Position numbers and translations under genes: made by a program. This document shows positions 1 to 64,000 of a stretch of DNA of 64,000 nt, one piece after another. A model generated the notes under the pieces. The model saw nothing but the letters and a program-made list of their open reading frames with translations. It had not been told where the DNA came from and searched no databases. Source of the stretch: a virus. Taxonomy: Duplodnaviria > Heunggongvirae > Uroviricota > Caudoviricetes. How positions within the stretch are numbered: position 1 is the stretch's first letter; every line of letters begins with the position of its first letter. The stretch lies in IMG/VR virus record IMGVR_UViG_3300042892_001069. The stretch is one strand, 5' to 3'.

Positions 1-1678
1 CTACCGGGTCAGTTTTAATAGTAATTGCGGGCACACCGTCAGTTACAATTATGTCAAATATTATGTCTTGATAAGTCTCGTTAGTACCGTCGCCGCCTCC
101 ATATTGAGTAGTCCAGTTGACATTACTGCTGGGTACTGTGACTACTGTGGCTACAGCATTGGTACTGCCAAGACCCAGTTGATCCATGTAACCCACGGCC
201 ACTACTTCGCCTGCGGGTCCAACTGCCATGCCGTAGGCTTGTTCGTCAGCCTGTCCGTCTAGTTTTTTTGACCAAATGATTGAACCATCTTCAGCATCGA
301 CTTTAGTGGTTGTCACATAGCCAGTGTCAGCGCCAGCGACAGCGAAACCAACCATGACGGGATTTCCGTCCGATGCTACATCAACTACCTGGCTGTTACT
401 ATTAATGCTCACGCCAAACGCATAGGTCTTGCTCCATTCAACTGCGCCGCCGCCACTGGCAATTTTAGTTAAAGTGGACTTTTCCTGTCCGCCATCGGTA
501 TTTGTTTTTCCCGCTACATAGATGAATCCATTAGTTGGATCTACGGCCAACCCCCATCCGTCTGTGTTGTAGCCTGTTGCAAATCTTGTGGTCCAAATTC
601 GTGTGCCAGATGTGGTGTACTTGCCCACTGAATAAAATGTCCCGCCACTGTCTTCCACGTTATAGAAAAGAGCAATCACGTTGCCAACACTGTCATATTC
701 TACACTCAGTGCTATCAGTGGTGTATCTAGTAGAGGAGTTGCTGACTCAAATGTCTGTACCCAAACATTAGCATCACCTGTAGCACCACCTAAAAGGTCA
801 TCGCCAGTCATGGAGTCACGGATGGTCTTGCCCGGTGGAATGTAGAGATCACCATCTCCGGCAAAGTTCCAATCATGGCTAACTGTCGACATGCTATCTG
901 TACGATCAAATGATCTAATGGTTAGGCCACTGCGATATTCATTTTGCCAGTCTAGTCTGACTTGTGCTCTTTCATCACTGTCACCTTCGCCGTCTGGATC
1001 ACCACTGTAGGCTCGAATAAGTTGTGTGCTTTCGCTTTCAACCTCTACATTGATCCAACGCATTGAAGTTGTGCCATCGTCACAGTCTTGTATAAATCTA
1101 CCACCGTCAACGCCTGTTTTAATGTCGCCATCTGCGGTTAAGTTTCCGCTAGAATCTAATACTACTTCAAAGGAACCGTTGACCAATTTATCGCCACCAC
1201 CACCACCAACATTCTCAACCTCACCTGCTCGCATTTTAGGACGGAAAGGAATCTGTGTCCAGTTGGCCGTGTTGAATGACACAAACGGCGTAGGTGTTGT
1301 GGTAGCCCACATGTTGGCTGCTTCCACACGAGTCTTGTCAGCGGCTAAAAATAAACCTGGTGTTTCAACCGTAATCTCTTCAATGTCGCCAAGTTCGTTT
1401 AGTTCATCAACACTGTAAGTGGCCGAAACATAATCAGCACTTGGAGAGTCGCCGTCATCGACAAGATACAAGTATTCAGCATTGTCAATCACAGTAACAG
1501 CAGTTTCGTCACTGCCAAGGTCTTGACCTCCGATGTTAGGCATCTCATCAACTTCTTCCACACGGAAGTTGACCGCTTGTGTAACACCAGGAATAACAAC
1601 TCCAGTTGTACCTGCTTGTAAGTTCACGCCGCCTAGTGTTAGGTCGGAGCCTTGTATTGCAAAAGGTTTGTTTGCCAT
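1..1678 (-). CDS. Tail-fiber-like structural protein, 3'-truncated by window edge (start ATG at 1678, RBS aagga upstream)
   Basis: Own translation of minus strand: MANKPFAIQGSDLTLGGVNLQAGTTG... open to position 1; N-terminal motif shared with next three genes; Gly/Thr/Asp-rich repeats; not in ORF track because no stop in window. Confidence 0.55.
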   Translation of the reverse strand, partial: MANKPFAIQGSDLTLGGVNLQAGTTGVVIPGVTQAVNFRVEEVDEMPNIGGQDLGSDETAVTVIDNAEYLYLVDDGDSPSADYVSATYSVDELNELGDIEEITVETPGLFLAADKTRVEAANMWATTTPTPFVSFNTANWTQIPFRPKMRAGEVENVGGGGGDKLVNGSFEVVLDSSGNLTADGDIKTGVDGGRFIQDCDDGTTSMRWINVEVESESTQLIRAYSGDPDGEGDSDERAQVRLDWQNEYRSGLTIRSFDRTDSMSTVSHDWNFAGDGDLYIPPGKTIRDSMTGDDLLGGATGDANVWVQTFESATPLLDTPLIALSVEYDSVGNVIALFYNVEDSGGTFYSVGKYTTSGTRIWTTRFATGYNTDGWGLAVDPTNGFIYVAGKTNTDGGQEKSTLTKIASGGGAVEWSKTYAFGVSINSNSQVVDVASDGNPVMVGFAVAGADTGYVTTTKVDAEDGSIIWSKKLDGQADEQAYGMAVGPAGEVVAVGYMDQLGLGSTNAVATVVTVPSSNVNWTTQYGGGDGTNETYQDIIFDIIVTDGVPAITIKTDPV

Positions 1679-1691
1679 TTTATATTATTCC

Positions 1692-2318
1692 TTAATCCAT
1701 TGTTCCGGTTTCTACCGAGTATATTCTTAAACTTGCGTTGCCAGTTGTTGTTGCGGTTGCCGTTCTAGTTCCTACAATTTCAATCAAACTAGTTGTTGGA
1801 TTGCGGTCTACGGTAAATGTCATCAGTGGGGCTACACTAGTGTGCGTTACACCATATACAGATATTACAGGTACGCTAGTATTATCCCAACCTCTTACGG
1901 CAATGACAGCCTCACACATCTGTGTTTCCCAATTGCCAGTGCCGCCAGTTTCTTCTGCTTCCACTTGGATGGTCAGTTTAGCACCGCTAATAAAAGTTTC
2001 AGTAGCAGTCCATACTATTTGTGTTAGTACTGTGGTGACGAGATTATTTGTTGTTGTTTTAATAAAACTACCACCAGCATCTGTCAGTACGCCGCTAGCA
2101 TTGAGTACAACTTCGTTAAGACCGTTGACTAGTCTGTCCCCAGCACCGCCTGCTCCTGGTTGGAAGTAAGTCAATGCCGCCCATGTACTAGCACCATCAC
2201 CTAACTTAAACTCACCTGATGTTAAGTTAACACCAATCTCGCCTGCGCCTAGAACAACAGTACTATTAGTAGTCCAATTTGCGGCAGTATCTCTTCTTAA
2301 TTTTATTTGCGTTGCCAT
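1692..2318 (-). CDS. Small tail-fiber-like structural protein (208 aa)
   Basis: ORF track; N-term MATQIKLRRDTAANW... GDGASTWAAL resembles fiber N-terminal domain; tight spacing in operon. Confidence 0.5.
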   Translation of the reverse strand: MATQIKLRRDTAANWTTNSTVVLGAGEIGVNLTSGEFKLGDGASTWAALTYFQPGAGGAGDRLVNGLNEVVLNASGVLTDAGGSFIKTTTNNLVTTVLTQIVWTATETFISGAKLTIQVEAEETGGTGNWETQMCEAVIAVRGWDNTSVPVISVYGVTHTSVAPLMTFTVDRNPTTSLIEIVGTRTATATTTGNASLRIYSVETGTMD

Positions 2319-2330
2319 TTTTAATAGTCC

Positions 2331-2599
2331 TTAAAACGTTGTCGAAGCGGTGCCGCCGTCGATAGTCACTGTTATATTTAATTTATTAGTAGAATCGATA
2401 TACTCTACGTTAACTCCACTATGTGTTCCACCAGTTAGCATTGTTGCCGCATAGTCCTGTGCTAGTTCAGTTAAACTTGACACTGCTAACGTCGCATAAA
2501 GCTCATCAAAGTTAGCATTTACTTTTTCAAATGCAGTACGTATCGGGTCGCCATTTTTAGCATTGGCTGCGGTTCCGGTGTTAATTACTTGTTTAGTCA

Positions 2600-2600
<1 letters not shown>
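2331..2600 (-). CDS. Fiber N-terminal-domain protein (89 aa)
   Basis: MTKQVINTGTAANAKNGDPIRTAFEKVNANFDELY: classic phage tail-fiber N-terminal motif (GDxIRxAFxKVNxNFxxLY). Confidence 0.5.
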
Positions 2601-14115
<11,515 letters not shown>

Positions 14116-14171
14116 ATTAGGTCCTTGTTATGATATTTATCAATACCATTTTATAACCTTAATGTAAATAC

Positions 14172-14462
14172 ATGATGTATATTAGCGTTGAATTTGTTAA
14201 CACTCCGCACTATCGTAAAAGCAAATACGGTACAATGCATACCTATATGCGTAAAAAATCAGTATTAGTAATGAGGTGCGATAGTTGCCAAACAGTATTT
14301 AGGCGTGACAAGGGCAACATGTCTCCTAAGCGAGTAAGCGACAAATATTACCATGTGTGTGGTGATTGTGATGCTAAGAAGTTTGCCCAGAGTAAGGGCG
14401 TTGAAGCACGGCGAGTTTGGGATATGCCCGCTAGTAGTCTTAAGACGCTAGGCCAACTGTAG
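14172..14462 (+). CDS. Small Cys4 zinc-ribbon protein (96 aa)
   Basis: CDSC...x30...CGDC motif; convergent 23-nt overlap with SOD gene end. Confidence 0.4.
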   Translation: MMYISVEFVNTPHYRKSKYGTMHTYMRKKSVLVMRCDSCQTVFRRDKGNMSPKRVSDKYYHVCGDCDAKKFAQSKGVEARRVWDMPASSLKTLGQL

Positions 14463-15000
14463 CACTAATGGCATTCCAGTTGATAATTTTCCATTGATTT
14501 TCTAAATATCTTTTCTTATCTGACTGATAATCTAATGCCCAAGCGTGTTCCCACCAGTCCACAAGTAGTACAATATCTTGTTTAATTTCGTGATTAACGA
14601 TCGTTTTAATTTTACCATCTCGAGCTAGGTACACCCATCCACTGCCTTGAATACCCATCGCAGTCTTAAAAAAGGCTTCTTTAAAGCGGTCAAACGTTTT
14701 AAAGTGTTTAGTTATAAATTCTCCAATTGGCCCATCTGGAGTATTAGTACTTGTTGGTGATTGATACTGACCAAACAAAATACGGTGTAAAAACGCACCC
14801 GCTTCATTAAAGTCTGCGTCACCTTCTCCGTCATTAAAACGAGTCACGTATGCTTTGTATAACTTACCATAATGATAGTTAATAGTATCTTCGCTCAATG
14901 CCGGCTCTAACTCGTCCTTAGCGTAAGGCAGTTTAAATAGTTCTAGCGTTTTAGGCGTTTTGCCTTCGTTAAGCGTAATATGCTTGATAAAGTTATACAT
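14440..15000 (-). CDS. Fe/Mn-family superoxide dismutase (186 aa)
   Basis: Signature D-x-W-E-H-A-[WY] (LLVDWWEHAWALDYQ), N-terminal LPYAKDELEP...HYGKLY metal-ligand region. Confidence 0.9.
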   Translation of the reverse strand: MYNFIKHITLNEGKTPKTLELFKLPYAKDELEPALSEDTINYHYGKLYKAYVTRFNDGEGDADFNEAGAFLHRILFGQYQSPTSTNTPDGPIGEFITKHFKTFDRFKEAFFKTAMGIQGSGWVYLARDGKIKTIVNHEIKQDIVLLVDWWEHAWALDYQSDKKRYLENQWKIINWNAISATVGLAS

Positions 15001-15013
15001 AATGATATTTACC

Positions 15014-15021
15014 TATAAATA
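15014..15021 (+). promoter_or_regulatory. T4-type late promoter TATAAATA, 18 nt upstream of ATG at 15040 with RBS aggag
   Basis: Exact TATAAATA octamer at canonical distance from start codon. Confidence 0.45.
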
Positions 15022-15039
15022 GAACACAGGAGATTAACC

Positions 15040-15264
15040 ATGATTAAATTCATCAAAAGTTTTTTTAGTAAAAACGAAGTAGTAGTTGAGCCAGCACCCT
15101 ATAAAGTAGAAGTTGCCCCAACTCCTGCTACAGTAGTAGAAGTTGTTCCAGCAGTGGCTGAACAGGCTGTACAAGCGGTAGTTGAATCTATTGCTCCAGC
15201 TAAAAAACCAGCGCCTAAAAAGCCAGCGGCTAAAAAGCCTCGTACTCCAAAAGCGGCAAAATAA
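15040..15264 (+). CDS. Small histone-H1-like / basic Ala-Pro-Lys repeat protein (74 aa)
   Basis: C-terminal KKPAPKKPAAKKPRTPKAAK repeats typical of H1/Hc1/AlgP-like DNA-condensing tails; late promoter upstream. Confidence 0.5.
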   Translation: MIKFIKSFFSKNEVVVEPAPYKVEVAPTPATVVEVVPAVAEQAVQAVVESIAPAKKPAPKKPAAKKPRTPKAAK

Positions 15265-15287
15265 TATAAGGGCATTGCGCCCTTATA
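15265..15287. terminator. Bidirectional rho-independent-type hairpin between convergent genes (9-bp perfect stem tataagggc/gcccttata, 5-nt loop)
   Basis: Seen in sequence immediately after stop of 15040-15264 and after stop of 15283-15537. Confidence 0.55.
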
Positions 15288-15537
15288 TTAGCTTGTTTAA
15301 TTGCTCTGAGTAACGAGCCATATCTTCTTGAATTCTAGCCTTACGCTGATCGTTTAGGTTAGGATTTTCTTCTAGCTCTTCTCTAAGAGTTTCCAACCTA
15401 AATATCAGTTGTTCTCGAGATAGCTTTTGGCTTGATTGTACAGTTCCATGCTGGCGAGGTTTTTGCCCTTGCTTTCGCACATTATGTCGAACTGGTTTAG
15501 AAAAGTTATTGCCCATTCGTTTGTTTTTTGATTCCAA
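15283..15537 (-). CDS. Hypothetical basic/coiled-coil protein (84 aa); overlaps UvdE 3' end by 133 nt in another frame
   Basis: ORF track only; no motif; possible spurious or genuine overlapping gene. Confidence 0.25.
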   Translation of the reverse strand: MESKNKRMGNNFSKPVRHNVRKQGQKPRQHGTVQSSQKLSREQLIFRLETLREELEENPNLNDQRKARIQEDMARYSEQLNKLI

Positions 15538-16439
15538 TAAAAGTCGCTGTGTGCCCTCAGCTTTTGTTTCTTATACCCATCTAGAAGTAGTTGGCTGTGA
15601 ACAGGAGCGGTAAGTCCGTCATGGCCCACAAGATAATCTTCACGAGATACTGAATAATGCATAGTAGGGCGCATACCACGCCAACTATCCACGACACGCT
15701 TAACACGATTGTCTGTCGAAAGGAGATACTCCCCTTCGCGAATCCAATGATGGTGAATATCGAGCACAATAGGAACGATATCGCTAATAGTAAGACAGTC
15801 ATCTAGTCCCCACGAGTTTTCTTCGTTTTCAATTGTAATACAATTCCGGGCCTCGGGGGTAAGTCTTTTGTAGGCAGATCGAATACCTTCGGGACCTTGT
15901 TTACCCGAGATGTGTACGTTGATTTTAAAATCCTGGAAGGATTTACCGTAGCCCATGTATCTGACCATATCGGCATGATATTCAAACTCCTCTATTGATC
16001 GTTGGACAATGCCTTCGTTAATACTAGCAAGAACAACAAACTGGCCAGGATGCATAGAAAGACGGGTATTGCTTGCACGAGCACTATTACCAATAAGGAT
16101 AAAATTGCGCTCGAGATAGCTAACAACATCAGGCCTGCGCCAAAAATAACTCCAGTCAGACTGGGTATAAGCAGGAAGGATATCACTACTAATACGAACC
16201 ATCCTAAGATTTTCATTAAGTTCTCCCACACGGTCTACAAGTTTTTGTGTAGCTGCAATATTTTGGACCATTAAGTCCCAGAGCTTTTGCTCTGCTACTT
16301 CTTTAGTCTGTCTATTTAACCAACTTATGGTAGTTGAGCCAGTGTTATATTGTTTAGCATCGTCATCTTTTTTGATGCCGTTTACTTGATCGGCATGATC
16401 GATCCATTTACATGCGAAGCCTATTTTGCCCATTACCAA
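15405..16439 (-). CDS. uvdE: UV damage endonuclease (UvdE/UvsE family)
   Basis: Blocks matching B. subtilis UvsE: SMHPGQF (SFHPNQF), INVHISG (INIHIGG), ITIENEE (MTLENDD), IVLDIHHHWI (FVFDFHHFY). Confidence 0.85.
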   Translation of the reverse strand: MVMGKIGFACKWIDHADQVNGIKKDDDAKQYNTGSTTISWLNRQTKEVAEQKLWDLMVQNIAATQKLVDRVGELNENLRMVRISSDILPAYTQSDWSYFWRRPDVVSYLERNFILIGNSARASNTRLSMHPGQFVVLASINEGIVQRSIEEFEYHADMVRYMGYGKSFQDFKINVHISGKQGPEGIRSAYKRLTPEARNCITIENEENSWGLDDCLTISDIVPIVLDIHHHWIREGEYLLSTDNRVKRVVDSWRGMRPTMHYSVSREDYLVGHDGLTAPVHSQLLLDGYKKQKLRAHSDFYWNQKTNEWAITFLNQFDIMCESKGKNLASMELYNQAKSYLENN

Positions 16440-16651
16440 TGCCTTATGACGCCTGCGATTATAAAAAAGTTTGTGATAATATATATTAACACAATCAGCG
16501 TTCTAATACAAGCAATTCGGTCCGCTTCCACGTCCGAACTGCCTGCTTTCTCACCTAATGCTTTAGCCCAAACGTGCCAAATTTTACGCAAATAAATCTT
16601 CATTCCATTCACGGTGACCTTCAGTAAAGGCCATGTTGCTTTGAGTTTCAC
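16433..16651 (-). CDS. Possible small membrane protein (72 aa; hydrophobic C-terminus) overlapping neighbours
   Basis: ORF track; overlaps 3' end of PTPS-like gene by 68 nt (20 nt if internal Met used); weak. Confidence 0.2.
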   Translation of the reverse strand: MKLKATWPLLKVTVNGMKIYLRKIWHVWAKALGEKAGSSDVEADRIACIRTLIVLIYIITNFFIIAGVIRHW

Positions 16652-17090
16652 GTACTTCTACACGATAGCACCATAGACGCTTTGCTTCGCCATCACCCCA
16701 CATGTCTGGAATGTAAACACCATTAACATACTTGTACAGCATTTCACTAAGACCTTCACATCCTAGTTTTGGTAAAACAACTATCTTAGCCATTTTCTTT
16801 TCTACTAACAGATTGTATGTTTCCATTTCTGGATCATCTGCGGCTACAATAAGTGTATGATCAAATTGATCTTCTAAAATCTTTTTGAGTTCTTTTAAAC
16901 CACCATAGTCAGCCGCCCAATTGCGGACATCTAGGTCGTTAGTGCCAAAGTAAAATTTCATGCTAAATGAATAGCCGTGAATTAGATTACAGTGACTATC
17001 AGCTCGCCATTGGCGATAGGCGCAAGGAAATGCGTCGTGATATTCTTTTGTGCTTGTATACTTATAAGCGACAGGTTGTAAAGTTGCCAT
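16584..17090 (-). CDS. 6-pyruvoyl-tetrahydropterin synthase / QueD-like protein with HGY in place of HGH
   Basis: Layout SHCNLIHGYSF...DLDVRNWAADYGGLKELKKILEDQFDHTLI parallels QueD C-x-x-x-HGH...DH.LN; one predicted Zn-ligand His replaced by Tyr. Confidence 0.65.
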   Translation of the reverse strand: MATLQPVAYKYTSTKEYHDAFPCAYRQWRADSHCNLIHGYSFSMKFYFGTNDLDVRNWAADYGGLKELKKILEDQFDHTLIVAADDPEMETYNLLVEKKMAKIVVLPKLGCEGLSEMLYKYVNGVYIPDMWGDGEAKRLWCYRVEVRETQSNMAFTEGHREWNEDLFA

Positions 17091-17193
17091 TGTTATATCT
17101 CCTAGTTAACAATGACACGCAGAGTTTATATTCCGGGATGAGCGTCTAAGTCCGGATATAGTAATTATACGCTTTTATAGCGTAAAGTCAATA

Positions 17194-18645
17194 TTATTGG
17201 CGAACAATTGCCCCAAACGGTAACCATGTCCCTGGCTCACCAGTAGCAACACATACCCAACCGATATAAGTAAATTCGGCAGGATTAGAGTTCCAACAAA
17301 TATCGCCTTTAGTTGCTAATCCAGTTACAGGCGCACTCGCTCCAGTTGTAAATTTTTTATCAGCAAAACTAATATTCCCTTTAACTGCTAAATCTACAGT
17401 TGGGTCAGGATTATTAATTCCAACACTTAGCGGTCCAAATACTTTAACAACTCGTCGACTATTTAATTTGTTACCGATTTCAATTTTTAAATCGTCTGCG
17501 TAGAAAGCCTGATGGCCATCGACGTTAACAGCAAACGAGTCTGTACCAGACACTGACTTTACTGCTAGTGATTTAACAGTAATTGCGTCAACGTCCACTG
17601 GCCCTAAGAATTTTGACTCACCTTTAACTACTAATGATGTTAGTGCGCCAACTGCTGTTAAGTTAGATTCTGTTACATTTGGCCCAAGTCCGTGTGCGGA
17701 TAATACAACGGAACCGTTAATATAATATTGTTTATCTTGTGCTAGTTCTAATGATTCTGTTGATAGTAGTCTATCGGGGTTGGCTTGAATTGTTAGTTGT
17801 TTTGCTGTGCCGTTACCCAACCATACTAGGCCTTTTCCATAAATGTTATCATCGCCGGTTGCTCTAAATTCTAATGACGTTGATTTTTCTAATCTAGTAT
17901 CAGAAATTATGTTTTCAGCAAACAGTGTTCCGTATACACGTAACACACCGTTTTTATAACGTTCTTCACCAATGTGAACCTCACCATCATTTTTTACAGT
18001 AATTCGAGCAGTATTATCTGTTACTAAGGCTAGGTCGTGATTGGTATAAGTTCCAACAGTGGCCAATCCTACACTTGGAGAATCGATAATGATTTCAACA
18101 TCGTTTTCAACAATGCTTAGGACACCGTGTGGGTTTTCAATGTTAATTCCAACACGATTAACTGATGAGTTAAAGAACGCAAACTCACCAATAGTAGCAT
18201 CACCGTCTACGGCTAATTTCTTTAAATTACCAACTTCTGTTAAGCTACTCTTTTTAACTTGTGTACCTAGTTGAGTTAGGCCAATAACAGTGGTGTTATC
18301 AATTTTATAAGACTTATCACGGTTAAGGTCAATGTCCCCGTTGGTCCAAACTCTGCCACCGTTTTTATAAATTAGCTGTACATTACCCAGACCCCAAGTC
18401 CAACCTAATCCCTTGCCGTTTAGTTCTTCTTCGGTGTTAACAGTCCACTGACCAACACCTTCAATTGTACCGGATTCTGTAATTAAGTTTTTAACTTTAA
18501 CGGTACCGGCTGTTATAGTACCACCTACAGCGAGGTCGCTACTAACAGTAAGTGTTCCGTCATGTGTTATCGCACCCGAAGTTGATTCTAAAACTAAGGT
18601 TTTTATAACAATTTTATCGTCTTGGATAGTAAGCAAGTTGGTCAT
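17194..18645 (-). CDS. Structural (fiber/baseplate-like) protein, 483 aa
   Basis: Beta-rich Gly/Thr/Val composition, repeated VxxxGxxT segments, Cys/Trp-containing C-terminal knob-like tail GDICWNSNPAEFTYIGWVCVATGEPGTW. Confidence 0.5.
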   Translation of the reverse strand: MTNLLTIQDDKIVIKTLVLESTSGAITHDGTLTVSSDLAVGGTITAGTVKVKNLITESGTIEGVGQWTVNTEEELNGKGLGWTWGLGNVQLIYKNGGRVWTNGDIDLNRDKSYKIDNTTVIGLTQLGTQVKKSSLTEVGNLKKLAVDGDATIGEFAFFNSSVNRVGINIENPHGVLSIVENDVEIIIDSPSVGLATVGTYTNHDLALVTDNTARITVKNDGEVHIGEERYKNGVLRVYGTLFAENIISDTRLEKSTSLEFRATGDDNIYGKGLVWLGNGTAKQLTIQANPDRLLSTESLELAQDKQYYINGSVVLSAHGLGPNVTESNLTAVGALTSLVVKGESKFLGPVDVDAITVKSLAVKSVSGTDSFAVNVDGHQAFYADDLKIEIGNKLNSRRVVKVFGPLSVGINNPDPTVDLAVKGNISFADKKFTTGASAPVTGLATKGDICWNSNPAEFTYIGWVCVATGEPGTWLPFGAIVRQ

Positions 18646-18689
18646 GGATAATACTCTCTTTCGAGTATTTATCCATGTTTTGCTAACCC

Positions 18690-19898
18690 TTATACTACTT
18701 TAAGTAGAATAATTTCTTCGTTTAAGCGACCGTTCATTTTAGTGTCTGTAGCGTTAATGTCGTCTAAGAACTTACGCAACTGTACCTTGCCTGCGGCCTT
18801 GAACTCTTTAAGTTTCTCTTCTGGCTTGCGAAGTGTTTTACACACACTGGTAGTTTCGTTAAACCCAATAATTGTAGTACCCTTCACACTGAGTGTTTGG
18901 TACTCGGCAGCAACATATTTGCCTAGTTTACGACTTTTAGAGTTATAAACCCACAATTCTGTAGCCCCTACAATGTCTGTAGGATTAATACTTACAAGTT
19001 TTAACGGCTCGTTAGTTTTCATGTATTTGAGCTTACTAACAATCTTTTCTGCCGGAACAGCTTTCTTAGCACGTGGCGCACGATTAACCTTAGCTTCTTG
19101 TGCCAACATAGTACAAGCCGCCATGATCTCTTGATAGAAAGCAATTAAATTCTTAATCTGCTTTTTACTGCGATGTGAGTATCCTTCGCGCAACTGCTCG
19201 TCAGCTTTACCGCTAGCAAGCTCTTCTAACTCGGCTAAGTCTTTAGAATAAAACTCTTTAATAATACGAGCGTGAGCGGCCTTTGCTTCTACAGCTTTGA
19301 GCAAGTTAAGCATTTTAAATGATTTTGGATCAAACGTTTCTGCGTCAGTTTGAAACGATTCAATAGCGTTTTCAATTTCTTCAGTCATACGCATAGCCGC
19401 TTCACGTACTCGTTCTTGAATACTCGGAGTATATACATCTGCTTTTGCGGCTTCTTTTTCAGCGGCAGCAACTTCTGGGTCGATATCGTTTTTACCTTCG
19501 GTAATAACTTTAACAATCTCTGCTCGCAACCAAGCGGCAGTGTCACGACCTTGATTAAAGTCGGCACGTTGCGGAGTCATACCTCGATTCAAACAACAGG
19601 CAACTGCTCCCATTGTTGTGCCAACACGTGAATCTTTAACTTTCTTGAACGCTGTAATGTCAGCTTTGGTACAGCCAACAGTTTCCATCCATTTGGCAAC
19701 GGCAGGCTTGTAACTTTTAATGTCACTTTCCAAACGATAGTAGTCCATTGAGCGTTTAAAATGACGATGGAACGTAGCGTCATCCCAAGTTTCGCAACCT
19801 TCCCAAACTGGACTATGGTCTTTAACAGCACGAGTACGATGTGCTGTAACTTGGGCCTTAGTTACACGGGTCTTTTTTGTGGGTGCTTTAGTCGCCAT
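18690..19898 (-). CDS. Hypothetical protein (402 aa), Lys/Ala/Glu-rich
   Basis: ORF track; RBS aggag; driven by consensus sigma70 promoter at 19929-19957. Confidence 0.5.
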   Translation of the reverse strand: MATKAPTKKTRVTKAQVTAHRTRAVKDHSPVWEGCETWDDATFHRHFKRSMDYYRLESDIKSYKPAVAKWMETVGCTKADITAFKKVKDSRVGTTMGAVACCLNRGMTPQRADFNQGRDTAAWLRAEIVKVITEGKNDIDPEVAAAEKEAAKADVYTPSIQERVREAAMRMTEEIENAIESFQTDAETFDPKSFKMLNLLKAVEAKAAHARIIKEFYSKDLAELEELASGKADEQLREGYSHRSKKQIKNLIAFYQEIMAACTMLAQEAKVNRAPRAKKAVPAEKIVSKLKYMKTNEPLKLVSINPTDIVGATELWVYNSKSRKLGKYVAAEYQTLSVKGTTIIGFNETTSVCKTLRKPEEKLKEFKAAGKVQLRKFLDDINATDTKMNGRLNEEIILLKVV

Positions 19899-19928
19899 TT
19901 CTACTCCTGTTTGTTTAGCAATACATGT

Positions 19929-19957
19929 ATTATACGTTCATTCTGAGGCATTGTCAA
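19929..19957 (-). promoter_or_regulatory. Consensus sigma70-type promoter TTGACA-17-TATAAT (minus strand), overlapping stop of upstream rSAM gene
   Basis: Minus-strand read: TTGACAatgcctcagaatgaacgTATAAT. Confidence 0.55.
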
Positions 19958-21107
19958 CCGAGTCTTCAAGCAATCTAGTAATATCCGGAACCATTTTGAG
20001 TATATCTAGATTACGTTCTTTGGCTAATGATAACGATCTTTCCCAAAATTCTTTGATATCACTTTTTGGAGTCTTTAACAATTCAACTATTGATCTTTTA
20101 AATGGATTACCCTTGTCTATATTCCAATTACCTTGTATAGTAGATTCCCACTCTGTTAGTTGTCTTGTTAACAATATTTTTTGATTCGGCGGAATAATTG
20201 ATAACATTTGCCATTCTCTTCCAGATACCCAGTCCCAATCTAACTCCCATTTGGGATAATTATTAGTCATAAACATAATAAATTGGTCTAATGTAAAAAT
20301 ATTATAAACGCTGATAACGCTATGTATGGTTAGTGTAACATTGTCTTTTGTGCCCCACCATTCGTTATATTGATCCATCACTTGTTGTACTTCTGTAAAT
20401 TTGCTTGGCCAACGATACCAATCATTCACAGATCCTAGACCATCTAAACTTACATCCAAATATATTGAAGCACATTGATCCATTAACGATTTTAATTCGC
20501 TATTCGGTAAACTAGTTCCGTTTGTCGATACTAATAGTTTAATCTTAGATAAATCTAATTTTTTCATAAGATGAATAAATCTATCCTGATCCATAAACGG
20601 CTCACCGCCAAATATCTTTAGTGTAGTTAACTGACTTAAATCTAAGTTGTCAACTATTGAGGTCGGGTGATCTATAAGAACTTTTATTTCTTTTCCTATC
20701 CTGCCTGCTTTATAATCTTCAGTACCCCATGTTGTTGAGTATTGTCTACTACAACTGACACACGCAAGATTACACAAGTTACTAAAAGCAATATCTAACA
20801 TTTTAATATGACGTAATTCTGTTGTGGTGGGTAATTCAGTATCTTGTAAACTATAAGTTCTTGTACTCATACCACCAGCATCTTCTTGTTTATAACATTG
20901 CTGACATGCTGTATTTTTTTTACCAGATAGCATGTCTTCCTGTAGTTCACGCCAGGGTGTTGATTTTCTAAAATCAATTGATACTGTACTGCCTTCCAAA
21001 AATTCTGTGGAAGGCCAAAATCTACAACAAGGTTCCGCCCTACCACCTGCTCTAATAGCAATGCTATCCCAGGGTAGCAAACACATTGCTCCGTTATCTG
21101 TTTGCAT
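19938..21107 (-). CDS. Radical SAM protein with N-terminal Cys-rich (SPASM-like, permuted) module (389 aa)
   Basis: CNLACVSC = CxxxCxxC; upstream Cys cluster CLLPW...GGRAEPCC...CQQC. Confidence 0.75.
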   Translation of the reverse strand: MQTDNGAMCLLPWDSIAIRAGGRAEPCCRFWPSTEFLEGSTVSIDFRKSTPWRELQEDMLSGKKNTACQQCYKQEDAGGMSTRTYSLQDTELPTTTELRHIKMLDIAFSNLCNLACVSCSRQYSTTWGTEDYKAGRIGKEIKVLIDHPTSIVDNLDLSQLTTLKIFGGEPFMDQDRFIHLMKKLDLSKIKLLVSTNGTSLPNSELKSLMDQCASIYLDVSLDGLGSVNDWYRWPSKFTEVQQVMDQYNEWWGTKDNVTLTIHSVISVYNIFTLDQFIMFMTNNYPKWELDWDWVSGREWQMLSIIPPNQKILLTRQLTEWESTIQGNWNIDKGNPFKRSIVELLKTPKSDIKEFWERSLSLAKERNLDILKMVPDITRLLEDSVDNASE

Positions 21108-23535
21108 TAATCATCCAATCCATTTCTTCTGTTGCGTAAACTTTTATTTTTTGTTCGGCATTTTGATCATGGAGACCTTGTACTGCTACACTGTTTAGAG
21201 ATGGGAACAACTGTTTAAACTCGTTATAACATTTTTCTGCTAGATCTTTATATCCAGGCTCCAACATAATCCGTACACCAATCCACATTGACGATGCCGG
21301 ACCGCCGTCTGTTCTAGCTTTTAGAACAGCATCTACTGCTCCTCTAACCGCTTTGGTAAATTTTTCTAATCCAAATTTTTCAACGTATCTTAAATGAATG
21401 CTAAATGTTATACTACTGTACTGTGCTAACTCTGCGTAATATTGTTCTGTTGCGCTACCGTTAGTTGTTGTAGAAATAGTATGACCTTTTTCTCGTAACA
21501 TTTTAACAAACGGCAAATAATCTTTATAGATCGCAGGTTCGCCTCCAGTAAAACTAAATTTGGCCTTAACATCTTCAATCCAATACTTATTTAAATTTTC
21601 ATAAGCATGAGTAAGCTCTATTAAATTTTTTTGCTGTTCATAATTGTTGTGACTGTTTTTACTACAGTACCAACAATCAAAATTACAACGTCTTCCTAGA
21701 TCCCATGAAATAAACTTATGTCTATGAAAGTCCTTAGAAAAAATTATTTCAGGTTGGATACTACTTTCTGGGACCGGGTTGAGTAATTTAACACGGGCTC
21801 TAGTTTTAAGAGTAGGAAAAAAAGTTGCTATGTGCTCAACTTTTTTTACCTTTGGAGTATTCATATCTGCAGCACAAGAACATAATGTTTTTGTACAAGT
21901 GACCCAATTGCCAGCTTTTAAATAAATTCCTTGGTCTAATCCTGTTGCTACGTGTACATTACCAACAAACCCGCCAACTCGGCAAGTGCCGCGCCACACA
22001 TTGCCATCAAAGTCTATATATATCGAATTAAGGCCGGTACTACAATGCCAACCCTTCCAATTATTTCTTGATGTAGTATGAAGTGTTTCACCATCTACAT
22101 AGGCAAAGTTCATAGACGCATCAGCTAATACTAAATTTTTATGATCAGTTTTACTATCTTGATTATCGATTTTCCATTTGCCTACTTCGTCTGTTCCAAA
22201 CAACACTCCTATTTGAAATCTATCTATAACTGTCTTTTTAAACGTGTTGTATATTTCAGTAACTTCTTCAATAGTATGATCAACAAACAAAAAATCTGTA
22301 GAAAAAATGTTGCTGTAATAAAAGAATACTTCTTCGTGTTGTGATCGAACTAGTAATTTTTTAACACTTTCAGGGTCATATAAATTACACTGAGCAAATT
22401 TTATGTCGCACTCTTTAAATCGTTGCCACAACTCTTTAAAATGTTCTTCACCGCCAAATTGTCGATGTAACAATGCTTCATTGCTTTCAAAATTGCCGTG
22501 AACAAATCTAAATTTAGATTTAAAACTATCATCTTGATTATTTAAAAACGTAACAATGTCGTGACCGTCCCAGTTTTCTACCAAATGCTGTAGCCAGTCT
22601 AAACTTAATTGATTGTAATCGTAAAAAATAAATTTACATCGTTTATTATACAGCAGTAAGTCTAAATACTTAAAACCTGCAGCTGGACCAAAGTATGACT
22701 TGATACCTTTTAAAGAAACTTCAAATCTGTAATTCTCACTATTAAACACCCATATTGGAATATCTTTAGTTAGCGACTTAATCCATTTCTTTTGATTAGG
22801 ATTAGTTAATCGTGTAAAGTCTTTATCTGTTGTTGATTTAAATAAGTTATCGCTGTCGGTTTCTGGGTACACAAACAATCGACAGTCTCTCATCTCCTGA
22901 GTAAAATTATCAATTTTAAGTCCGTGACTTAACCCAGCCTTAATAAATCCCCACCCCTGAGCAGTTCGGGTACTAGTAACTGTACCCGGTTCTCCCTTGA
23001 TCCAGTAAGGTGTATATTTGTCATGGAAGTTTTCTTCGGAACGACTATACACAGGCAACTCTTCAGTAACGGTTTCCCACTTACCAAATTCTGGTGATCC
23101 AACCTTTTTCCAAGTTGCTACATTAACAAACATCATTTGATGATGGCATTCTATCCATCCTACTCCTCTTTCTGGAAACCAGTCAAGGGTAAACGCAACT
23201 AGATAAAAATCAGGGTTATCATTATAATAAGTTGCTAGATGCTCTAGCAAGACGTTAAATCTAATAATATTCCCAATTGATTGTATTAACACTACGTCAT
23301 AATTATTTTTATCTGCGTACAACATTGCATCGTCTACGGTATCAAACGATTTTAAATCGTTAGGATAATGGGTTGTACATCTGCTAGTCTTTGTATACGT
23401 ATAGTCGTGCATCCGTTGAAACAACCCTGGATGTTTAAGTTTTACGTTAGCTTGATCGACAATAGCAAACAGTGGCCGTTTATTTCCGAAAAAATTCAAT
23501 CTCTTGTAAATTTTAGTATGCTGTGGTTTTGTCAT
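21094..23535 (-). CDS. Large fusion protein (813 aa): unknown N-terminal ~470-aa domain + SPASM-like Cys module + C-terminal radical SAM core
   Basis: CNFDCWYC (CxxxCxxC) near residue ~620; preceding HCSTGLNSIYIDFDGNVWRGTCRVGG...WVTCTKTLCSCAAD Cys/Gly module. Confidence 0.7.
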   Translation of the reverse strand: MTKPQHTKIYKRLNFFGNKRPLFAIVDQANVKLKHPGLFQRMHDYTYTKTSRCTTHYPNDLKSFDTVDDAMLYADKNNYDVVLIQSIGNIIRFNVLLEHLATYYNDNPDFYLVAFTLDWFPERGVGWIECHHQMMFVNVATWKKVGSPEFGKWETVTEELPVYSRSEENFHDKYTPYWIKGEPGTVTSTRTAQGWGFIKAGLSHGLKIDNFTQEMRDCRLFVYPETDSDNLFKSTTDKDFTRLTNPNQKKWIKSLTKDIPIWVFNSENYRFEVSLKGIKSYFGPAAGFKYLDLLLYNKRCKFIFYDYNQLSLDWLQHLVENWDGHDIVTFLNNQDDSFKSKFRFVHGNFESNEALLHRQFGGEEHFKELWQRFKECDIKFAQCNLYDPESVKKLLVRSQHEEVFFYYSNIFSTDFLFVDHTIEEVTEIYNTFKKTVIDRFQIGVLFGTDEVGKWKIDNQDSKTDHKNLVLADASMNFAYVDGETLHTTSRNNWKGWHCSTGLNSIYIDFDGNVWRGTCRVGGFVGNVHVATGLDQGIYLKAGNWVTCTKTLCSCAADMNTPKVKKVEHIATFFPTLKTRARVKLLNPVPESSIQPEIIFSKDFHRHKFISWDLGRRCNFDCWYCSKNSHNNYEQQKNLIELTHAYENLNKYWIEDVKAKFSFTGGEPAIYKDYLPFVKMLREKGHTISTTTNGSATEQYYAELAQYSSITFSIHLRYVEKFGLEKFTKAVRGAVDAVLKARTDGGPASSMWIGVRIMLEPGYKDLAEKCYNEFKQLFPSLNSVAVQGLHDQNAEQKIKVYATEEMDWMINANR

Positions 23536-24200
23536 AAGTTAAAAAACTCTTGTGTGTAATGTCCATGGACAATAATATGATATCTAACTTCATTGCTATT
23601 GTTGATAACAATGTGATCGCGCCCAACATCTAATATCATGCCAGTCCCAGCTTCAAACGGAACTATTCCTTTATCTTTGAATACAAATTGACAGCCTGTA
23701 GGATTGTTAATAGCAATGTTAAGAGGACTAAATGCTCTTTGATTTTTATTATCAGTATGTGGCATTATATATCCACCTGGCGCAAGACGCATTATTCTAA
23801 CACGATCAAATAGTTTATAAGGTAAATTGCTTAAAAATTTATGTAAGTTAGGGACTAACTCGCATACATCGGTCCAACAATAATTTGCTTCTTCTAAACT
23901 AGTAAATCCATATTTTGTATAATGTTCAGTCTTATGTTTATCAATGCCGTGTAATGTAAGACTTTGCCAGCCAAAATGGCCGTACCCAGACTTTTTATCT
24001 TGGCTTCTATGATCAAAGTATAAATGATCTACACTTTGACATTCTTTTAAAAAAAGAGCGGTATCAAAATTAAACTTTACAGGATAATACGCACACTCGA
24101 CATCCTTTTGTGATTCAACAACAGATGAATGAACTGAACTATTAAGCTCTTTGTTTGTGTTGTAAAATTCTAAAAGTTCATTTGGAAATTCAAAACTCAT
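23532..24200 (-). CDS. Aspartyl/asparaginyl beta-hydroxylase-like cupin (2OG/Fe(II) oxygenase), 222 aa
   Basis: PHTD...(~55 aa)...HIIVHG metal-binding HxD...H arrangement of AspH/LpxO family. Confidence 0.6.
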   Translation of the reverse strand: MSFEFPNELLEFYNTNKELNSSVHSSVVESQKDVECAYYPVKFNFDTALFLKECQSVDHLYFDHRSQDKKSGYGHFGWQSLTLHGIDKHKTEHYTKYGFTSLEEANYCWTDVCELVPNLHKFLSNLPYKLFDRVRIMRLAPGGYIMPHTDNKNQRAFSPLNIAINNPTGCQFVFKDKGIVPFEAGTGMILDVGRDHIVINNSNEVRYHIIVHGHYTQEFFNL

Positions 24201-25236
24201 TATCTACTATCCTAATATCTGAAATATGATTAAACTTACTCCACACATTTAGATTCCAGTCTTTAGTATCTGTAATAGCTGTAGCAAATGTATAAACTGT
24301 GCTGTCAAAAGAATAGCTGTTTAAAGCACCAACAGGGATAAACCCAAGAGCAAGGTCTTCCAGCCTCATTCGCGGATCCATAATTTCTGAAAAATTATTA
24401 TCCATCCACCATTTATATAAAGATACCCTAGCATGGTGCGGACTATCTTCTCTAAAACTCATATATGTTTCTGCGGCAAATCTTTTTTGTGGTCGGATTG
24501 CTTTTCTATGAACAGCCTCTAAGTCGTTATCGTTACACGCACTCGCCCAATGCTTGCCTAAAGTGTTGTAACCTAAGTATACCCACCCCCATTTATGTTC
24601 AGGGTCAAATAACAAATAATCCTCAGGCTTTAGTAATTCGTGTAGATAGTCTTCCGGCATAACATCTTTAGGATCTTTATTGGGCAAAAAATCCGCCAGG
24701 CATGTGCATATTGATTTTTCTCGCCTATTCCAAGTTCTAAATATTGCTTCAAAGTTATGTATTTGCTCATTCAGTCTTAGGAACGCTTCGTGGACACTTT
24801 TGTCGTGTACATCCCCGGGCCACACGGTATTGTAATCAGGACTTAATTTAGGATTATCAAAATAACCGTCAGCAATAAACTTTTCTAATCGATTGCCATA
24901 AATTTCATATTCTTCGTGTAGGTCGTTTAATACACCAGCATCGTTGCGTAATTGATCAACAGATTCAACCTCAGTTAACCGTCGGTCATAGTTATTGTTT
25001 ATAAATTCAATATTAGATTTGAACGCTACTAGTTGCTCTTCAATTTCAATATCTGATAGAATCTTTCTATAATTATATCGTAAGGTATTACCTAGCTCGT
25101 TATTTTTGTTTATTAAATTAATCCATCTATCAGCGATGTCAGTATCAAGTATTGAATATCTTAATTTTACAAATTTTCTTGATTTAGTGCCTTGACAAGT
25201 AATTTCTAAATACTTGTCTTTCTTCCATATATTCAT
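24190..25236 (-). CDS. Hypothetical protein (348 aa)
   Basis: ORF track; no recognisable motif. Confidence 0.45.
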   Translation of the reverse strand: MNIWKKDKYLEITCQGTKSRKFVKLRYSILDTDIADRWINLINKNNELGNTLRYNYRKILSDIEIEEQLVAFKSNIEFINNNYDRRLTEVESVDQLRNDAGVLNDLHEEYEIYGNRLEKFIADGYFDNPKLSPDYNTVWPGDVHDKSVHEAFLRLNEQIHNFEAIFRTWNRREKSICTCLADFLPNKDPKDVMPEDYLHELLKPEDYLLFDPEHKWGWVYLGYNTLGKHWASACNDNDLEAVHRKAIRPQKRFAAETYMSFREDSPHHARVSLYKWWMDNNFSEIMDPRMRLEDLALGFIPVGALNSYSFDSTVYTFATAITDTKDWNLNVWSKFNHISDIRIVDNEF

Positions 25237-26537
25237 AACGATGCGCCCTCAACGCTAAGTTGGACATCTTCCATTTCTGGAATTGTCTTAAATGTATCTT
25301 CGCCTCGAAGTTTATCAAGTTGCGCAGTAGTTGATAAAAATCGTTTTGCTGATTTAAGATCAAAGGGTTTTGTTAATTCGTGTAGAATATGAGTAAACTG
25401 TTTGCTTATATCAGTGTTGTACTTAGTATTATGAGTTTCTATAAACACATTTAATTTTTCAATAGTATCTTTTCTATATTGATCTGATAAAATTGAAACA
25501 TGATAATGCGGTGGATGTTCAATTAGATTAATAAAAAAATTATTATAATTTATAAGTTTAGATTTAGGATGACTTTTAATAACGCCAATTTCAGTTAGAT
25601 GCGTAATAATTTCAGGGAGTCTTGCTACATTCCATGCGCCTGTAGTAATACCAGGTCGAAGGATTATGTTGTCGTGTTTAGCTAGCTCTTTTAGATTCTC
25701 TTCTACTTTATGCCATACTGTGCCGGACCGAATTAATTCAGCACGATCACCAATTTCGTCAATGCTAGGCCATACTTCAAGTTTACCAAACTTCCACTGT
25801 TTCCAATAGTCAATGACATTTTTCTTGCCGTGTGTTAACGTCAAGCAATTAGTGTTATATGAAAGTTTTACATCAAATCTTTCATTGTCAACTAACATAT
25901 CTAAGATTTGCCAATGTTCGGGCATAATTAACGGTTCGCCGCCCGCAAAGTAAATTCTTTTTACGTTTTTGATTTGATCCTTTAAAAAATCGTAGTTTGT
26001 TTGTTCGTCAACATTTTCAATACTCCAAACTTTTTCTTGATCAGTATACCCTAATTTTTTAGCATCAGGTACCCATGCTGAACTGTAACGTGGTCCGCAA
26101 CTGCGACATTTCATGTTACATAGATTACTAAAACGGAAATCCCAATAGTTTAATTCCATTTCAGTACAAGTGCCGTCTTCTAATGTTATACTTGGAATCT
26201 TTTCCAATACTTCCGGAAAGTCTCTATTTTGATAAGTCCGACCACTTTCACCTGTAACTTTCTCTCTGTTAAAACACTTATCGCAGACTGTTGGTTCAAC
26301 GCCGTTAATCATATCTTTCCTCAGTGATTTCATATTATCACTGTTCCAGATCTCTTCAATAGTATCTTTATTGAGGTCGCCGGCAAAATAACTATGTGCC
26401 GAAGTTAAACAGCACGGCACAACTTTACCGCTTGGTTCGAACGCAAGATGCATCCACGGTACCGCACATAATGTCTTAGTTTGGACTTCTTTTACAATAG
26501 GTATAATTTTATTCATACTGTACTTATTTCCACGCAT
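25233..26537 (-). CDS. Radical SAM protein, paralog of 19938-21107 (434 aa)
   Basis: CNMKCRSC = CxxxCxxC; same N-terminal LCAVPW...GKVVPCC...CDKC module as paralog. Confidence 0.75.
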   Translation of the reverse strand: MRGNKYSMNKIIPIVKEVQTKTLCAVPWMHLAFEPSGKVVPCCLTSAHSYFAGDLNKDTIEEIWNSDNMKSLRKDMINGVEPTVCDKCFNREKVTGESGRTYQNRDFPEVLEKIPSITLEDGTCTEMELNYWDFRFSNLCNMKCRSCGPRYSSAWVPDAKKLGYTDQEKVWSIENVDEQTNYDFLKDQIKNVKRIYFAGGEPLIMPEHWQILDMLVDNERFDVKLSYNTNCLTLTHGKKNVIDYWKQWKFGKLEVWPSIDEIGDRAELIRSGTVWHKVEENLKELAKHDNIILRPGITTGAWNVARLPEIITHLTEIGVIKSHPKSKLINYNNFFINLIEHPPHYHVSILSDQYRKDTIEKLNVFIETHNTKYNTDISKQFTHILHELTKPFDLKSAKRFLSTTAQLDKLRGEDTFKTIPEMEDVQLSVEGASL

Positions 26538-26561
26538 GAGAAATTATTCTAGATGTGAATA

Positions 26562-27419
26562 CTAAGTCCAGAGGCTGTCACGAGCCTTAATAAGACGAAT
26601 CATCATAGCTTCATCTTCTGCTTCATAACCCTCTTCGATCTTTTGAAGCAACTTATGAGCCTTATCGCTGGCCTTTTTAAGCACAGGATCTTTTGGTGTG
26701 CTAAAACTCAACTTACCGCCGTTAGCTTCACGTTGTGCTTCACAGGCGGCAGTCCAACCACTTGCGTCATATGGATCAGGACGAGCACGATAGGTCACAG
26801 TCCACCACACATAAAGCTCTTTGAGTTCTTTAGCACGGAGAGCCTGTCCAGTGGGCTTGCCGTAGTCTGGATGTTCTGGGCCACACCAGTCAGTGTTAGT
26901 CAGTGTCATTGCCCAGTCAAGATGATCGATACCTGCTTGAGGGCAACGCCAAGTACGCCAACGGAACCAACCAGTAGCGTAAAAGGGAGGATCATACTTA
27001 GCACGAGCTTCCTTATCTCCCCAGGCGATGTGCGACCAAGCGGATTCAACTTCGACGAAATCAACCAACTCATTAAATAGGCATGGCAGGAACCGATTGC
27101 CAACATCACACCAGTTGCCAGGCTTAATATCACGAGCATGGGCGGTAAGAGAGTGAGTACGAGTAACCCAACGGTTATTGATGTAATACTTAACATCGTA
27201 GATCTTTCTAACAGGCCAAGTAACAAAATCCTGGATATAGCCTAAGGCCTCTTCAGCTAGCCAGTAACGAAAATTGTGCTTCATCTGAGCCGCAGTGGTC
27301 CAGTCATCCCATTCTTCACTGGTACCCGCACTCAATTTCTTAGTGCCGCGAAGCCAATCTGCGAACGGTGTGCATGACCAGTAGTTTGTGTGATGTGCCA
27401 TCTTATTTTCTATCGCCAA
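26562..27419 (-). CDS. Hypothetical Trp-rich protein (285 aa)
   Basis: ORF track; no motif recognised. Confidence 0.45.
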   Translation of the reverse strand: MAIENKMAHHTNYWSCTPFADWLRGTKKLSAGTSEEWDDWTTAAQMKHNFRYWLAEEALGYIQDFVTWPVRKIYDVKYYINNRWVTRTHSLTAHARDIKPGNWCDVGNRFLPCLFNELVDFVEVESAWSHIAWGDKEARAKYDPPFYATGWFRWRTWRCPQAGIDHLDWAMTLTNTDWCGPEHPDYGKPTGQALRAKELKELYVWWTVTYRARPDPYDASGWTAACEAQREANGGKLSFSTPKDPVLKKASDKAHKLLQKIEEGYEAEDEAMMIRLIKARDSLWT

Positions 27420-28098
27420 ATAGTTGTAACAAGTTTAAGAACAAGTTTATAAAGTCCATATACAGTGTCAGTGCTCCGCTAACTTCAGCGGCTGGGCTGG
27501 TGTCTACGCTAAGTTCTTCACGAATACGTTGTGTGTCGTATGCTGTCAATCCCAGGAATATAATAATAGCCAAGGTTGAGATCACCATCTGCATTACTGT
27601 TGAGCCAATAAAGATATTGACAATACTAGCAATGACAATAGCAATTAGTCCAACAAACAACAAACTACCAAGTCCGCTTAGATCTTTCTTGGTAAAATAA
27701 CCGTATCCACTCATAACACCAAATAGAATTGCCGCACCCATGAACGCTGACACAATACTGCCCATATTGAACACAGCAAAGATTGTAGCAAAGCTCAATC
27801 CCATCAATGCCGCGAATCCGTGTAGACATAACTGTGCTACTCCCTTACTAGGATTATTACCTAGCACATAGCCAACACCAAAGATTGCCGCCAGCGGAGC
27901 AAAGATTACAATCCATTTTAGTACACCTGTAAAAAAGAATTGTAACAATTCTGGGCTTGTGCCCACAAAATAACTTACAAACATTGATACAATAACAGCA
28001 AGACTCATGTGTCCGTAGACACGACCCATTGCCGAATTAATTTCACTAGCACTACGGTAACTTAGAGTGTCGCCGCCTGTATAATTTGTTCCAAACAT
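27403..28098 (-). CDS. Bax inhibitor-1/YccA (TMBIM) family 7-TM membrane protein
   Basis: 231 aa, 7 hydrophobic segments, family-typical C-terminus LTLYMDFINLFLNLLQLF (cf. E. coli YccA ...LYLDIINLFLSLL...). Confidence 0.7.
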   Translation of the reverse strand: MFGTNYTGGDTLSYRSASEINSAMGRVYGHMSLAVIVSMFVSYFVGTSPELLQFFFTGVLKWIVIFAPLAAIFGVGYVLGNNPSKGVAQLCLHGFAALMGLSFATIFAVFNMGSIVSAFMGAAILFGVMSGYGYFTKKDLSGLGSLLFVGLIAIVIASIVNIFIGSTVMQMVISTLAIIIFLGLTAYDTQRIREELSVDTSPAAEVSGALTLYMDFINLFLNLLQLFGDRK

Positions 28099-28099
28099 A

Positions 28100-28471
28100 T
28101 TATTCTCCTTTAATAAATTGAGCCAATTCCGGAGCCTTCCAGCCCACTGGCTTTAGTACCTTGCCATCTTCACGCTTGCGGACCCTGCCAGTATCGTGAT
28201 CAATTTTAGCAAAATTAGTTGTCATTACTTCTTTCCAAGCACCTTCGGCATCTGCTCCCATACTATGAATAGCACCAATAGTAACAACTAAAATATCGAT
28301 TAACGCATCTAGTTGTTCTACTTGATCTTCTGCCAGGGTTGCCTCTAGAAGTTCTTGGTGCTCTTCGGTAATAAGATTAGTATACAAGGCAAATTGTCCT
28401 TCATCAAACTTGCCAACACTTTGGTCGCAAGCCTTCATAAATTTTTCTTGATCTCTAAACGGGTTTGTCAT
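28100..28471 (-). CDS. MazG-like all-alpha NTP pyrophosphohydrolase (123 aa)
   Basis: Acidic helix motifs ITEEHQELLEA and EQLDALIDILVV typical of MazG/HisE-like fold. Confidence 0.45.
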   Translation of the reverse strand: MTNPFRDQEKFMKACDQSVGKFDEGQFALYTNLITEEHQELLEATLAEDQVEQLDALIDILVVTIGAIHSMGADAEGAWKEVMTTNFAKIDHDTGRVRKREDGKVLKPVGWKAPELAQFIKGE

Positions 28472-28671
28472 TATGCCATCCTATCTACATTTTGTCCCGG
28501 ACGATTCATCCGGCGATTCATTTCAACTCTTGCTTCTTCATTAGCTTTGATATTTAACTTCACACGCTGTTCTTCTAGTCTAAGTTCTTCGTGACGCTTG
28601 TCTAATTTTTTAATTTCTGTCTGTCGATAAATTTCTGCATTTTGAGCAGTTACTCTACTAACTTCGGTCAT
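28471..28671 (-). CDS. Small coiled-coil protein (66 aa)
   Basis: ORF track; Glu/Arg-rich heptads; translationally coupled (overlapping stop/start) with neighbours. Confidence 0.35.
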   Translation of the reverse strand: MTEVSRVTAQNAEIYRQTEIKKLDKRHEELRLEEQRVKLNIKANEEARVEMNRRMNRPGQNVDRMA

Positions 28672-29996
28672 ATCTTTTCTCCTACTTCAAAACCGCGGAA
28701 CCGTAGGAACCTTGGAAATCGCAAACTGTATGTTCCGTCTTGGTTTTGGGTGACGGCGTCTGCTCGCACTTCCACGATCTGACCAAGTAGGGAATCACGT
28801 GAAGCCCAGTAGCTATCACGATCACTATCACTAAAACCACTGCCAACATTGACTCGAATAGCTTTGCCATCGTCGACTCCTTGGCAGACAATCGCTCCAA
28901 GCCGTCCAACGTTTCTTCCTGTTCCTTCTTCAACATCTACTACCTCCAGTGATACTTCAATAAATGGTTTAAGTTTCAACCATGCTACACTACGTTTACA
29001 TTCGTATCCAGCTTCGGGATCCTTGATCATAATACCTTCATAACCACCAGCTACTGCCTTGGCATTAATTTCTTTGTAACGTGTTTGTCCTTCATCGGTA
29101 TCCAAATCAACTAGTTCGTTAGTTAGTGCTGTTACGTTTGGCAACTGGTCTTTGTTCTGGTCAACCCAAAAACTAACCATTGTACTACGCACCTGCTGAG
29201 TTTTATCATACGTACCTTTTTCAAAGTCTTCTAATGGTAATACATCAAATAGATTAAGAATAGCATCGTTGGCCTTAACATCGCTCTTGCGGTGTACTTG
29301 CGTCATTAAGTCTTGGAAACTACTGCTCATGATCTCGCCGTCTAACACTAAATCCATATCTTTGCTTGTAGATTTTGCTTTAACCACTGCACTAATCTGT
29401 TCTACAATGTGCGGAAAATTAACAAGTTCTTTACCATTGCGACTGAACATATCCACCCGACCATCACTACGTACAATAGTAATGACTCTAACTCCGTCGA
29501 GTTTAACTTCGATGAGTTTTTTGCCTGATACCTTCGACTCATGATTAGCACTATCATGAGCAAGCTGACAACTGAATACAGGAATAGCGTAACTAGCATA
29601 TTTCTTTTCTACTACTTTGTTAATTGTTTTTTCACTAGTACCGCAACGCAAATCCTTGATAAGGATACGTCGATACCAACCATTCCACTCTGCTTTAGTA
29701 GCAGACTTCATCATAGCTTGAATTACATCACGTGCTGTATTACCGGTAACTTGACGTGTAACAAAGCCAGTAAGAGCGAGAGTAAAACTATCCCAAGGTA
29801 GCCCAGCGCCATCTTCATCTTTTTTCTCCGGAACTTGTTTAATACCAAAAGTAATCATTGGGTCCAAAGCTAGGCGACAACCTTCAAAGAATTCGTTATT
29901 ACCAGCTTCAGCCTGCGCCAACACAATAGCTTCTTTATTCAAACGACTAGGATGATCTTCGAGTGAAGAAATGACGGTGTAGCAAGGATCGCTCAT
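28668..29996 (-). CDS. ATP-dependent DNA ligase (442 aa)
   Basis: Nucleotidyltransferase motifs I VKLDGVR (KxDG), III LVLDGEI, IV EGIMIK, V WLKLKP. Confidence 0.75.
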   Translation of the reverse strand: MSDPCYTVISSLEDHPSRLNKEAIVLAQAEAGNNEFFEGCRLALDPMITFGIKQVPEKKDEDGAGLPWDSFTLALTGFVTRQVTGNTARDVIQAMMKSATKAEWNGWYRRILIKDLRCGTSEKTINKVVEKKYASYAIPVFSCQLAHDSANHESKVSGKKLIEVKLDGVRVITIVRSDGRVDMFSRNGKELVNFPHIVEQISAVVKAKSTSKDMDLVLDGEIMSSSFQDLMTQVHRKSDVKANDAILNLFDVLPLEDFEKGTYDKTQQVRSTMVSFWVDQNKDQLPNVTALTNELVDLDTDEGQTRYKEINAKAVAGGYEGIMIKDPEAGYECKRSVAWLKLKPFIEVSLEVVDVEEGTGRNVGRLGAIVCQGVDDGKAIRVNVGSGFSDSDRDSYWASRDSLLGQIVEVRADAVTQNQDGTYSLRFPRFLRFRGFEVGEKI

Positions 29997-30047
29997 TATA
30001 TTAGACCTTTAGTTAACTGTTTAAGTAACTATTATACTGTCTAATTA

Positions 30048-30776
30048 TCAATAAGTCAAGTGATTTGTTGTCTTAAATGGCTTGCCGTAGTAAGCATTTT
30101 CTAGCTGAGTCATTATTTTACGCTTCATTTGGACTACTTTTGGATGGGTATGATCATACTCAAAAGACTTCATAAAACGTCCCCAACCGTTTGGGCGGAC
30201 TCTTTTTGGTACAGGACTATCCAAATATTCTCTGATAGCCTTTGGATCAAAATCAAACTTGTCAATCATATCCTGGGCAATATTAAATGAGTGTGCGCCC
30301 ATTTCGTCTCGGTGACCGTAGTATTCTTGCCAAGCACGATCTTTAGCATAGTAGGCAGTACTTTCGTATCCAGGAATATCTTTGAAATTTCTAGCCCGAT
30401 ATTGACGAGTATGGATTATTTCATGAAGTACTGTATCAGCAAATAAATGACACATACGTTCCCAACGATACAAACTAGTTTTCATGCTGTCAGCAGTAGT
30501 TGGAAATGCTAGTTCAACTTCGATAAATCGTTTCTTGCCTTGCTTATCATCGTCACTATAATATGCCCCACCGATCCAAACTTCGCCAGGTTTGACGGGC
30601 TTGTGTCTGTGACTTCGAACTTTGATTGGAAGGTGTGATTTAACATGCTTACTTATAATGCTGGTAATTTCACCTATAGGTAAGCGTCTATCTACAATCT
30701 CAGATTTGAGTTCGTAAATCATCGAGTACAATATATTTCGATCCAACGCGGACCAATTAAAGGCTTGACGGGCCAT
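30048..30776 (-). CDS. Putative HExxH zinc metallopeptidase-like protein (242 aa); paralog of 39097-39765
   Basis: LHEIIHTRQ (HExxHxRQ) followed by YGHRDEMGAHSFNIA; same two motifs in paralog. Confidence 0.45.
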   Translation of the reverse strand: MARQAFNWSALDRNILYSMIYELKSEIVDRRLPIGEITSIISKHVKSHLPIKVRSHRHKPVKPGEVWIGGAYYSDDDKQGKKRFIEVELAFPTTADSMKTSLYRWERMCHLFADTVLHEIIHTRQYRARNFKDIPGYESTAYYAKDRAWQEYYGHRDEMGAHSFNIAQDMIDKFDFDPKAIREYLDSPVPKRVRPNGWGRFMKSFEYDHTHPKVVQMKRKIMTQLENAYYGKPFKTTNHLTY

Positions 30777-30795
30777 AGCACACTCCTAGTAAGTA

Positions 30796-30803
30796 TATTT
30801 ATA
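30796..30803 (-). promoter_or_regulatory. T4-type late promoter TATAAATA (minus strand), 19 nt upstream of ATG at 30776, RBS aggag
   Basis: Plus strand tatttata = minus TATAAATA; embedded in AT-rich palindrome flanked by cctagta/tactagg inverted repeat. Confidence 0.4.
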
Positions 30804-30834
30804 TTATACTAGGGTGTACCATTATGTACGCACT

Positions 30835-31425
30835 TTACGGGCGTTTTGTTATGATTTCGTCAATCAAACCGTATTCTAGGGCCTCTTGCGCACTCATAAA
30901 TTTATCACGTTCCATATCGTTTTTAAAGTCTTCAAAAGTTTTACCCTTTGAATTATGGTTAACGTAGATTTGAGTTAGATTCTTTTTCATTTTAAGAATC
31001 TCTTCAACTTGGATTTCCATGTCAGTAGCTTGCCCACCAGCACCGCCACTTGGTTGGTGAATCATGTGTCGGGCGCTTGGTAGCATTTTACGCTTACCAG
31101 ACGCACCAGCAGTAGCTAGCAAACTTCCCATACTACAGGCTTGACCCATAACAACGGTGCTAACGTCAGGCTTAATGAATTGCATAGTATCGTAAATAGC
31201 CATACCAGCGGTGACCATTCCACCAGGACTATTAATGAACATGGTAATGTCTTCGTTGCCCTGACTCTCTAAAAAGAGCAACTGAGCCACAAGTAAACTA
31301 GCAGAATGTTCGTTAACATCTGTATCGAGCATAACAATACGATCTTTAAGCAGACGACTGTAAATGTCATAACTGCGTTCTCCGCGAGCTTCTTGCTCAA
31401 TAACCATTGGTACTAAATTAGGCAT
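30835..31425 (-). CDS. clpP: ATP-dependent Clp protease proteolytic subunit ClpP
   Basis: 196 aa; SxGG...[10 protein letters not shown] active-site Ser context, His/Asp region MIHQPSGG, overall ClpP layout. Confidence 0.9.
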
Positions 31426-31564
31426 CTTTTTCCTTTTCTTTATTTTCAGTTTCTTCTAATTTTGGGAAGCACATCTTTTCACCATCCCAACGCTGACCGC
31501 ACCAACACTCGCCATCAAGATTAATGATACAAGAACCGTTGCCGCAACAGCGTTGATCTTCCAT
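31418..31564 (-). CDS. 48-aa Cys-rich micro-protein ([48 protein letters not shown]), translationally coupled into clpP start
   Basis: Own translation; fills exact gap between stop of 31566-32366 and clpP; 6 Cys; stop overlaps clpP ATG region; below 60-aa cutoff of ORF track. Confidence 0.45.
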
Positions 31565-31565
31565 T

Positions 31566-32366
31566 TTATTTTCCGTTAGTTTGTACAGTGGGTGTTACAA
31601 CGCCGTTGATAACTAGTGTTTGACCTTTAAAGTTGGCAATAGCATCTGGCAACTTACGCATGGCTTCTGCTTGTGCTTCGGCCATCAGCAATGGAATAGC
31701 CATTGGGTTGGCCTGCATACTTTCATTACGCTTACGTGCCGTAGCCACTTTGACTTCTTCTGTCTTATATTCATTCTTGGCTTTGACCAATTCGTTAGCA
31801 CTTAGCACAACAGAGTCTGCTGGAATAATGCTACGAATTAATACTTGTGTAATAGAGATAGTACCGTCCAACTTTTCATCAGCCAAGGTCTTAACCACAG
31901 TTTCACGGATCTCTTGTTCCATTGCTGTGCGGTTATCGCCCATGTCCAATGCTTCGTACTTGCGAGCGGCCTTGTAGGTTGCGTTACGTGCGGCATTGAA
32001 GATGTAGTTATACATCAAATAGGTATCGCCGTTATGAACAGCGTGGAAACTTTTGTTCTTGCTATTGTAGATCTCAGCAACTTGAGCTTGATTGATGTTA
32101 TAGATAACAGTCAAGTCAAAGTCTTTCATTGTTGAATTATCTTTAGCCTGCGGAGTAATGTCGTCAACTTTGACGGCAACTTCTTTGATTGGGAATGTCA
32201 TAACACTACCGATGATAACTTGATTAAAAGATCCAGGAAGCAATTCACCGGTACTAACCTGTTTGTCAAAACCAACACGGAGACCAACCTCACCAGTTTC
32301 AATACGTGTACAACCTGTTGCCAACACAGCCGCGGCAAGAACGGAGAGAGTCAAAATACGTTTCAT
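31566..32366 (-). CDS. Lipoprotein (266 aa), possible SPFH/band-7-like domain
   Basis: Signal peptide + lipobox LATGC at residues 15-19. Confidence 0.55.
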   Translation of the reverse strand: MKRILTLSVLAAAVLATGCTRIETGEVGLRVGFDKQVSTGELLPGSFNQVIIGSVMTFPIKEVAVKVDDITPQAKDNSTMKDFDLTVIYNINQAQVAEIYNSKNKSFHAVHNGDTYLMYNYIFNAARNATYKAARKYEALDMGDNRTAMEQEIRETVVKTLADEKLDGTISITQVLIRSIIPADSVVLSANELVKAKNEYKTEEVKVATARKRNESMQANPMAIPLLMAEAQAEAMRKLPDAIANFKGQTLVINGVVTPTVQTNGK

Positions 32367-32374
32367 GTGATACC

Positions 32375-32551
32375 TTAAAATAAAATAACAATTATAGTCA
32401 TTACTAGAACAGCTAGTAATGCGACAAGTATACTATACGTTATGGACTTTGTCAATGCCCAACGCTCTTTACCATCAAATTGTCTAATAGTAGTAATACT
32501 AAAGTGAATAAGATACGCAAAGATAGCAAAAACTAACAGTTGGAGAATCAT
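32375..32551 (-). CDS. Small two-TM membrane protein (58 aa: MILQLLVFAIFAYLIHFSITTIRQFDGKERWALTKSITYSILVALLAVLVMTIIVILF)
   Basis: Own translation; ATGA start/stop overlap with upstream gene 32548-32970; not in ORF track (<60 aa). Confidence 0.4.
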   Translation of the reverse strand: MILQLLVFAIFAYLIHFSITTIRQFDGKERWALTKSITYSILVALLAVLVMTIIVILF

Positions 32552-32970
32552 TTTGATCCTAATAGATTCATCATTGTACGAGCATGTACACGATCTTTTT
32601 CTTTTTCATCTTCGGGCAACTCGTCATACGGTACGTGTTGCGCTGCATTGTAGTCAGCCTTGGGATTACGTTCCATCCATTTAATATGAATGTATTCAGA
32701 AGCCTTTTCAATATCATTGGGGAATTTCTTTACAGCGTGTTCTGCAGCCTGGCCGGCAGCAAGATTTTCCTTTTGCCAATCCGGGTGTAGTTTATCAAAT
32801 GGTACGTTAATGTCCCCTTCTGTGCCATCCCCGTTTTTCTTAATACGTGGTTTAGTTCCAGTCGGGTCAAAGTTTTGACGCCATTCTTCATGTGCCGCAC
32901 TGGCAAATCGCTGTACAGCATTTTCAGCGATCATTGCTGATTCTACAATATTCATAAATTCTTTAATCAT
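32548..32970 (-). CDS. Hypothetical protein (140 aa)
   Basis: ORF track. Confidence 0.4.
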   Translation of the reverse strand: MIKEFMNIVESAMIAENAVQRFASAAHEEWRQNFDPTGTKPRIKKNGDGTEGDINVPFDKLHPDWQKENLAAGQAAEHAVKKFPNDIEKASEYIHIKWMERNPKADYNAAQHVPYDELPEDEKEKDRVHARTMMNLLGSK

Positions 32971-32972
32971 AA

Positions 32973-33524
32973 TCAGTCCAATTCTTTAAATGCTTCCGGA
33001 GCACGTCGAGCTACTTGTTCTTGTAGACGAGCAGATTCTTTAGCTTTCTTTAATATGTTAGCATCGCCAGTTGGCAGTACTACTAGCACGTATGCACGGA
33101 ATTGAGTACCCTGAGAAACAATTTTCTTTTCTTGTACTTCAACACCAGTTAAATCAACTTCCTTACAACTTGTACGCAAGACCATTTCGCTTAACTCTGA
33201 GCTAGCATCTGCGGTGTCTGCTTTGTAGATCTTTGTACGTTGACTAACAGTGCCACCGGCGGCCATACAGATCTTTCCGTATGCGTCGGCTTTGGCTTTG
33301 ATAAATGCCATTGAGTAATCACCACTAGCACTAGTACCAGCCGCATAAACAGCTGAGTTACTAACTGGACTTTGAGTCATCCATTTAGGCGCCTTATCAA
33401 TCGCACGTTCAACCATACGTTCTCTATGTTCACGTTCGTTATTAGCACGTTTCTGATATGGGTCACTAGTACCACATGCGGCAAGTAAAGCAACAACAGG
33501 TAACAACAATAAAGTCTTTTTCAT
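32973..33524 (-). CDS. Lipoprotein (likely starts MKKTLLLL at 33524; ORF track used upstream GTG to 33536)
   Basis: Signal peptide + lipobox LAACG. Confidence 0.55.
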   Translation of the reverse strand: MKKTLLLLPVVALLAACGTSDPYQKRANNEREHRERMVERAIDKAPKWMTQSPVSNSAVYAAGTSASGDYSMAFIKAKADAYGKICMAAGGTVSQRTKIYKADTADASSELSEMVLRTSCKEVDLTGVEVQEKKIVSQGTQFRAYVLVVLPTGDANILKKAKESARLQEQVARRAPEAFKELD

Positions 33525-33525
33525 T

Positions 33526-33648
33526 TTATTTTCCACTCATTTTATCTTTTGTCCAATCTGCGGACGATTTAATATCTTGCCCAACACCGGCTACGGTGCT
33601 ACAAGCGGCAAGTGCCATTACAACAAGTAATACTGAAAAAGTTTTCAT
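33526..33648 (-). CDS. Entericidin-like small lipoprotein (40 aa: MKTFSVLLVVMALAACSTVAGVGQDIKSSADWTKDKMSGK)
   Basis: Own translation; matches EcnA/EcnB core LxxC(N/S)TxxGxGxDI; lipobox LAAC; ATGA-coupled to upstream peptide. Confidence 0.6.
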   Translation of the reverse strand: MKTFSVLLVVMALAACSTVAGVGQDIKSSADWTKDKMSGK

Positions 33649-33773
33649 TTTGCCATCTCCTGACTGTGTGTTTTAACTGTGTCCACGCCTTTGTCCATAA
33701 TTCGAGCAATGCCAGAAAATCCAACAGTTGCTAGGACTAGTCCAAAAACTGTGCCTAAAATAAATGCCTTCAT
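33645..33773 (-). CDS. 42-aa single-TM peptide (MKAFILGTVFGLVLATVGFSGIARIMDKGVDTVKTHSQEMAK)
   Basis: Own translation; first gene after sigma70 promoter; stop overlaps entericidin-like ATG (ATGA). Confidence 0.4.
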   Translation of the reverse strand: MKAFILGTVFGLVLATVGFSGIARIMDKGVDTVKTHSQEMAK

Positions 33774-33803
33774 AAAAGCCTCTCTGTGTGTTAATATGTG
33801 TAT

Positions 33804-33832
33804 AGTATACTTGATTGGTTAGTAGTTGTCAA
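33804..33832 (-). promoter_or_regulatory. Sigma70-type promoter TTGACA-17-TATACT (minus strand) driving small-peptide/lipoprotein operon
   Basis: Minus-strand read TTGACAactactaaccaatcaagTATACT. Confidence 0.5.
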
Positions 33833-33841
33833 TACTCAATC

Positions 33842-34387
33842 TTACCATTTGTCTACAACTAGCCAATTTGTGTTACTATTATCAATTTGGCAAATCACTC
33901 CGTGGTATACAGCTAGCGTTCCTTTAAAGTCATTCCGTTCTGTAAACATACGGCATCGAGCATTGTTGTGTGTAAAGTATTTGTCTATTTTGGATTTACC
34001 AACTTCAGTTTCCAAAATGTGATCACCCTTCTTGATCTTTTGGATTGTAGTAGTACCCTCTTTACATATAGTAACAGCTTCGGTACTAAACTTCCCACCC
34101 AAATCTAAAAGCAAATTCTTACGGGCACGTTCTCGAGCATAGTAACACAAACTTTCTTCTTGTTCCATGCCCGTTTCAGTTTCTTGTAAACGATGCGTTA
34201 CACCGTTAACTGTAATGTTAAATGTAACTACGCATTTACCGTACGTCTTAACTTTTACTAGATCAGTAATTGGCCCCACTTCTCTTTCGTTAGTCAGTTG
34301 GCTAGCTGATCGAACTTTACATTCGTCTGAATATACAGGGCTTATGATTAAAAAGGTCAGCGTCAGAATTAAAATAATATGTTTCAT
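33842..34387 (-). CDS. Secreted protein with cleavable signal peptide (181 aa)
   Basis: N-term MKHIILILTLTFLIISPVYSDEC; 4 Cys. Confidence 0.5.
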   Translation of the reverse strand: MKHIILILTLTFLIISPVYSDECKVRSASQLTNEREVGPITDLVKVKTYGKCVVTFNITVNGVTHRLQETETGMEQEESLCYYARERARKNLLLDLGGKFSTEAVTICKEGTTTIQKIKKGDHILETEVGKSKIDKYFTHNNARCRMFTERNDFKGTLAVYHGVICQIDNSNTNWLVVDKW

Positions 34388-34644
34388 GATTGTTCACACC
34401 TGTAGGCATACCACCAAATACTTGCTTTTAAGCGACTGTTGTAAGCACGGTCTGCCGGATTTAACTTATCAGGATCTTGGTCAAAGTTTTTAATTCGCTG
34501 TATCTCTTTAAGCTCACGAAGTTGTGAGTTAGCTTTGGCACATTGACTAGGGTAGCTAACTAGCTCGTTGTAAGTCAGTACCCTTGACGAGGTTTCGTTA
34601 CAACCAACTAGTAATAGTACTAGAACAAGCAGAGAAGATTTCAT
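34384..34644 (-). CDS. Small lipoprotein (86 aa)
   Basis: MKSSLLVLVLLLVGCNE lipobox. Confidence 0.5.
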   Translation of the reverse strand: MKSSLLVLVLLLVGCNETSSRVLTYNELVSYPSQCAKANSQLRELKEIQRIKNFDQDPDKLNPADRAYNSRLKASIWWYAYRCEQS

Positions 34645-35066
34645 TTATATTTGTCATCTAATTCTACGTTGGTAAGACTTGCGACCGTTTGAAACTTGGC
34701 CCAAGCGGCTTTGGCGGCTGGATTGTTTTCCAACTCACTGTTAGGTAATACTGCTTCTAGCCAAATTTCTGGGCGCCGTTGTGGATGTGCGCCAAACTTA
34801 CGGGGCTGATGCATTTTACCATCATCATAGAGCATACTGCTCACACTACGGAATTTGTCCTCGTGGTCCTTGTTGGTCAAATCGTATTTGGACCATTCTG
34901 GATTACTCATACCACCTAGTGTGTATCCTTGCCAAATTCCTGCCCATTGCTCGTCATCATGCGGATCAAAATCTGTTCGAGTAATTAGTACTAAGACATC
35001 CTCAACGTCCACACGGCCTTCGACAATATCCAAAATGCAACGGCTATAGCTCAGTCCAATTTTCAT
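34641..35066 (-). CDS. Hypothetical protein (141 aa)
   Basis: ORF track. Confidence 0.4.
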   Translation of the reverse strand: MKIGLSYSRCILDIVEGRVDVEDVLVLITRTDFDPHDDEQWAGIWQGYTLGGMSNPEWSKYDLTNKDHEDKFRSVSSMLYDDGKMHQPRKFGAHPQRRPEIWLEAVLPNSELENNPAAKAAWAKFQTVASLTNVELDDKYK

Positions 35067-35470
35067 ACAATTACACTCTCAGTTTTATGGGTTCTAAAAA
35101 CATTTTGGCCACAACGCCTAACAGCATCTGCCAATTCCTGTGGTTGCTCTTTAGCATACTCGTTTAACTCGTCTAAACTAATCTCACTTTCGAATGCCCA
35201 AATTTCGGGAAATCTCTGCGGATTAGCTTGTGCTCTTATTATAGCATGTCTGGGTATAGGGAAGTCAACCTTCTCGTCACCTTTTAATACTGCCCACATT
35301 TTCTTTTTTTCGTAATCGGTTACATTAAAGATCCATTCAAACCCCAATGTATCAAAATATGCCATGTAAGCTGACATGTTAACCCCTTGTGCTTGTTTTG
35401 GTTTTACTAATAGTAGGACCATTACTGATAAAGTCCATACCTGCCATGTGTCCTTCGTACACTCGGCCAT
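35063..35470 (-). CDS. Hypothetical protein (135 aa)
   Basis: ORF track. Confidence 0.4.
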   Translation of the reverse strand: MAECTKDTWQVWTLSVMVLLLVKPKQAQGVNMSAYMAYFDTLGFEWIFNVTDYEKKKMWAVLKGDEKVDFPIPRHAIIRAQANPQRFPEIWAFESEISLDELNEYAKEQPQELADAVRRCGQNVFRTHKTESVIV

Positions 35471-35592
35471 TCCACTTCATAGACATTTTAACACTTTTGT
35501 TAAGAACAACAGTAAGCATTTCACATTCTTTAAAATCTTGTACCACTGCTTCAACTAACTTATTACTGGATACTTGCTTGACTTGGCAAGTA

Positions 35593-35913
35593 TCACTGTG
35601 CCTCGTTATGGTGTTCATGTTCTTCTCCAATAGTTATCATAACACTCTTAATCGAATCCCAACGAAAACTTTTCCAAGCATCTGATTCCAAATCATAAAC
35701 CGGCATAATGTCTTCGTTTACTTTTTTTTCTCTTTTAGATTCAAGAATTGATGGATCCTTAAACATAATAAAAGTAGGATTTGTAGTACACTTCATTACT
35801 CTTTCAGATCCATCTTTTTTAGTAAAGGTTACAGTAACTGGCCCAAATTTAAGATGAGACCTTAGCCATTTTTTAAATAGCTTAAAGTCAGTTTCATTTA
35901 AGGTCATCAACAT
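35593..35913 (-). CDS. Hypothetical protein (~106 aa; ATG start at 35913, ORF track used TTG at 35922)
   Basis: ORF track. Confidence 0.4.
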   Translation of the reverse strand: MLMTLNETDFKLFKKWLRSHLKFGPVTVTFTKKDGSERVMKCTTNPTFIMFKDPSILESKREKKVNEDIMPVYDLESDAWKSFRWDSIKSVMITIGEEHEHHNEAQ

Positions 35914-36067
35914 GCCTTTCAAGATCGGTTACTCGTTCTTTCAACAACACAATTTGATGTTCTAAATCGTCAACATGATCCGCTACCTTCTTCATAAAGT
36001 CAGCAGTGTTACTTCCAGTCAATTTAAGCATTTCGCTTACGCTTAATGTTTTAGTTTCTTCACTCAT
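35894..36067 (-). CDS. Small coiled-coil protein (57 aa: MSEETKTLSVSEMLKLTGSNTADFMKKVADHVDDLEHQIVLLKERVTDLERHVDDLK)
   Basis: Own translation; fills gap after metallophosphoesterase stop; overlaps next start. Confidence 0.35.
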   Translation of the reverse strand: MSEETKTLSVSEMLKLTGSNTADFMKKVADHVDDLEHQIVLLKERVTDLERHVDDLK

Positions 36068-36069
36068 TT

Positions 36070-36921
36070 TTAAATCTCCAAAATTTTAGTAGGATCCCAG
36101 CCAGTGTCTTCGCTGTATCCGTCATTTTCGTAACCACGTGGGTTACATACAACTCTAGTCTCACCGATGACATAATCAAAAGGATGATGGGTATGTCCGT
36201 GTGTCCACAACACAATCTGCGGATGATCCAGAATGAATTCACTCAAGTCACTATGGTAGCCACCGTTCATTAAAGTGTCGCTAGCATAGCTTGGATGACA
36301 ACTTTGGAAACTAGGACTATGATGCCCAACAACAACGCACTTCTTGTCTTTGTGTTCTTGGATAACGTGTTTGATATAGCCTAGTGTCTTGTCGTGACGA
36401 ACAGCAACATCCAACGCACTCATAGGAGCATAGTTCCTTTGATCGTTACGGATGATACGAAAGTCGTTCATCATGTCTTTCATAGCATGCATTGTAAGTG
36501 GGTCACGCTTGTTCATGTTGGTCCAAAGGGTTCCGCCAACAAACACAACATCATCAATAATCTTTGTGTCTTGCTCTAACATATACACGTTAGGATATTT
36601 GGCACACTCCTCACGCATGTAGTCGATGCCAGCATAGAACTTTCCGTGATAGAATTCGTGGTTCCCCATAATGTAAATTACATGTGGGAACTGAAAACTA
36701 CAACGCTTGAAGAAATCACGGAACCGTTGAACACGCTCTTGCTTACGGCTTAGATCCGGAATGGCACCATACATGTTGTAACTGGGCAGTTCTATATGGT
36801 CGTGGAGATCCTGGGCAATCATAATATCACCACCCAAAATCAATACATCGGCACCTTCATCATTGTTAATAAAACAATCCGAAAATTCCAAATGTAAATC
36901 ACTAACTAGTTTTATCTTCAT
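36070..36921 (-). CDS. Calcineurin-like metallophosphoesterase (start probably MKIKLVSDLHLE at 36921; ORF track extends to 37041)
   Basis: Motifs VSDLHLE, GDIM, GNHEF, GHHSP, GHTH. Confidence 0.8.
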   Translation of the reverse strand: MKIKLVSDLHLEFSDCFINNDEGADVLILGGDIMIAQDLHDHIELPSYNMYGAIPDLSRKQERVQRFRDFFKRCSFQFPHVIYIMGNHEFYHGKFYAGIDYMREECAKYPNVYMLEQDTKIIDDVVFVGGTLWTNMNKRDPLTMHAMKDMMNDFRIIRNDQRNYAPMSALDVAVRHDKTLGYIKHVIQEHKDKKCVVVGHHSPSFQSCHPSYASDTLMNGGYHSDLSEFILDHPQIVLWTHGHTHHPFDYVIGETRVVCNPRGYENDGYSEDTGWDPTKILEI

Positions 36922-37573
36922 CTTTTTCTTTCGCAAAGGGCCAAGCCAGCTCGCTTTCGAGTACAAATTGTTTAGCATCATCTTTAGTAAGACGCCCTGC
37001 GTTAACTTCTTCAAGGGCGTGACGCAATGCTTCTTCAACAAAATCGTTAAAGGTCATATCGCGTTCGTGTGCCATCTTCATATATTGTAACAGTTCTTCG
37101 TCTGAAAAGTCAACCGGAACTAGTACTCGTGTATCATAATCCTCGCCTGCCCGAATGGCAAGTGCTTTTTGGAAAAAGTCATCATCTACATCCAAGTCAA
37201 TATAGTTAACATCATCCCATGCCTGGTTCTCCAGTACACTTCTATGTTCGGCTTCCTTATGATGCTTTTCAACATTTTTAGGATTAATCATGCGATAGGC
37301 ACGATCATTAGTATAGTCACACATACTAACTTCATAAACCTTTTGACTCTTAGTGCTGAACACGATACTAAAGCTATATCCACCTTTGCCGTGAACACCG
37401 TTCCAACTGTCTAGTGTATAGCTGTTAGGACCGTAACAAGTCCACATATAATCACTGCCCTCAGTGATTTTATAGTCAACCAATTCCATCCATTCTTTCA
37501 TTGTAATCATTTGAACATCCTTGTATCTAAAATTATTGCCGCACCCAGGACTAACCATAATATTCCGGGCCAA
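36902..37573 (-). CDS. Hypothetical protein (223 aa)
   Basis: ORF track. Confidence 0.4.
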   Translation of the reverse strand: MARNIMVSPGCGNNFRYKDVQMITMKEWMELVDYKITEGSDYMWTCYGPNSYTLDSWNGVHGKGGYSFSIVFSTKSQKVYEVSMCDYTNDRAYRMINPKNVEKHHKEAEHRSVLENQAWDDVNYIDLDVDDDFFQKALAIRAGEDYDTRVLVPVDFSDEELLQYMKMAHERDMTFNDFVEEALRHALEEVNAGRLTKDDAKQFVLESELAWPFAKEKDEDKTS

Positions 37574-37679
37574 ACACTACCACCAACAATTGCGGCAATG
37601 CCAGCTCCTAAGTTAACACCGCCGACAGTGTATCCAATCGTTTTACGGTTACGACCAAACCATTCAAAAAACTTGTCCA

Positions 37680-38144
37680 TTATTGCTCGTTTCCTTCTTT
37701 GAGTAACTTTTTAAATTCGTATTCTTCGTCTAATTTTTTACGTGCTAGTTCACGTGCTTCTTCACATGGTTCGCAAATAGTACGAATCCATCCGGGCCCA
37801 TGTGTCTTTGCCGGTGCGCTACATTCTTCACAGGTAACGCCACTCATGCTTTCTGCCATACGTACCATACCGCTAATAGTATCATCACCACCTGTGTAAT
37901 AAAATCTCAGTGTGCCAAACTTTTCTTTAATTTGGTCCAACGTTACCTGTGCTACCACTTCTCCTTGACGATTTTTCCAATCAATGTGATGCTGAATATT
38001 ACCCATAAGTTGATCCAAAATATTGTACCAACCATCACCACATTCAAATCCCCAACACATACAAGTTTCCTGCATGTTCTTGTTGCGGTTGACCATCATC
38101 TTTGGATACTTCTCGCACAACAACTTATCTAATTCTTGTTTCAT
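37680..38144 (-). CDS. Cys-rich hypothetical protein (154 aa), probable zinc-binding
   Basis: CMCWGFECGDGW ... CEECSAPAKTHGPGWIRTICEPCEE. Confidence 0.4.
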   Translation of the reverse strand: MKQELDKLLCEKYPKMMVNRNKNMQETCMCWGFECGDGWYNILDQLMGNIQHHIDWKNRQGEVVAQVTLDQIKEKFGTLRFYYTGGDDTISGMVRMAESMSGVTCEECSAPAKTHGPGWIRTICEPCEEARELARKKLDEEYEFKKLLKEGNEQ

Positions 38145-38152
38145 AATTTTTC

Positions 38153-38371
38153 CTAGTCGTATGCCACGTTAGGCATTTTCTTTTTACCTTCCCAATGATC
38201 TCGTGTTACACATAAACCTTTATGTGTTACACGCATAGGGTGATCTAATTTTGGTAATTGTACTCTTACTGCTTCACATTCTTTCTGACTTTTAAATTCC
38301 ATGATATCCTTGCTCATAAAGTCACCCGCGGGGCTGTACATAGCAATAATCAAAATCCAACTGTATGTCAT
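38153..38371 (-). CDS. Hypothetical protein (72 aa)
   Basis: ORF track. Confidence 0.3.
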   Translation of the reverse strand: MTYSWILIIAMYSPAGDFMSKDIMEFKSQKECEAVRVQLPKLDHPMRVTHKGLCVTRDHWEGKKKMPNVAYD

Positions 38372-39060
38372 TGTGCCGCCTTTACATAGTTAAGTCTAGT
38401 AATATCGTTACCGTGCTTCCAGTGCTTGGAATGTTCTTTTACCTTGGCTTTAACAATAATACACGCACCCACGTTAAGGTTAGTTTTGTTAAGCCACGAT
38501 GCCATCCTATTGTTAATTATAGCAGAAATATTGTAACCTTCAAAGTTTTTTGACTTAACTGATTCAAGTATTTCGCAATCCAAATCTTTAAGTGTGGCAC
38601 TAACTGCGCCTAAGTAGCCGTCTTCTACACTTCGTGCGACTTTTTTAATTTTGGTTTGGGCAACGTCTCTAGCATATACGCTAGGCAAACAGGCAATATA
38701 ACCAAAGTTCTTTGTTTCAATATTTTCTGCATTTAGAAAACTATTAACATTTGTTTGGAATTCGTTTTCACCTTCTATGGCGCTAAACATAAATTTTCTA
38801 AAATGTCGTTTAATTTCTTCTGCTAGTGTCGTATCTTCAGGTAACACACGAAGTGGCATCGGAGCATCTTTTGGATCAGCGGTCCAATTAGCAGGAACTA
38901 TAGTACACAGCATTAACATTTTGTTAGACTGTTTTGAGTACATATAAGTAAAGTCTGCGGCCAATACTGGGACAGGTTCTTTAAGATATGCGCCATTAAC
39001 TCGTTGTGCTGCACAAGCTAGCTCTAATACTTGTTGTGCGGGGAAATCTTTTTTAGACAT
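38368..39060 (-). CDS. Hypothetical protein (230 aa)
   Basis: ORF track. Confidence 0.4.
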   Translation of the reverse strand: MSKKDFPAQQVLELACAAQRVNGAYLKEPVPVLAADFTYMYSKQSNKMLMLCTIVPANWTADPKDAPMPLRVLPEDTTLAEEIKRHFRKFMFSAIEGENEFQTNVNSFLNAENIETKNFGYIACLPSVYARDVAQTKIKKVARSVEDGYLGAVSATLKDLDCEILESVKSKNFEGYNISAIINNRMASWLNKTNLNVGACIIVKAKVKEHSKHWKHGNDITRLNYVKAAQ

Positions 39061-39096
39061 TGCTCGCTCGCTGGGTGAGTTAATATACTTTGTATT

Positions 39097-39765
39097 TTAC
39101 ACAAATATACAGTCAGTGTCAACCTTCTGTAAGCGGATATAGATCTTTTTGGCTAGCAATTTTAATATTGGGTGATCTAAAGAATGAAATTGTCCATAAT
39201 ACGCACTTAGACATGGACTAACATATTGATCGTTGAATTTGAGTTTACATAAACTGTTGAACTTAGTCATGTAGCGTATAGCACGGTACTTGCCCAAACT
39301 TCGACACAATTCGATAGCTATGCTTATAGCATACGCATCAACTTCATCTGGATCAGCTAGATAATCTTTAAATGGACTTCTATTATGATTTGAGTAAACT
39401 TTATGTTTACGTTTAACACTTTGTCTTTGATGTTTGTATTCGTGTACAGTAGCATCGAATATTTGTATTAGGAATTCTGTTACTTGCTGTTGATCCCATA
39501 GTAACGATTTATTGAAGTTGTGATGTACTATTACTTCAATTGGTATTTCATTATTATGATCGTCTTCGGCATCGTAGTACGCATTAACGTAAAATTCTTC
39601 TGAGTTGAGTTTTTTATCTCTATCAGATTTTATCTTAAGATTAAAATTGTACTCGCGAAACTCGCGACGTAACAATGTCAGTAACTGCTGGAAACTTATG
39701 CCTAACTTACTTTTGGCTTTAACTCGATTACAAACTAAGCAAACGGTTTCCATAATACTGTTCAT
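39097..39765 (-). CDS. HExxH protein, paralog of 30048-30776 (222 aa)
   Basis: VHEYKHQRQ (HExxHxRQ) and LADPDEVDAYAISIA motif shared with paralog. Confidence 0.45.
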   Translation of the reverse strand: MNSIMETVCLVCNRVKAKSKLGISFQQLLTLLRREFREYNFNLKIKSDRDKKLNSEEFYVNAYYDAEDDHNNEIPIEVIVHHNFNKSLLWDQQQVTEFLIQIFDATVHEYKHQRQSVKRKHKVYSNHNRSPFKDYLADPDEVDAYAISIAIELCRSLGKYRAIRYMTKFNSLCKLKFNDQYVSPCLSAYYGQFHSLDHPILKLLAKKIYIRLQKVDTDCIFV

Positions 39766-39767
39766 AG

Positions 39768-39986
39768 TTACAACCTATAAGTTACTCTACCCTTAGTCAA
39801 ATCGTATGGACTGACTTCTACTCGCACATTATCTCCTAAGATAATTCGAATTTTGTGTTGTTTTAATTTTCCACCCATGTAACACAATAAAGGTTTAGGC
39901 ATATTTTCTACTTTAACCCTAAACATGTTACCTGGTAGTACTTCCTCTACTTCACCAACTAATTCAATAATGTCGTCTTTGGCCAT
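39768..39986 (-). CDS. infA: Translation initiation factor IF-1 (S1/OB fold)
   Basis: 72 aa colinear with bacterial IF-1: ...GEVEEVLPGNMFRVKVENM...KLKQHKIRIILGDNVRVEVSPYDLTKGRVTYRL. Confidence 0.85.
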   Translation of the reverse strand: MAKDDIIELVGEVEEVLPGNMFRVKVENMPKPLLCYMGGKLKQHKIRIILGDNVRVEVSPYDLTKGRVTYRL

Positions 39987-40186
39987 TACGGTTTGCTGAT
40001 GACAATTGCGCCATCTTCAATTTGAATGTTTAACGTATCACCATTCTTCCACCCATTGCGTTCTAATAGTTCCGGAGGAAGCTTCATTATAACATTATCC
40101 GGATCACCGGGGATGTCTTCAAAAATGTCTTCTACGTTATATATATGTTTTTCCATGCTGTTATTTACCACGTTATTTGTCATCAC
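39986..40186 (-). CDS. AbrB/MazE/SpoVT-fold small protein (66 aa)
   Basis: C-terminal IMKLPPELLERNGWKNGDTLNIQIEDGAIVISKP matches swapped-hairpin consensus. Confidence 0.45.
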   Translation of the reverse strand: MMTNNVVNNSMEKHIYNVEDIFEDIPGDPDNVIMKLPPELLERNGWKNGDTLNIQIEDGAIVISKP

Positions 40187-40751
40187 TATATGGAACTGGT
40201 CTCCAACCTAACCGATTAAGATCTAACTCAATTTCTTCAGTGACTTGACCTTCGGGTACGTAATCACGGCCGGCAGGGTCCGCAGTAGGTTCATAATGAT
40301 CTAAACCAAAACCAGCTTCTTTATTACCAATACCGCTACAGTACCAATCAATGTAGTCGCCCTTTTCTTGCATATCGGCAATTATACCACCAGCATGTCT
40401 CCAACTGCATGACCAAGTTTCGCCCTTCATCTCTTGCCAAAACTCTCTGCTTTGCCAATCCATGTTACACATTGCGGCATACAAATTTTGCGCATAGTTG
40501 TCAGACTCTTTAACCTTATCACATAGTTCTTTACTACTACGGAGGTCGTACTCCATGTTGTTCTTTTGCCAAGCGGGATCGTGAATCTTGTTAGCTTCAT
40601 CAATCTTGATCTGATCCCACATGTCAATGTATGCTTGGTTAGGCTCTTCACCCTTTTCTTCTGCCCGCTTGATTGCGCCTTCTTTTTGAAAAGTATTTCG
40701 CTCAGGACTTGATGCTACTTTTTTCATTAATGGAAACTGCCTTGGAAACAA
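40173..40751 (-). CDS. Hypothetical Trp-rich protein (192 aa)
   Basis: ORF track. Confidence 0.4.
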   Translation of the reverse strand: MFPRQFPLMKKVASSPERNTFQKEGAIKRAEEKGEEPNQAYIDMWDQIKIDEANKIHDPAWQKNNMEYDLRSSKELCDKVKESDNYAQNLYAAMCNMDWQSREFWQEMKGETWSCSWRHAGGIIADMQEKGDYIDWYCSGIGNKEAGFGLDHYEPTADPAGRDYVPEGQVTEEIELDLNRLGWRPVPYSDDK

Positions 40752-41047
40752 TGTCGGACTTCGTGACCTACATCGTGAAGGGTAGGAGTGTTACTAGTAA
40801 TAATAGTACAGACATTGCCTTCCCAAAAAGAGCAAGCATATACAGTATAACCAAACCCACCTAACTTACGTTTTTTACTTTCAACTTCACAGGTAGCTTG
40901 TACGTTGGACACCCGCAACCAAGTGATAGTTGATTTTTCTATATTAAGAGTACGGGCATTAAATGGTTTTTCGGGATTAGCCCAATCTGGCTTTGCCATG
41001 GCTGATAAACTTACTACTGCTAAAAGTATTGCTAGTGCCTTTTTCAT
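40727..41047 (-). CDS. Secreted small protein with signal peptide (106 aa)
   Basis: MKKALAILLAVVSLSAMAKPDW; RBS agagg. Confidence 0.5.
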   Translation of the reverse strand: MKKALAILLAVVSLSAMAKPDWANPEKPFNARTLNIEKSTITWLRVSNVQATCEVESKKRKLGGFGYTVYACSFWEGNVCTIITSNTPTLHDVGHEVRHCFQGSFH

Positions 41048-41071
41048 ATAAACCTCTGTGTGTAGTTAAAA

Positions 41072-41182
41072 TGGTGTAGACGGTAGGATTCGAACCTACA
41101 AAGTCGCCCTAAGGGCTAGACCCTATCCCTCCGTTCGCCGAAGCTACTAGGAGGAGGTATACCAAGTTCCACTCACGTCCAC
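41072..41182 (-). ncRNA. 111-nt tRNA-like structured RNA (non-canonical interior); possibly a T4 species-1/2-like stable RNA, Y-RNA-like, or divergent tRNA
   Basis: Canonical T-arm GTAGG-TTCGAAT-CCTAC; 3' acceptor strand CGTCTAC + A + encoded CCA; 5' GTGGACG pairs 7/7 with one G-U; interior (76 nt) has CUUCGG tetraloop hairpin and CCUCC/GGAGG helix; no cloverleaf. Confidence 0.5.
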
Positions 41183-41188
41183 ATAATA

Positions 41189-41217
41189 ATTATATAGTCG
41201 TTTCTACCAAATGTCAA
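41189..41217 (-). promoter_or_regulatory. Consensus sigma70 promoter TTGACA-17-TATAAT with predicted TSS at 41182 (first G of the tRNA-like RNA)
   Basis: Minus-strand read TTGACAtttggtagaaacgactaTATAATtattatG. Confidence 0.55.
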
Positions 41218-41256
41218 CCATCTTTGAAATAAATATTCAAAATAAAGTGAGCCAAA

Positions 41257-42111
41257 ATGAAAATTGAATACCCGTACAACGATTGGACACCAGTAGTTTT
41301 TGGTGATGTTAGGACCTTTACCGATGCTGACATACAACAGTTAGGGGTTGCTCTAGCTGAAGAAATTATGGTCTTATTCAGAGGCCAAACCTTAACTCCC
41401 CAAGAAGAAGTTGATTTTGGTGCTCGATTTGGCACCTTAGAAGACAAATCGATTGTTAATGCTAAAAACAAACGAGCAATTAATATTGACGGTATGGGCG
41501 GGCTAATTAGTCGGGTAACTGGCAAATTGAATGAAGACGGAATGCCGGGAATACACGGCGGTGTATCTGCGTTAGATTGGCACTGTAATAGAGCTTGGGA
41601 TAAGAACAGAGATCCTGTTGTGTATTTGTACAGCGTCGAAGGTAGCGCAGGAAGTAAGACCAGCTGGGGGAATTATGTAAAAGCATATAACGAATTACCT
41701 CAGGAGTGGAAAGATCGACTTGCCAATCTTAAAGTTAAGACTGCCCAAACATACAGTAAGTATTCTGAGATGGGGAAATATTTTGGAGTTCCAGATCAAC
41801 CAAGTAATTGGTCAGTTAATATTATTACAAAAAATCCTGCGGGGAAAACTGTTATATTCTTTCCGTGGAATCAAATGGATGGCATTGCGGATGTATCCCC
41901 TGAAGAAGATAAAGAAATTACCGACTTCTTAATAAATTATCTACTACAAGAAAAATTCACTTACCATCACGATTGGGAAGACGGTGATATCATTATTGCT
42001 GACCAGTGGAGCGGAATGCACAAACGCTGGGAATTTGAAAAGATGGCAGAACGAGTTTTACATAGAATGGCATTCAACTATGATAAAATTCGCCTGCCAA
42101 ATCAAACTTAA
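41257..42111 (+). CDS. TauD/TfdA-family Fe(II)/2-oxoglutarate dioxygenase (284 aa)
   Basis: LDWHCNRAWD (WHxD-type) and C-terminal IIADQWSGMHKRWEF (DNRxxxHxR-type). Confidence 0.6.
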   Translation: MKIEYPYNDWTPVVFGDVRTFTDADIQQLGVALAEEIMVLFRGQTLTPQEEVDFGARFGTLEDKSIVNAKNKRAINIDGMGGLISRVTGKLNEDGMPGIHGGVSALDWHCNRAWDKNRDPVVYLYSVEGSAGSKTSWGNYVKAYNELPQEWKDRLANLKVKTAQTYSKYSEMGKYFGVPDQPSNWSVNIITKNPAGKTVIFFPWNQMDGIADVSPEEDKEITDFLINYLLQEKFTYHHDWEDGDIIIADQWSGMHKRWEFEKMAERVLHRMAFNYDKIRLPNQT

Positions 42112-43466
42112 TCTTTAGAAAACTTCCTTGACAACAGGTATCCAATTAAAGGAATACCTAGTCCACACAGCATAGCATATAAATCAAACTCGGGAGTTTT
42201 AGTCATCTTTGATTGTATTGAAAAATACAAGGCCGATGCTATTCCTAAAATTGACGAGTAGAAAATCCAGTTTTCACTTAACTTTCTATCTAGTGCGTGT
42301 AATACTAGCGGCACAAACATAGTGGCTCTAACAGCAGACATTAATACAAATAGCGTCCAGATATCAATCTTAAGCCACGACACTAACCAGACCGCAATTA
42401 AAAATCCAAACATGAACAGTCTAGATACTCCAACGCTTTCTTTGTGGGTCCAGTCAATTGACCCTAGACTTGCGATATAGTTTAACGCTGAATCAATAAC
42501 AGTAGATGCTTGTCCAATTAGTAAAATACCAAATATTAATAATCCACCTACACCTACATAGGTTCCGATGCTAGTTAACGTAGCAAAGTCTGGAGAAGTT
42601 ATAGCAATACCGTTACTAAATGCTAGTAAACTTAGTGATCCAAGAAAAAACACAATTACAGCAAACACCGCAGATGCTGTCAAGTAACTGGGTATAATAT
42701 TTTCTCGGGGCATACTAAATGCCTTTTGCCACATCATACCGTGACTAGTTGCTCCTACAATCATTGTAATAACGTAGGTAATACCAAACGTGGTTAAGAA
42801 TTTCCAATCTAGTACAGATTCAAGATTGTTCTGCCCTAGTGTAAAAATTCCATTGTCAGTAGCATTCATACCGATGATAGCACATGTTACAAAGAATATT
42901 ACCCACGCAGCCGATTGAAATGCTCCGGAGAACACACTGGTCCTAATACCGCCACGCATAGTGAATACCAATGTAATAACACCCACAGCTAGCGTAGCGT
43001 AGTAAGGGGCAATAGAATTGATTCCAGCAAATGCCCAAAACTTTTCAATCGCAATAAACGCTAACAAGATTGCGTAAAATGATACTAAGATAAAGTCTAA
43101 TTGATACAAGCCGCTAAGACGTTTGCTAAAATTATCTTGAATGTATTTTGTTAACGAATACCCGTCTGGATACTTGTTCCTGATCTTGTATGATATTAAT
43201 CCAACAACCGCAATGCTTAGGGCGTTAGGAATTACAAACCAAATTAGTCCATATAATCCCCATTTGTAAGCAACCGCTGGTCCAACAAACATTGCAATGG
43301 CAAAGAACCAGTGGCTACAAATAGCCAAACTTGATTCGGCAATTCGTAGTGATCGATTAGCAAATAAAAAATTGGTAAACGTAGAGCTCCATTGTTTACC
43401 TAATATAAATGTAGTCCCTAAAATACCCAATAAAAATATTAATGAGTAGGTAGTTAAGTGTTCCAT
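42108..43466 (-). CDS. Multi-pass membrane transporter, sodium:solute-symporter-like (452 aa)
   Basis: ~12 hydrophobic helices; late promoter TATAAATA upstream. Confidence 0.5.
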   Translation of the reverse strand: MEHLTTYSLIFLLGILGTTFILGKQWSSTFTNFLFANRSLRIAESSLAICSHWFFAIAMFVGPAVAYKWGLYGLIWFVIPNALSIAVVGLISYKIRNKYPDGYSLTKYIQDNFSKRLSGLYQLDFILVSFYAILLAFIAIEKFWAFAGINSIAPYYATLAVGVITLVFTMRGGIRTSVFSGAFQSAAWVIFFVTCAIIGMNATDNGIFTLGQNNLESVLDWKFLTTFGITYVITMIVGATSHGMMWQKAFSMPRENIIPSYLTASAVFAVIVFFLGSLSLLAFSNGIAITSPDFATLTSIGTYVGVGGLLIFGILLIGQASTVIDSALNYIASLGSIDWTHKESVGVSRLFMFGFLIAVWLVSWLKIDIWTLFVLMSAVRATMFVPLVLHALDRKLSENWIFYSSILGIASALYFSIQSKMTKTPEFDLYAMLCGLGIPLIGYLLSRKFSKD

Positions 43467-43487
43467 GTCAAATCCTTTTAAGTGGAA

Positions 43488-43495
43488 TATTTATA
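43488..43495 (-). promoter_or_regulatory. T4-type late promoter TATAAATA (minus), 21 nt upstream of transporter ATG (43466)
   Basis: Plus strand tatttata; RBS aaaagga. Confidence 0.4.
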
Positions 43496-43506
43496 GCGAT
43501 AAGTAG

Positions 43507-44439
43507 TTGATGTACGCACATTATGGAATCAACTACGATCCGACCAACTTTAAAATCTGGTATTCTCATTGCCAACGTCCGTCAGCTACGTGGACAGAGG
43601 AGATTAAAAAATCTGCTCAAATGTTAGCAGACTCAACTGATCGAGATATATGGATATGTATGAGTGGCGGAATTGATAGCGAAGTTGTTGCTAAAACATT
43701 TAAAGATTTGGGAATACCATTTCGTGCGTTAATAGCTCAGTTTCCAGACAAGTTAAACGAGCATGACATTGTGTATGCTCGTCGATGGTGCGAGTATCAC
43801 AATGTTGAATATAAATTGTTTGACTTTGACATGCTGAACTTTATAAAACAAGGCCACACTAAGTATCTTAAAGATGGACTAGTATCCAATAATATCTTTA
43901 GGTATTTTTGTATAGAGATGTTACAATGTATTGAAGACATGAACGGTTTTGGAATACTAGGTGGAAAGAGTGTTGGACTTGGGCTATTACAAAAAGATAA
44001 AGATATTGTAGATCCCAACAATGATCCAATTTACGACAGTTATGATATTGGATCATTAGCACCAATAGAATGGTGCCGTAGAAACAATCTTAATCATTGT
44101 GTTTTCTTTTATCAAACAAGTTCAGAAATACACAAGGCTTACTTAAATGATCCTATCAATCAAATGTTAATCAATAATCCCTATATGTTGCGAGCTTCAT
44201 CAGCTAACGAAGCCGCCAAGACATTAATGATGAGATCACATTTTCCGTTTACTGTGCCAAGAACAAAGCATCATGGCTTTGAAAAAATTATGGGTATTAG
44301 GGAAGAAGCACAGAAAAATATGGCTAGGTACTTTGGTCTTGATCCAGAGACTGATAACAAACGTTTTAAGTTTGTATTTTACAATGACCATATATCTATT
44401 CCCATAGGACACGTATTGGACCAATTACATTATGAATAA
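43507..44439 (+). CDS. PP-loop (SGGxDS) ATP-pyrophosphatase-family enzyme, paralog 1 (310 aa)
   Basis: WICMSGGIDSEVV P-loop; asparagine-synthetase/QueC/amidotransferase-like superfamily. Confidence 0.65.
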   Translation: MMYAHYGINYDPTNFKIWYSHCQRPSATWTEEIKKSAQMLADSTDRDIWICMSGGIDSEVVAKTFKDLGIPFRALIAQFPDKLNEHDIVYARRWCEYHNVEYKLFDFDMLNFIKQGHTKYLKDGLVSNNIFRYFCIEMLQCIEDMNGFGILGGKSVGLGLLQKDKDIVDPNNDPIYDSYDIGSLAPIEWCRRNNLNHCVFFYQTSSEIHKAYLNDPINQMLINNPYMLRASSANEAAKTLMMRSHFPFTVPRTKHHGFEKIMGIREEAQKNMARYFGLDPETDNKRFKFVFYNDHISIPIGHVLDQLHYE

Positions 44440-45079
44440 CCCTCAGATATTATTTGCGCTCAGTAGTTTCCATAGTTTTGATTCACGGCTATTGGTAATA
44501 TCTGATCGTGTATCAATATTAGAATGGCTTCGAGAAACTATTCCAACATATGAGTTTAGAGTTACTACAAACTTGTTGCCAATGAATGGTTACACTAAAG
44601 AACTTACATATACTAATAGTCACCTTTATAAGACTATAGATCAGAATGTAATGTTACAGAGTAATGCTAACAGCGAGATTGTAGAAATGAGCAACTTATG
44701 CAGATCGTGGTACGAAGGTTATATTAAAATTAATAACACAATTAGTCATCAGCGCAAACATTTGGGCGCCATGTGGATGTTTTCCTTACAAGATGTAGTG
44801 TACCAAGAAAAAGTTAAAGAAGCAGAAAAAGTATTAAACAACCAAACGGAAGATTTGAAATTCCTTCCATCAGAAGCAGGTTATAAAAAGATGTCTCTTC
44901 GAGAGCTAGCCGACCGAGTATTAGTAGAACACGAAATTGCGATGGGCTTCCTAGCAAGAACTGAACACTTGCGAGTCAAGTGGCTTGACACTTTGAAAGC
45001 ATCAACTAGCATTGCTAAACACAAAGAGATCCTAGTAGGGTTTAATAGAGAATTATATGAATACCATCTCATGTCCTAA
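44432..45079 (+). CDS. Hypothetical protein (215 aa)
   Basis: ORF track. Confidence 0.4.
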   Translation: MNNPQILFALSSFHSFDSRLLVISDRVSILEWLRETIPTYEFRVTTNLLPMNGYTKELTYTNSHLYKTIDQNVMLQSNANSEIVEMSNLCRSWYEGYIKINNTISHQRKHLGAMWMFSLQDVVYQEKVKEAEKVLNNQTEDLKFLPSEAGYKKMSLRELADRVLVEHEIAMGFLARTEHLRVKWLDTLKASTSIAKHKEILVGFNRELYEYHLMS

Positions 45080-46181
45080 TATTTTATTGTTTAACAGTAT
45101 TGTAGCCGAGGAACAGTTTAGAGGGTTGCCCGGGGTACATCAGTGGTCTAAGACTAGAAAAATTTGGGGGCATAACGGCTCTATGATTGATCGCACTGGT
45201 GTAGTACAGTTGCCGTTTAAAACAGAATTTTTAGATTCTATGCGGATTCCAGACATCCCTCAGAATTTTTCAAAAACATTAGAACAATGTTGTGTTGAAC
45301 ACGCACGGACAATAGTCGACCAAGCAGTGGGTACAGATCAAACAATTTCTATACTATGGTCCGGCGGCATTGATTCTACATGTGCGGTGTCTAGTTTCTT
45401 AATGTGTACTACTGCCCAAGAACGCACCCGTATCACAATCTTACTTAACAGAGAAAGCATTCTTGAAAATACTAAGTTTTATCAAACACACTTGGTAGGG
45501 AAATTAAATTGTAAAAGTAGCAACACTTGGGAATCATATATACGTCCAAATAACATATTTGTCACAGGTGAAGGTGGCGACCAGGTCTGCTGGAACGGGT
45601 TTACTAGAGCATCGGATACTATATTCAATGTACTAGGATGGGATACGCTTAAACAGTTTGCCAGTGCCGACTTAATGATCAAGGTACTTGAAATGGTAAG
45701 CCTTGATAAAGAGTCGGCAACTATAGGGTATGAGCGTGTGCTTGAACCCCTAAGGCAAAACTCAGTTGTTCCTGTAAATACAGTCGGCCAGCTATTATGG
45801 TATTTTAACTTTGCCGCTAAATGGCAAAACGTGTATCTTAGAACACTGCTAAACTTAGTAGACAACTCTGTCATAACTGATAACTATATAGCAACGAATT
45901 TTAAAATGTTTTTCCAAAGCAGTGATATACAAATTTGGACTATGTTAAACAATGAAAGCACAGTGTTAGTTAACAAGTTTACAGACATCAAGATGCCGTT
46001 AAAGCAAGTAACATATCAGTATGATAAAGATGAATACTACAGAGAGCATAAAGTAAAAATTGGAAGTCTAGGACGATTATCACGTATGCGTCCTAATATA
46101 GGGTATTTAAAATCTAACTGGGAGTTTTCTCCAACAGTTGATATTGACCAGTATTACAATAACCAGAATAGTTTTATTTGA
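45057..46181 (+). CDS. PP-loop ATP-pyrophosphatase-family enzyme, paralog 2 (374 aa)
   Basis: ILWSGGIDSTCAV. Confidence 0.65.
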   Translation: MNTISCPNILLFNSIVAEEQFRGLPGVHQWSKTRKIWGHNGSMIDRTGVVQLPFKTEFLDSMRIPDIPQNFSKTLEQCCVEHARTIVDQAVGTDQTISILWSGGIDSTCAVSSFLMCTTAQERTRITILLNRESILENTKFYQTHLVGKLNCKSSNTWESYIRPNNIFVTGEGGDQVCWNGFTRASDTIFNVLGWDTLKQFASADLMIKVLEMVSLDKESATIGYERVLEPLRQNSVVPVNTVGQLLWYFNFAAKWQNVYLRTLLNLVDNSVITDNYIATNFKMFFQSSDIQIWTMLNNESTVLVNKFTDIKMPLKQVTYQYDKDEYYREHKVKIGSLGRLSRMRPNIGYLKSNWEFSPTVDIDQYYNNQNSFI

Positions 46182-47623
46182 TGAATAAAAAAGGTAAAGA
46201 CATAATCATATGGACCGGCATTCCTAAAAGGTTGCCACAAAAGGTCATCGGGGCTTACCAAGTAGCACATTGGGTACGCCAGCACGGTTATACCGCACAA
46301 GTGATTGATCATATTCACAGATGGGACACTGAAACTATTGTGTCTATGACTGAGCACTTTATTGGTACTGAAACTGTAGCAGTTGGGCTTAGTGCTACAT
46401 TTATGTTCACGGTAGGTGAAACTGTATCATACAAAGATTCAGATATTCCAGAAGCTGCCTTTCCTCGAGCTATCGCAGTTCTAAAAGCCAAATATCCAAA
46501 GATTAAATTTATACTAGGTGGCGCAAGTGTACGACTAGACTTGTACGAACATAGTGATTTGTTTGATATTAAGTTAGGTGGGTTTGGTGAAGAGACTATT
46601 ATAGATACTATGGCTAAATTAAAGACCGGCGGTATACACAAGCGGCCACCGGATATATTTGATATTACTAAGGCATCGCATAGATGGCATAGTGATGACA
46701 TTATCCAGCCAGGTGAGGCACTACCTATTGAGATTGGTCGAGGGTGTATTTTCAAATGTAAATTTTGTCGTTACAGATTAACAGGTAAAGCTAAAGGAAC
46801 ATACTTACGAAGTATGGATTGTATCAAAGAAGAGATTCTTGATAACTATGAGAAATTTGGAACAACTCGTTACTTTTTATTAGACGATACGTTTAATGAA
46901 GATGTTGATAAAATTACTGCTTGGTATAAGATGTCCCAGTCTTTGCCTTTTAAAATTGAGTCAACTGCCTATACACGGGCTGACCTAGTGTGGTCAACTC
47001 CCGAAACAGCTCACATGCTACAAGAAGGTGGCCTAGTTAGTACGTTCCTTGGGATTGAATCATTCCATCCTAAAGCTAGTATGGCTGTGGGTAAGGGGTG
47101 GATGGGCAAGCACGGTAAAACTTGGTTGCCACATCTTAAGGATGATTTATGGAAAGGCCAAATGTCCATAACTATGGGATTTATTGTAGGACTACCGGGT
47201 GAGCCAGTAGACAGTATGTACGAATCTCAAAAATGGTTAGTTGATAATAAAATTAACAGTTGGAGATTTAGAACTTTACAAATTACCCCTAACGCTCAAG
47301 ATTACGATGACGTTAGCGAATTTGAAAGAGACGTTGCAAAGTACGGTTATTCATTTCCATATGCTGATGATCCAAATAAATGGAAAACTGATATTATGGA
47401 TAAGAATCGTGCTAACGAAATACAAGATGACATGTTAGCTAAATCTCGACCGTACATGCGCCACAGTTCTTGGGATCTGCCTGCTATGTTAAGTTTGGGG
47501 TATACCTGTGAAGATGTTCATATGAAATACTTTAATAATCCAATTTGGCAAACTAAGACTGATAGGATTCGACAGTTCTTAAAAACCTACAAGCAAATGA
47601 TGTTTGCTATCGATGTAGTTTAA
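46178..47623 (+). CDS. B12-binding-type radical SAM enzyme (481 aa)
   Basis: EIGRGCIFKCKFCRY (GCxFxCxFC); N-terminal ~170-aa Rossmann-like region consistent with cobalamin-binding domain. Confidence 0.65.
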   Translation: MMNKKGKDIIIWTGIPKRLPQKVIGAYQVAHWVRQHGYTAQVIDHIHRWDTETIVSMTEHFIGTETVAVGLSATFMFTVGETVSYKDSDIPEAAFPRAIAVLKAKYPKIKFILGGASVRLDLYEHSDLFDIKLGGFGEETIIDTMAKLKTGGIHKRPPDIFDITKASHRWHSDDIIQPGEALPIEIGRGCIFKCKFCRYRLTGKAKGTYLRSMDCIKEEILDNYEKFGTTRYFLLDDTFNEDVDKITAWYKMSQSLPFKIESTAYTRADLVWSTPETAHMLQEGGLVSTFLGIESFHPKASMAVGKGWMGKHGKTWLPHLKDDLWKGQMSITMGFIVGLPGEPVDSMYESQKWLVDNKINSWRFRTLQITPNAQDYDDVSEFERDVAKYGYSFPYADDPNKWKTDIMDKNRANEIQDDMLAKSRPYMRHSSWDLPAMLSLGYTCEDVHMKYFNNPIWQTKTDRIRQFLKTYKQMMFAIDVV

Positions 47624-48735
47624 AGTTTGCCTATAGTGAATGCTGGAGTTCTGCTTGATTTTAAAGAAGCACCCTCTCCATGATAGCTGTTGTTGATACC
47701 ATCTAACAATCCATTGTAATGATACTTCCATGCGTCAATAGTTCTTTCAAACTCTGGATTTTCATATAACCAAAAATCTCTATCAGTACGTGCAGCAGTA
47801 GTAGGCTTTCCAGCTTGAAACTTGTTTAAGTCCCATGTATCTTTGTAACAGATACGCTTGGTTAATTCGTTGTTATATTCTACTATAGTATTTCTATGAT
47901 GTGCTAAGGGTTCGCGCCACATATATTGTTGAGCTGACGGGTTTTCTTTATAGAACAAAAACATTTGATATGCCATTTCAAAAGGTAACTCTGGCATAGA
48001 TGGTGACCAGTAGAATGGTTCAAATGCGCCTACAGAGTTTGACGCAATATGAAATGTTATGTCAGTAAAATACATACCAACCATTCCATCACCCCAAGTA
48101 GCAACAAACGGTTTATCAAATCCATAAATGCTAGCAACTGTTTTACCCTTGTCAAGCATACTAGTTGCCACCTTTGGCTTATTTAAATTTCTAAGTAATG
48201 CTCCTGCCCCCCAAAATACAGATGTTTCTAAAAATCTATTGTCAGTGTAATAGTGCTCGGATATATTTTCAGACCAATCGCCTATCTCAATATGTATCTC
48301 TGGGTGAGCTGAGCTGAGCCATTTGAGAGTTGGCTCGACAACAAGGTCCCACTCACTGAGCAAATTTTTAGCTGTTATATCTTGAGTGTTTGGAACATAC
48401 ACTCCGTTACGTATTGTGTGCTTAGGCCAATTAACGTATATTTGATCTAATTTAATGCCATTGTTAATAAATGACATTAGAATAGTGTGACTATCTGCGC
48501 CGCCCGAATAAAATAATACTAGGTGATCGTAAGTATCTCTCAGTTGCTGAGCACGTTGCTTGTACAGCATGGACAACGATTGAGTACCCATAAGAGTTCT
48601 ATCAAAGCTAGCAAACACATGATTATGCCAGTTCCATTTTATATCAGGACATCCGTTAGTACTAGCATACAATACTGCCTCTCTCTTATTAGTAAAGGTG
48701 GTATCTCCAACGGTCCATGTGCCCCAACTACTCAT
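47620..48735 (-). CDS. PP-loop ATP-pyrophosphatase-family enzyme, paralog 3 (371 aa)
   Basis: LVLFYSGGADSHTILMSF; close paralog of 52946-54100. Confidence 0.65.
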   Translation of the reverse strand: MSSWGTWTVGDTTFTNKREAVLYASTNGCPDIKWNWHNHVFASFDRTLMGTQSLSMLYKQRAQQLRDTYDHLVLFYSGGADSHTILMSFINNGIKLDQIYVNWPKHTIRNGVYVPNTQDITAKNLLSEWDLVVEPTLKWLSSAHPEIHIEIGDWSENISEHYYTDNRFLETSVFWGAGALLRNLNKPKVATSMLDKGKTVASIYGFDKPFVATWGDGMVGMYFTDITFHIASNSVGAFEPFYWSPSMPELPFEMAYQMFLFYKENPSAQQYMWREPLAHHRNTIVEYNNELTKRICYKDTWDLNKFQAGKPTTAARTDRDFWLYENPEFERTIDAWKYHYNGLLDGINNSYHGEGASLKSSRTPAFTIGKL

Positions 48736-48737
48736 TG

Positions 48738-49043
48738 TTAGTTGATAGTTTCTGTAATTTCTGAAACAATTCCGTTAACTAAATTGTATTCTTGTCTCTC
48801 GGCCCAACCTAGCTTTGAAGTTCTTATTTCATGATAGTTGGCATAATTTTCTACAGTGTCAAATACAATAGTAAAAATACGTGTATTATTGTCAACTACT
48901 TCCATGGCATTGCTCACGCATCCCGGTAGTACTCGAATCTGTTCGTTAAATGTTTTAAGCATTTGGCTATTCTGTTCGCTAACTTCACCAAAAAATTGTG
49001 TGTTTGCTGGCTTAGTACTAGTGATTTTTAATGTAACTGGCAT
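48738..49043 (-). CDS. Hypothetical small protein (101 aa), possibly ABM/Dabb-like alpha+beta fold
   Basis: ORF track; size/composition only. Confidence 0.35.
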   Translation of the reverse strand: MPVTLKITSTKPANTQFFGEVSEQNSQMLKTFNEQIRVLPGCVSNAMEVVDNNTRIFTIVFDTVENYANYHEIRTSKLGWAERQEYNLVNGIVSEITETIN

Positions 49044-49074
49044 GTTACTGATCTCCTAAAAGTATATTTATCAG

Positions 49075-50517
49075 TCAGTAATTCATTGATCTGCTAAGAT
49101 AGGTTGTGACTAATTGTTCGTTAAGATTGTCTTTAATGATTCGTTGATTCATTTCGTAGTATGTGGTGTTTAATACATCTTTATAACTAAATCCAAAATT
49201 TCTAATAGCAGAGAGATTCCATACACTGGGTACTCGATGTTGCTCAGTACGTTGTTTAAACTTGTTACACCATGCTCCTGCTCTAGCTTCAGTCATAAAG
49301 TCAGTTTCCCATTTGCCGCCTACAAATCGATACCCGTGTTTTTCAGGCTCTCTTTCAAAATCACTCATTGCTAGAGTAGGTGACAAGTATAACTTGTTAT
49401 AGTGAAAGTCGTGTACTCTTGATTTAAAATACCATTCAGTTGAGTCGTCCCAATCTTTTTCAGTTTCCTGTCCGAGACCAGCTATCATAGAACATCTAAC
49501 TATAACATCATCGCCCCATAGCTCTCCAATTTGCGTAAGCGCAGGTTTATAGTTCTTAGCACCCCACCCCTTACCAATCATGTTACACGATATTGGATCA
49601 AAAGATTCTATGCCAAAGTGACAGCTGACTAAACCAGACTCTGGCAATGATTCAAACTGTTCTGGCCAAATGTTTATTAAATCTAATCTAGCATATCCAA
49701 TGTATTCTATTTTAAAAGGTAAGTCCTTGGTCATTTCAAAGAACTTCTGTGTACGTATACGATGTGCGTTTAACGTATCATCAGTAATATGATATCGTGT
49801 TGTTCCAAATAAATTGTAATTTGATATCAGAGATTCTCTAATACACTCCATCGATTTGTTAAAGTCATCCTTATCCTTGCCAATATTAGGGTATTGACAA
49901 AACTTGCATTTAAAAATACACCCCCTGCTTAACTCTAATGGGAGAGATTCGCCTGGCAGTATAAAATCATTCTCGGCAAACTTCATAGTACAAGTTTGTA
50001 TATCAAATGTGTTCACAGAGCTGGGATGAAATACTCTATTACCGGAACCAATTTGAAATACTGGTGCTACTTCGTTTTTAAATACATGATTACAATACTC
50101 TAAAAAAGAATTTTCAGATTCATCTTTAAAAACTGCGTCAACTTTAAAAGCAAGCCGTTTATGGCCATACCATAAAAATCCTCTAACAAACTGGCCTCCT
50201 ATTACAATTTTAACCCACGGAAAATTGTCTTTGATTTCGTTAAGTATATCAAAGACAGGGCCTTCGCCCTCAGTAATAATTTGTGGACTGTCTAACATTA
50301 CAAAGGGAGAAAATCCAACAATCTTTGTTTCTGTGGTTATATACTTTTTAAATAAAGCAAGACGTTGCTCACTAGTCATAAAATATAAAAAGTCTAACAC
50401 TTGGGTACTGTAACCGTTAGTCCGTAGCCACCAAGCAATTTGATAAGGCCCTAAGTATCGAACCTGGCGTAACGGATTAGTATCAGTTGTTAATATTACT
50501 ACTTGCATTGCTGACAA
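49075..50517 (-). CDS. B12-binding-type radical SAM enzyme, paralog of 46178-47623 (480 aa)
   Basis: ELSRGCIFKCKFCQY; colinear with paralog. Confidence 0.65.
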   Translation of the reverse strand: MSAMQVVILTTDTNPLRQVRYLGPYQIAWWLRTNGYSTQVLDFLYFMTSEQRLALFKKYITTETKIVGFSPFVMLDSPQIITEGEGPVFDILNEIKDNFPWVKIVIGGQFVRGFLWYGHKRLAFKVDAVFKDESENSFLEYCNHVFKNEVAPVFQIGSGNRVFHPSSVNTFDIQTCTMKFAENDFILPGESLPLELSRGCIFKCKFCQYPNIGKDKDDFNKSMECIRESLISNYNLFGTTRYHITDDTLNAHRIRTQKFFEMTKDLPFKIEYIGYARLDLINIWPEQFESLPESGLVSCHFGIESFDPISCNMIGKGWGAKNYKPALTQIGELWGDDVIVRCSMIAGLGQETEKDWDDSTEWYFKSRVHDFHYNKLYLSPTLAMSDFEREPEKHGYRFVGGKWETDFMTEARAGAWCNKFKQRTEQHRVPSVWNLSAIRNFGFSYKDVLNTTYYEMNQRIIKDNLNEQLVTTYLSRSMNY

Positions 50518-51112
50518 GATTCTTTTCTCTTAGTTTATCAATAGTTGAATAATAATGGTCGTATGTTATAGGACCTTTAGTTTTTAACGGGCTCAATTCA
50601 TAATAACCCATTGATAGTACGTACCTAGTAACAGATCCGTAATTAATGCTGTTGTGTGGTATTTGTGTGTTTAACAAATAAAATTGATTAGTCTCGTAAT
50701 TAAGATTAGTATAAGGAAAATAGATGTAGTCTCTAGGCATAAACGAATCCTTTTTATGTTCGTGGGCAAACATAACTAAGTACCGGTCATCTTGTGTTAG
50801 CATTAAATTAAATGCAGTAGCACGGTACGCATCTCTATGCCAATTATAAATGTGTCCCGGTTCTATTAACAGTATTTTTGGGAGTAAATTAAATTCATGT
50901 ATAAGCTCTAAAATCGGTTCATCCTTAAAATATTCCAACGGAACTTTATGTTGTCTAAACGTGGCTATTACTTCTACATCGTCAGCAATTCTTCCATCTT
51001 TACCTTCTCGTTTAGATACATCGACATGCCCATAATCAAAAGTTTTACAATCTTCAAATAATTTATTTGTTGGCAACAGTCCTATATTTAATTTTGTAAA
51101 ACATTCATTCAT
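50483..51112 (-). CDS. Possible cupin/2OG-oxygenase-like protein (209 aa)
   Basis: NWHRD...(H)EH...PH candidate HxD...H; weak. Confidence 0.35.
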   Translation of the reverse strand: MNECFTKLNIGLLPTNKLFEDCKTFDYGHVDVSKREGKDGRIADDVEVIATFRQHKVPLEYFKDEPILELIHEFNLLPKILLIEPGHIYNWHRDAYRATAFNLMLTQDDRYLVMFAHEHKKDSFMPRDYIYFPYTNLNYETNQFYLLNTQIPHNSINYGSVTRYVLSMGYYELSPLKTKGPITYDHYYSTIDKLREKNLVSNASSNINN

Positions 51113-51113
51113 G

Positions 51114-52046
51114 CTACTTCTCCATTTTTGCTAGTCTTGCTTTACTAGCAGTAATTGTGTCCAATACCCCCTTAGTACCAAACGTTGCACTGATTGTAAA
51201 GTCTTTTGCAAACTCTTGCTGAACTTGTTTGTTACTGATATATTCTTTTAAGAACCCCGACCAGAATTTAGTTACTTCAGCACTAGCGCCAGTCGGTGTT
51301 ACGACTGCAAATCCGTCAAACTCCTTCCAACCTGTATATCTATCTTCTACCACAGGGATTGACATGTAGCCTTCTACTTTTGATTTTGAAGTTGCAACAA
51401 GTCGTAACTTGCCCGCATCAATATGGGCCTTGACAATATTCAACGGTACGTATGCTGCATCAATTGTTCCTGCCAGCAAGTCATTGATTACTGGGCCGCC
51501 GCCTTTATATGGAACTGCCAAAGGTTCCTTGCTTGGTTTAGCAAATTCAAAAAATTGATCCAGTACCATTCGTTGACCCGGAGCACCATATCCAAATTTA
51601 ACATCGTCTCCACGTCTAACTGCGTTTTCCAAATCTTCAAGAGTTTTAATTGAACTTTTTGGATTGACTACAAATGCGCCAATACTATCTCGAATACCAG
51701 TAACAATCGTACAACATTTTTCAGAGTCTTTTAATTCTTGATATGCTAATACTCCAGCAGTTGTTACTGAGATATGAAATCCGTCTGTTGGCATAGATGC
51801 TAATGCTCGCATGGCAATTAAGCCGTCGGCACCTGGCCGATATTCAGCTACTAATTTAATTCCTCTGTCAAGCGCATATTTTTGTAAATGTCTAAATGAT
51901 TGATCAACTCCACCACCCGGAGCAAAAGGAATGATTACAGTTATTGGTTTGGCTGTTGGTTCAAATCCAAAAACGTACGGACTGATTACTGTTAGTAATG
52001 AGCTAAGTGTTATTGCGGCAATTGATTTTTTAGTTTTAAGTCTCAT
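51114..52046 (-). CDS. Bug/TctC-family periplasmic substrate-binding protein (start MRLKTKK at 52046; ORF track extends to 52097)
   Basis: Signal peptide; family motifs IIPFAPGGGVD and EYRPGADG. Confidence 0.6.
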   Translation of the reverse strand: MRLKTKKSIAAITLSSLLTVISPYVFGFEPTAKPITVIIPFAPGGGVDQSFRHLQKYALDRGIKLVAEYRPGADGLIAMRALASMPTDGFHISVTTAGVLAYQELKDSEKCCTIVTGIRDSIGAFVVNPKSSIKTLEDLENAVRRGDDVKFGYGAPGQRMVLDQFFEFAKPSKEPLAVPYKGGGPVINDLLAGTIDAAYVPLNIVKAHIDAGKLRLVATSKSKVEGYMSIPVVEDRYTGWKEFDGFAVVTPTGASAEVTKFWSGFLKEYISNKQVQQEFAKDFTISATFGTKGVLDTITASKARLAKMEK

Positions 52047-52106
52047 ACTGTATTTTATCACTTTTTGATAATATTTCCTACGATTGTGGCAGGCCATAAA
52101 TAACAG

Positions 52107-52949
52107 ATGAATTCATTAGGATCCAAATACCCAATTATAGCTGCCGCAATGAATCAAGTATCGGATATTCAGTTGTCCAAAGCAGTCAGGCATGCTGGTG
52201 GGATTCCTAGCTTGTCTATTTATAATTACAAAAATAACTTTCAAGGCTTAGTAAACGACCTTATAGATTATAAGAAAGAGTTCAACGACCTTAAACTCTT
52301 TTTAAGTGTTGGCGATGCTGAGTTAAAAATTCCAGCAGTACTTGATTTAATTTTAAAATCTAAAATTGAATTTATAGAATTAATAATTGAAAGTACTAAT
52401 ACGCTAGTTGGACTACAATCTATTACAGATAACGGAACAAAAGTATTTGTAAAATGTTTAACCATTGATGGAGTTATCCCCGGAGTCACTGGAGTTATAC
52501 TTAAAGGTAACGCTGGCGCCGGGCGAGGTGCTGAAGATTTAGATAACTTATTTCACCAAATTAAAACGCACTACCCAGATCTAAAAATAATTGTATCTGG
52601 CGGTATTGGTACTTCTACCCAAGTAAAGCATTATATAGACAACGGCGCATTAGCAATATCAATAGGAACATTGTTTGCTGTAGCAGAAGAAAGTAAAATT
52701 TCTCTAGAAACAAAACTTAAGATAATTAATTCTACAAGCACTGATATTTCTCAGTTTAATATTGGCGCAACTCAAAACGCATTAGTTTTTAGTAGTGTAG
52801 ATAATGACGATTATAATCACACTACGGGGTTGCACATTGGTATACAGAGTCCAACAGCTGGACATGTATTTGTTGGCACTGCCGTAGACTATATAACTAG
52901 CAGTAGGCCAGTAGCCGATATTATTAACGATCTAGTAGCAAAATTATGA
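52107..52949 (+). CDS. Nitronate monooxygenase / NPD-family FMN TIM-barrel oxidoreductase (280 aa)
   Basis: YPIIAAAMNQVS...AVRHAGGIPSL resembles PIIQAPMAGVS...AVSNAGGLG; C-terminal GALAISIGTLF. Confidence 0.55.
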   Translation: MNSLGSKYPIIAAAMNQVSDIQLSKAVRHAGGIPSLSIYNYKNNFQGLVNDLIDYKKEFNDLKLFLSVGDAELKIPAVLDLILKSKIEFIELIIESTNTLVGLQSITDNGTKVFVKCLTIDGVIPGVTGVILKGNAGAGRGAEDLDNLFHQIKTHYPDLKIIVSGGIGTSTQVKHYIDNGALAISIGTLFAVAEESKISLETKLKIINSTSTDISQFNIGATQNALVFSSVDNDDYNHTTGLHIGIQSPTAGHVFVGTAVDYITSSRPVADIINDLVAKL

Positions 52950-54100
52950 TATTAAACTCAACTAGTGTTTATACAGTCGATGGTATAAATTTTGAATCTA
53001 AAATTCAGGCTTGCCTATTTGCCAGCCAAGTAAACAAACCAGTAACTTGGAACTTCAACAAAGAATTTTTTAATACCTACAACTGGTCCGTTGAGCCTGA
53101 TCAATCGTTGGATGAGTTGTACAATGCGCGGGCAAGGCGACTTAGAGAAAACTACGATTACTTAGTATTGAGTTATAGTGGAGGTGCTGATAGTCATAAC
53201 ATTTTGATGAGCTTTGTTCGACAAGGATTGAAAATTGACGAGTTGTTGATTAATCACATGTCTGATGCGTGGAAGAGTCATGTAGTGTTAGACGCAACCC
53301 AAACAGCCAGCTGGAATACCGGCGCCGAACACGATCTTCATACAATGCCCTTATTAAAAAATATTCAGCATTTAATTCCTAACACCAAGATAACTGTATT
53401 AGATTTAAGTCAAAATTTGTTTGACACATTTATTAAAGCAGGCGATGCTAGTTGGGTACTAGAAAGAAATGAGGGACTGAATCCATTAAACGTTACAAGA
53501 TTTAATTACGCATATTTTTCTGATATTAGAAAACAGTTTGATAAGAATCATAAGATTGCTATGATAGTAGGAATTGATAAACCTAGGCTTATTATTAGCA
53601 ACAACATTGCCTACTTGTTGTTTAATGACAGAACTGTTAATATTGTTCCTGTAAAGAATCACTTTGAAGAATATACAAACTCGTCGTTAGAATTTTTCTA
53701 CTGGAGTCCGGACGCGGTTGATATTATGTGTAAACAGGCTCATGTTATTAAAAGATTTGTTGAAACAAATATTCAGCACAGATCGTTGTTTGAATGGAAT
53801 AATAATTACACTTCTAACTTTAGACTATTCCAGGAAAAAATGTTAAGACAAATACTGTATACTACCTGGAATAAAAGTTGGTTCCAAACTGATAAAGCAG
53901 TAAGTGATTGGGACAGCGAATTTGACACGTGGTTTGCTAAAGGCTACGAGGGACATAAAGCACACACTATATGGAAGGAAGGGTTGACCCACATGATTAA
54001 GAATGCCCCAACCTTCTTAAAATATAAAGCTGACGGAACTCCTGACGGACTAAAAGGATACCTACAGCATTATAAAATTGGACCAATAGTTACTATGTAA
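52946..54100 (+). CDS. PP-loop ATP-pyrophosphatase-family enzyme, paralog 4 (384 aa)
   Basis: LVLSYSGGADSHNILMSF. Confidence 0.65.
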   Translation: MILNSTSVYTVDGINFESKIQACLFASQVNKPVTWNFNKEFFNTYNWSVEPDQSLDELYNARARRLRENYDYLVLSYSGGADSHNILMSFVRQGLKIDELLINHMSDAWKSHVVLDATQTASWNTGAEHDLHTMPLLKNIQHLIPNTKITVLDLSQNLFDTFIKAGDASWVLERNEGLNPLNVTRFNYAYFSDIRKQFDKNHKIAMIVGIDKPRLIISNNIAYLLFNDRTVNIVPVKNHFEEYTNSSLEFFYWSPDAVDIMCKQAHVIKRFVETNIQHRSLFEWNNNYTSNFRLFQEKMLRQILYTTWNKSWFQTDKAVSDWDSEFDTWFAKGYEGHKAHTIWKEGLTHMIKNAPTFLKYKADGTPDGLKGYLQHYKIGPIVTM

Positions 54101-54527
54101 CAGCCTTGCCCCAAGATACTCTATTCCATACACGTTCGTGTGTGTAGTATATAATAATATTCATAATAGTAGCAATGGTTAGAAAGGCCACTGCCGCCTT
54201 CCATGATCCAGTAGTAAGGTATGGGATCATAAAGTTATTAAATGTAATCAATGCTCGCCAAGTAATACTCTTACTAATAGTTCTAGGTTGACCGTCCACA
54301 AACATATTAGTATCACCGTCTTTACGATTCCACTGAGCATAATTCCATGCTCGCTCGTGTAGCCAATGTAAGGTCATATTAACTACCGCGGCAATGCCAA
54401 GGATTTGGGCGCCAATGATCCAGCTACCAGACACTATAAATCCGTTCAGCAAGTGACTTAACGAAAAACAAACTCTGATAGTTAATGTTTTGGCAATGCT
54501 TCTTTTGTGTTGTTCTGTATATTTCAT
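54093..54527 (-). CDS. Small membrane protein with internal duplication (HERAWNYAQWNR / HERVWNRVSWGK)
   Basis: Two repeated TM+motif halves; DUF2061-like. Confidence 0.45.
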   Translation of the reverse strand: MKYTEQHKRSIAKTLTIRVCFSLSHLLNGFIVSGSWIIGAQILGIAAVVNMTLHWLHERAWNYAQWNRKDGDTNMFVDGQPRTISKSITWRALITFNNFMIPYLTTGSWKAAVAFLTIATIMNIIIYYTHERVWNRVSWGKAVT

Positions 54528-54571
54528 CAGCTATTTATTTTAGCAGCCTTACGGTATAAAATAAATATCTC

Positions 54572-55408
54572 ATGTTTAATAATCCATCTAAAGTGTTAGC
54601 CCATTTGTCGGCTGTAGCAACTGGTAATTTTGTAACTGCTGAATATATCCTTAACGGTGATAACAGTGGAGTTAATCTATTCCACAGATTTTGCCCACAC
54701 AGAATGTATCCGCTAGCACAACCGGGTCAGCACACTGGAGAAATAGTATGTAAGTTCCACGGCTTTAAGTGGACTGACCGTGGCCAACCTATTAACAACG
54801 AACGTAAAATTACGTGTGGTAAAGCAACAGTTGGAAGATCTGGATTAGTGTTTAAAGACTTTATCGAACCAGAGCATAAGTGGGTAGATATTCTAGCTAG
54901 TGAAGATAGATTAGTTTACAGTCATTCTATGACCGGTGCTAGTAAAACAGGTAGCTGGTTATGGATGATGGATATACAAGCAGACTTACTACACATCTGG
55001 AATGATGGAATACATCCATCGCTGGCCGCCAGTACTAATCTAGACGATGTTATTATGGATCAAGGTAACGGCTGGGCGTTACAGTACTGCTCAACAGGTT
55101 TTTGGTTAGTGTTATATCCTTTTACATTTATTGAGTGGAGCCCAGGCTGTCTAGCTATAAATGTTGCTACTCCTAACGACAATAACACCGAATTTGGATT
55201 TACTTGGATTACGCAGTTCTATTACGATCCTAGCACTTCTCCTGAGAAGCGAGCAGACTTTGAAACTTTAGAAGATGTATTCAAAGAAGATGTTGAAGCA
55301 GTTGAAACTCAGCGAGGCGGCTACTATCCGTTAATGCAACCTATTAACAGACTAGAAGACCATTGTGTACATTTTGGTAAATGGGTCACTGAGAATAGAT
55401 CAGTTTAA
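54572..55408 (+). CDS. Rieske [2Fe-2S] domain oxygenase-like protein (278 aa)
   Basis: CPH-x16-CKFH = CxH...CxxH Rieske ligand motif. Confidence 0.6.
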   Translation: MFNNPSKVLAHLSAVATGNFVTAEYILNGDNSGVNLFHRFCPHRMYPLAQPGQHTGEIVCKFHGFKWTDRGQPINNERKITCGKATVGRSGLVFKDFIEPEHKWVDILASEDRLVYSHSMTGASKTGSWLWMMDIQADLLHIWNDGIHPSLAASTNLDDVIMDQGNGWALQYCSTGFWLVLYPFTFIEWSPGCLAINVATPNDNNTEFGFTWITQFYYDPSTSPEKRADFETLEDVFKEDVEAVETQRGGYYPLMQPINRLEDHCVHFGKWVTENRSV

Positions 55409-56375
55409 GCAAATCAGCTTCTGAATACGTTTGCTTTTTAGGCGGTATAAAAGGTTTCCATATATACTGCTCGCCAAACTCTACCATGAACGGTGGAAAC
55501 AATTTTTCTTTATTAGGAACTTGACCTTCAAACCCAACAAGCTTCATTCGGTTTAAAAGTGTTGGCCAGTATTCTTGATGAATCCTAGATTTACTACTCA
55601 CATTGTCTAACTTACCTATTATGCTATCATTAATTAGTTGCTGGACATATGGCAGTTGTGTATACGCTACTACAATTTCCGGAGAGTATTCGTACCAATC
55701 AGTGATAGCAGTACGTCCAATAGTCTTATGATACGTTGCCCAATGATGTGGGGCTTCGTCCAGCTCAAATACCCAAGGGTGCTCAGTAGCCATATCTCTG
55801 CTAGTTCTTCTATAGTAAGGTTCGCCGCTGCCAATTATCGGAAGACCGTCTACATACTCTGTCATTTTCATGTGCGGCAACCATCCTGGCCCAGTAGCAT
55901 AAGACTTAGTCCAGATGTCGTATGCTTCGTTTTCAAAAAACTTTTCTAAATTAAAATCAATCACACACGGAGTAACATTAAGCTCTTGGCAAATCTTAAT
56001 AGCGGAGTTGTAATCGTGTACGTTGTGATTGTTGCTGTACTTACAGATATATACCTTAATTGGAATTTTTAGATCTAAATAAATTCTTAATATTACTTCG
56101 CTATCTATGCCGCCTGAAAACAGCAAACTCAATTCGCCGTTAAATGTATCTCTGATTGCACATGCGTTTGCCTTTAATTCTTCATAGTAACTTTTTACAG
56201 GACGTGTGATTACATTTTTAATTGTACACTTAAATTCTGCCGTTGGATCTAACTTAGGGCCATACTCAGAGCCGTCATTGTAAGTCCACGATAACCAATT
56301 ATCTCGATAAAACATATTGCCCCATTTGATGTGACCAGCGATGTGCACCTTGAAAAGTAATACCGTGTACAGCAA
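55386..56375 (-). CDS. PP-loop ATP-pyrophosphatase-family enzyme, paralog 5 (329 aa; possible start at 56315)
   Basis: LSLLFSGGIDSEVILRIY. Confidence 0.65.
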   Translation of the reverse strand: MLYTVLLFKVHIAGHIKWGNMFYRDNWLSWTYNDGSEYGPKLDPTAEFKCTIKNVITRPVKSYYEELKANACAIRDTFNGELSLLFSGGIDSEVILRIYLDLKIPIKVYICKYSNNHNVHDYNSAIKICQELNVTPCVIDFNLEKFFENEAYDIWTKSYATGPGWLPHMKMTEYVDGLPIIGSGEPYYRRTSRDMATEHPWVFELDEAPHHWATYHKTIGRTAITDWYEYSPEIVVAYTQLPYVQQLINDSIIGKLDNVSSKSRIHQEYWPTLLNRMKLVGFEGQVPNKEKLFPPFMVEFGEQYIWKPFIPPKKQTYSEADLLKLIYSQ

Positions 56376-56880
56376 CCCATTGCTTACAACTTTCCGGAAC
56401 AGGATCTAACGATCCGCATACATTATATTTGTCCTCAGCCATATAAAATTTAACTCCACAATTAGTTTCAATTAGATCTAAGTAATGTTTAAACGCTAAG
56501 GGATTATGTTCTCTGCTGATAAACACACAGTCTAAACCTAGTATCTGTGCTTTGGCCATTTGTAAGGGCAAACAATAGGTTGTATTGAGAAACTTGTCCC
56601 CACCGGTAAATTTACCTTTGTGTCTGTAGTCAGGATGTATCCACATACGAGTACTTACCCGCCCGACACCCGTACCCCACTTAGTGTCACTCAATTGTAA
56701 AGCACTAAAACAGACAATTTGATCGTCAATTATCACTACTGGAAAGCAGGCAAAGTCACGTGGGTCTAACCCTATGTAATTATCTTTAAGGCTATCATTA
56801 GTAGTTGCTAGATATTTTTGGTACTGATCCCAGAGTTCCTGATCAAAATTTGTAGCAAAGTCAATTATTGTTCTTACCAT
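56299..56880 (-). CDS. Hypothetical protein (193 aa), possibly acyltransferase-like
   Basis: ORF track; weak resemblance only. Confidence 0.35.
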   Translation of the reverse strand: MVRTIIDFATNFDQELWDQYQKYLATTNDSLKDNYIGLDPRDFACFPVVIIDDQIVCFSALQLSDTKWGTGVGRVSTRMWIHPDYRHKGKFTGGDKFLNTTYCLPLQMAKAQILGLDCVFISREHNPLAFKHYLDLIETNCGVKFYMAEDKYNVCGSLDPVPESCKQWVAVHGITFQGAHRWSHQMGQYVLSR

Positions 56881-56903
56881 ACGATATTTACTTAAATACT
56901 ACC

Positions 56904-57728
56904 ATGCCTAAAATAAATTCATTTCTCTATTATATTCTCTATCCTGTACACGCACTAGCATGGATTGGCGTTATTGCTTATTCATTTTTCTTTGACTTTA
57001 CGTGGACAAACTTCTTTCAATTGTTAGTTGGATGGATTATAATTGAGGGGTTGGGGGTTGCTGTAGTCTTACACAGATATGTAAGCCATAAGGCGTTTGA
57101 GGCTCGCCCTGGATTAAAGCCAATCTTACTTTGGATTAGTTGCTTGTCCTTGCAAGGGAGTCCACTAGGTTGGGCCGCAGTACACAGAGGTAGTCATCAT
57201 AGATACACGGATACAGAAAAAGACGCACATACTCCTACTAAGGGATGGTGGTATTCTTGGCATGCTTGGCTATATGATTGGGATCAATACTTTAACCCTA
57301 AGTACGTAATTGATCTAGTTAGGGATCCTATATACATGTGGTTTGCTAAACATTACAATGCTGTTATTATCGGAACCTACATAGTTGTAGGACTGTTTAG
57401 TTGGCAGTTGTTACTATTTGGATTTATGATACCGGCTGCTATAAGTTTGTATATGGAAAGTAATATTAATGTATTCTGTCACACCCCCGGAATTGGTTAC
57501 AGAAATTTTGAAACTAAAGATGCTAGTCAAAACGTGCCGTTTCTAGCATTGATTACTTGGGGACAAGGCTGGCACAATAACCATCACGCAAAAGCAAGTT
57601 CATATGACTTTGGTACAACAGTAAGTGGCAACAAAAAAGAGTGGGATCCTAGTTTAATATTCCTTCCGTTAATTGCTACAAAAGAAAGTCGTGAGAAAAT
57701 TTACAATGACCGACTTCACCCACAATAA
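56904..57728 (+). CDS. Membrane fatty-acid desaturase, acyl-CoA/acyl-lipid delta-9 (SCD/DesC)-like (ATG at 56904; ORF track used TTG at 56868)
   Basis: Three His boxes: HRYVSH, HRGSHHRYTD...D.H.P, GQGWHNNHH (cf. SCD HRLWSH / HRAHH / GEGFHNYHH); 4 TM segments. Confidence 0.75.
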   Translation: MPKINSFLYYILYPVHALAWIGVIAYSFFFDFTWTNFFQLLVGWIIIEGLGVAVVLHRYVSHKAFEARPGLKPILLWISCLSLQGSPLGWAAVHRGSHHRYTDTEKDAHTPTKGWWYSWHAWLYDWDQYFNPKYVIDLVRDPIYMWFAKHYNAVIIGTYIVVGLFSWQLLLFGFMIPAAISLYMESNINVFCHTPGIGYRNFETKDASQNVPFLALITWGQGWHNNHHAKASSYDFGTTVSGNKKEWDPSLIFLPLIATKESREKIYNDRLHPQ

Positions 57729-58617
57729 TCATTTAAAGTATACTATAGGTCAAGGACAGTATCGTAGTACATCTATAGAAAAGTATAATGTTCAGTTAGG
57801 CACAATAGACCCTGATAGATATGCCTGTAGCTCGTATACTGATGAACTACATAGGACCGCTGAACTAGTGCGCACGGATTTAGGCAACGACCTAGTACTA
57901 TTCCTATCAGGCGGAACTGACAGTGAAATTGTTCTACGTAATTTTATACATACAGGATTTAAACCACAGTGCGTTGTCCTACGGTTTGAAAACAATTACA
58001 ATGCCGGCGAGGTAGCAGAAGCACAGGCTATTGCTAGTGAACTAGATGTAAAGTTAAACATTATAGATTTTGATGTACATGACTTTTACAACTCCGGCGA
58101 AGCAAAAGAATTTGGTAATCAAATACAATGTACACAATTGACATACAATATGGTCTACAAAAGTATATTAACTCTGGGTGCGCCCGCAGTAATGGGCGGT
58201 GAAGCACTATTAACTAGGCAAGTAAGTACAACAGATAGTTATTGGTATTATACGTTTCGTGAAAACGAAGATGCTAGTGCTATGCGCTTTACTAACAAGT
58301 TTAGTATACCGTTAGTTAACGAATGGTTTAGTTACACACCCGAGTTGTTACTCTACTATCTAGAGCACCCCAGCATTAAAGAATTAACTACTAGTACTAA
58401 CTATAAACTAACATCTGCGTCTAGTAAGAACGCTATCTTAAAACAACTGTATCCTAATTTTAGAACTAAGAAAAAGATACACGGGTTTGAAAGTTTGTTA
58501 GCATTTAACCTAACGGCTTATAAGGACTTAGGACATGATCAAGTTAAGAGGTTAGAGTTTAGCTTGGATGGTGTTGAATACACGCAAGCAATTGCACAAC
58601 TTAAAGGCCAACAATGA
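57673..58617 (+). CDS. PP-loop ATP-pyrophosphatase-family enzyme, paralog 6 (314 aa; possible start at 57706)
   Basis: LVLFLSGGTDSEIVLRNF. Confidence 0.65.
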   Translation: MLQKKVVRKFTMTDFTHNNHLKYTIGQGQYRSTSIEKYNVQLGTIDPDRYACSSYTDELHRTAELVRTDLGNDLVLFLSGGTDSEIVLRNFIHTGFKPQCVVLRFENNYNAGEVAEAQAIASELDVKLNIIDFDVHDFYNSGEAKEFGNQIQCTQLTYNMVYKSILTLGAPAVMGGEALLTRQVSTTDSYWYYTFRENEDASAMRFTNKFSIPLVNEWFSYTPELLLYYLEHPSIKELTTSTNYKLTSASSKNAILKQLYPNFRTKKKIHGFESLLAFNLTAYKDLGHDQVKRLEFSLDGVEYTQAIAQLKGQQ

Positions 58618-59201
58618 TTGTAGAATTAGGTCAAACACACAAAGAATTAATTAAGCCTCTTTTTTATAGAGACACTTATATGGGCATGGACCTAAGCTCT
58701 AACTATATTGTTGACCCCAGCGAAAAAGTACAAACGGTATTTTACAATACGTTTGTAGATACATACCTATCTGGTCTACGTAACTACAAGGCTTTAGGCT
58801 TAGTTGAAAATGGCGTAGTAAAATCACTGATATCATTTTATATGAGCCCAGATGAACCTTGTTGGTACGGAACAATGATCCGTAGTCTTAATGATAAGAA
58901 CTATGTACGACCACTATTAGATTCAGCGATGGCATTTAACGAGACTCGTGGCCGTTTAAAGTTTTACACTCTTTGGAATGCCGACCACGGTAAATTACTA
59001 CGTAGATTTGCGTTTAGCACAGTCGCAAACACTCGTTACGATTATGTAGATGAAATACTAGTACCAGCAAGGACTAAATGTGTTTACACTAACTACTGGC
59101 AAATACTGTTTAACAGAACTTTACTGCCCGTTGACAGTGTTGTACGCTGTACCTTTTTAAAACAAGAATACAGAACTACTCCTATAGGAGGTAATATATG
59201 A
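58614..59201 (+). CDS. Hypothetical protein (195 aa)
   Basis: ORF track. Confidence 0.4.
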   Translation: MIVELGQTHKELIKPLFYRDTYMGMDLSSNYIVDPSEKVQTVFYNTFVDTYLSGLRNYKALGLVENGVVKSLISFYMSPDEPCWYGTMIRSLNDKNYVRPLLDSAMAFNETRGRLKFYTLWNADHGKLLRRFAFSTVANTRYDYVDEILVPARTKCVYTNYWQILFNRTLLPVDSVVRCTFLKQEYRTTPIGGNI

Positions 59202-59803
59202 ATATGGTAAGCCCGTTCAAATTGTTTGAACAAGATCTAAACACATTCAAGCTCAGTGCTAATATACATCTAGGACAAGAGCTACGTGAATTCTTTACAG
59301 ACCCCACTAACGATTACCTGTGGCAGTTAAGTACCCATAGACAAACTGTTACTCACGCTCTACGCTACACAGAAAGTATACCTTTACGCTACTTAAAAGA
59401 CTTGCCCAAAGGTTCCACAACAATGGAAGCCAATCAGCATATGGCAGTTACCGATTCAAAGCTAGCTGACATACCTGTATTTAGAAAGACGATCAATTGG
59501 TTTGAATCCACACTCGCCGCAACTGGCTGTAGTCGTGTAGAGTTTGGTCGAGTCTTTGCTAGTAAGCTCTCAGGCAATCAAAAGATAGACATACATACAG
59601 ATGACGGCAAGTATTTTAGCTATTACGATCGATTTCATTTTACGGTAACAGCCGCCCCCAATAATCTGTTTGTTATACGTGATGAAGAATGTGTACTAGA
59701 ACAGGATTCGTTGTATTGGGTCAATAATCATGTGCCGCACTGGCTTGAGAATAAAAGTACAGAAGGCAGAATAAATTTTATTATAGATGCTAGATTAATA
59801 TGA
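59198..59803 (+). CDS. Aspartyl beta-hydroxylase-like cupin oxygenase (201 aa)
   Basis: IHTDDG...RFHF...NNHVPH (HxD...H). Confidence 0.55.
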   Translation: MNMVSPFKLFEQDLNTFKLSANIHLGQELREFFTDPTNDYLWQLSTHRQTVTHALRYTESIPLRYLKDLPKGSTTMEANQHMAVTDSKLADIPVFRKTINWFESTLAATGCSRVEFGRVFASKLSGNQKIDIHTDDGKYFSYYDRFHFTVTAAPNNLFVIRDEECVLEQDSLYWVNNHVPHWLENKSTEGRINFIIDARLI

Positions 59804-60675
59804 AGATTGAAAACATATATGCCGATTGGGGATCAATAATTTACTTAGAGTCTCCACAAGAATTTTTTAGTAAGCCACATGGCTACTGGCGTGATCTAAT
59901 GTACGAGCGTAAATTAATATTTTTTAAAAAAGTAGAATTTACTAAAGCTGAGTACGCAGAATTTAGTACATATTTTGGTAATCCTTGGACTAGTGAGGAC
60001 TACAAATACTCTCGTGAAGTTGTAGAGTCTGTAGAAACTAAAAATGGTATTATGACCATAAGCCCGTTTAGTAATGCCAATTCTAGATTAATTGATGATA
60101 GAGAAATGCCGTGGCATGCTGATATTCCTAACAGAGAATTCAAGCCATATCCTTTTAGAAGTTTATGGATTACTGCTAATCCTAACCCAGAATTATCAGG
60201 TAAAACAAGTTGGCTAAACTTAGAAAAGGGCATGGACTTCCTTACGTCTGAGATGAAAGCAATGATACCAACTGTTAAAGTAGTTCAGCAAAGTTGGTAC
60301 GAAGAAGGCAAAGATATACAGGAATTTGATTTATTAAAAGTACATCCAATCACAGGAAAAGAGTCGCTACGTTTAAATTATTATAACTGGGGGTTATTAA
60401 AAAATGCTTGGATATTAGATGTAAAAATTAATGATGTAGCCCAAGGTCATTGTTTCTTAGTTAGACAATGGTTACAGCATTTAGAAAAGTTTTCTGAATT
60501 ACGTTATCAACACACTTGGGACTTACACGATATTGCTGTTTATGATAATTGGTCTTTTTTACATTCTCGGACCGCATTAAAATTTACTGTTGAGCAACCT
60601 ATTAGACATTTTTACAGAATTAACATAGACCACTTAACTGACGAAGAGTGGAATTTACATAAACAACAATTATGA
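59800..60675 (+). CDS. TauD/TfdA-family Fe(II)/2OG dioxygenase, second copy (291 aa)
   Basis: MPWHADIP (WHxD) and VYDNWSFLHSR (DNRxxxHxR-type). Confidence 0.6.
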   Translation: MKIENIYADWGSIIYLESPQEFFSKPHGYWRDLMYERKLIFFKKVEFTKAEYAEFSTYFGNPWTSEDYKYSREVVESVETKNGIMTISPFSNANSRLIDDREMPWHADIPNREFKPYPFRSLWITANPNPELSGKTSWLNLEKGMDFLTSEMKAMIPTVKVVQQSWYEEGKDIQEFDLLKVHPITGKESLRLNYYNWGLLKNAWILDVKINDVAQGHCFLVRQWLQHLEKFSELRYQHTWDLHDIAVYDNWSFLHSRTALKFTVEQPIRHFYRINIDHLTDEEWNLHKQQL

Positions 60676-61217
60676 ATTTATTAATCACTCCTGATAATCA
60701 AGGACCCTGGGCTGTACGTTACCTAAGTGTACAGCACAGATTTGATAATACCTCTTTTTATAATAACTATTTTTCACCTAGTTTAAAAGAAGCAGGAATG
60801 AACATTAGGAAACAAACAGCTGATCTTAAAACAGACTGGTCTGCGCATAATCAAATATTTTATGATTCGGCAGCTGACGGAAATCTAGTATGGCGTGTAA
60901 AAGTTGGAAATAAAGAAACACGTAGTATTGACTACGTTGAAGTGTGGCGTAGTGTTAATGTTTTAAATCAGTATTTTGGAAAACAGACCGATATGCCTAA
61001 TTGGACAACAGCCAGTAGAAAAACATTCAATGAACAGCTATTTGAAAGTGGATTTATTATATCAGACTTACAAGAATTCCCGTTAATATCAAAAAAACAA
61101 GCAATTGAGTATTACAGAATTTTTGTAGACAAATGGAAGTCTAAAGACGACTGTATCATTAATACTCCCTGGAACAAAGAACTTAACCCATTAGATCCTG
61201 TCGAACATCAGGTTTAA
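60672..61217 (+). CDS. Hypothetical protein (181 aa)
   Basis: ORF track. Confidence 0.4.
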   Translation: MNLLITPDNQGPWAVRYLSVQHRFDNTSFYNNYFSPSLKEAGMNIRKQTADLKTDWSAHNQIFYDSAADGNLVWRVKVGNKETRSIDYVEVWRSVNVLNQYFGKQTDMPNWTTASRKTFNEQLFESGFIISDLQEFPLISKKQAIEYYRIFVDKWKSKDDCIINTPWNKELNPLDPVEHQV

Positions 61218-61941
61218 ATTTTCCATCGATACGGATAGAAAAACTGAAATGCTTAACGCATTCAGTTCCGTGAAAATCCATTTCGTTAAACCAAACAAAC
61301 TTTTTACTAGGATCCGGGTATACTCGTTCTAAGCTAGTTCCATCCATCACATAGACAGATTTAGATTCTTGTTTAGTTGTGAACCAAATAAAATCATCAT
61401 TGGGTTTTTGTTTGCGTTGTTCCTCAGTAAGGACATCGTAATGCGGTACTGTAGAATTATTTGCTTCAGTCATAAAGAATATAACTCGACCTATACTTTC
61501 AAACGGTAGTGTTTCTATAAATTTGACTAGACTAGGAAAATGTTTAGCATTTTCAGTCCAAGCGCAATCCTTGGCTACTGCTTTATTAAACACTCCCGTT
61601 GCTTCAACCCGTTTATTGTTTCTAAGAAATATTAACCAAAAAGGATGTGGGTTGTATGTTAACGCATTAAGATATTTTATTTTTTCATCAGTTGTAGTTA
61701 AGGTACGAAATGTTTCTAACTGTAGGGGTGTTAGTCTATTTTCTACATCAAGTACAATAGTAGTTATTTCTTGTTCGGCCCAATTAGTGTGGACCCCGCT
61801 AGAAACAAAACGCTTGCTCCATTCTGCTCGTGCTATACCTAAACATACTTCGTTATGTAACTGATCCCAATCAGGGGCTGTAACATAGTTGTCTAAGTAT
61901 TTAAATGGAGTATTATTAGAATCTAGTCCGATGATTGGCAT
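61183..61941 (-). CDS. Hypothetical protein (252 aa), weak HxD...H oxygenase-like candidate
   Basis: VPHYD ... FHGTE; weak. Confidence 0.35.
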   Translation of the reverse strand: MPIIGLDSNNTPFKYLDNYVTAPDWDQLHNEVCLGIARAEWSKRFVSSGVHTNWAEQEITTIVLDVENRLTPLQLETFRTLTTTDEKIKYLNALTYNPHPFWLIFLRNNKRVEATGVFNKAVAKDCAWTENAKHFPSLVKFIETLPFESIGRVIFFMTEANNSTVPHYDVLTEEQRKQKPNDDFIWFTTKQESKSVYVMDGTSLERVYPDPSKKFVWFNEMDFHGTECVKHFSFSIRIDGKFKPDVRQDLMG

Positions 61942-61970
61942 GAAGTATTTATAGCTTAGAAATTCTAGTC

Positions 61971-61991
61971 AAAAAAAAGCCCCGAAGGGCT
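61971..61991 (-). terminator. Rho-independent terminator (minus strand): stem agccc/gggct, loop cgaa, followed by U8
   Basis: Plus strand aaaaaaaagccccgaagggct immediately downstream of stop of 61997-62197. Confidence 0.65.
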
Positions 61992-61996
61992 CTAAT

Positions 61997-62197
61997 TTAT
62001 TTGATACCGCGGATAGTATTCATTCGTTCAGTGCGTTCGTAATCTTCTCTACATTCTGTTGAGCAAAATGCCCCGGGTGTAGGATCATCACATTCTAAAC
62101 AAAACCCAGTCTTTAATGGAACTTTTGGCCTGTTGCGTAATGCTTCTTGAAGCAACATTTCTGTTGTTTTGGCTGCGTCATCTAACGGGTCACTCAT
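61997..62197 (-). CDS. Small C4 zinc-ribbon protein (66 aa), TraR/DksA-like size
   Basis: CLEC-x9-CSTEC. Confidence 0.4.
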   Translation of the reverse strand: MSDPLDDAAKTTEMLLQEALRNRPKVPLKTGFCLECDDPTPGAFCSTECREDYERTERMNTIRGIK

Positions 62198-62225
62198 ACG
62201 TATTCCTAAAATTAGTAAAATAGCA

Positions 62226-62245
62226 ATAGCACCAAAGGGTGCTAT
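62226..62245 (-). terminator. Hairpin (8-bp stem atagcacc/ggtgctat, loop aaag) with U-rich tail on minus strand, downstream of vWA gene
   Basis: Seen in sequence; second upstream hairpin at 62258-62287. Confidence 0.45.
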
Positions 62246-62371
62246 TTAAAAATTAGTGATAAGTTTTTTTGTGTCAGGAAACTTATCAAACCCCGGATAC
62301 ACAGCCCATCCCACATTTCGTGTATCGCGGATGCTGGGTTCTCAGCCTAGGCTAAGGTGGGCCAGCATTTC

Positions 62372-63850
62372 TTACAGAGCGTAACGATCACTCATTACAG
62401 TCTTAAGCATGATGCCTTCTGGAGTGAACTGATCCAAATCAGCGGCTAGCAAGCTAGTCATTATACTTGGGCTAAATCCACTTACCAATGCGGCACCACT
62501 CTTGTCTGACGCAACAGGTACGTTGTCTGAACTATTTAGGTTCCAGAAAACAATCTGTGGCATGCTGTAGCCAGCGGCTTCGAACTTGCGTTCGATCATT
62601 TCCATTGCGCTGTCGTCGTGCTTGGCGCATTGGTTGAACTGCATATCTGACAAGATTAGCAACATGGCTGGCATGTCGCTAGCTGGAACTGAACCCTTAA
62701 CCGCAACGCTTAGGATCTTGTCCATAGCGGCATGCAGGTTAGTGCTCATTTCCCAATCACTCTTAGACATTTGATCAACCTTGTCAACAATGTTACCCTT
62801 TAGAGTAACAAGTTGTGGCTTGTCTGAGAAAGTCAAGAATGTGTCCTTGAACACGCCCTTGTTCTTATCTGCTAGGTACAAGCCCAAGCTGATCGAAACA
62901 TCCATACATGTTACCGAAGTGTTCTTTCCTGCTGGGCAAGACATAGAACCGCTAACGTCTACGATCGGCATGATGCTAGCATCTCCAACGTAGTTTGGCA
63001 AAGCATCCCACTGTGCCACAATGTGGTCAGTAGCAGTCTTGTCCAACTTAGTACGATAACTTCCGATAACACCCTTCAACACATCATGTGGAAAGATTGC
63101 GCTGGCGTTAACCTTAACAGTCTTGTCTCCACTTACCAACTTGGCAACATACTCTGCGAACAGAGGAGTGTGACGGCTGAATGCCTTCTTGTAGTTGCGC
63201 GAAGCAACAGATGGTACGTGACTAAAGTTGATGTTATCCCAATCACCTGCACACATTTGGGTTTCAACAACTGTGGTCATTGTTACCAATGACTTGCGGT
63301 ACTGCTTTGGAGTCATTCCGAAGAATGCTCGTACTTCAGCCGCAATCTTGCCCTTACGAGGAGTCCACTTTGCAGCCAGACCGTTCTTAGCACGAAGGGC
63401 ATCACCCAACATGGTATAAGCGGCTGACTTCAACACTGGTGAAGTGAAGACAAAGATGTCATCCCAACGGCCCACTTCTGGAACCTTCTTCAACAGAGCC
63501 AAAGCGGCGTCTGGGTCACGCTTTTCTAGATGAACTAGAATGTCGCGGAACAATTGACGTTCACCGGCACCACCACGGACATCACGTGCCCATTGTGCGA
63601 TGCGTAGTGCTACGTCAGAGTTTTCTACATAAGCGGCTGTGAAGTCGCCTGTGATGTCCTTACCACGGCTTGCGCCAATGTTATAGAACAAGTCAACACA
63701 AGCCGAAGCTGTTGACTTACGTGCCTTCATACCGTTTGCGGTACGGGCTTCTTGGTTCGCTACTGCTGTTACAAATGCGTTCATTTCGATTACCTTTACA
63801 GAATGTGTTTTTTTTCGATATGCTTGAAAATTTAAAGTTGCTGTTAACAT
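62372..63850 (-). CDS. vWA-domain protein with MIDAS DVSGSM; helical N-terminal domain possibly TROVE/Ro60-like or DUF2828-like (likely start MNAFVTAV at 63784)
   Basis: IMPIVDVSGSMSC MIDAS motif at ~residue 300; N-terminal ~280 aa alpha-helical. Confidence 0.55.
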   Translation of the reverse strand: MLTATLNFQAYRKKTHSVKVIEMNAFVTAVANQEARTANGMKARKSTASACVDLFYNIGASRGKDITGDFTAAYVENSDVALRIAQWARDVRGGAGERQLFRDILVHLEKRDPDAALALLKKVPEVGRWDDIFVFTSPVLKSAAYTMLGDALRAKNGLAAKWTPRKGKIAAEVRAFFGMTPKQYRKSLVTMTTVVETQMCAGDWDNINFSHVPSVASRNYKKAFSRHTPLFAEYVAKLVSGDKTVKVNASAIFPHDVLKGVIGSYRTKLDKTATDHIVAQWDALPNYVGDASIMPIVDVSGSMSCPAGKNTSVTCMDVSISLGLYLADKNKGVFKDTFLTFSDKPQLVTLKGNIVDKVDQMSKSDWEMSTNLHAAMDKILSVAVKGSVPASDMPAMLLILSDMQFNQCAKHDDSAMEMIERKFEAAGYSMPQIVFWNLNSSDNVPVASDKSGAALVSGFSPSIMTSLLAADLDQFTPEGIMLKTVMSDRYAL

Positions 63851-64000
63851 TCTAAAACTTTAACAGGATGATCGTGCCAATTTGTTTATTATTCTGGTCT
63901 GACCAATTACGGCACTCAGACCCTAGCAACATTCATGTTGCCTATTACATGTTTTTCTGTATGTAAATCATATCCGGACTTTGCCGGCCTATCTATTCCT

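What the first reader, a model, noticed from the sequence alone, without database searches (positions are those of the whole stretch)
19938..27419. Cluster of three radical-SAM proteins with a permuted architecture: Cys-rich SPASM-like module upstream of the CxxxCxxC core
SPASM/twitch auxiliary-cluster domains are normally C-terminal to the radical-SAM core. In all three proteins here the Cys/Gly-rich module comes before the core. The modules are C...PW...G...PCC...CxxC in the two ~400-aa paralogs, and HC-x14-G-x4-C...C-x4-C-x-C in the 813-aa protein. The 813-aa protein also carries an unrecognised ~470-aa N-terminal domain. An AspH-like cupin and two unknown proteins sit with them. This looks like a macromolecule- or peptide-modifying cassette with an undescribed domain order.
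Basis: partly seen in the sequence, partly recalled or inferred. Interest (0 to 1): 0.7.

Follow-up and report, generated by a model that had tools for sequence, protein, structure and literature searches.

The report
Phage radical-SAM sugar cassette, twitch-first enzymes
An uncultured marine T4-like phage carries a five-gene cassette whose three radical-SAM enzymes all have their extra iron-sulfur (twitch) domain before the catalytic core; two belong to a large, already curated family, the third is a new four-domain fusion that is a demonstrable circular permutant, and the cassette most likely tailors sugars rather than peptides.

Summary
All three radical-SAM (rSAM) proteins carry five conserved Cys upstream of CxxxCxxC.

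- **A (389 aa) and E (434 aa)** are full-length members of the curated NCBIfam family NF033640, 'N_Twi_rSAM'. The family has at least 1151 50%-identity clusters. This domain order is therefore not undescribed, although I found no paper on it.
- **B (813 aa)** is not a member. It is a fusion of a GT-A glycosyltransferase-like domain, a class-I methyltransferase-like domain, a SkfB-like twitch module (C-x19-C-x28-C-x4-C-x-C) and an rSAM core.
- **B's rSAM half is a true circular permutant.** Core-first homologues in sister cassettes align to it as two swapped segments. They align end to end once B is re-permuted in silico.

The unit is the five-gene cassette E-D-C-B-A. It has low GC and overlapping genes, and it sits in the variable region next to the tail-fibre and baseplate genes. 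F is a conserved flanking gene. Gene A is a clean indel.

The same gene set recurs in other uncultured marine phages and, distantly, in Bdellovibrionota genomes. There the hydroxylase and the GT-A/methyltransferase protein are fused. Relatives sit beside UDP-glucose dehydrogenase, sugar epimerases, carbamoyltransferase and glycosyltransferases.

Best reading: a sugar or glycoconjugate tailoring pathway, not a peptide (RiPP) cassette. The function is inferred, not shown.

The parts
25233..26537 (-). Gene E, 434 aa: N-terminal-twitch radical SAM enzyme, first gene of the cassette
   Evidence: NF033640 N_Twi_rSAM at 361.9 bits (cutoff 170), aa 21-424. Pfam SPASM, Radical_SAM and Fer4_12 hits. GGEP motif seen in the sequence.
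26274..26468 (-). E twitch module (aa 24-88; C24, C42, C43, C85, C88)
   Evidence: Pfam SPASM 6.3e-13, aa 24-88. It aligns to the C-terminal SPASM regions of ScmE, StsB and AlbA. Cys positions.
26097..26120 (-). E radical-SAM cluster motif C140-x3-C144-x2-C147
24190..25236 (-). Gene D, 348 aa: conserved cassette protein with a cyclophilin-like beta-barrel and a helical bundle; function unknown
23532..24200 (-). Gene C, 222 aa: AspH/LpxO-family Fe(II)/2OG cupin hydroxylase
   Evidence: PF05118 at 8.7e-11, 42.3 bits (cutoff 22.6). H148-x-D150 motif present, with downstream His residues. 65-72% identical in L001/L004 and 38-40% in Bdellovibrionota loci.
21094..23535 (-). Gene B, 813 aa: four-domain fusion of GT-A-like, MTase-like, twitch and rSAM core
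22771..23478 (-). B aa ~20-255: GT-A glycosyltransferase-like domain
22156..22713 (-). B aa ~275-460: class-I SAM methyltransferase-like Rossmann domain
21850..22068 (-). B aa 490-562: SkfB-like twitch module (C498, C518, C547, C552, C554)
   Evidence: The five Cys are invariant in 26 homologues. The best PDB hit of the profile is the SkfB twitch domain, 6efn 328-395, E 0.033, with the same C-x4-C-x-C. 2 of 26 members hit Pfam SPASM, best 1e-4.
21097..21723 (-). B aa 605-813: radical SAM core (C617-x3-C621-x2-C624 at 21664-21687; TGGEP motif)
   Evidence: PF04055 at 1.8e-14, aa 614-740.
19938..21107 (-). Gene A, 389 aa: second N-terminal-twitch radical SAM enzyme (twitch aa 9-75 = 20883-21083; core motif 20751-20774). 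A variable add-on.
   Evidence: NF033640 at 210.4 bits (cutoff 170), aa 7-378. Absent from the 83%-identical relatives L013/L014, where window 19985-21087 is a clean indel.
26562..27419 (-). Gene F, 285 aa: conserved flanking gene, probably NOT part of the cassette
   Evidence: No family hit. GC 45-48% against ~34% for A-E. Absent from the L001/L004 cassettes. Present as the left flank of a different cassette in L017, 49% identity.

Best explanation
**What it is.** A translationally coupled five-gene cassette (E-D-C-B-A, minus strand, 19938-26537), probably horizontally acquired. It sits in the variable region next to the tail-fibre and baseplate genes of an uncultured marine T4-like myophage. 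It most likely builds or tailors a sugar or glycoconjugate.

**Shown here**
- All three rSAM enzymes encode their auxiliary-cluster (twitch) domain before the CxxxCxxC core.
- A and E are members of the curated N_Twi_rSAM family.
- B fuses a GT-A-like and a methyltransferase-like domain to a twitch-first rSAM.
- That rSAM is a circular permutant of core-first homologues found in sister cassettes.

**Inferred mechanism**
- Each rSAM binds a SAM-cleaving [4Fe-4S] cluster on CxxxCxxC and one auxiliary cluster on 4 of the 5 N-terminal Cys.
- A 45-55 residue linker lets the N-terminal module pack where a C-terminal twitch domain normally sits.
- The 5'-deoxyadenosyl radical abstracts H from a sugar carbon. 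This would give epimerisation, oxidation or dehydration, as in the twitch enzymes BtrN, NeoN and BlsE (my own knowledge).
- The GT-A domain transfers the sugar and the methyltransferase-like domain methylates it.
- The AspH-like cupin hydroxylates either the acceptor or the product.
- D is a cyclophilin-like accessory protein or enzyme.

The final acceptor is not determined. It could be a host surface polysaccharide or a virion protein.
For: **Architecture**
- Family and motif evidence.
- Permutation: the native B rSAM half gives two swapped HSPs with core-first homologues (for example P0291 at 1e-20 and 4e-13). After in-silico re-permutation it gives a single end-to-end HSP (311 aa, 8e-34; L001 314-aa protein, 4e-26).
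- Both orders occur among the hits.

**Cassette unity**
- 4-14 nt gene overlaps.
- GC ~34% against 40-48% in the flanks.
- The same gene set occurs in L001/L004 and in four Bdellovibrionota MAGs.
- There are AspH::GT-A/MT fusions in L008 and L009.

**Sugar link**
- B's N-terminal region has a GT-A fold plus a methyltransferase fold.
- The syntenic phage L017 has, at the same site, a double N_Twi rSAM, a standalone B-type rSAM, UDP-glucose/GDP-mannose dehydrogenase and an NAD epimerase/dehydratase.
- L004 carries a carbamoyltransferase. L006 carries GT2 and YdjC.
- The protein PGAP names 'twitch domain-containing radical SAM protein' on a Methylomagnum plasmid lies among GT4s, polyprenyl synthetase, AsnB and an ABC transporter. 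The Azospirillum homologue lies among epimerase/dehydratases, FkbM methyltransferases and a carbamoyltransferase.
- Pelagimyophage host-recognition clusters are reported to hold glycosyltransferases and variable radical-SAM cassettes (PMC7029224).
Against: - No substrate, product or activity is known for any member. Nothing was found in the literature.
- The GT-A and methyltransferase assignments rest on fold similarity at moderate Z (10-12) with no sequence-family hit. A canonical DxD motif was not identified.
- The match of B's module to SkfB and SPASM is weak (E 0.033; 2 of 26 members).
- The two module types are not significantly similar to each other (hhalign E 0.21).
- In L009 the hydroxylase-GT/MT fusion and D occur with no rSAM within the 20.6-kb locus examined. 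The rSAMs may therefore be accessory.
- A subtilase sits beside the L008 cluster. That would also fit a peptide substrate.
Confidence: 0.6

Rival explanations
1. Protein-directed hydroxylation and glycosylation. The AspH-like cupin creates a hydroxyl on a side chain of a virion protein (tail fibre or baseplate) or a host protein. The GT-A domain O-glycosylates it and the methyltransferase methylates the sugar. The rSAMs tailor the attached glycan or the protein. This overlaps the main explanation but fixes the acceptor as a protein.
For: - The hydroxylase and the GT-A/MT protein are adjacent everywhere and are fused in L008 and L009.
- The cassette lies beside a 483-aa fibre-like gene and a 3740-aa baseplate/fibre-like gene.
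- From my own knowledge: hydroxylase-GT coupling is known in LH3/PLOD and Mimivirus L230.
Against: - PF05118 also contains lipid hydroxylases such as LpxO (my own knowledge).
- In L009 the fused gene sits among housekeeping genes, not next to an obvious substrate.
- No acceptor motif or repeat protein was identified.
Confidence: 0.2
2. RiPP/peptide maturation cassette. The twitch rSAMs cross-link or epimerise a ribosomal peptide, and the AspH-like enzyme beta-hydroxylates Asp/Asn in it.
For: - Weak secondary NCBIfam hits to sactipeptide, ranthipeptide and cyclophane maturases.
- B's module is most like the twitch domain of the sactisynthase SkfB.
- A subtilase sits next to the L008 cluster.
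- From my own knowledge: AspH-type hydroxylases act in some lanthipeptide pathways.
Against: - The genes overlap, leaving only 24- and 39-nt gaps, so there is no room for a precursor gene.
- No RRE/PqqD hit, no leader peptidase and no exporter in the phage cassettes.
- All maturase hits fall far below their cutoffs (<=46 bits against 265-850).
- The contexts are rich in sugar enzymes.
Confidence: 0.12
3. Nucleotide or DNA hypermodification pathway of the phage: base glycosylation or methylation with radical chemistry.
For: - Phage context.
- A PTPS/QueD-like gene lies 3 kb away. A weak QueC hit lies near the L015 copy.
- GT and MT domains occur in known phage DNA-modification systems (my own knowledge).
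Against: - The same gene set occurs in Bdellovibrionota chromosomes beside GT2 and YdjC (L006) or among housekeeping genes (L009).
- No DpdA/TGT, hydroxymethylase or kinase was seen among the cassette genes or the immediate neighbours that were scanned.
- Cellular family members sit in polysaccharide loci.
Confidence: 0.05
4. The N-terminal Cys modules are structural Zn-binding ribbons with no Fe-S cluster, so the 'permutation' is only apparent.
For: - No cluster binding was tested.
- The SPASM signal for B's module is weak.
Against: - E's module hits SPASM at 6e-13.
- B's module is homologous (E 1e-10 to 1e-13) to the C-terminal module of core-first relatives, and re-permutation gives end-to-end alignments.
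- The Cys spacing matches the SkfB twitch.
Confidence: 0.03

Closest known systems
NCBIfam NF033640 'N_Twi_rSAM' (twitch domain-containing radical SAM protein)
   Same: A and E match over their full length, above the curated cutoff. Both have the N-terminal C..PW..G..PCC..CxxC module followed by CxxxCxxC. The family is large and often occurs as multiple paralogues or tandem fusions.
   Different: B is not a member (36 bits against a cutoff of 170). No biochemical function is attached to the family in anything I could find.
SkfB (PDB 6efn), twitch-domain sactisynthase
   Same: It is the best PDB match of B's module profile, with the same C-x4-C-x-C and the hairpin C...G...C.
   Different: In SkfB the twitch domain is C-terminal and an N-terminal peptide-binding region is present. 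The similarity is weak (E 0.033). B's partners are GT-A/MT domains, not a precursor peptide.
Core-first ~300-370 aa rSAMs of sister cassettes (L001 3466-4410 and 4415-5356, L004 6395-7339, P0291, P0292, P0294)
   Same: Homologous core and homologous Cys module. They align end to end with in-silico re-permuted B (E down to 8e-34). L001 and L004 share the same cassette partners.
   Different: The domain order is the canonical core-then-twitch, and they are stand-alone genes. L004's copy hits the STM4011 rSAM family only weakly (5.8e-4).
Carbohydrate-acting twitch rSAM enzymes (BtrN, NeoN, BlsE); from my own knowledge, not tested
   Same: One auxiliary cluster on a half-SPASM domain. The Cys spacing in A and E (C-x17-C...C-x2-C) resembles BtrN's as I recall it. 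The genomic context is sugar-related.
   Different: Their twitch domain is C-terminal. There is no significant sequence match (BlsE model 13.6 bits).
Radical-SAM gene cassettes in the host recognition cluster of pelagimyophages (PMC7029224)
   Same: Variable rSAM cassettes lie next to the giant baseplate protein and the tail fibres of marine T4-like phages. Presence and absence differ between close relatives, as for gene A here.
   Different: That paper does not describe the domain architecture, the permutation or the partner genes. Whether this window is a pelagimyophage was not established (GC ~40%; the giant ORF matches cyanomyophage gp7/fibre domains).

Membership tests
NF033640 N_Twi_rSAM | Whole-protein HMM score at or above the curated cutoff (170 bits), aligned end to end | tested here: met
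   A: 210.4 bits, aa 7-378 on profile 3-396. E: 361.9 bits, aa 21-424 on profile 2-396. B fails at 36.4 bits, core only, so B is not filed here.
NF033640 N_Twi_rSAM | Twitch/half-SPASM module N-terminal to CxxxCxxC | tested here: met
   E aa 24-88 hits Pfam SPASM at 6.3e-13. A has the same Cys pattern (C9, C27/28, C68, C71) and is aligned from profile position 3.
Radical SAM superfamily (PF04055) | CxxxCxxC cluster motif plus a GGE SAM-binding motif; Pfam score at or above the gathering threshold (29.5) | tested here: met
   B scores 54.7 bits and E 31.9 bits. A scores 27.1, just under the threshold, but reaches 28.4 on Fer4_12 (cutoff 22). All three have the motif and GGEP (sequence).
Canonical SPASM/twitch rSAM architecture | Auxiliary-cluster domain C-terminal to the core | tested here: not met
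   The module precedes the core in A, B and E. In B's own family, core-first homologues also exist.
SPASM/twitch domain (B's module) | Sequence match to SPASM/twitch models or to solved twitch domains | tested here: inconclusive
   2 of 26 module sequences hit PF13186 (best 1e-4). The profile's top PDB hit is the SkfB twitch at E 0.033. hhalign against the A/E module gives E 0.21.
SPASM/twitch domain | Binds an auxiliary Fe-S cluster packed against the barrel opening | not testable with these tools
Cluster content needs biochemistry.
rSAM RiPP maturases | RRE/PqqD-like domain, an adjacent precursor peptide gene, and an equivalog HMM above its cutoff | tested here: not met
   No RRE hit. The best maturase model scores 45.6 bits against 650. 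There is no intergenic room for a precursor.
Asp/Asn beta-hydroxylase family PF05118 (gene C) | Pfam score at or above 22.6; metal-binding His motif | tested here: met
   42.3 bits, aa 66-211. H148-T-D150 and downstream His residues are present. Substrate class was not tested.
GT-A glycosyltransferases (B aa ~20-255) | GT-A Rossmann-like fold | tested here: met
GT-A glycosyltransferases (B aa ~20-255) | Membership of a sequence-defined GT family; DxD metal motif | tested here: inconclusive
   No Pfam or NCBIfam GT hit. Conserved D27, D68, D80 and D118 exist, but no clear DxD was assigned.
Class I SAM methyltransferases (B aa ~275-460) | Rossmann methyltransferase fold with a Gly-rich motif I and an acidic residue after beta-2 | tested here: inconclusive
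Viperin / pVip | Equivalog score at or above 180 bits over the full length | tested here: not met
   31-50 bits, N-terminal part of the core only.

The most novel reading that the evidence does not exclude
The twitch-first rSAM enzymes (NF033640 and the B-type family) are an uncharacterised class of radical enzymes acting on glycans. Together with a hydroxylase::GT-A::methyltransferase module and a cyclophilin-like partner, they form a previously undescribed pathway shared by marine phages and predatory Bdellovibrionota. In phages this pathway would decorate tail-fibre or baseplate proteins, or remodel the host surface glycan, and so directly affect host recognition. B would be a single polypeptide that channels a sugar from transfer through methylation to radical tailoring.
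Probability: 0.2. Interest if true: 0.75.

Novelty: new variant of a known kind. Interest (0 to 1): 0.45.

Why it matters
- **A natural test of domain order.** Auxiliary-cluster domains are taught as C-terminal extensions of the rSAM barrel. This cassette holds one family with both domain orders among detectable homologues. That gives a natural experiment on whether the order matters for cluster placement and electron transfer.
- **An uncharacterised family gets a hypothesis.** A/E-type enzymes form a family of more than a thousand 50%-identity clusters with no known reaction. The sugar-gene contexts found here give a concrete, testable substrate hypothesis.
- **Relevance to marine phage biology.** The cassette sits in the hypervariable host-recognition region and varies by clean gene indels between close relatives. 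That is where determinants of host range or superinfection exclusion would be expected.

Tried and rejected
- **DNA search in isolated phages.** Megablast of the region against INPHARED phages gave no match.
- **Protein searches in isolated phages.** tblastn of B, of B's N-terminal region and of D gave no match even at E 0.1. E gave only four distant hits. Its neighbour in Vibrio phage K566 is not D-like by HMM.
- **Literature.** Searches for 'N-terminal twitch', 'N-terminal SPASM', 'NF033640' and twitch plus circular permutation found nothing. The phrase 'twitch domain-containing radical SAM' only appears in generic titles.
- **Module-to-module comparison.** hhalign of B's module against the A/E module was not significant (E 0.21), although the hairpin aligns in register.
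- **Re-permuting against NCBIfam.** For A and E I therefore could not show a core-first sister family.
- **Other database checks.** PADLOC gave only generic pVip core hits. PDB sequence searches with B, E and C gave nothing useful. The afdb50 fold library was unavailable.
- **Source names.** Cluster look-up gave no organism names or accessions.
- **F as a cassette member.** Considered and rejected on composition and on its conservation pattern.
Full report
**1. What is there**

Region 19938-27419 holds six minus-strand ORFs:
- F, 26562-27419, 285 aa, TTG start.
- E, 25233-26537, 434 aa.
- D, 24190-25236, 348 aa.
- C, 23532-24200, 222 aa.
- B, 21094-23535, 813 aa.
- A, 19938-21107, 389 aa.

E, D, C, B and A overlap each other by 4-14 nt, so they are probably translationally coupled. 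Genes A-E average about 34% GC, while the flanks, F included, are at 40-48%.

**2.

Each of the three rSAM proteins has five Cys upstream of its CxxxCxxC:
- A: C9, C27, C28, C68, C71, then C112/116/119.
- E: C24, C42, C43, C85, C88, then C140/144/147.
- B: C498, C518, C547, C552, C554, then C617/621/624.

All three also carry a GGEP motif. The only correction concerns the spacing in B. It is C-x12-G-x6-C (C-x19-C) followed by C-x28-C-x4-C-x-C.

**3. A and E belong to a curated family**

- E aa 24-88 hits Pfam SPASM at 6e-13.
- In NCBIfam, the same stretch aligns to the C-terminal SPASM regions of ScmE (profile positions 249-325 of 358), StsB and AlbA.
- Both proteins match NF033640, 'N_Twi_rSAM, twitch domain-containing radical SAM protein', end to end. 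Scores are 210 and 362 bits against a cutoff of 170.
- An exhaustive phmmer search with E finds 1151 50%-identity cluster representatives at E<=1e-30 and 5855 at E<=1e-10.
- Those alignments start at about query residue 20, so the N-terminal module is conserved. The hits include tandem double and triple fusions of 790-1106 aa.

The twitch-first order is therefore real, but it is already catalogued and common. I found no paper that discusses it.

**4. B is something else**

B fails NF033640 (36 bits). Its first ~455 residues are a stand-alone protein of about 455 or 589 aa in roughly 80 environmental clusters. The fusion to an rSAM occurs in only about eight clusters.

- A class-I methyltransferase-like domain: INMT 9.9, PPM1 9.5, CheR 9.5.

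The rSAM half (aa 471-813) has about 55 stand-alone ~350-aa homologues at 41-50% identity, all with the same module-first order.

The five Cys of its module are invariant across 26 diverse homologues. The module profile's best PDB hit is the SkfB twitch domain, with the same C-x4-C-x-C, at a weak E of 0.033. Two members hit Pfam SPASM on their own.

**5. Circular permutation**

Sister cassettes contain ~314-aa rSAMs in which the homologous module is C-terminal. With native B these give two HSPs in swapped order. The same holds for P0291, P0292 and P0294.

When B's rSAM half is re-permuted in silico (core then module), it aligns in one HSP over 311-365 aa. E-values are 8e-34 for P0291 and 4e-26 for the L001 protein. 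Two independent module-first homologues behave the same way.

This is direct evidence that both domain orders exist within one homologous family.

A plausible route is tandem duplication followed by fusion and truncation. L001 has two adjacent 314/313-aa copies, and NF033640 has tandem fusions. This route is inferred, not shown.

For A and E, no core-first sister family could be found.

**6. The unit and its relatives**

Metagenomic loci L001-L003 and L004/L005 (L004 from a 299-kb contig; copies of the L001-type cassette occur on contigs up to 338 kb) carry these genes in one block:
- An E-like gene (69% identity in L001).
- A D-like gene (47-51%).
- Core-first B-type rSAMs.
- A further N_Twi rSAM (in L001 inside the block; in L004 a few kb downstream).
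- A C-like gene (65-72%).
- A stand-alone homologue of B's N-terminal region (44-49%).

Four Bdellovibrionota MAGs hold the same set at 23-40% identity. In L008 and L009 the hydroxylase and the GT-A/MT protein are fused. L007 has seven N_Twi ORFs, one of them a double fusion, in about 20 kb.

F is not part of the unit. It has a different GC content and is absent from L001/L004. It is present as the left flank of a different cassette in L017.

Gene A is optional. The 83%-identical relatives L013 and L014 lack exactly window 19985-21087.

**7. Genomic setting**

The window is an uncultured marine T4-like myophage. Supporting observations:
- The 3740-aa ORF (2600-13822) shares domains with cyanomyophage gp7 and tail-fibre proteins.
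- The neighbouring genes include Fe/Mn SOD, UvdE, PTPS, BI-1, a MazG-like protein, DNA ligase and an SPFH-domain protein.
- PMC7029224 describes the hypervariable 'host recognition cluster' of pelagimyophages. It holds tail fibres, glycosyltransferases and radical-SAM cassettes that come and go between close relatives. That matches what is seen here.

**8. Function (inferred)**

Several lines of evidence converge on sugars:
- B's N-terminal region has GT-A and methyltransferase folds.
- In the syntenic phage L017 the same insertion site holds a double N_Twi rSAM, a stand-alone B-type rSAM, another N_Twi-like rSAM, UDP-glucose/GDP-mannose dehydrogenase and an NAD epimerase/dehydratase.
- L004 adds a NodU/CmcH-type carbamoyltransferase. 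L006 adds GT2 and YdjC.
- The Methylomagnum family member, which PGAP names as such, and its Azospirillum homologue, both on plasmids, sit in polysaccharide-type loci.

Evidence against a RiPP role:
- There is no precursor ORF, RRE, peptidase or exporter.
- All maturase models score far below their cutoffs.

Evidence against DNA modification: the same gene set occurs in Bdellovibrionota chromosomes beside GT2 and YdjC (L006) or among housekeeping genes (L009).

I therefore favour a sugar or glycoconjugate tailoring pathway, at about 0.6 when the protein-acceptor variant is counted separately at 0.2. The chemistry of each rSAM, the role of D and the final acceptor are unknown.

**9. Verdict**

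The sequence observation is correct. The claim that the order is undescribed is wrong for two of the three proteins.

The genuinely new points are:
- The four-domain B fusion.
- The unmodelled B-type twitch-first family, with demonstrable circular permutation.
- The conserved phage/Bdellovibrionota cassette with its sugar context.

Interest is moderate (0.45). The finding is a new variant of a known kind.

Noticed in passing
window 46178-47623 (+) and 49075-50517 (-): Two further ~480-aa radical SAM proteins (Pfam Radical_SAM at aa 184-353 and 195-362). They lie in a second cluster with several no-hit ORFs and a TctC-like binding protein (51114-52097). The window therefore encodes at least five rSAM enzymes.
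   Followed up: no
window 19957-19929 (- strand): A perfect sigma-70 consensus (TTGACA-17-TATAAT, 12/12) overlaps the last codons of gene A, just upstream of the 402-aa gene. It lies in the stretch that is also present in the A-less relatives. 11/12 sites occur at 30059-30031 and 17191-17164. The total count of promoter-like sites is not above the shuffled expectation.
   Followed up: partly
window 2600-13822 (-); L001 15968-17257: A giant 3740-aa ORF shares domains with cyanomyophage gp7 baseplate and tail-fibre proteins. Its last ~140 aa are 38% identical to the C-terminus of a 429-aa ORF lying 6.6 kb from the B_N-homologue end of the L001 cassette.
   Followed up: partly
window 56.3-62 kb; L015 1-7648: A block of oxygenase-like genes is 56-81% identical to a block that in L015 lies directly next to E-like and B-type rSAM genes. 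By homology to the L015 genes it includes an FA-desaturase-like gene (56904-57728), a weak AspH-like gene (59198-59803) and a TauD-like gene (59800-60675). A further gene at 61183-61941 has a short AspH-like match. The two gene sets may be functionally linked.
   Followed up: no
window 54093-54527 (-): This 144-aa ORF looks like an internal tandem duplication. Both halves match the ~81-87-aa DUF2061 protein that follows the B_N homologue in L004 (35-37% identity).
   Followed up: no
window 14440-17090, 27403-32366, 62372-63850: Auxiliary-type genes around the cassette: Fe/Mn superoxide dismutase, UvdE UV endonuclease, a PTPS/QueD-like protein, a BAX-inhibitor-1 family membrane protein, a MazG-like PRA-PH protein, ATP-dependent DNA ligase, an SPFH/Band-7 protein and a DUF2828/DUF7788 protein. 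A ClpP-like protein (30835-31425) is 76% identical to an L017 gene carrying Pfam CLP_protease.
   Followed up: partly
L007 (Bdellovibrionales MAG) 3161-20481: Seven N_Twi_rSAM-type ORFs lie in ~20 kb, including an 872-aa head-to-tail double fusion (11728-14346). A B-type rSAM is split into a core ORF (14343-15047) and a separate 84-aa twitch-module ORF (15134-15388). This may be a frameshift or a genuinely split gene.
   Followed up: no
L004 5517-6398: A 293-aa protein has a C-terminal B-type twitch module (HMM 5e-23) but no detectable radical SAM core and no NCBIfam hit. It may be a core-less or degenerate relative.
   Followed up: no
window 26562-27419 (gene F): A Trp-rich 285-aa protein with a TTG start and 45-48% GC has no family hit. 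It is conserved (49%) as the left flank of different cassettes in related phages. The interval between F and the 402-aa gene behaves as an insertion hot-spot.
   Followed up: partly

What the first reader, a model, noticed from the sequence alone, without database searches (positions are those of the whole stretch)
41072..41217. 111-nt tRNA-like RNA with perfect T-arm, acceptor stem and CCA but non-cloverleaf interior, fired from its own consensus promoter with TSS at its 5' end
Reverse-complementing 41072-41182 gives 5'-GUGGACG...GUAGG-UUCGAAU-CCUAC-CGUCUAC-A-CCA-3'. The T-arm is canonical, and the 7-bp acceptor stem pairs with one G-U. The 76-nt interior cannot form D and anticodon arms. It instead contains a C(UUCG)G tetraloop hairpin inside a CCUCC/GGAGG helix and a second AGGG/CCCU hairpin. 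A TTGACA-17-TATAAT promoter puts the predicted +1 exactly on the first G. The element therefore looks like a discrete primary transcript, not a tRNA fragment left at an attachment site. It may be analogous to the T4 species 1/2 stable RNAs or to tRNA-mimicking bacterial Y RNAs. A vWA protein that may be Ro60-like is encoded at 62372-63850.
Basis: partly seen in the sequence, partly recalled or inferred. Interest (0 to 1): 0.7.

Follow-up and report, generated by a model that had tools for sequence, protein, structure and literature searches.

The report
Anticodon-less tRNA mimic of freshwater phages
This is a real, widespread and apparently undescribed phage RNA that keeps every part of a leucine-type tRNA except the anticodon, so it can meet the cell's tRNA-handling enzymes but cannot read codons; what it does is still unknown.

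Summary
On the minus strand, 41182->41072 encodes a 111-nt RNA with a 7-bp acceptor stem, a canonical T arm and ACCA. A perfect TTGACA-17-TATAAT promoter ends 6 nt upstream. ARAGORN and Rfam 15 call nothing there.

It belongs to a large family: more than 230 loci and 116 distinct sequences, all in uncultured freshwater phage contigs and in none of 185,579 bacterial or archaeal species genomes. Covariation supports four helices: acceptor, an anticodon-arm equivalent capped by a stable tetraloop (P2), a long variable arm (P3) and the T arm. No anticodon is conserved. The D loop is tRNA-Leu-like and A73 is invariant.

In relatives, a second subtype sits inside arrays of 26-38 tRNA genes, each copy with its own promoter. 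In the window the RNA heads an operon that encodes a small secreted HExxH protein, an unknown protein (p166), a MazE-like protein and an IF-1 homolog.

My best reading is a trans-acting, non-decoding class II tRNA mimic, probably a LeuRS substrate (confidence about 0.4). The Y-RNA reading fails its RNA tests. The DUF2828 protein is only weakly Ro60-like. The closest analogue is T4 RNAC, whose function is also unknown.

The parts
41212..41217 (-). -35 hexamer TTGACA
   Evidence: 12/12 promoter. Across 128 distinct loci it reads TTGACA in 86 and TTGACT in 41.
41189..41194 (-). -10 hexamer TATAAT; 17-nt spacer from the -35; 6 nt (41183-41188) before RNA nt 1
   Evidence: The spacer is 17 nt in 127 of 128 loci, and 6 nt separate the -10 from nt 1 in 122 of 128.
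41072..41182 (-). The 111-nt tRNA-like RNA (type A): G1 at 41182, A76 at 41072
   Evidence: sequence. (model R1, 129.7 bits, the only copy in the window). (covariation).
41176..41182 (-). Acceptor stem, 5' strand GUGGACG (G3 makes a G.U with U70)
   Evidence: 6 of 7 acceptor pairs show compensatory changes in the diverse set. Pair 3-70 is A-U in 70, G-C in 12 and G.U in 6 of 88 members.
41155..41175 (-). U8 G9 plus the D region AGUG-GAACUUGGUAU-ACCU. The D loop is Leu-type (A14 A15, G18 G19, U20 A20a). The D stem is degenerate (A10-U25, G11-C24, U12.C23).
   Evidence: Nearly invariant in 66-88 members that were not selected on this segment. The same GUGGAAU(U)GGUAGAC occurs in a related phage's tRNA-Leu. 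The stem register is supported by subtype B, which has AGC/GCU.
41127..41155 (-). P2, the anticodon-arm equivalent: (U)CCUCC/GGAGG(G) helix, an AGUA/GAA internal loop, then GC-UUCG-GC cap. No anticodon loop.
   Evidence: 4 of 6 pairs covary. Length varies from a 4-5-bp stem with a CUUG cap to about 35 nt. ARAGORN 'anticodons' are inconsistent.
41102..41122 (-). P3, the long variable arm: GGUC/GACU outer helix and GCCC-UUA-GGGC inner hairpin
Evidence: 7 of 8 pairs covary and 99.9% of cells pair.
41083..41099 (-). T arm GUAGG-UUCGAAU-CCUAC, preceded by U48
   Evidence: Compensatory variants GCAGG/CCUGC, GAAGG/CCUUC and GGAAG/CUUCC occur.
41072..41082 (-). Acceptor stem 3' strand CGUCUAC, discriminator A73, and encoded CCA
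   Evidence: A73 is invariant. The 3' end is ACCA in 85 and ACCG in 3 of 88 members. Some subtype B members encode no CCA.
41048..41071 (-). U-rich trailer UUUUAAC... with the Shine-Dalgarno sequence AGAGG; no terminator
   Evidence: The trailer starts with at least 3 U in 81 of 128 loci, and the first ATG lies mostly 20-30 nt after the CCA.
40727..41047 (-). First ORF of the operon: a 106-aa secreted protein with 4 Cys and an HExxH(x6)H motif (mini metalloprotease-like)
   Evidence: It follows the RNA in 135 of 156 distinct loci. It has no significant Pfam match (only an E = 0.087 CbtB hit, far below that family's cut-off) and no match in cultured phages.
40173..40727 (-). p166, a protein of unknown function and the gene most tightly linked to the RNA
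   Evidence: Present in 136 of 156 loci and in 52 of 52 RNA-positive protease-anchored loci. It directly follows the RNA where the protease gene is absent. In distant relatives it follows true tRNA genes. No Pfam, PDB or fold match.
39986..40186 (-). MazE/AbrB-like small protein
   Evidence: PF04014, E 1.4e-6.
39768..39986 (-). Translation initiation factor IF-1 homolog in the same operon
   Evidence: TIGR00008 infA, 87.4 bits against a cut-off of 61. (PF01176). Present in 117 of 156 RNA loci.
62372..63850 (-). DUF2828/DUF7788 protein on the same strand: a possible but unproven Ro60-like partner
   Evidence: In 19 of 80 DUF2828-anchored loci a family RNA lies within 10 kb on the same strand.

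Best explanation
The element is a phage gene for a non-decoding, class II (leucine-type) tRNA mimic.

Shown.
- It folds into an acceptor stem, a tRNA-Leu-like D loop, a long variable arm and a T arm.
- The anticodon arm is replaced by a helix of variable length closed by a stable tetraloop. No anticodon is conserved.
- It derives from phage tRNA genes. In relatives it sits inside tRNA arrays, or where true tRNAs precede the same downstream gene.
- A consensus sigma-70 promoter is kept at a fixed distance from nt 1.

Inferred.
- Transcription starts on G1, giving a leaderless 5'-triphosphate end that needs no RNase P.
- The 3' end is released from the operon or tRNA-array transcript by the host's tRNA 3'-processing enzymes. 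The CCA-adding enzyme completes it where CCA is not encoded.
- The RNA then acts in trans through its conserved upper half and core.

Most likely mechanism. The host LeuRS recognises it and probably leucylates it. It keeps, invariant, every element known to matter for bacterial LeuRS: A73, U8:A14, A15-U48, G18G19, A20a and the D/T-loop contacts. Bacterial LeuRS needs neither the anticodon nor the variable arm. Once charged it would be an aminoacyl-tRNA look-alike that cannot decode. It would serve the phage's early takeover programme as a leucyl donor or sink, or as an occupant of tRNA-binding factors. The downstream target is unknown.
For: Structure. In 88 distinct sequences 99.8% of pair cells are standard pairs, and in the 28-sequence diverse set 97.5% are. 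17 to 19 of 26 pairs have compensatory changes, 0 of 500 shuffles reach this, and slid controls pair 38-52% of cells.

No anticodon: ARAGORN calls only the short members, as Pro, Ser, Gly, Gln, Arg, Leu or with 4-nt anticodons. P2 caps are UUCG, CUUG, GCAA and others, and P2 length varies.

tRNA origin and Leu type.
- R1 scores best on T4 tRNA-Leu (34 bits), then tRNA-Ser (28 bits).
- The D loop GUGGAAU(U)GGUAGAC equals that of a related phage's tRNA-Leu.
- Subtype B lies between tRNA-Arg and tRNA-Ser(gct) in arrays of 26-38 tRNA genes.
- p166 follows tRNA-Leu(UAA) or tRNA-Arg in distant relatives.

Identity elements. A73 is invariant while 6 of 7 acceptor pairs vary. The D region, U48 and the T loop are invariant. 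PMC9976931 states that for E. coli LeuRS A73, A15-U48, G18G19 and A20a are essential, that D/T-loop tertiary pairs are required, and that tRNA-Leu variants lacking both the anticodon arm and the variable arm remain active.

Trans rather than cis action. The same RNA precedes an mRNA in type A and a tRNA gene in type B. 26 protease-anchored loci carry the same kind of promoter with no RNA.

3' processing. ACCG ends and ends with no encoded CCA imply repair by the CCA-adding enzyme.

Promoter and +1.

Translation context: an IF-1 homolog lies in the same operon.
Against: No expression, end-mapping or charging data exist; the metagenome scan returned only DNA assemblies.

The D stem of type A is degenerate (two pairs plus a U.C), so the L-shape and LeuRS recognition are assumed.

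R1 does not separate Leu from Ser tRNAs sharply: Ser tRNAs score 22-27 bits.

Subtype B has a different D-loop sequence (AAAUAGGCAAA). It still keeps A14, A15, G18G19 and A20a.

No aminoacyl-tRNA-dependent transferase was found nearby.

The near-total invariance of the 5' 29 nt exceeds what LeuRS recognition alone explains.

Six of 88 members, the window's copy among them, have G3.U70, which would add alanine identity.

The host is unknown. The only hints are a TctC gene and a Polynucleobacter-binned MAG contig.
Confidence: 0.4

Rival explanations
1. Decoy for tRNA-directed host defence. An abundant tRNA-shaped RNA with a class II body, a long variable arm and an ACCA end soaks up or blocks nucleases or toxins that recognise the tRNA body, variable arm or 3' end. 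It is useless to, and safe from, anticodon nucleases.
For: These phages invest heavily in tRNA supply: 26-38 tRNA genes per array. Some relatives place a P-loop kinase (AAA_33), metallophosphoesterases and a DSPc-like phosphatase between DUF2828 and the RNA. The window encodes an ATP-dependent ligase. A defence system (Septu) that cuts the variable loop of the class II tRNA-Tyr is documented (PMC13096335). Each copy has its own strong promoter.
Against: Catalytic nucleases are poorly titrated by decoys. P3 loop sequences vary freely, which does not fit a sequence-specific variable-loop target. No specific defence system is implicated. The kinase and phosphatase genes are absent from the window.
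Confidence: 0.2
2. Y-RNA analogue. The tRNA-like RNA is the RNA partner of the DUF2828/DUF7788 protein, taken as a divergent Ro60. It gates or tethers that protein for quality control or repair of the phage's many tRNAs.
For: The top Foldseek hit of the DUF2828 model is human Ro60, aligned over its full length (E 3.6e-3, probability 0.98); the next hits have E of at least 0.08. The protein has a helical N-terminal part and an alpha/beta C-terminal part. A family RNA lies on the same strand within 10 kb of DUF2828 in 19 of 80 anchored loci, as close as 80 nt, in both subtypes. At least 14 contigs carry both. Bacterial YrlA RNAs also mimic tRNA and lie within 4 kb of rsr on the same strand (PMC4201824).
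Against: The structure model is of low confidence (pLDDT 50). There is no sequence-level match to any Ro60, including a phage Ro60 present in the PDB (PMC12135203). No TROVE domain is found in Pfam. The RNA has tRNA topology, not the YrlA topology. The GNCGAAN0-1G motif occurs in only 16 of 88 members. DUF2828 abuts the whole tRNA array, so proximity may simply reflect array membership. The two are 21 kb apart in the window, and only 2 of 235 RNA loci have DUF2828 within their flanks.
Confidence: 0.15
3. Cis-acting 5' leader. The tRNA-like fold at the 5' end of the early operon mRNA stabilises it, through a paired triphosphate end, or serves only as a processing signal that sets the 5' end of the downstream message.
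For: In type A the RNA is always the first 95-119 nt of a transcript. No terminator follows, and an ORF starts 9-32 nt after the CCA. It is tightly syntenic with the protease/p166/IF-1 operon.
Against: Subtype B has the same design and its own promoter but is followed by tRNA genes, not an mRNA. The protease gene works without the RNA in 26 intact loci. Invariance of A73 and of the Leu-type D loop is not needed for stabilisation or processing.
Confidence: 0.1
4. A true decoding tRNA with an odd or intron-containing anticodon arm, or a decaying tRNA pseudogene, or an attachment-site remnant.
For: ARAGORN calls the short members as tRNAs. The RNA has tRNA ancestry.
Against: The anticodon calls are inconsistent. 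The pairs closing the tetraloop covary. There is no U33/R37 pattern. 116 distinct sequences keep all helices. The sequence is absent from bacterial genomes. These phages already carry full tRNA sets, including 3-4 tRNA-Leu genes.
Confidence: 0.03

Closest known systems
Class II tRNA-Leu (bacterial or phage)
   Same: A 7-bp acceptor stem, A73, CCA, U8, a Leu-type D loop (A14 A15 ... G18 G19 U20 A20a), U48, a long variable arm and a UUCGAAU T loop. It is located in or next to phage tRNA arrays. R1's best hit in the T4 tRNA region is tRNA-Leu.
   Different: There is no anticodon loop; P2 is a tetraloop-capped rod of variable length. The type A D stem is degenerate. The variable arm is longer and two-part. 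The transcript is leaderless, from its own promoter. Rfam's tRNA model scores 14.9 bits against a cut-off of 29.
Phage T4 species 1 and 2 stable RNAs (RNAC/rnaC, RNAD/rnaD)
   Same: Small stable non-decoding RNAs encoded in a phage tRNA gene cluster. By my own reading of the sequence shown, the 3' part of rnaC has a tRNA-like T arm and an acceptor-like pairing. Their functions are unknown (PMC3014915, PMC9697503).
   Different: Homology is not demonstrable: 16.5 bits on rnaC and nothing on rnaD. The T4 RNAs are cut out of a polycistronic precursor and carry 5' extensions. They are classed as late RNAs. The design of this family (leaderless, Leu-type core, P2/P3) is not seen in them.
Bacterial Y RNAs (YrlA) with Ro60/Rsr
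   Same: A non-decoding RNA with tRNA-like T and D elements, a Levitt pair and possible CCA addition. It is sometimes within 4 kb, on the same strand, of a possibly Ro60-like gene. Phage examples of YrlA exist (PMC4201824).
   Different: YrlA is circularly permuted relative to tRNA: its ends form the Ro-binding stem and its acceptor-like stem is closed. YrlA carries the GNCGAAN0-1G motif. Here the ends are the acceptor ends with ACCA, and the motif is not conserved. The protein has no TROVE match.
tmRNA tRNA-like domain
   Same: An acceptor stem, a T arm and a D loop without a proper D stem, no anticodon, and a helix in place of the anticodon arm. tmRNA is charged independently of any anticodon.
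   Different: There is no tag reading frame and there are no pseudoknots. G3.U70 occurs in only 6 of 88 members. A long variable arm is present. ARAGORN finds no tmRNA here.
Other tRNA mimics (plant-virus 3' TLS, mascRNA, Bacillus cereus tRNA-Other)
   Same: These use the tRNA shape to recruit tRNA enzymes outside normal decoding.
   Different: They occur in different hosts and genome types, at different positions and with different folds. None is a leaderless anticodon-less class II mimic from a DNA phage. This comparison rests on my own knowledge and was not tested here.

Membership tests
Canonical tRNA (Rfam RF00005 / ARAGORN) | 7-bp acceptor stem, discriminator base, CCA end, and a 5-bp T stem with a 7-nt UUCRANY loop | tested here: met
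   Covariation.
Canonical tRNA (Rfam RF00005 / ARAGORN) | Anticodon arm: 5-bp stem and 7-nt loop with U33, and an anticodon conserved within the family | tested here: not met
   P2 is capped by tetraloops and varies in length. ARAGORN calls are inconsistent.
Canonical tRNA (Rfam RF00005 / ARAGORN) | Score above the family threshold, or a call by a tRNA finder | tested here: not met
   14.9 bits against a gathering score of 29. ARAGORN finds 0 genes in the window.
Canonical tRNA (Rfam RF00005 / ARAGORN) | D arm with a 3-4-bp stem and G18G19 | tested here: inconclusive
   G18G19 and the loop are invariant. The type A stem is A-U, G-C, U.C; the type B stem is a clean AGC/GCU.
Substrate of bacterial LeuRS (leucine identity set) | A73, U8:A14, A15-U48, G18G19, A20a and intact D/T-loop contacts; anticodon and variable arm not required (PMC9976931) | tested here: met
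   All are present and invariant by direct reading of the alignments.
Substrate of bacterial LeuRS (leucine identity set) | Actual leucylation by LeuRS | not testable with these tools
   Needs an in vitro charging assay or an acid-gel northern blot.
YrlA / bacterial Y RNA | GNCGAAN0-1G (Ro-binding) motif near the 5' end | tested here: not met
   Present in 16 of 88 members, in the 3' strand of P2 in the window's copy, and not conserved.
YrlA / bacterial Y RNA | Permuted topology: the 5'/3' ends form the Ro-binding stem, and the acceptor-like stem is closed by a loop | tested here: not met
   The ends lie at the acceptor stem with ACCA.
YrlA / bacterial Y RNA | Encoded within about 4 kb of a Ro60 (TROVE) gene and on the same strand | tested here: inconclusive
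   In the window the RNA is 21 kb from DUF2828. In 19 of 80 DUF2828 loci an RNA lies within 10 kb on the same strand. DUF2828 resembles Ro60 only through a weak fold match, with no TROVE match.
YrlA / bacterial Y RNA | Match to an Rfam Y RNA or YrlA model | tested here: not met
   No Rfam family matches at gathering thresholds across the window, and no Y RNA or YrlA match appears at E up to 10 in the 401 nt around the element.
tmRNA | Tag-peptide reading frame, pseudoknots, and G3.U70 alanine identity | tested here: not met
   The RNA is 111 nt with no ORF or pseudoknots. G3.U70 occurs in 6 of 88 members. ARAGORN finds none.
T4 species 1 RNA (rnaC) | Sequence and structure homology to rnaC | tested here: inconclusive
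   R1 gives 16.5 bits (E 0.002) on the tRNA-like 3' part of rnaC and nothing on rnaD.
T4 species 1 RNA (rnaC) | Non-decoding stable RNA encoded within a phage tRNA gene cluster | tested here: met
   Subtype B lies inside arrays of 26-38 tRNA genes. In type A relatives the array and DUF2828 lie a few kb upstream (L294). Stability itself was not tested.

The most novel reading that the evidence does not exclude
A new class of viral tRNA mimic in DNA phages. It would be a leaderless, 5'-triphosphorylated, anticodon-less RNA that host LeuRS charges. The phage would use it outside decoding, as an aminoacyl donor or a regulator of the translation apparatus, possibly together with the co-encoded IF-1, p166 or the Ro60-like DUF2828 protein. 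That would make it a dedicated non-ribosomal aminoacyl-tRNA look-alike carried by an abundant lineage of freshwater large phages.
Probability: 0.25. Interest if true: 0.85.

Novelty: new variant of a known kind. Interest (0 to 1): 0.72.

Why it matters
The family is large. I recovered more than 230 loci, and the p166 and DUF2828 families linked to it number in the thousands in lake metagenomes. Its covariation support is among the cleanest one can get, yet it is absent from Rfam 15 and from the literature I could search.

It separates what tRNA-handling enzymes need from what the ribosome needs. This gives a natural experiment on anticodon-independent tRNA recognition.

It gives a tractable handle on a 50-year-old open question: what non-decoding stable RNAs in phage tRNA clusters, such as T4 RNAC and RNAD, are for.

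The prediction can be tested cheaply with a 111-nt transcript and purified LeuRS, RNase P, RNase Z and CCA-adding enzyme. The promoter is a consensus sigma-70 promoter, so heterologous expression should work.

It also warns annotators. tRNA finders call the short members as tRNA-Pro, Ser, Gly, Arg and others with spurious anticodons.

Tried and rejected
- Single-sequence folding: z = -1.07, and the MFE structure disrupts the T arm. Not informative.
- Rfam at gathering and E-value thresholds: nothing useful.
- Near and distant BLAST against 50,697 cultured phage records: only generic matches to tRNA 3' halves. The protease has no match there.
- Host tRNA or att-site hypothesis: rejected. The 3' 23-mer is absent from 185,579 species genomes.
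- Alanine identity through G3.U70: rejected as a family trait. It occurs in 6 of 88 members and looks like an intermediate between A-U and G-C.
- The GG/CC pairing that RNAalifold placed inside the D loop: I removed it from the model because it clashes with the roles of G18G19.
- YrlA motif: not conserved.
- Metagenome scan for transcript-like contigs: only DNA assemblies.
- p166: profile search against the PDB, an AF2 model (pLDDT 73) and Foldseek all gave nothing.
- DUF2828: phmmer and profile searches against the PDB gave nothing. The AF2 model was poor.
- Supplements of the IMG/VR structured-RNA catalogue (PMC10690425) are not held, so I could not check whether the family is listed there as an unnamed candidate.
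- Literature searches for anticodon-less phage tRNA mimics found no description.
Full report
**1. What is in the window**

The minus strand 41182->41072 reads, 5' to 3': GUGGACG-UG-AGUGGAACUUGGUAUACC-UCCUCCUAGUAGCUUCGGCGAACGGAGGG-AUA-GGGUCUAGCCCUUAGGGCGACU-UU-GUAGGUUCGAAUCCUAC-CGUCUAC-A-CCA.

- TTGACA, 17 nt, TATAAT lies at 41217-41189. It is the only 12/12 promoter match in the 10 kb scanned. Its -10 hexamer ends 6 nt before G1.
- The element sits in a divergent intergenic region. A TauD-like gene runs rightward from 41257.
- The RNA is followed after 24 nt, with no terminator, by a chain of minus-strand ORFs.
- ARAGORN finds no tRNA or tmRNA in all 64 kb. Rfam 15 finds nothing at gathering thresholds. 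The tRNA model reaches 14.9 bits against a cut-off of 29, on the 3' half only.
- Folding energy alone is unremarkable: z = -1.07.
- The window is phage DNA, with virion proteins, a DNA ligase and many PHROG matches.

**2. It is a large, conserved family**

- The exact 28-nt 3' end occurs in 100 IMG/VR contigs (the number returned by the scan, possibly a cap) and in 85 freshwater-lake metagenome contigs.
- A 23-mer of the 3' end occurs in none of 185,579 bacterial or archaeal species genomes. This excludes a host tRNA or an attachment-site remnant.
- Every hit has the same anatomy. The 5' 29 nt are almost invariant, although I did not select on them.
- A covariance model (R1) finds one copy in the window, at 129.7 bits.
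- Anchoring on the downstream protein brought in members with different acceptor and T stems.
- Anchoring on the DUF2828 protein brought in more divergent members.
- In total I found about 235 loci and 116 distinct RNA sequences of 95-119 nt.

**3. Structure**

- In 88 distinct sequences, 99.8% of pair cells are standard pairs. 17 of 26 pairs carry changes on both sides. No shuffle of 500 reaches any of the five measures. Slid controls pair only 38-52% of cells.
- In a deliberately diverse set of 28 sequences (types A and B), 19 of 26 pairs covary, including 6 of 7 acceptor pairs.
- The helices are:
  - the acceptor stem;
  - P2, which starts where an anticodon stem would start and is closed by UUCG, CUUG, GCAA or a longer hairpin. 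In 34 of 88 members it contains an AGUA/GAA internal loop;
  - P3, a two-part long variable arm;
  - the T arm.
- No anticodon is conserved. ARAGORN calls only the short members and names them Pro, Ser, Gly, Gln, Arg, Leu or 'four-base' tRNAs. The pairs that close the tetraloop covary.
- The 3' end is ACCA in 85 of 88 members and ACCG in 3. Some type B members encode no CCA at all. That implies trimming followed by the CCA-adding enzyme.
- A73 never varies.
- Pair 3-70 is A-U in 70, G-C in 12 and G.U in 6 of 88 members.

**4. Ancestry**

- R1's best matches in the T4 tRNA region are the two class II tRNAs: Leu at 34 bits and Ser at 28 bits. rnaC (species 1 RNA) reaches 16.5 bits, and rnaD does not match.
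- The D-loop string GUGGAAU(U)GGUAGAC is that of a tRNA-Leu from a related phage.
- In relatives the same protease gene lies inside a tRNA array, just after tRNA-Ser.
- In distant relatives p166 follows tRNA-Leu(UAA) or tRNA-Arg.
- A second subtype, type B (GyrryCG-UAAGCAAAUAGGCAAAGCUC...GGAGGUUCGAAGCCUCC...), lies between tRNA-Arg and tRNA-Ser(gct) inside arrays of 26-38 tRNA genes. Each type B copy still has its own TTGACA-17-TATAAT promoter 6 nt upstream.
- Type B has a clean AGC/GCU D stem in the register where type A has AGU/CCU. This fixes the D-stem register of type A as A10-U25, G11-C24, U12.C23.

**5. Promoter and transcript**

- Across 128 distinct loci the promoter scores 12/12 in 64 and at least 10/12 in 127.
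- The spacer is 17 nt in 127. The distance from the -10 to RNA nt 1 is 6 nt in 122.
- The inference is a leaderless transcript that starts on nt 1.
- At the 3' end there is no terminator. The trailer is U-rich in 81 of 128 loci. The next gene starts 9-32 nt later in type A or 7-10 nt later in type B, where it is a tRNA gene.
- Release of a discrete RNA therefore depends on tRNA-type 3' processing. That step is inferred, not shown.

**6. Context**

- In 156 distinct loci the order is: RNA, secreted HExxH mini-protein (135 loci), p166 (136), MazE/AbrB-like protein, IF-1 homolog (117), p221 (108), p228 (92), and so on.
- The window follows this order. Its IF-1 homolog is at 39768-39986 (TIGR00008, 87 bits).
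- Among protease-anchored loci, p166 is present in 52 of 52 RNA-positive loci, and IF-1 and p222 in 47 of 52. All three are absent from the 26 intact RNA-negative loci, which carry the same kind of promoter directly before the protease gene.
- This is a lineage block. It suggests a translation-directed early module but does not prove a functional link.
- p166 is a huge family (at least 7,998 homologs) with no Pfam, PDB or fold match.

**7. The Ro60 / Y-RNA idea**

- The protein at 62372-63850 has DUF2828 plus DUF7788. PHROGs labels it 'RNA-binding protein'.
- It is 85-95% identical across more than 120 clusters, including on the 345-kb contig that also carries the RNA.
- It has no TROVE match and no sequence match in the PDB.
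- The AlphaFold model is poor (pLDDT 50). Its top Foldseek hit is nevertheless human Ro60, aligned over the full length (E 3.6e-3, probability 0.98), while all other hits have E of at least 0.08. I treat this as a lead, not a result.
- In 19 of 80 DUF2828-anchored loci a family RNA lies within 10 kb on the same strand. It can lie from 80 nt downstream to 5 kb upstream.
- In one lineage a DSPc-like phosphatase, a metallophosphoesterase and an AAA_33 kinase lie between the two.
- DUF2828 abuts the whole tRNA array. Only 2 of 235 RNA-anchored loci contain DUF2828 in their flanks. The kinase and phosphatase genes are missing from the window.
- On the RNA side the YrlA criteria of Chen et al. (PMC4201824) fail. 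The topology is not permuted, and GNCGAAN0-1G occurs in 16 of 88 members.

**8. Mechanism**

What is conserved is the part of a tRNA that enzymes read: the acceptor end, A73, the D/T elbow and the Levitt pair. What is lost is the part that the ribosome reads.

The review of tRNA identity (PMC9976931) states the following for E. coli LeuRS:
- A73, A15-U48, G18G19 and A20a are essential, and D/T-loop tertiary contacts are required;
- the anticodon and the long variable arm are not needed;
- tRNA-Leu variants lacking both of those arms are still charged.

Types A and B both keep all of these elements while differing elsewhere in the D loop.

I therefore commit to a trans-acting, non-decoding tRNA-Leu mimic that LeuRS recognises and probably charges (confidence about 0.4). 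Its downstream use is unknown.

Trans action is favoured for two reasons. The same RNA precedes an mRNA in one lineage and a tRNA gene in another. The protease operon also works without it.

The rivals, with confidences in brackets, are:
- a decoy for tRNA-directed defence (0.2), consistent with the tRNA-rich, repair-enzyme-rich context and with known cleavage of a class II tRNA variable loop by Septu (PMC13096335);
- a Y-RNA-like partner of DUF2828 (0.15);
- a cis-acting leader (0.1);
- a real tRNA, a pseudogene or an att remnant (0.03).

**9. Comparison and novelty**

- The closest functional analogues are T4 RNAC and RNAD. These are stable RNAs from the T4 tRNA region whose roles remain unknown (PMC3014915, PMC9697503).
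- The closest structural relatives are class II tRNA-Leu and the tRNA-like domain of tmRNA.
- The element is a member of none of these families.
- It matches no Rfam 15 family, and I found no description in the searchable literature. An unnamed entry in the IMG/VR structured-RNA catalogue (PMC10690425) cannot be excluded.
- I rate it a new variant of a known kind, namely phage-encoded non-decoding tRNA mimics.
- Interest is high because the family is abundant, the structure is secure, and the hypothesis is directly testable.

Noticed in passing
window 40727-41047 (-): A 106-aa secreted protein with a signal peptide, four invariant Cys and a C-terminal HExxHxxxGxxH motif ending at the last residue (mini metalloprotease-like). 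It has at least 309 relatives in IMG/VR, no significant Pfam match and none in cultured phages. It is always promoter-proximal.
   Followed up: partly
window 39768-39986 (-): A phage-encoded translation initiation factor IF-1 homolog (TIGR00008, 87 bits). It is conserved in 117 of 156 RNA loci and lies next to a MazE/AbrB-like 66-aa protein (39986-40186).
   Followed up: partly
window 40173-40727 (-): p166 is a very abundant family (at least 7,998 homologs) of unknown function, with invariant Cys, Trp and Tyr residues. It has no Pfam, PDB or Foldseek match (model pLDDT 73). It is consistently the first or second gene after a tRNA or tRNA-like gene, in distant lineages as well.
   Followed up: partly
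window 41257-61217 (both strands): A roughly 20-kb island of enzymes lies between the RNA and DUF2828: two TauD-like dioxygenases, three QueC/Asn-synthase-like PP-loop ATPases, several radical SAM proteins, a fatty-acid desaturase, an Asp/Asn hydroxylase-like protein, a Rieske oxygenase, an NMO-like protein and a TctC-family binding protein. Relatives such as L266 and L294 lack this island there. Radical SAM paralogs lie divergent from the RNA promoter in 118 of 156 loci.
   Followed up: no
window 62372-63850 (-): The DUF2828/DUF7788 protein is 85-95% identical across more than 120 sequence clusters, which is unusually conserved for a phage protein. It abuts tRNA arrays in relatives. Its low-confidence model has human Ro60 as the top fold hit.
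   Followed up: partly
L312:7410-7501, L329:4913-5004, L294:5013-5104, L292:915-1004: The tRNA arrays of related phages contain a 90-92-nt tRNA called Ile(UAU), with a long variable arm and A73. That is a class II body on an AUA-reading anticodon, unusual for bacteria, and raises the question of which amino acid it carries.
   Followed up: no
L287, L312, L322, L329, L294 (whole loci): Relatives carry arrays of 26-38 tRNA genes covering nearly all amino acids, all on one strand, ending next to the DUF2828 gene. The window holds no tRNA; any array would have to lie beyond it, perhaps past its right end upstream of DUF2828.
   Followed up: partly
L271:2244-2649: ARAGORN calls a tmRNA (tag ANDEQFALAA) on a phage-like contig binned with a Haliscomenobacter MAG, 0.6 kb downstream of a p166 homolog that itself follows tRNA-Met and tRNA-Arg.
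   Followed up: no
window 2600-13822 (-): A single open reading frame of 3,740 codons (GTG start). I did not examine it.
   Followed up: no
window 30267-30656 (-) and 39097-39765 (-): p222, which has an HEYKH motif, has a distant paralog elsewhere in the window (31% identity over 133 aa in tblastn).
   Followed up: no
L266:754-3513: In one lineage a DSPc-like phosphatase, a metallophosphoesterase and an AAA_33 P-loop kinase lie between DUF2828 and the RNA. This set is reminiscent of RNA end-healing enzymes. It is absent from the window.
   Followed up: partly

What the first reader, a model, noticed from the sequence alone, without database searches (positions are those of the whole stretch)
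41257..61217. ~20-kb accessory island packed with PP-loop enzymes, B12-radical-SAM enzymes and five classes of oxygenase: candidate novel phage-borne biosynthetic or modification system
Twenty-one contiguous genes make up the island. Six are PP-loop SGGxDS ATP-pyrophosphatase paralogs and two are B12-type rSAM paralogs (GCIFKCKFC). The oxygenases are two TauD/CAS-like, two or three AspH-like cupins, one Rieske protein, one acyl-CoA delta-9 desaturase-like enzyme and one nitronate-monooxygenase-like enzyme. A Bug/TctC solute-binding protein, a late-promoter-driven symporter-like transporter, a duplicated-motif membrane protein and several unknowns complete it. Gene density and enzyme types fit a multi-step pathway that tailors a carboxylate-bearing lipid, glycan or small molecule. 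PP-loop amidotransferases of the asparagine-synthetase class include LPS N-acetyl-sugar amidotransferases, beta-lactam synthetases and lasso-peptide cyclases. AspH/LpxO-type and desaturase enzymes act on lipid A and ornithine-lipid acyl chains. No described phage system matches this combination.
Basis: partly seen in the sequence, partly recalled or inferred. Interest (0 to 1): 0.85.

Follow-up and report, generated by a model that had tools for sequence, protein, structure and literature searches.

The report
Virus-only amide-ligase and oxygenase gene island
A large uncultured freshwater-type phage carries a conserved 20-kb block of enzymes, built around virus-only asparagine-synthetase-like ligases paired with a secreted nutrient-binding protein and with a membrane fatty-acid desaturase; the same pairings recur in hundreds of uncultured phages, and nobody knows what they make.

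Summary
They include six SGGxDS PP-loop proteins, two CxxxCxxC radical-SAM paralogs that resemble the B12 class, two TauD, an AspH-like cupin, Rieske, SCD-type desaturase, NMO/FabK-like, TctC and DUF2061.

The six PP-loop proteins are three unrelated families, not simple paralogs (PPa x2, PPb x3, PPc x1). AlphaFold models of PPa and PPb match asparagine synthetase B, beta-lactam synthetase and CarA best, but neither has a glutaminase domain.

- PPa is virus-restricted: 467 IMG/VR contigs, 3 hits in 185,579 species genomes, none in 50,697 GenBank phages.
- Two gene pairings recur. PPa sits with a signal-peptide TctC (43 of 62 loci, adjacent in 33). PPb sits with the desaturase (52 of 63 loci).
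- All 18 correctly paired island genes compared are conserved against an 80-95% relative; dN/dS is 0.02-0.27 for the 15 pairs where it could be computed.

No known system matches. CmoA/X/Y, QueC, WbuX and RiPP clusters were tested and not met.

My best reading (confidence about 0.4) is a modular phage toolkit that adenylates and amidates carboxylates (an imported one, and lipid-bound ones) and tailors them oxidatively. The substrate is unknown.

The parts
41257..42111 (+). TauD1: TauD/TfdA-family Fe/2OG oxygenase with an atypical HxN in place of HxD
   Evidence: Pfam PF02668, 103 bits. The WHCN motif aligns to E. coli WHTD and is conserved in L089, L001 and Pelagibacter phage Mosig.
42108..43466 (-). 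Mem452: polytopic membrane protein (about 11 TM), transporter-like, family unassigned
   Evidence: Hydropathy scan. Matches phrog_20720, of unknown function. No Pfam hit. TATAAATA lies about 22 nt upstream of the start.
43507..44439 (+). PPb1: stand-alone AsnB-type PP-loop ligase, family PPb
   Evidence: SGGIDSE motif. Paralog of 55386 and 57673. Sub-threshold QueC and Asn_synthase hits.
44432..45079 (+). u215: unknown protein, conserved only in close relatives
   Evidence: No Pfam or PHROG hit. 80% identical orthologue in L089, dN/dS 0.10.
45057..46181 (+). PPc: third PP-loop family (SGGIDST); fold not tested
   Evidence: Motif. Shares only the PP-loop stretch with PPa and PPb in hhalign. 25 homologues, all unnamed; one is 100% identical and lies on a 275,918-bp contig.
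46178..47623 (+). rSAM1: radical SAM enzyme, class-B (B12-binding)-like
   Evidence: GCIFKCKFC motif. Pfam Radical_SAM 37.5 bits. Best NCBIfam matches are PhpK, HpnJ and the lipid B12-rSAM families, all below cut-off.
47620..48735 (-). PPa1: stand-alone AsnB-type PP-loop ligase, family PPa (virus-restricted)
48738..49043 (-). u101: small (about 100 aa) alpha+beta protein of family fam3, usually encoded next to PPa
   Evidence: fam3 HMM E 1e-8. fam3 is adjacent to PPa in 17 of 62 loci. Weak ABM-monooxygenase match, E 0.04.
49075..50517 (-). rSAM2: paralog of rSAM1 (32% identity)
   Evidence: Weak hits to RiPP C-methyltransferase, ApyD and PhpK families.
50483..51112 (-). u209: fam5 cupin-like putative Fe/2OG oxygenase
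   Evidence: fam5 HMM E 1e-8. Invariant HxD...H...R in 27 members. No Pfam hit. A homologue lies in the Mosig island.
51114..52097 (-). TctC/Bug-family solute-binding protein with N-terminal signal peptide
   Evidence: Pfam PF03401, 70 bits. 57 of 66 viral homologues have a hydrophobic signal-like N-terminus. Present in 43 of 62 PPa loci and adjacent to PPa in 33.
52107..52949 (+). NMO/FabK-like FMN TIM-barrel oxidoreductase
   Evidence: Pfam NMO 43 bits. Best NCBIfam match is FabK enoyl-ACP reductase II, E 1.8e-10, below cut-off.
52946..54100 (+). PPa2: second PPa-family ligase
   Evidence: 28% identical to PPa1 over the full length. SGGADSH motif.
54093..54527 (-). DUF2061 membrane protein (two repeats)
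   Evidence: Pfam PF09834, 85 bits, 2 stretches. 2 TM segments. Recurs next to PPa2-type genes.
54572..55408 (+). Rieske [2Fe-2S] oxygenase, alpha-subunit-like
   Evidence: Pfam Rieske plus Ring_hydroxyl_A. Found in 16 of 63 PPb loci.
55386..56375 (-). PPb2: AsnB-type ligase; the true start is probably near 56315
56299..56880 (-). u193: GNAT-like acyltransferase (family fam12)
   Evidence: fam12 HMM. The family profile hits GNAT structures: PaiA E 0.001, with several others. A homologue in Mosig is annotated N-acetyltransferase.
56868..57728 (+). SCD-type (acyl-CoA delta-9-like) membrane desaturase
   Evidence: Pfam FA_desaturase 61 bits. Matches PDB 4ymk at E 5e-11 with three His boxes. Present in 52 of 63 PPb loci.
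57673..58617 (+). PPb3: AsnB-type ligase of the PPb3-u195-desaturase triad
   Evidence: The triad recurs in many loci.
58614..59201 (+). u195: conserved unknown protein, partner of PPb3 and the desaturase
   Evidence: Found in 36 of 63 PPb loci. No PDB or Pfam hit. Not related to the GNAT-like family.
59198..59803 (+). AspH-like cupin hydroxylase
   Evidence: Pfam Asp_Arg_Hydrox, 27 bits against a cut-off of 22.6.
59800..60675 (+). TauD2: TauD-family oxygenase with canonical HxD...H
   Evidence: Pfam 62 bits. Motif alignment.
60672..61217 (+). u181: unknown protein, co-occurs in the syntenic loci L004, L033 and L067
61183..61941 (-). u252: unknown protein just outside the stated end; recurs in related loci; weak similarity to the AspH-like 23532-24200
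   Evidence: TATAAATA lies 5 nt upstream of the start.
19938..26537 (-). Second, related cluster outside the finding: two twitch-domain rSAM proteins, an 813-aa protein with a C-terminal rSAM domain, an AspH-like hydroxylase and u348
   Evidence: NF033640 at 210 and 362 bits against a cut-off of 170. Pfam AspH E 9e-11 for 23532-24200. The same five genes lie beside PPa-TctC in L014 and L015.

Best explanation
The island is a conserved set of small enzyme cassettes, found almost only in viruses and carried by a broad group of large uncultured phages of Gram-negative aquatic bacteria. It is not a single linear pathway.

Shown:
- Its core enzymes are stand-alone asparagine-synthetase-type PP-loop domains with no glutaminase domain.
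- Module 1 pairs the PPa ligase with a phage-encoded TctC/Bug solute-binding protein that carries a signal peptide. A roughly 100-aa alpha+beta protein often sits beside them.
- Module 2 pairs the PPb ligase with an SCD-type integral-membrane acyl desaturase and a conserved unknown protein (u195).
- Around these sit Fe/2OG oxygenases (TauD, AspH and a new HxD...H...R cupin family), a Rieske oxygenase, a FabK/NMO-like flavoenzyme, GNAT-like acyltransferases and radical-SAM enzymes (B12-class-like and twitch-domain).

Inferred mechanism:
- During infection the secreted TctC uses the host's own TctA/TctB membrane components to bring in a carboxylate. No phage TctA/B was recognised.
- The cytoplasmic PPa ligase adenylates a carboxyl group of that compound, or of a derivative, and converts it to an amide or a related acyl-substitution product.
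- The PPb ligases do the same chemistry on a fatty-acyl or lipid-bound carboxylate whose chain the desaturase, the FabK-like enzyme and the hydroxylases remodel.
- The net effect would be phage-directed rewiring of envelope lipids or of a carboxylate metabolite in the infected cell.

The identity of the substrate and of the product is not known.
For: Fold:
- The PPa1 model (pLDDT 91.6) and the PPb2 model (pLDDT 90.5) both rank AsnB, human ASNS, beta-lactam synthetase, CarA and TsnB9 first. About 225-250 residues align, against about 150 for other PP-loop enzymes. Nothing corresponding to the N-terminal glutaminase domain is present (lengths 310-384 aa).

Virus restriction:
- PPa occurs in 467 IMG/VR contigs and gives 1313 50%-identity clusters at E<=1e-10.
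- It has only 3 MAG-contig hits in 185,579 species genomes and none in GenBank phages.
- The best BFVD matches are all uncharacterised proteins of uncultured Caudovirales.

Linkage:
- In 62 dereplicated PPa loci, TctC is present in 43 and directly adjacent in 33. The small protein is present in 26 and adjacent in 17.
- In 63 dereplicated PPb loci (within 6 kb either side), the desaturase is present in 52 and u195 in 36.
- The background is near zero. TctC has 1 marginal hit and the desaturase 3 hits in 50,697 GenBank phages.

Other evidence:
- 57 of 66 viral TctC proteins have a hydrophobic signal-like N-terminus.
- The desaturase keeps the three SCD His boxes. The NMO-like protein's best family is FabK.
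- Purifying selection acts across the island, and gene order is identical in relatives.
- A cultured SAR11 myophage (Mosig) has homologues of the desaturase, AspH, fam5 cupin, GNAT and TauD part next to its tail fibres.
Against: - No substrate-level evidence exists for any enzyme.
- PP-loop and AsnB-type enzymes also act on nucleic acids (phage CmoY, PMC12783734) and on peptides, so lipid or metabolite chemistry is not forced by the fold.
- A periplasmic binding protein and a cytoplasmic ligase need not share a ligand; adjacency is only suggestive.
- No acyl carrier, acyl-CoA ligase, glycosyltransferase or phage TctA/B is present to complete a lipid or uptake pathway.
- Virus-restricted families are unusual for metabolic auxiliary genes, which normally have host homologues.
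- High paralog number and rapid divergence of TctC, u101 and NMO (49-60% identity where flanks are 90-95%) look more like an arms-race or specificity-diversifying system than like housekeeping metabolism.
Confidence: 0.4

Rival explanations
1. There is no common product. The region is a hyperplastic zone that accumulates independent auxiliary metabolic cassettes, each helping the infected cell scavenge or convert a different scarce nutrient. Examples would be TctC-mediated carboxylate uptake, TauD-type sulfonate use, Rieske or NMO oxidation, and desaturase-driven adjustment of membrane fluidity. On this view the PP-loop ligases are simply amidating salvage enzymes.
For: - Cassettes recombine freely. 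Copy number varies from 1 to 5 desaturases, 1 to 3 TctC and 1 to 5 PPa per locus.
- There are many strand switches.
- Hypervariable islands mixing AMGs, rSAM cassettes, AspH and transport genes are described in pelagimyophages and cyanomyophages (PMC7029224). Cyanophage desaturases are a known AMG (PMC5776448, listed).
Against: - Specific pairings (PPa-TctC adjacent in 33 of 62 loci; PPb-desaturase in 52 of 63) are far too regular for a random collection.
- The ligase families have no cellular counterparts, unlike ordinary AMGs.
- The whole 20-kb order is frozen among relatives at 80-95% identity.
Confidence: 0.25
2. The enzymes modify a viral macromolecule. One option is phage DNA: amide ligation onto a carboxylated base, as CmoY does, followed by oxidative or radical tailoring. 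The other is virion or tail-fibre proteins: Asp/Asn hydroxylation, radical-SAM cross-links or methylation, and amidation. The purpose would be to evade host defences or to alter host recognition.
For: - The distribution is virus-restricted.
- There is a precedent: a stand-alone AsnB-like phage ligase acts on 5-carboxymethylcytosine in DNA (PMC12783734).
- AspH, twitch/SPASM rSAM and class-B rSAM are classic peptide-modifying classes.
- In Mosig the related genes abut tail fibres. In the window a giant 3740-aa fibre protein and fibre-like genes lie upstream.
- Paralog diversification fits an arms race.
Against: - No CmoX, and only one weak CmoA-like methyltransferase (in L032), occurs in the window or in 85 related loci.
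- PPa and PPb share only the PP-loop stretch with CmoY.
- No other base-modifying enzyme turned up among the window proteins scanned against Pfam, PHROGs or NCBIfam; not every ORF was scanned.
- A secreted solute-binding protein, an integral-membrane acyl desaturase, a polytopic transporter-like protein and DUF2061 do not fit DNA or virion modification.
- The giant fibre protein has no Cys-rich EGF-type AspH target repeats.
Confidence: 0.15
3. The island makes a bioactive small molecule in the infected cell, for example a beta-lactam/carbapenem-like or other amide-containing compound. The enzyme palette is that of clavam and thienamycin-type clusters: an AsnB-like synthetase, CAS/TauD-type oxygenases, B12 radical-SAM methylases, a GNAT, an ABM-like protein and a transporter.
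For: - Beta-lactam synthetase and CarA are among the top structural matches.
- Carbapenem synthase is among the TauD1 sequence hits.
- Class-B-like rSAM proteins, GNAT-like proteins, an ABM-like protein and a transporter-like membrane protein are all present.
Against: - No crotonase/CarB-type gene, NRPS/PKS gene or precursor gene was recognised among the proteins that gave a family hit; several island proteins remain unassigned.
- AsnB itself scores higher than the beta-lactam synthetases.
- Gene order is scrambled and modular.
- The families are absent from bacterial genomes, where such clusters normally live.
Confidence: 0.1
4. The PPa-TctC pair is a cofactor or nutrient salvage unit. One possibility is uptake of nicotinate or quinolinate-type pyridine carboxylates, or of aspartate or glutamate, by the Bug protein, followed by NadE-like or AsnA-like amidation. 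This would replenish NAD+ or amide amino acids during infection.
For: - Some Bug proteins bind quinolinate or nicotinate (PMC11452294, listed).
- NH3-dependent NAD synthetase and NMN synthetase are the best PDB sequence matches of the PPb profile, over the PP-loop only.
- That phage NAD+ reconstitution pathways are known rests on my own knowledge; I did not check it here.
Against: - No NMNAT, NadV or other NAD genes were seen.
- The idea does not explain six ligases, or the desaturase, rSAM and oxygenase partners.
Confidence: 0.05

Closest known systems
Asparagine synthetase B / beta-lactam synthetase / CarA / TsnB9 synthetase domains (PP-loop, AsnB class)
   Same: SGGxDS PP-loop. Best structural match for both PPa and PPb, aligning across the whole synthetase domain including the helical C-terminal subdomain. 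The expected chemistry is carboxylate adenylation followed by attack of a nitrogen nucleophile.
   Different: No N-terminal Ntn glutaminase (or relic) domain. Sequence similarity is confined to the PP-loop, and Pfam Asn_synthase and TIGR01536 score below cut-off. PPa has its own roughly 50-residue N-terminal beta domain. The families are virus-restricted.
CmoY, the phage ATP-dependent amide ligase of the CmoA-CmoX-CmoY 5-carboxymethylcytosine system (Synechococcus phage S-B43; PMC12783734)
   Same: A phage-encoded, stand-alone asparagine-synthetase-like ligase of about 270-380 aa. It shows that phages use this fold to amidate a carboxylate handle.
   Different: Only 40-54 aligned columns around the PP-loop. 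No CmoX, and only one weak CmoA-like methyltransferase (in L032), in the window or in 85 related loci. The partners here are a secreted TctC and a membrane desaturase, not DNA methyltransferases.
Hypervariable 'host recognition cluster' / AMG islands of pelagimyophages and cyanomyophages (PMC7029224; Pelagibacter phage Mosig EXVC030M, MT647606)
   Same: A large block of oxygenases, radical-SAM cassettes, AspH, desaturase, GNAT and TauD in aquatic myophages. Mosig has detectable homologues of the window's desaturase, AspH-like protein, fam5 cupin, GNAT-like protein and TauD1, including the HxN variant.
   Different: Mosig and all other GenBank phages lack the three PP-loop ligase families, the class-B-like rSAM pair and TctC. 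The window island carries no glycosyltransferase or LPS genes and is not directly next to the tail fibres.
Tripartite tricarboxylate transporter (TTT) solute-binding proteins (TctC/Bug family)
   Same: Pfam PF03401 above cut-off, a signal peptide, and the PGG and KPGA loop motifs visible in the N-terminal sequences listed.
   Different: Encoded by a phage, without TctA/TctB. Genetically coupled to a cytoplasmic AsnB-type ligase. It diverges much faster than its neighbours.
Cyanophage-encoded lipid desaturases (PMC5776448) and SCD1-type acyl-CoA desaturases
   Same: A membrane di-iron desaturase with three His boxes, carried by an aquatic phage.
   Different: Here the desaturase is one member of a conserved triad with an AsnB-type ligase and u195. 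It is often present in 2-5 divergent copies per locus.

Membership tests
PP-loop ATP pyrophosphatase superfamily | SGGxDS/T pyrophosphate-binding loop at the first beta-alpha turn | tested here: met
   The motif is present in all six proteins and invariant in the PPa and PPb alignments.
PP-loop ATP pyrophosphatase superfamily | Rossmann-like alpha/beta adenine-nucleotide hydrolase fold | tested here: met
Asparagine synthetase B family (glutamine-hydrolysing; Pfam PF00733 / TIGR01536) | N-terminal class-II (Ntn, Cys1) glutaminase domain | tested here: not met
   The proteins are 310-384 aa. There is no GATase hit, and the PP-loop begins at residue 50-100.
Asparagine synthetase B family (glutamine-hydrolysing; Pfam PF00733 / TIGR01536) | Score above the curated family cut-off | tested here: not met
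   Asn_synthase scores 18 bits against a cut-off of 21, in one protein only. TIGR01536 scores 13-16 bits against 267.
Asparagine synthetase B family (glutamine-hydrolysing; Pfam PF00733 / TIGR01536) | Synthetase-domain architecture (PP-loop core plus C-terminal helical subdomain) | tested here: met
QueC (7-cyano-7-deazaguanine synthase) | Score above the family cut-off over the full length | tested here: not met
CmoA-CmoX-CmoY DNA 5cxmC-glycine system | Ligase homologous to CmoY beyond the PP-loop | tested here: not met
   hhalign aligns only 40-54 columns, with probabilities of 2% and 64%.
CmoA-CmoX-CmoY DNA 5cxmC-glycine system | Neighbouring CmoX (SPPC C5-cytosine carboxymethyltransferase) and CmoA | tested here: not met
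   tblastn of S-B43 CmoA, CmoX and CmoY against the window and 85 loci finds no CmoX and one weak CmoA-like methyltransferase, in L032.
N-acetyl-sugar amidotransferase (WbuX/LfnA/PseA, TIGR03573) | Family HMM match / closest structure | tested here: not met
Class B (cobalamin-dependent) radical SAM enzymes | CxxxCxxC radical-SAM cluster motif and Radical_SAM domain | tested here: met
   GCIFKCKFC in both proteins. PF04055 scores 37.5 and 39.3 bits against a cut-off of 29.5.
Class B (cobalamin-dependent) radical SAM enzymes | N-terminal cobalamin-binding domain | tested here: inconclusive
   Alignments to B12-rSAM families (TIGR04072, TIGR04479, TIGR04013) extend into the N-terminal roughly 180 residues. 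All are far below cut-off, and no Pfam B12-binding hit was found.
TTT solute-binding protein (TctC/Bug, PF03401) | Family HMM above cut-off and export signal | tested here: met
   70 bits against a cut-off of 27. Signal-like N-terminus in the window protein and in 57 of 66 viral homologues.
TTT solute-binding protein (TctC/Bug, PF03401) | Cognate TctA/TctB membrane components encoded alongside | tested here: not met
   No TctA or TctB hit in the island. The only polytopic protein (42108-43466) has no family assignment and occurs in very few loci.
SCD-type acyl-CoA desaturase (PF00487) | Three His boxes, membrane spans, HMM above cut-off | tested here: met
   61 bits against a cut-off of 29.7. 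Aligns to SCD1 through HRxxSH, HRxxHH and HNxHH. 3 TM-like segments.
TauD/TfdA Fe(II)/2OG oxygenases | 2-His-1-carboxylate facial triad (HxD/E...H) | tested here: inconclusive
   TauD2 has HAD...H. TauD1 has HCN...H, with Asn conserved in its clade. Both pass the Pfam cut-off.
RiPP biosynthetic gene cluster | Short precursor-peptide gene next to the maturases | tested here: not met
   Intergenic gaps are 0-45 bp, so there is no room for one. The only small protein, u101/fam3, has a conserved roughly 90-aa fold-like core and no conserved C-terminal residue.
Pelagimyophage/cyanomyophage hypervariable host-recognition cluster | Position within the structural module beside tail fibres (VrlC to gp14) | tested here: inconclusive
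   A giant fibre-like ORF lies about 27 kb upstream, and fibre-like genes lie next to the 19.9-26.5 kb rSAM cluster. No VrlC or gp14 landmarks were identified. The phage is not close to any GenBank phage.

The most novel reading that the evidence does not exclude
PPa, PPb and PPc are three previously unrecognised, virus-only families of stand-alone AsnB-type amide ligases. Together with a phage-secreted TTT binding protein and phage desaturases, they would define a new class of viral pathway. In it, the phage imports a carboxylate through the host's own transporter and builds amide-modified, oxidatively tailored lipids or metabolites in the infected Gram-negative cell. The product could be a novel aminolipid, or an envelope modification used for superinfection exclusion or for membrane adaptation. 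The class would be widespread in large freshwater and marine phages.
Probability: 0.3. Interest if true: 0.85.

Novelty: new variant of a known kind. Interest (0 to 1): 0.62.

Why it matters
- If the two conserved modules each make a defined product, this would be one of the largest phage-specific metabolic systems with no cellular counterpart. It would expand what phages are known to do to host envelopes or metabolite pools.
- A phage-secreted TTT binding protein would be a new way for a virus to hijack a host transporter. The comparison with cyanophage PstS rests on my own knowledge.
- Three new AsnB-type ligase families (PPa alone has more than 1300 50%-identity clusters) offer new amide-forming enzymes.
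- Even if the modules turn out to be unrelated, the PPa-TctC and PPb-desaturase-u195 pairings are concrete two- or three-gene hypotheses. They can be tested by heterologous expression.

Tried and rejected
1. Known phage relatives. Megablast of the island, and tblastn of PPa1, PPb2, PPc and rSAM1, against 50,697 GenBank phages gave no match. A single-sequence IMG/VR scan also found nothing; the profile scan was needed.
3. The CmoA/X/Y system. I fetched S-B43. The ligases are not homologous beyond the PP-loop, no CmoX was found, and only one weak CmoA-like methyltransferase turned up, in L032.
4. WbuX-type sugar amidotransferase. No HMM hit and a low Z.
5. RiPP cluster. No precursor gene and no space for one.
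6. Carrier-protein or scaffold idea. I asked whether fam3/u101 acts as a LysW- or PEARL-like scaffold whose C-terminus is ligated by PPa. There is no conserved C-terminal residue and no acidic enrichment, so I dropped it.
7. u195 as a GNAT. No PDB hit and no similarity to the GNAT-like family.
8. fam5 cupins as Pfam AspH. 0 of 27 members hit any Pfam family; only the motif supports an oxygenase role.
9. Promoter and terminator scan. Counts equal the shuffled expectation. TATAAATA is not enriched.
10. tRNA and Rfam scans of the window were empty.
11. pI of the ligases as a hint of DNA binding was uninformative, since CmoY is also acidic.
12. Literature searches for PP-loop, TctC or AspH in phages returned nothing relevant.
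13. The AFDB Foldseek library was unavailable.

Full report
**1. What is in the window**

The window is phage DNA.
- It carries a 3740-aa tail-fibre-like ORF (2600-13822, minus strand), an endonuclease, an ATP-dependent DNA ligase and a ClpP-like prohead protease.
- The ligase is at most 34% identical to any GenBank phage protein. Megablast of the island finds nothing.
- The window's PPc protein is 100% identical to a protein seen on at least 23 metagenomic contigs. One of these is 275,918 bp long. The source is therefore an abundant, probably jumbo-sized, uncultured phage.
- The best structural matches among viral proteins are all 'uncultured Caudovirales phage' entries.

**2. Checking the observation**

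Region 41257-61217 holds 23 ORFs with almost no intergenic space and frequent strand switches.

The Pfam, NCBIfam and PHROG results confirm nearly every class call:
- TauD x2, TctC, NMO/FabK-like, DUF2061 (two repeats), Rieske plus Ring_hydroxyl_A, FA_desaturase and Asp_Arg_Hydrox.
- Two 32%-identical radical-SAM proteins with GCIFKCKFC. Their best, sub-threshold, matches are B12-binding rSAM families.
- Six proteins with SGGxDS.
- The desaturase aligns to SCD1 through all three His boxes.

Some corrections are needed:
- The six PP-loop proteins fall into three families that share only the PP-loop stretch: PPa (47620, 52946), PPb (43507, 55386, 57673) and PPc (45057).
- The second 'AspH-like cupin' (50483) has no Pfam hit. 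It belongs to a family with an invariant HxD...H...R.
- u193 is GNAT-like.
- u101 is a small alpha+beta protein with a weak ABM-monooxygenase match.

All 18 correctly paired island genes compared are conserved against a relative at 80-95% amino-acid identity. dN/dS is 0.02-0.27 for the 15 pairs where it could be computed.

**3. The PP-loop proteins**

AlphaFold models built on family alignments are confident: PPa1 has pLDDT 91.6 and PPb2 has 90.5.
- About 225-250 residues align to these, against about 150 for NadE, LarE, TilS, TtuA, PAPS reductase or QueC.
- None of the proteins has the N-terminal glutaminase domain, and none reaches the Asn_synthase, QueC or NadE cut-offs.

They are therefore stand-alone AsnB-type synthetase domains. 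The expected chemistry is adenylation of a carboxyl (or carbonyl) group followed by attack of a nitrogen nucleophile. That step rests on knowledge of the fold class and was not shown here.

**4. Distribution**

- PPa has 535 hits at 90% clustering, all unnamed. It gives 1313 50%-identity clusters at E<=1e-10 and relatives in 467 IMG/VR contigs of up to 355 kb.
- Only three MAG contigs among 185,579 species-representative genomes carry it, and no GenBank phage does.
- PPb has 202 hits and 167 IMG/VR contigs. PPc has 25 hits. Neither has a GenBank-phage match.

For PPa this shows a virus-restricted family. The same genome-wide check was not run for PPb or PPc.

**5. Co-conservation**

I called ORFs in 80 PPa-anchored loci (10 kb either side) and clustered them.

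In the 62 dereplicated PPa loci:

| Family | Loci present | Directly adjacent to PPa |
|---|---|---|
| TctC | 43 | 33 |
| Desaturase | 33 | 0 |
| PPb | 31 | 11 |
| fam5 cupin | 30 | 4 |
| Small alpha+beta protein (fam3) | 26 | 17 |
| AspH | 16 | 3 |
| B12-like rSAM | 14 | 2 |
| Twitch rSAM | 12 | 2 |

A reciprocal PPb-anchored set (63 dereplicated loci, 6 kb either side) contains the desaturase in 52, u195 in 36, PPa in 19 and Rieske in 16.

The background is negligible. TctC has one marginal hit and the desaturase three hits in 50,697 GenBank phages.

Recurrent orders are:
- TctC next to PPa, often followed by fam3.
- PPb3-u195-desaturase.
- Desaturase(s)-PPb2-PPa.
- Desaturase-PPc-PPa-TctC.
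- NMO-TctC-PPa.
- DUF2061 with PPa2.
- Rieske with PPb2.

Copy numbers vary widely. In close relatives the entire 20-kb order is identical.

The picture is of two core modules, PPa+TctC and PPb+desaturase+u195, plus shuffling accessory oxygenase and rSAM cassettes. It is not one fixed operon-like pathway.

**6. Clues to mechanism**

- Of 66 viral TctC homologues, 57 have a hydrophobic signal-like N-terminus. They are exported binding proteins of a Gram-negative host. No phage TctA/B was found, so the host's membrane components would be needed.
- In bacteria, orphan Bug genes usually sit beside enzymes that act on their ligand (my own knowledge). By that logic PPa would act on an imported carboxylate.
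- PPb is tied to an integral-membrane acyl-CoA-type desaturase. A FabK-like flavoenzyme, GNAT-like proteins and AspH-type hydroxylases lie nearby. Together these point to acyl-chain or lipid chemistry.
- Between the window and L089, TctC (49%), u101 (55%) and NMO (60%) diverge much faster than the flanking genes (90-95%). This suggests shifting specificity.

These steps are inference. No substrate is established.

**7. Rivals tested**

- DNA hypermodification has a real precedent. CmoY is an AsnB-like phage ligase that amidates 5-carboxymethylcytosine (PMC12783734). However, CmoY shares only the PP-loop with PPa and PPb. No CmoX, and only one weak CmoA-like methyltransferase (in L032), occurs in the window or in 85 loci.
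- A RiPP cluster lacks a precursor gene.
- A carrier-protein role for fam3 is not supported.
- WbuX-type sugar amidation is not supported.
- An NAD-salvage reading of PPa-TctC is possible but weak.
- A natural-product reading rests only on the enzyme palette (AsnB-like, CAS/TauD, B12-like rSAM, GNAT).
- The 'bag of unrelated AMGs' reading fits the modularity but not the strict pairings or the virus-only ligases.

**8. Closest known**

The closest concept is the hypervariable AMG or 'host recognition' islands of pelagimyophages and cyanomyophages (PMC7029224).
- Pelagibacter phage Mosig has homologues of the desaturase, AspH-like protein, fam5 cupin, GNAT-like protein and TauD1 beside its tail fibres.
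- It has none of the ligases, the class-B-like rSAM pair or TctC.
- I found no paper describing these ligase families or a phage TctC.

**9. Verdict**

- The interpretation as a novel, co-conserved phage enzyme system is supported. The idea of a single pathway, and the specific analogies, are not.
- Novelty: a new variant of the known kind 'phage hypervariable metabolic island', built on three new virus-only ligase families and two new conserved gene pairings.
- Interest: about 0.6.

Noticed in passing
window 19938-26537 (- strand): A second enzyme cluster outside the finding. It has two twitch-domain radical-SAM proteins (NF033640, above cut-off), an 813-aa protein with an unknown 600-aa N-terminal region and a C-terminal rSAM domain, an AspH-like hydroxylase (23532-24200) and an unknown 348-aa protein. 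The same five genes lie beside PPa-TctC in L014 and L015.
   Followed up: partly
window 41257-42111 (TauD1); L089, L001, L081 (Mosig): The TauD1 clade has WH(C/N/S)N where TauD-family enzymes have the iron-binding HxD. The Asn is conserved from this phage to Pelagibacter phage Mosig. TauD2 keeps HAD. This may mean altered chemistry or a non-catalytic role.
   Followed up: partly
window 30796-30803, 43488-43495, 61946-61953 (- strand): The T4-type late-promoter motif TATAAATA lies 5-25 nt upstream of three minus-strand gene starts (30776; 43466 for Mem452; 61941 for u252). The total count in the window (5) is not above chance (8.4 expected).
   Followed up: partly
window 41189-41217 (- strand): A perfect 12/12 sigma-70 consensus (TTGACA-17-TATAAT) sits in the 210-bp gap at the left border of the island, facing the leftward genes.
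   Followed up: no
window 62372-63850 (- strand); L019-L022: A DUF2828/DUF7788 protein (492 aa) flanks the island. Homologues follow PPa directly in several unrelated loci.
   Followed up: no
L044:11183-12100; L049, L051, L054-L057, L060, L070 near 11.2-12.1 kb: The small fam3 protein is fused to a 196-aa HxH cupin in one locus. In at least 8 other loci the two are separate adjacent genes, just downstream of PPa. This Rosetta-stone link ties fam3 to an oxygenase. That cupin family is absent from the window.
   Followed up: partly
window 51114-52097, 48738-49043, 52107-52949 versus L089: TctC (49% aa identity), u101 (55%) and NMO (60%) diverge far more than neighbouring island genes (80-95%) between two otherwise syntenic relatives.
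   Followed up: partly
L001:16468-16662; L002:11230-11430: A small Hc1 (histone-H1-like) gene lies close to the PPa/TctC module in two distant contigs (79 kb and 355 kb). It was not looked for in the window.
   Followed up: no
window 2600-13822 (- strand): A giant 3740-aa Thr/Gly/Ser-rich tail-fibre-like protein with repeated internal segments. Its C-terminal region matches phrog_22593. It has no Cys-rich EGF-type repeats.
   Followed up: partly
window 27403-28098 and 28100-28471 (- strand): A six-TM membrane protein and a small acidic protein sit next to the DNA ligase. From their sequences I guessed Bax-inhibitor-1/YccA-like and MazG-like respectively; neither was run against any family library. 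Homologues of the second recur in several PPa loci.
   Followed up: no
window 55386-56375, 51114-52097, 56868-57728: The longest-ORF starts are probably too far upstream. PPb2 homologues are about 309 aa and the first 19 residues are disordered in the model. The TctC signal peptide begins at about residue 18. Desaturase orthologues are 273-274 aa.
   Followed up: partly

What the first reader, a model, noticed from the sequence alone, without database searches (positions are those of the whole stretch)
43507..58617. Six-fold expansion of a PP-loop (SGGxDS) enzyme family within 15 kb
Genes at 43507, 45057, 47620(-), 52946, 55386(-) and 57673 all carry hhhhSGG[IAT]DS[ET]hh about 60-100 residues in. 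Two pairs are close paralogs: 47620/52946 share ...WN(W/F)..(H/K)...LVL(F/S)YSGGADSH.ILMSF. Repeated ATP-dependent carboxylate activation or amidation steps would explain this. Examples are iterative amidation, lactam formation or thiolation on one scaffold. Each copy is flanked by a different redox enzyme, which suggests enzyme pairs working in sequence.
Basis: seen in the sequence. Interest (0 to 1): 0.7.

Follow-up and report, generated by a model that had tools for sequence, protein, structure and literature searches.

The report
Six phage PP-loop adenylating enzymes
A large uncultured marine phage carries six real but very old copies of an ATP-using "PP-loop" enzyme from three unnamed virus-associated families; they sit in swappable gene cassettes with oxygenases, radical-SAM enzymes and a secreted carboxylate-binding protein, and what they act on is unknown.

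Summary
SGGxDS occurs exactly six times in the six-frame translation of the window, once in each named ORF, against about 0.03-0.07 expected by chance.

None has a glutaminase domain or a conserved cysteine, and none reaches a Pfam or NCBIfam cut-off; B is invisible to both.

This is not a local duplication. Paralogues are 19-28% identical, while five of the six have 48-70% orthologues in other phage contigs. The 15 kb is a mosaic of at least four cassettes that recur separately in hundreds of uncultured viral contigs. Of 75 loci, 49 carry 2-7 such genes. B is typically adjacent to a Sec-exported TctC/Bug binding protein.

Most likely each enzyme adenylates a carboxylate and forms an amide or lactam in an oxidative tailoring pathway. 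The substrate is unknown. Thiolation and QueC-type roles are disfavoured.

The parts
43507..44439 (+). Family A PP-loop protein (310 aa; likely start 43510); PP-motif SGGIDS at nt 43663
   Evidence: Motif. Sub-threshold QueC, Asn_synthase and NAD_synthase hits. BLASTP to 55386 E 2e-17. famA HMM 306 bits.
45057..46181 (+). Family C PP-loop protein (374 aa); SGGIDS at nt 45360; conserved GEGGDQ
47620..48735 (-). Family B PP-loop protein (371 aa); SGGADS at nt 48507
52946..54100 (+). Family B PP-loop protein (384 aa); SGGADS at nt 53177
   Evidence: 28% identical to 47620, E 2e-34. famB HMM 345 bits. Orthologues at 52% identity in L041 and L057.
55386..56375 (-). Family A PP-loop protein (329-aa ORF; likely 309 aa from 56315); SGGIDS at nt 56117
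   Evidence: Sub-threshold QueC hit at 19.7 bits. padloc QueC 1e-5. Orthologues at 63% identity in L052 and L042.
57673..58617 (+). Family A PP-loop protein (314-aa ORF; likely start about 57706); SGGTDS at nt 57907
   Evidence: 783 homologues. QueC 21.8 bits against a cut-off of 22. Family profile against PDB: NAD synthetase 7e-7, QueC 1e-5.
51114..52097 (-). Sec-exported TctC/Bug-type solute-binding protein, the most frequent conserved neighbour of family B
   Evidence: Pfam TctC 2e-19. PDB relatives Bug27, BugE, TphC, AdpC and BugD. Signal peptide in 33/33 family members checked. Directly adjacent to 45 of 108 B genes.
46178..47623 (+). B12-binding-type radical SAM enzyme next to family C
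   Evidence: Pfam Radical_SAM 3.5e-9. Sub-threshold full-length NCBIfam hits to B12-rSAM families such as PhpK and HpnJ. The order C>B12rSAM also occurs in L001.
49075..50517 (-). Second B12-binding-type radical SAM enzyme, in the cassette of B(47620)
   Evidence: The cassette B, B12rSAM, unk209, TctC recurs in L052 and L061.
48738..49043 (-). unk101, a roughly 100-aa protein of the c5/c27 family, recurrent next to family B
   Evidence: hhalign unk101 to c5 95.7%, c5 to c27 99.4%. Adjacent to 20 of 108 B genes.
50483..51112 (-). unk209, cupin / 2OG-oxygenase-like protein
   Evidence: hhalign to c4, c18, c19 and the Asp/Arg-hydroxylase clusters at 88-96%.
52107..52949 (+). NMO-like FMN TIM-barrel oxidoreductase upstream of B(52946)
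   Evidence: Pfam NMO 4e-11. NMO, TctC and B are neighbours in L041, L038 and L057.
54093..54527 (-). DUF2061 membrane protein, recurrent next to B
   Evidence: Pfam DUF2061 4e-24. Next to B in L017, L022, L042, L057, L070 and L082.
54572..55408 (+). Rieske-type oxygenase alpha-subunit-like protein next to A(55386)
   Evidence: Pfam Rieske 6e-7 and Ring_hydroxyl_A 2e-6. Rieske and A are adjacent in L017, L022, L042 and L052.
56299..56880 (-). unk193, GNAT-like protein
   Evidence: hhalign to cluster c10 97.3%. c10 has a sub-threshold Pfam Acetyltransf_1 hit, 20.3 bits against 20.7.
56868..57728 (+). Membrane fatty-acid-desaturase-family di-iron enzyme
   Evidence: Pfam FA_desaturase 2e-16. Present in 47 of the 90 sequences clustered (89 loci plus the window), typically beside A.
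58614..59201 (+). unk195, conserved partner immediately downstream of A
   Evidence: No family hit. The order A>unk195 is seen for 13 of 56 A genes and in L001, L003 and L013.
59198..59803 (+). Asp/Arg beta-hydroxylase-type cupin oxygenase
   Evidence: Pfam Asp_Arg_Hydrox 5e-6. Same position in L003, L004 and L042.
59800..60675 (+). TauD-family 2OG/Fe(II) oxygenase
   Evidence: Pfam TauD 1.4e-16. Conserved cassette in L003 and L042.
41257..42111 (+). TauD-family 2OG/Fe(II) oxygenase at the left edge of the island
   Evidence: Pfam TauD 2.6e-29.
42108..43466 (-). 452-aa polytopic membrane protein (cluster c43) next to A(43507)
   Evidence: Hydrophobic sequence. No family hit. Cluster c43 also occurs next to B in L042 and L080.
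44432..45079 (+). unk215 (cluster c50), which overlaps the start of C
   Evidence: No family hit. The order c50>C is also seen in L127, L129, L131 and L160.

Best explanation
The six genes encode stand-alone adenylating enzymes of the PP-loop ATP-pyrophosphatase superfamily. They belong to three ancient, so far unnamed families that are abundant in uncultured viral contigs: A three times, B twice, C once. Their fold is closest to the synthetase domain of asparagine synthetase B, beta-lactam synthetase and carbapenam synthetase, but they lack the glutaminase domain. They sit in a hypervariable island of accessory genes in a large (276-kb contig) T4-like or jumbo marine phage. The island is a mosaic of at least four cassettes that move independently between phages. 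(i) GNAT-like, FA-desaturase, A, unk195, Asp/Arg-hydroxylase-type cupin, TauD. (ii) NMO, B, DUF2061, Rieske, A. (iii) B, unk101, B12-type radical SAM, cupin, secreted TctC binding protein. (iv) unk215, C, B12-type radical SAM. Inferred mechanism: each enzyme uses ATP to adenylate a carboxyl (or amide carbonyl) group of a small-molecule, lipid-head-group or peptide substrate, releasing PPi held by the SGGxDS loop. Ammonia or a substrate amine then attacks to give an amide, amidine or lactam. The neighbouring oxygenases and radical-SAM enzymes tailor the same substrate before or after this step. For family B, the recurrent pairing with a Sec-exported Bug/TctC carboxylate-binding protein suggests the substrate is an organic acid captured outside the cytoplasm. 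Shown here: motif, fold, family structure, lack of a glutaminase domain and of conserved Cys, cassette conservation, and export signals on the TctC proteins. Inferred only: the chemistry, the substrate class, and the link between TctC ligand and B substrate.
Confidence: 0.5

Rival explanations
1. The enzymes modify peptides or proteins. They would act like lasso-peptide cyclases or C-terminal amidating AsnB homologues, or like the QueC-like Cap9 that modifies a protein N-terminus. Targets would be phage-encoded peptides or the neighbouring tail-fibre or virion proteins, with the radical-SAM/SPASM enzymes, Asp/Arg hydroxylases and P450s acting as peptide-tailoring enzymes.
For: Stand-alone AsnB-type synthetase domains without a glutaminase domain. 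Neighbours typical of RiPP tailoring: SPASM and B12-type radical SAM enzymes with weak NCBIfam hits to RiPP C-methyltransferases and ApyD, Asp/Arg hydroxylases, and a P450 in related loci. The island lies beside a 3,740-aa tail-fibre-like gene, in the kind of hypervariable 'host recognition cluster' described for pelagimyophages (PMC7029224). Cap9 appears among weak matches.
Against: No precursor-sized ORFs fit in the cluster: gaps are 44 bp or less between 43.4 and 61.9 kb. No PqqD/RRE or leader-peptidase family was found among the neighbours scanned. Membrane fatty-acid desaturases and exported TctC proteins, the most frequent partners, are not peptide-pathway components.
Confidence: 0.2
2. 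They are nucleic-acid-modifying PP-loop enzymes (QueC-, TilS- or related type) that modify phage DNA or host or phage tRNA, for example as an anti-restriction measure.
For: The best curated-library hits for family A are QueC (Pfam up to 21.8 bits against 22; padloc QueC 1e-5; phrog_1550 'QueC-like'). Phage QueC homologues are known (BFVD list).
Against: Similarity to QueC is confined to about 65 residues around the PP-loop, and TIGR00364 scores 21 against a cut-off of 150. There is no conserved Cys for the QueC zinc site. No FolE, QueD, QueE, TGT or DpdA partner was found among scanned neighbours. No tRNA genes occur in the window. The proteins are neutral to acidic (median pI 5.8-7.5). B and C match AsnB-type enzymes better than QueC or TilS.
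Confidence: 0.1
3. They are sulfur-inserting PP-loop enzymes (ThiI, MnmA, TtuA, LarE or thioamide-synthetase type), as the reader's 'thiolation' option proposed.
For: Weak profile hits to MnmA, TtuA, NcsA, ThiI and LarE in the PP-loop region.
Against: None of the three families has an invariant or near-invariant Cys that could carry a persulfide or bind an Fe-S cluster. No cysteine desulfurase or sulfur-carrier gene was seen among scanned neighbours.
Confidence: 0.03
4. The six genes act one after another on a single scaffold, as repeated amidations or lactamisations.
For: All six lie within 15 kb. Multi-copy clusters are the rule in related phages, with up to 7 copies in 21 kb. A immediately precedes B in 16 cases. 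In L125, L135, L143 and L154 the A cassette and the C cassette are contiguous.
Against: Each cassette also occurs alone. A, unk195, hydroxylase and TauD occur without B or C in L003. B-TctC is the only PP-loop pair in L021, L023, L028 and L039. Of 75 loci, 26 have a single copy. Gene order and strand differ between phages.
Confidence: 0.15

Closest known systems
Synthetase (C-terminal) domain of asparagine synthetase B and its stand-alone-acting relatives: beta-lactam synthetase, carbapenam synthetase CarA/ThnM, and the hydroxyamidotransferase TsnB9
   Different: There is no N-terminal Ntn glutaminase(-like) domain, only a 50-95-residue N-terminal extension. Identity is 8-12%. Scores fall below the Pfam PF00733 cut-off or give no hit at all. 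The families occur in viral contigs, and none was found in one genome per 185,579 prokaryotic species by a pattern-limited scan.
QueC, NH3-dependent NAD synthetase and other minimal PP-loop ATP pyrophosphatases
   Same: Family A's only sequence-level matches: NAD synthetase 7e-7 and QueC 1e-5 by profile. These enzymes are single-domain and ammonia-dependent without a glutaminase domain.
   Different: The match covers only helix, strand, PP-loop, helix and strand, about 65-80 residues. All hits are below the curated cut-offs. The QueC zinc-binding cysteines are absent. The proteins are about 100 residues longer, with a conserved C-terminal K-x-x-G-F-E motif.
Carbapenem/thienamycin and clavulanate gene clusters (AsnB-like lactam synthetase plus 2OG oxygenases, with B12-dependent radical SAM enzymes in thienamycin)
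   Same: An AsnB-type adenylating enzyme clusters with TauD/clavaminate-synthase-type 2OG oxygenases and B12-type radical SAM enzymes. The known pathway order is CarA/ThnM, then ThnL/ThnK, with CarC (PMC9407657).
   Different: No crotonase (CarB/ThnE) or other early-step enzyme was recognised among scanned neighbours. The radical SAM enzymes have no significant PDB sequence match. The context is a phage, with membrane desaturases and TctC proteins that have no counterpart in those clusters. This is an analogy of parts, not membership.
Hypervariable accessory-gene islands of T4-like marine myophages ('host recognition cluster' of pelagi- and cyanomyophages)
   Same: A large non-syntenic island next to giant tail-fibre-type genes, containing radical-SAM cassettes, Asp/Asn hydroxylases, transport-related genes and desaturases (PMC7029224). 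The window has a 3,740-aa cyanomyophage-like fibre or baseplate gene.
   Different: The PP-loop families are not mentioned in that description. No isolate phage among 50,697 records encodes A or B. The contig (276 kb) is much larger than those phages.

Membership tests
PP-loop ATP pyrophosphatase (adenine nucleotide alpha-hydrolase) superfamily | SGGxDS PP-motif at the C-terminal end of the first beta-strand of the nucleotide-binding domain | tested here: met
   All six have a hydrophobic strand followed by SGGxDS. In the models the motif follows strand E71-75 (B) or E96-100 (C) and precedes a helix.
PP-loop ATP pyrophosphatase (adenine nucleotide alpha-hydrolase) superfamily | Rossmann-like alpha/beta fold superposable on solved PP-loop enzymes | tested here: met
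Asparagine synthetase B / class-II amidotransferase (Pfam PF00733 plus GATase) | N-terminal Ntn glutaminase domain with catalytic Cys | tested here: not met
   Only 52-101 residues precede the PP-loop, Pfam gives no GATase hit, and no Cys is conserved.
Asparagine synthetase B / class-II amidotransferase (Pfam PF00733 plus GATase) | Score at or above the PF00733 gathering threshold or the TIGR01536 cut-off | tested here: not met
   The best is 18.1 bits against 21 (43507). B and C give no hit. TIGR01536 scores 13-16 against 267.
Asparagine synthetase B / class-II amidotransferase (Pfam PF00733 plus GATase) | Synthetase-domain architecture (PP-loop core plus C-terminal helical subdomain) as closest structural neighbour | tested here: met
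QueC (7-cyano-7-deazaguanine synthase) | PF06508 or TIGR00364 score above cut-off | tested here: not met
   18.8-21.8 bits against 22, and 16-21 against 150. Only A members hit at all.
QueC (7-cyano-7-deazaguanine synthase) | C-terminal zinc-binding cysteine cluster (established knowledge of QueC structures) | tested here: not met
   No alignment column has Cys at 60% or more in family A.
QueC (7-cyano-7-deazaguanine synthase) | Pathway partners nearby (FolE, QueD, QueE, TGT or DpdA) | tested here: not met
   None among the roughly 40 window proteins scanned.
Lasso-peptide cyclase (McjC/LasC type) | Adjacent precursor peptide, RRE (PqqD-like) and leader peptidase | tested here: not met
   No such Pfam families among the neighbours, and there is no intergenic room for small ORFs.
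Sulfurtransferase PP-loop enzymes (ThiI, MnmA, TtuA/NcsA, LarE) | Catalytic or Fe-S-ligating cysteines | tested here: not met
   No conserved Cys in A or B. In C, Cys79 is 80% conserved and Cys109 is not conserved across 173 sequences.
N-acetyl-sugar amidotransferase (WbuX, PseA, LfnA type) | Sequence match to the curated family, or closest fold | tested here: not met
PAPS reductase / FAD synthetase branch | Closest structural neighbour | tested here: not met
Tripartite tricarboxylate transporter binding protein (TctC/Bug), for the partner gene 51114-52097 | PF03401 above threshold, homology to solved Bug proteins, and an export signal | tested here: met
   70.4 bits against 27. Bug27 1e-19, BugE, TphC, AdpC and BugD. 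N-terminal hydrophobic signal in 33/33 members.

The most novel reading that the evidence does not exclude
Large aquatic phages carry a combinatorial small-molecule pathway toolkit of their own. Secreted TctC-type proteins would capture specific organic acids. Virus-specific AsnB-like enzymes (families A, B and C) would adenylate them and convert them to amides or lactams. Desaturase, 2OG, Rieske, P450 and B12-radical-SAM enzymes would tailor the products. In other words, these would be phage-encoded natural-product-like (possibly beta-lactam-like or lipo-amino-acid-like) biosynthesis or scavenging cassettes, exchanged between phages as modules.
Probability: 0.15. Interest if true: 0.85.

Novelty: new variant of a known kind. 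Interest (0 to 1): 0.58.

Why it matters
Three large protein families are involved: at least 1,791 50%-identity clusters for C, and hundreds of 90%-identity clusters each for A and B. All three are common in uncultured aquatic phages. None was found in isolate phage records (A and B tested) or in a scan of prokaryotic species genomes (A and B scanned). Standard annotation cannot assign them: B and C have no significant Pfam or NCBIfam hit, and A hits only below cut-off.

Placing them in the AsnB-type adenylating fold turns a block of "hypothetical" genes into testable enzymes. The recurrent pairing with exported carboxylate-binding proteins and with oxygenases gives concrete experiments: binding-protein ligand screens and ATP/PPi assays. 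These bear on a long-standing puzzle, namely what the oxygenase- and radical-SAM-rich hypervariable islands of marine myophages do.

Tried and rejected
- **Isolate phages.** Megablast of the 16-kb region and tblastn of A (two members) and B against 50,697 phage records gave no match.
- **Cellular genomes.** Scans of one genome per 185,579 prokaryotic species with B and A patterns found no relative. These scans depend on short peptide patterns, so absence is not proven.
- **Curated libraries.** PHROGs, PADLOC and NCBIfam gave only weak QueC-type hits for A and nothing for B or C. The PDB sequence profile search for B found nothing. A scan of all 43 aligned B members against Pfam gave one faint PP-loop hit.
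- **Structure libraries.** The afdb50 library was unavailable. BFVD returned only uncharacterised proteins of uncultured phages.
- **Source names.** Database names for the proteins are 'hypothetical protein', plus stray automatic labels (QueC, AsnB, TilS).
- **Literature.** Searches for PP-loop or AsnB-like enzymes, or TctC, in phage islands found no description of these families.
- **Radical SAM enzymes.** The two B12-type enzymes have no PDB sequence match, so the TokK/ThnK comparison could not be made.
- **Neighbours.** The unknown neighbours unk195, unk215, unk192, unk181 and unk252 gave no family hit.
- **Rejected readings.** Chance motif. Recent tandem duplication. Thiolation, for lack of conserved Cys. 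tRNA-linked function, since there are no tRNA genes.

Full report
**1. Observation**

The ORFs at 43507-44439(+), 45057-46181(+), 47620-48735(-), 52946-54100(+), 55386-56375(-) and 57673-58617(+) each contain one SGGxDS motif preceded by a hydrophobic strand. The motif starts at residue 53, 102, 77, 78, 87 and 79 respectively. These six are the only occurrences in all six frames of the 64-kb window. Nucleotide shuffles give a mean of 0.065, and residue shuffles of the window's ORFs give 0.026, with a maximum of 1. Family HMMs find exactly these six ORFs in the window.

All six are conserved genes. The word-indexed searches returned 783 homologues for 57673, 535 for 47620 and 25 for 45057. An exhaustive HMMER search for the 45057 family returned 1,791 cluster representatives. 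The same gene block is present in several independent metagenome assemblies.

**2. Three families, not one recent expansion**

BLASTP groups the proteins as follows.
- Family A is 43507, 55386 and 57673, at 19-27% identity (E 1e-13 to 1e-22).
- Family B is 47620 and 52946, at 28% identity (E 2e-34).
- Family C is 45057 alone.

Between families, only the roughly 30 residues around the motif align. Profile-profile comparison with a diverse A alignment extends the A-B relationship to 197 columns (96.4%, E 1e-9). That alignment runs from the helix before the PP-loop to a shared F/Y-W/Y-S/T-P motif. A-C reaches 95% over 73 columns, and B-C only 61%.

Five of the six proteins have much closer relatives in other phage contigs (48-70% identity) than inside the window. 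The exception is 43507, for which the loci fetched hold no close orthologue apart from those near-identical to the window. The cluster was therefore assembled from old lineages rather than generated by local duplication.

**3. Fold**

B and C have no hit at E <= 0.01 in Pfam and none at E <= 0.1 in NCBIfam. B also has none in a PDB sequence profile search, and only 1 of 43 aligned B members shows a faint PP-loop hit.

Both are thus PP-loop enzymes whose closest architecture is the AsnB-type synthetase domain.

Its profile hits solved NAD synthetases (7e-7), QueC (1e-5), MJ0690, TtuA, MnmA, argininosuccinate synthase, GMP synthase and ASNS. Single sequences fall just under the QueC cut-off.

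**4. What the proteins lack**

No family has a glutaminase domain. The PP-loop lies 53-102 residues from the N-terminus of proteins 310-384 aa long. No family has a conserved cysteine. A and B have none; in C, Cys79 is 80% conserved and Cys109 is variable across 173 sequences. This argues against sulfur transfer and against a QueC-type zinc site.

Family C conserves D45, R46, SGGIDST, S134, E137, G171-E172-x-x-D175-Q176, several aromatic residues, and K312, K316, K332 and K334. Family A conserves N110 and a C-terminal K-x-x-G-F-E motif. Family B conserves an unusual Y-K-x-R-A-Q-Q-L-R-D helix just before the PP-loop strand. The proteins are neutral to slightly acidic.

**5. Genomic context**

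The window is phage DNA.
- It encodes a 3,740-aa protein with cyanomyophage tail-fibre or baseplate similarity.
- It also encodes UvdE, an ATP-dependent DNA ligase (phrog_114), a virion structural protein and a TROVE-like RNA-binding protein found in 711 phage records.
- An identical copy of 45057 lies on a 276-kb contig.

No isolate phage record contains A or B. No relative was found in one genome per prokaryotic species, though that scan is pattern-limited. In contrast, at least 483 IMG/VR stretches encode B and at least 477 encode C. The closest predicted viral structures are uncharacterised proteins of uncultured Caudovirales.

A published description of pelagimyophages reports a comparable hypervariable island next to the fibre genes. 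It holds radical-SAM cassettes and transport genes, and Asp/Asn hydroxylase is a core gene there (PMC7029224).

**6. Cassettes**

I clustered ORFs from 89 loci and laid out the gene orders. The 15-kb region resolves into units that recur separately elsewhere.
- (i) GNAT-like unk193, FA-desaturase, A(57673), unk195, Asp/Arg-hydroxylase, TauD. This is seen in L003, L004, L042 and L080, with variants c10(GNAT-like)-A-unk195-desaturase in L001, L013, L016 and L065.
- (ii) NMO, B(52946), DUF2061, Rieske, A(55386). This is seen in L017, L022, L038 and L042.
- (iii) B(47620), unk101, B12-type radical SAM, cupin unk209, TctC. This is seen in L052 and L061, with TctC-unk101-B in L012 and L014.
- (iv) unk215, C, B12-type radical SAM. 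L001 has C followed by the radical SAM enzyme, and L127 and related loci have unk215 followed by C.

In L125, L135, L143 and L154, units (i) and (iv) are joined as hydroxylase-TauD-A-unk195-desaturase-B12rSAM-x-C.

Multi-copy clusters are common. Of 75 non-redundant B-centred loci of 21 kb or less, 49 have 2-7 PP-loop genes. The window's six copies are therefore at the high end but not unique; L042 and L080 have seven.

The most frequent neighbour of B is a TctC/Bug-type binding protein. It is directly adjacent to 45 of 108 B genes and within two genes of 53. All 33 TctC-like proteins examined have an N-terminal signal peptide. The window copy is homologous to Bug27, BugE, TphC, AdpC and BugD; from my own knowledge, the characterised ligands of these proteins are carboxylates.

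Other recurrent partners are listed below.
- A roughly 100-aa family (unk101/c5) and cupin or 2OG-type proteins (unk209, c4, c18, c19, c199).
- GNAT-like proteins (unk193, c10, c48).
- A P450.
- An AhpC/AhpD pair, identified by reading the sequences.

One C-family protein is fused to a GNAT domain.

**7. Mechanism**

By analogy with every characterised member of this fold, the SGGxDS loop binds the beta and gamma phosphates of ATP, and the enzyme forms an acyl- or imidoyl-adenylate. This rests on established knowledge of PP-loop enzymes.

With no glutaminase domain and no cysteine, the nucleophile is most likely free ammonia or a substrate amine. That would give an amide, amidine or lactam. 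This is the chemistry of NH3-dependent NAD synthetase, beta-lactam synthetase, CarA and lasso cyclases.

The conserved pairing of B with exported carboxylate-binding proteins suggests imported organic acids as substrates. The pairing of A with GNAT-like proteins and membrane desaturases suggests N-acylated or lipid-like substrates.

A known precedent for an AsnB-like enzyme working with B12-dependent radical SAM and 2OG oxygenases on one small molecule is carbapenem biosynthesis (PMC9407657). However, no crotonase or other carbapenem-specific enzyme is present here, so this is only an analogy.

All of this section is inference. I put about 0.9 on the fold and family statements and about 0.5 on the adenylation-and-amidation mechanism. 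The substrate class remains open.

**8. Rivals**

- Peptide or protein modification (0.2) is favoured by the radical-SAM/SPASM and hydroxylase neighbours and the position next to fibre genes. It is weakened by the absence of precursor, RRE or protease genes and by the lipid and transport partners.
- Nucleic-acid modification (0.1) rests only on sub-threshold QueC similarity around the PP-loop.
- Thiolation (0.03) is disfavoured by the lack of cysteines.
- A single-scaffold, sequential pathway (0.15) is possible for some cassette pairs, but independent occurrence of the cassettes argues against it as a general reading.

**9. Novelty and verdict**

The superfamily and fold are known. The three families, their prevalence in uncultured phage contigs with none found in isolate phages (A and B tested) or in the prokaryotic genomes scanned (A and B scanned), their recurrent multi-copy clustering, and the B-TctC pairing appear to be undescribed. 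Six literature searches found nothing.

I rate this a new variant of a known kind, of moderate-to-good interest. It is a concrete, testable entry point into the function of oxygenase-rich hypervariable islands of marine phages, but it has no demonstrated function yet.

Noticed in passing
window 2600-13822 (-): A single 3,740-aa ORF with weak tblastn similarity to tail-fibre and baseplate (gp7/gp9-type) proteins of Synechococcus and Prochlorococcus myophages. It probably marks the structural edge of the hypervariable island.
   Followed up: partly
window 19938-26537 (-): A separate cassette of three radical-SAM proteins (389 aa; 813 aa with a long N-terminal extension; 434 aa with SPASM), an Asp/Arg hydroxylase (23532-24200) and unknowns. 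The same cassette recurs in L003 and L023.
   Followed up: partly
window 62372-63850 (-): A TROVE/Ro-like RNA-binding protein (DUF2828 plus DUF7788, phrog_850), 42-47% identical to proteins in 711 phage records from many hosts.
   Followed up: partly
window 15405-16439 (-) and 28668-29996 (-): A UvdE UV-damage endonuclease and an ATP-dependent DNA ligase, both ordinary large-phage repair and replication genes.
   Followed up: no
window about 39768-40183 (-) (L006 4712-5127): Two small genes whose products carry precomputed Pfam hits to eIF-1a (PF01176) and, weakly, MazE antitoxin. A WYL_2 protein lies further upstream in L006.
   Followed up: no
P0352 (561 aa, metagenomic): A family C PP-loop domain fused to a C-terminal GNAT acetyltransferase domain (PF00583, 28 bits). 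This echoes the GNAT-like genes next to family A.
   Followed up: partly
L059, L062, L065, L067, L083 and others, downstream of family B: In place of TctC, many phages follow B with a module c5-c27-c5-P450-c31. c5 and c27 are related to the window's unk101, and c22 is a cytochrome P450.
   Followed up: partly
L034, L060, L090, L127-L131 and others: Gene pairs that look like peroxiredoxin (AhpC) and AhpD recur near the PP-loop cassettes. They were identified by reading the sequences only and were not scanned.
   Followed up: no
window 42108-43466 (-): A 452-aa polytopic membrane protein with no family assignment, next to A(43507). Its cluster (c43) also sits beside B genes in L042 and L080. It is a possible transporter, but no TctA similarity was detected.
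   Followed up: partly
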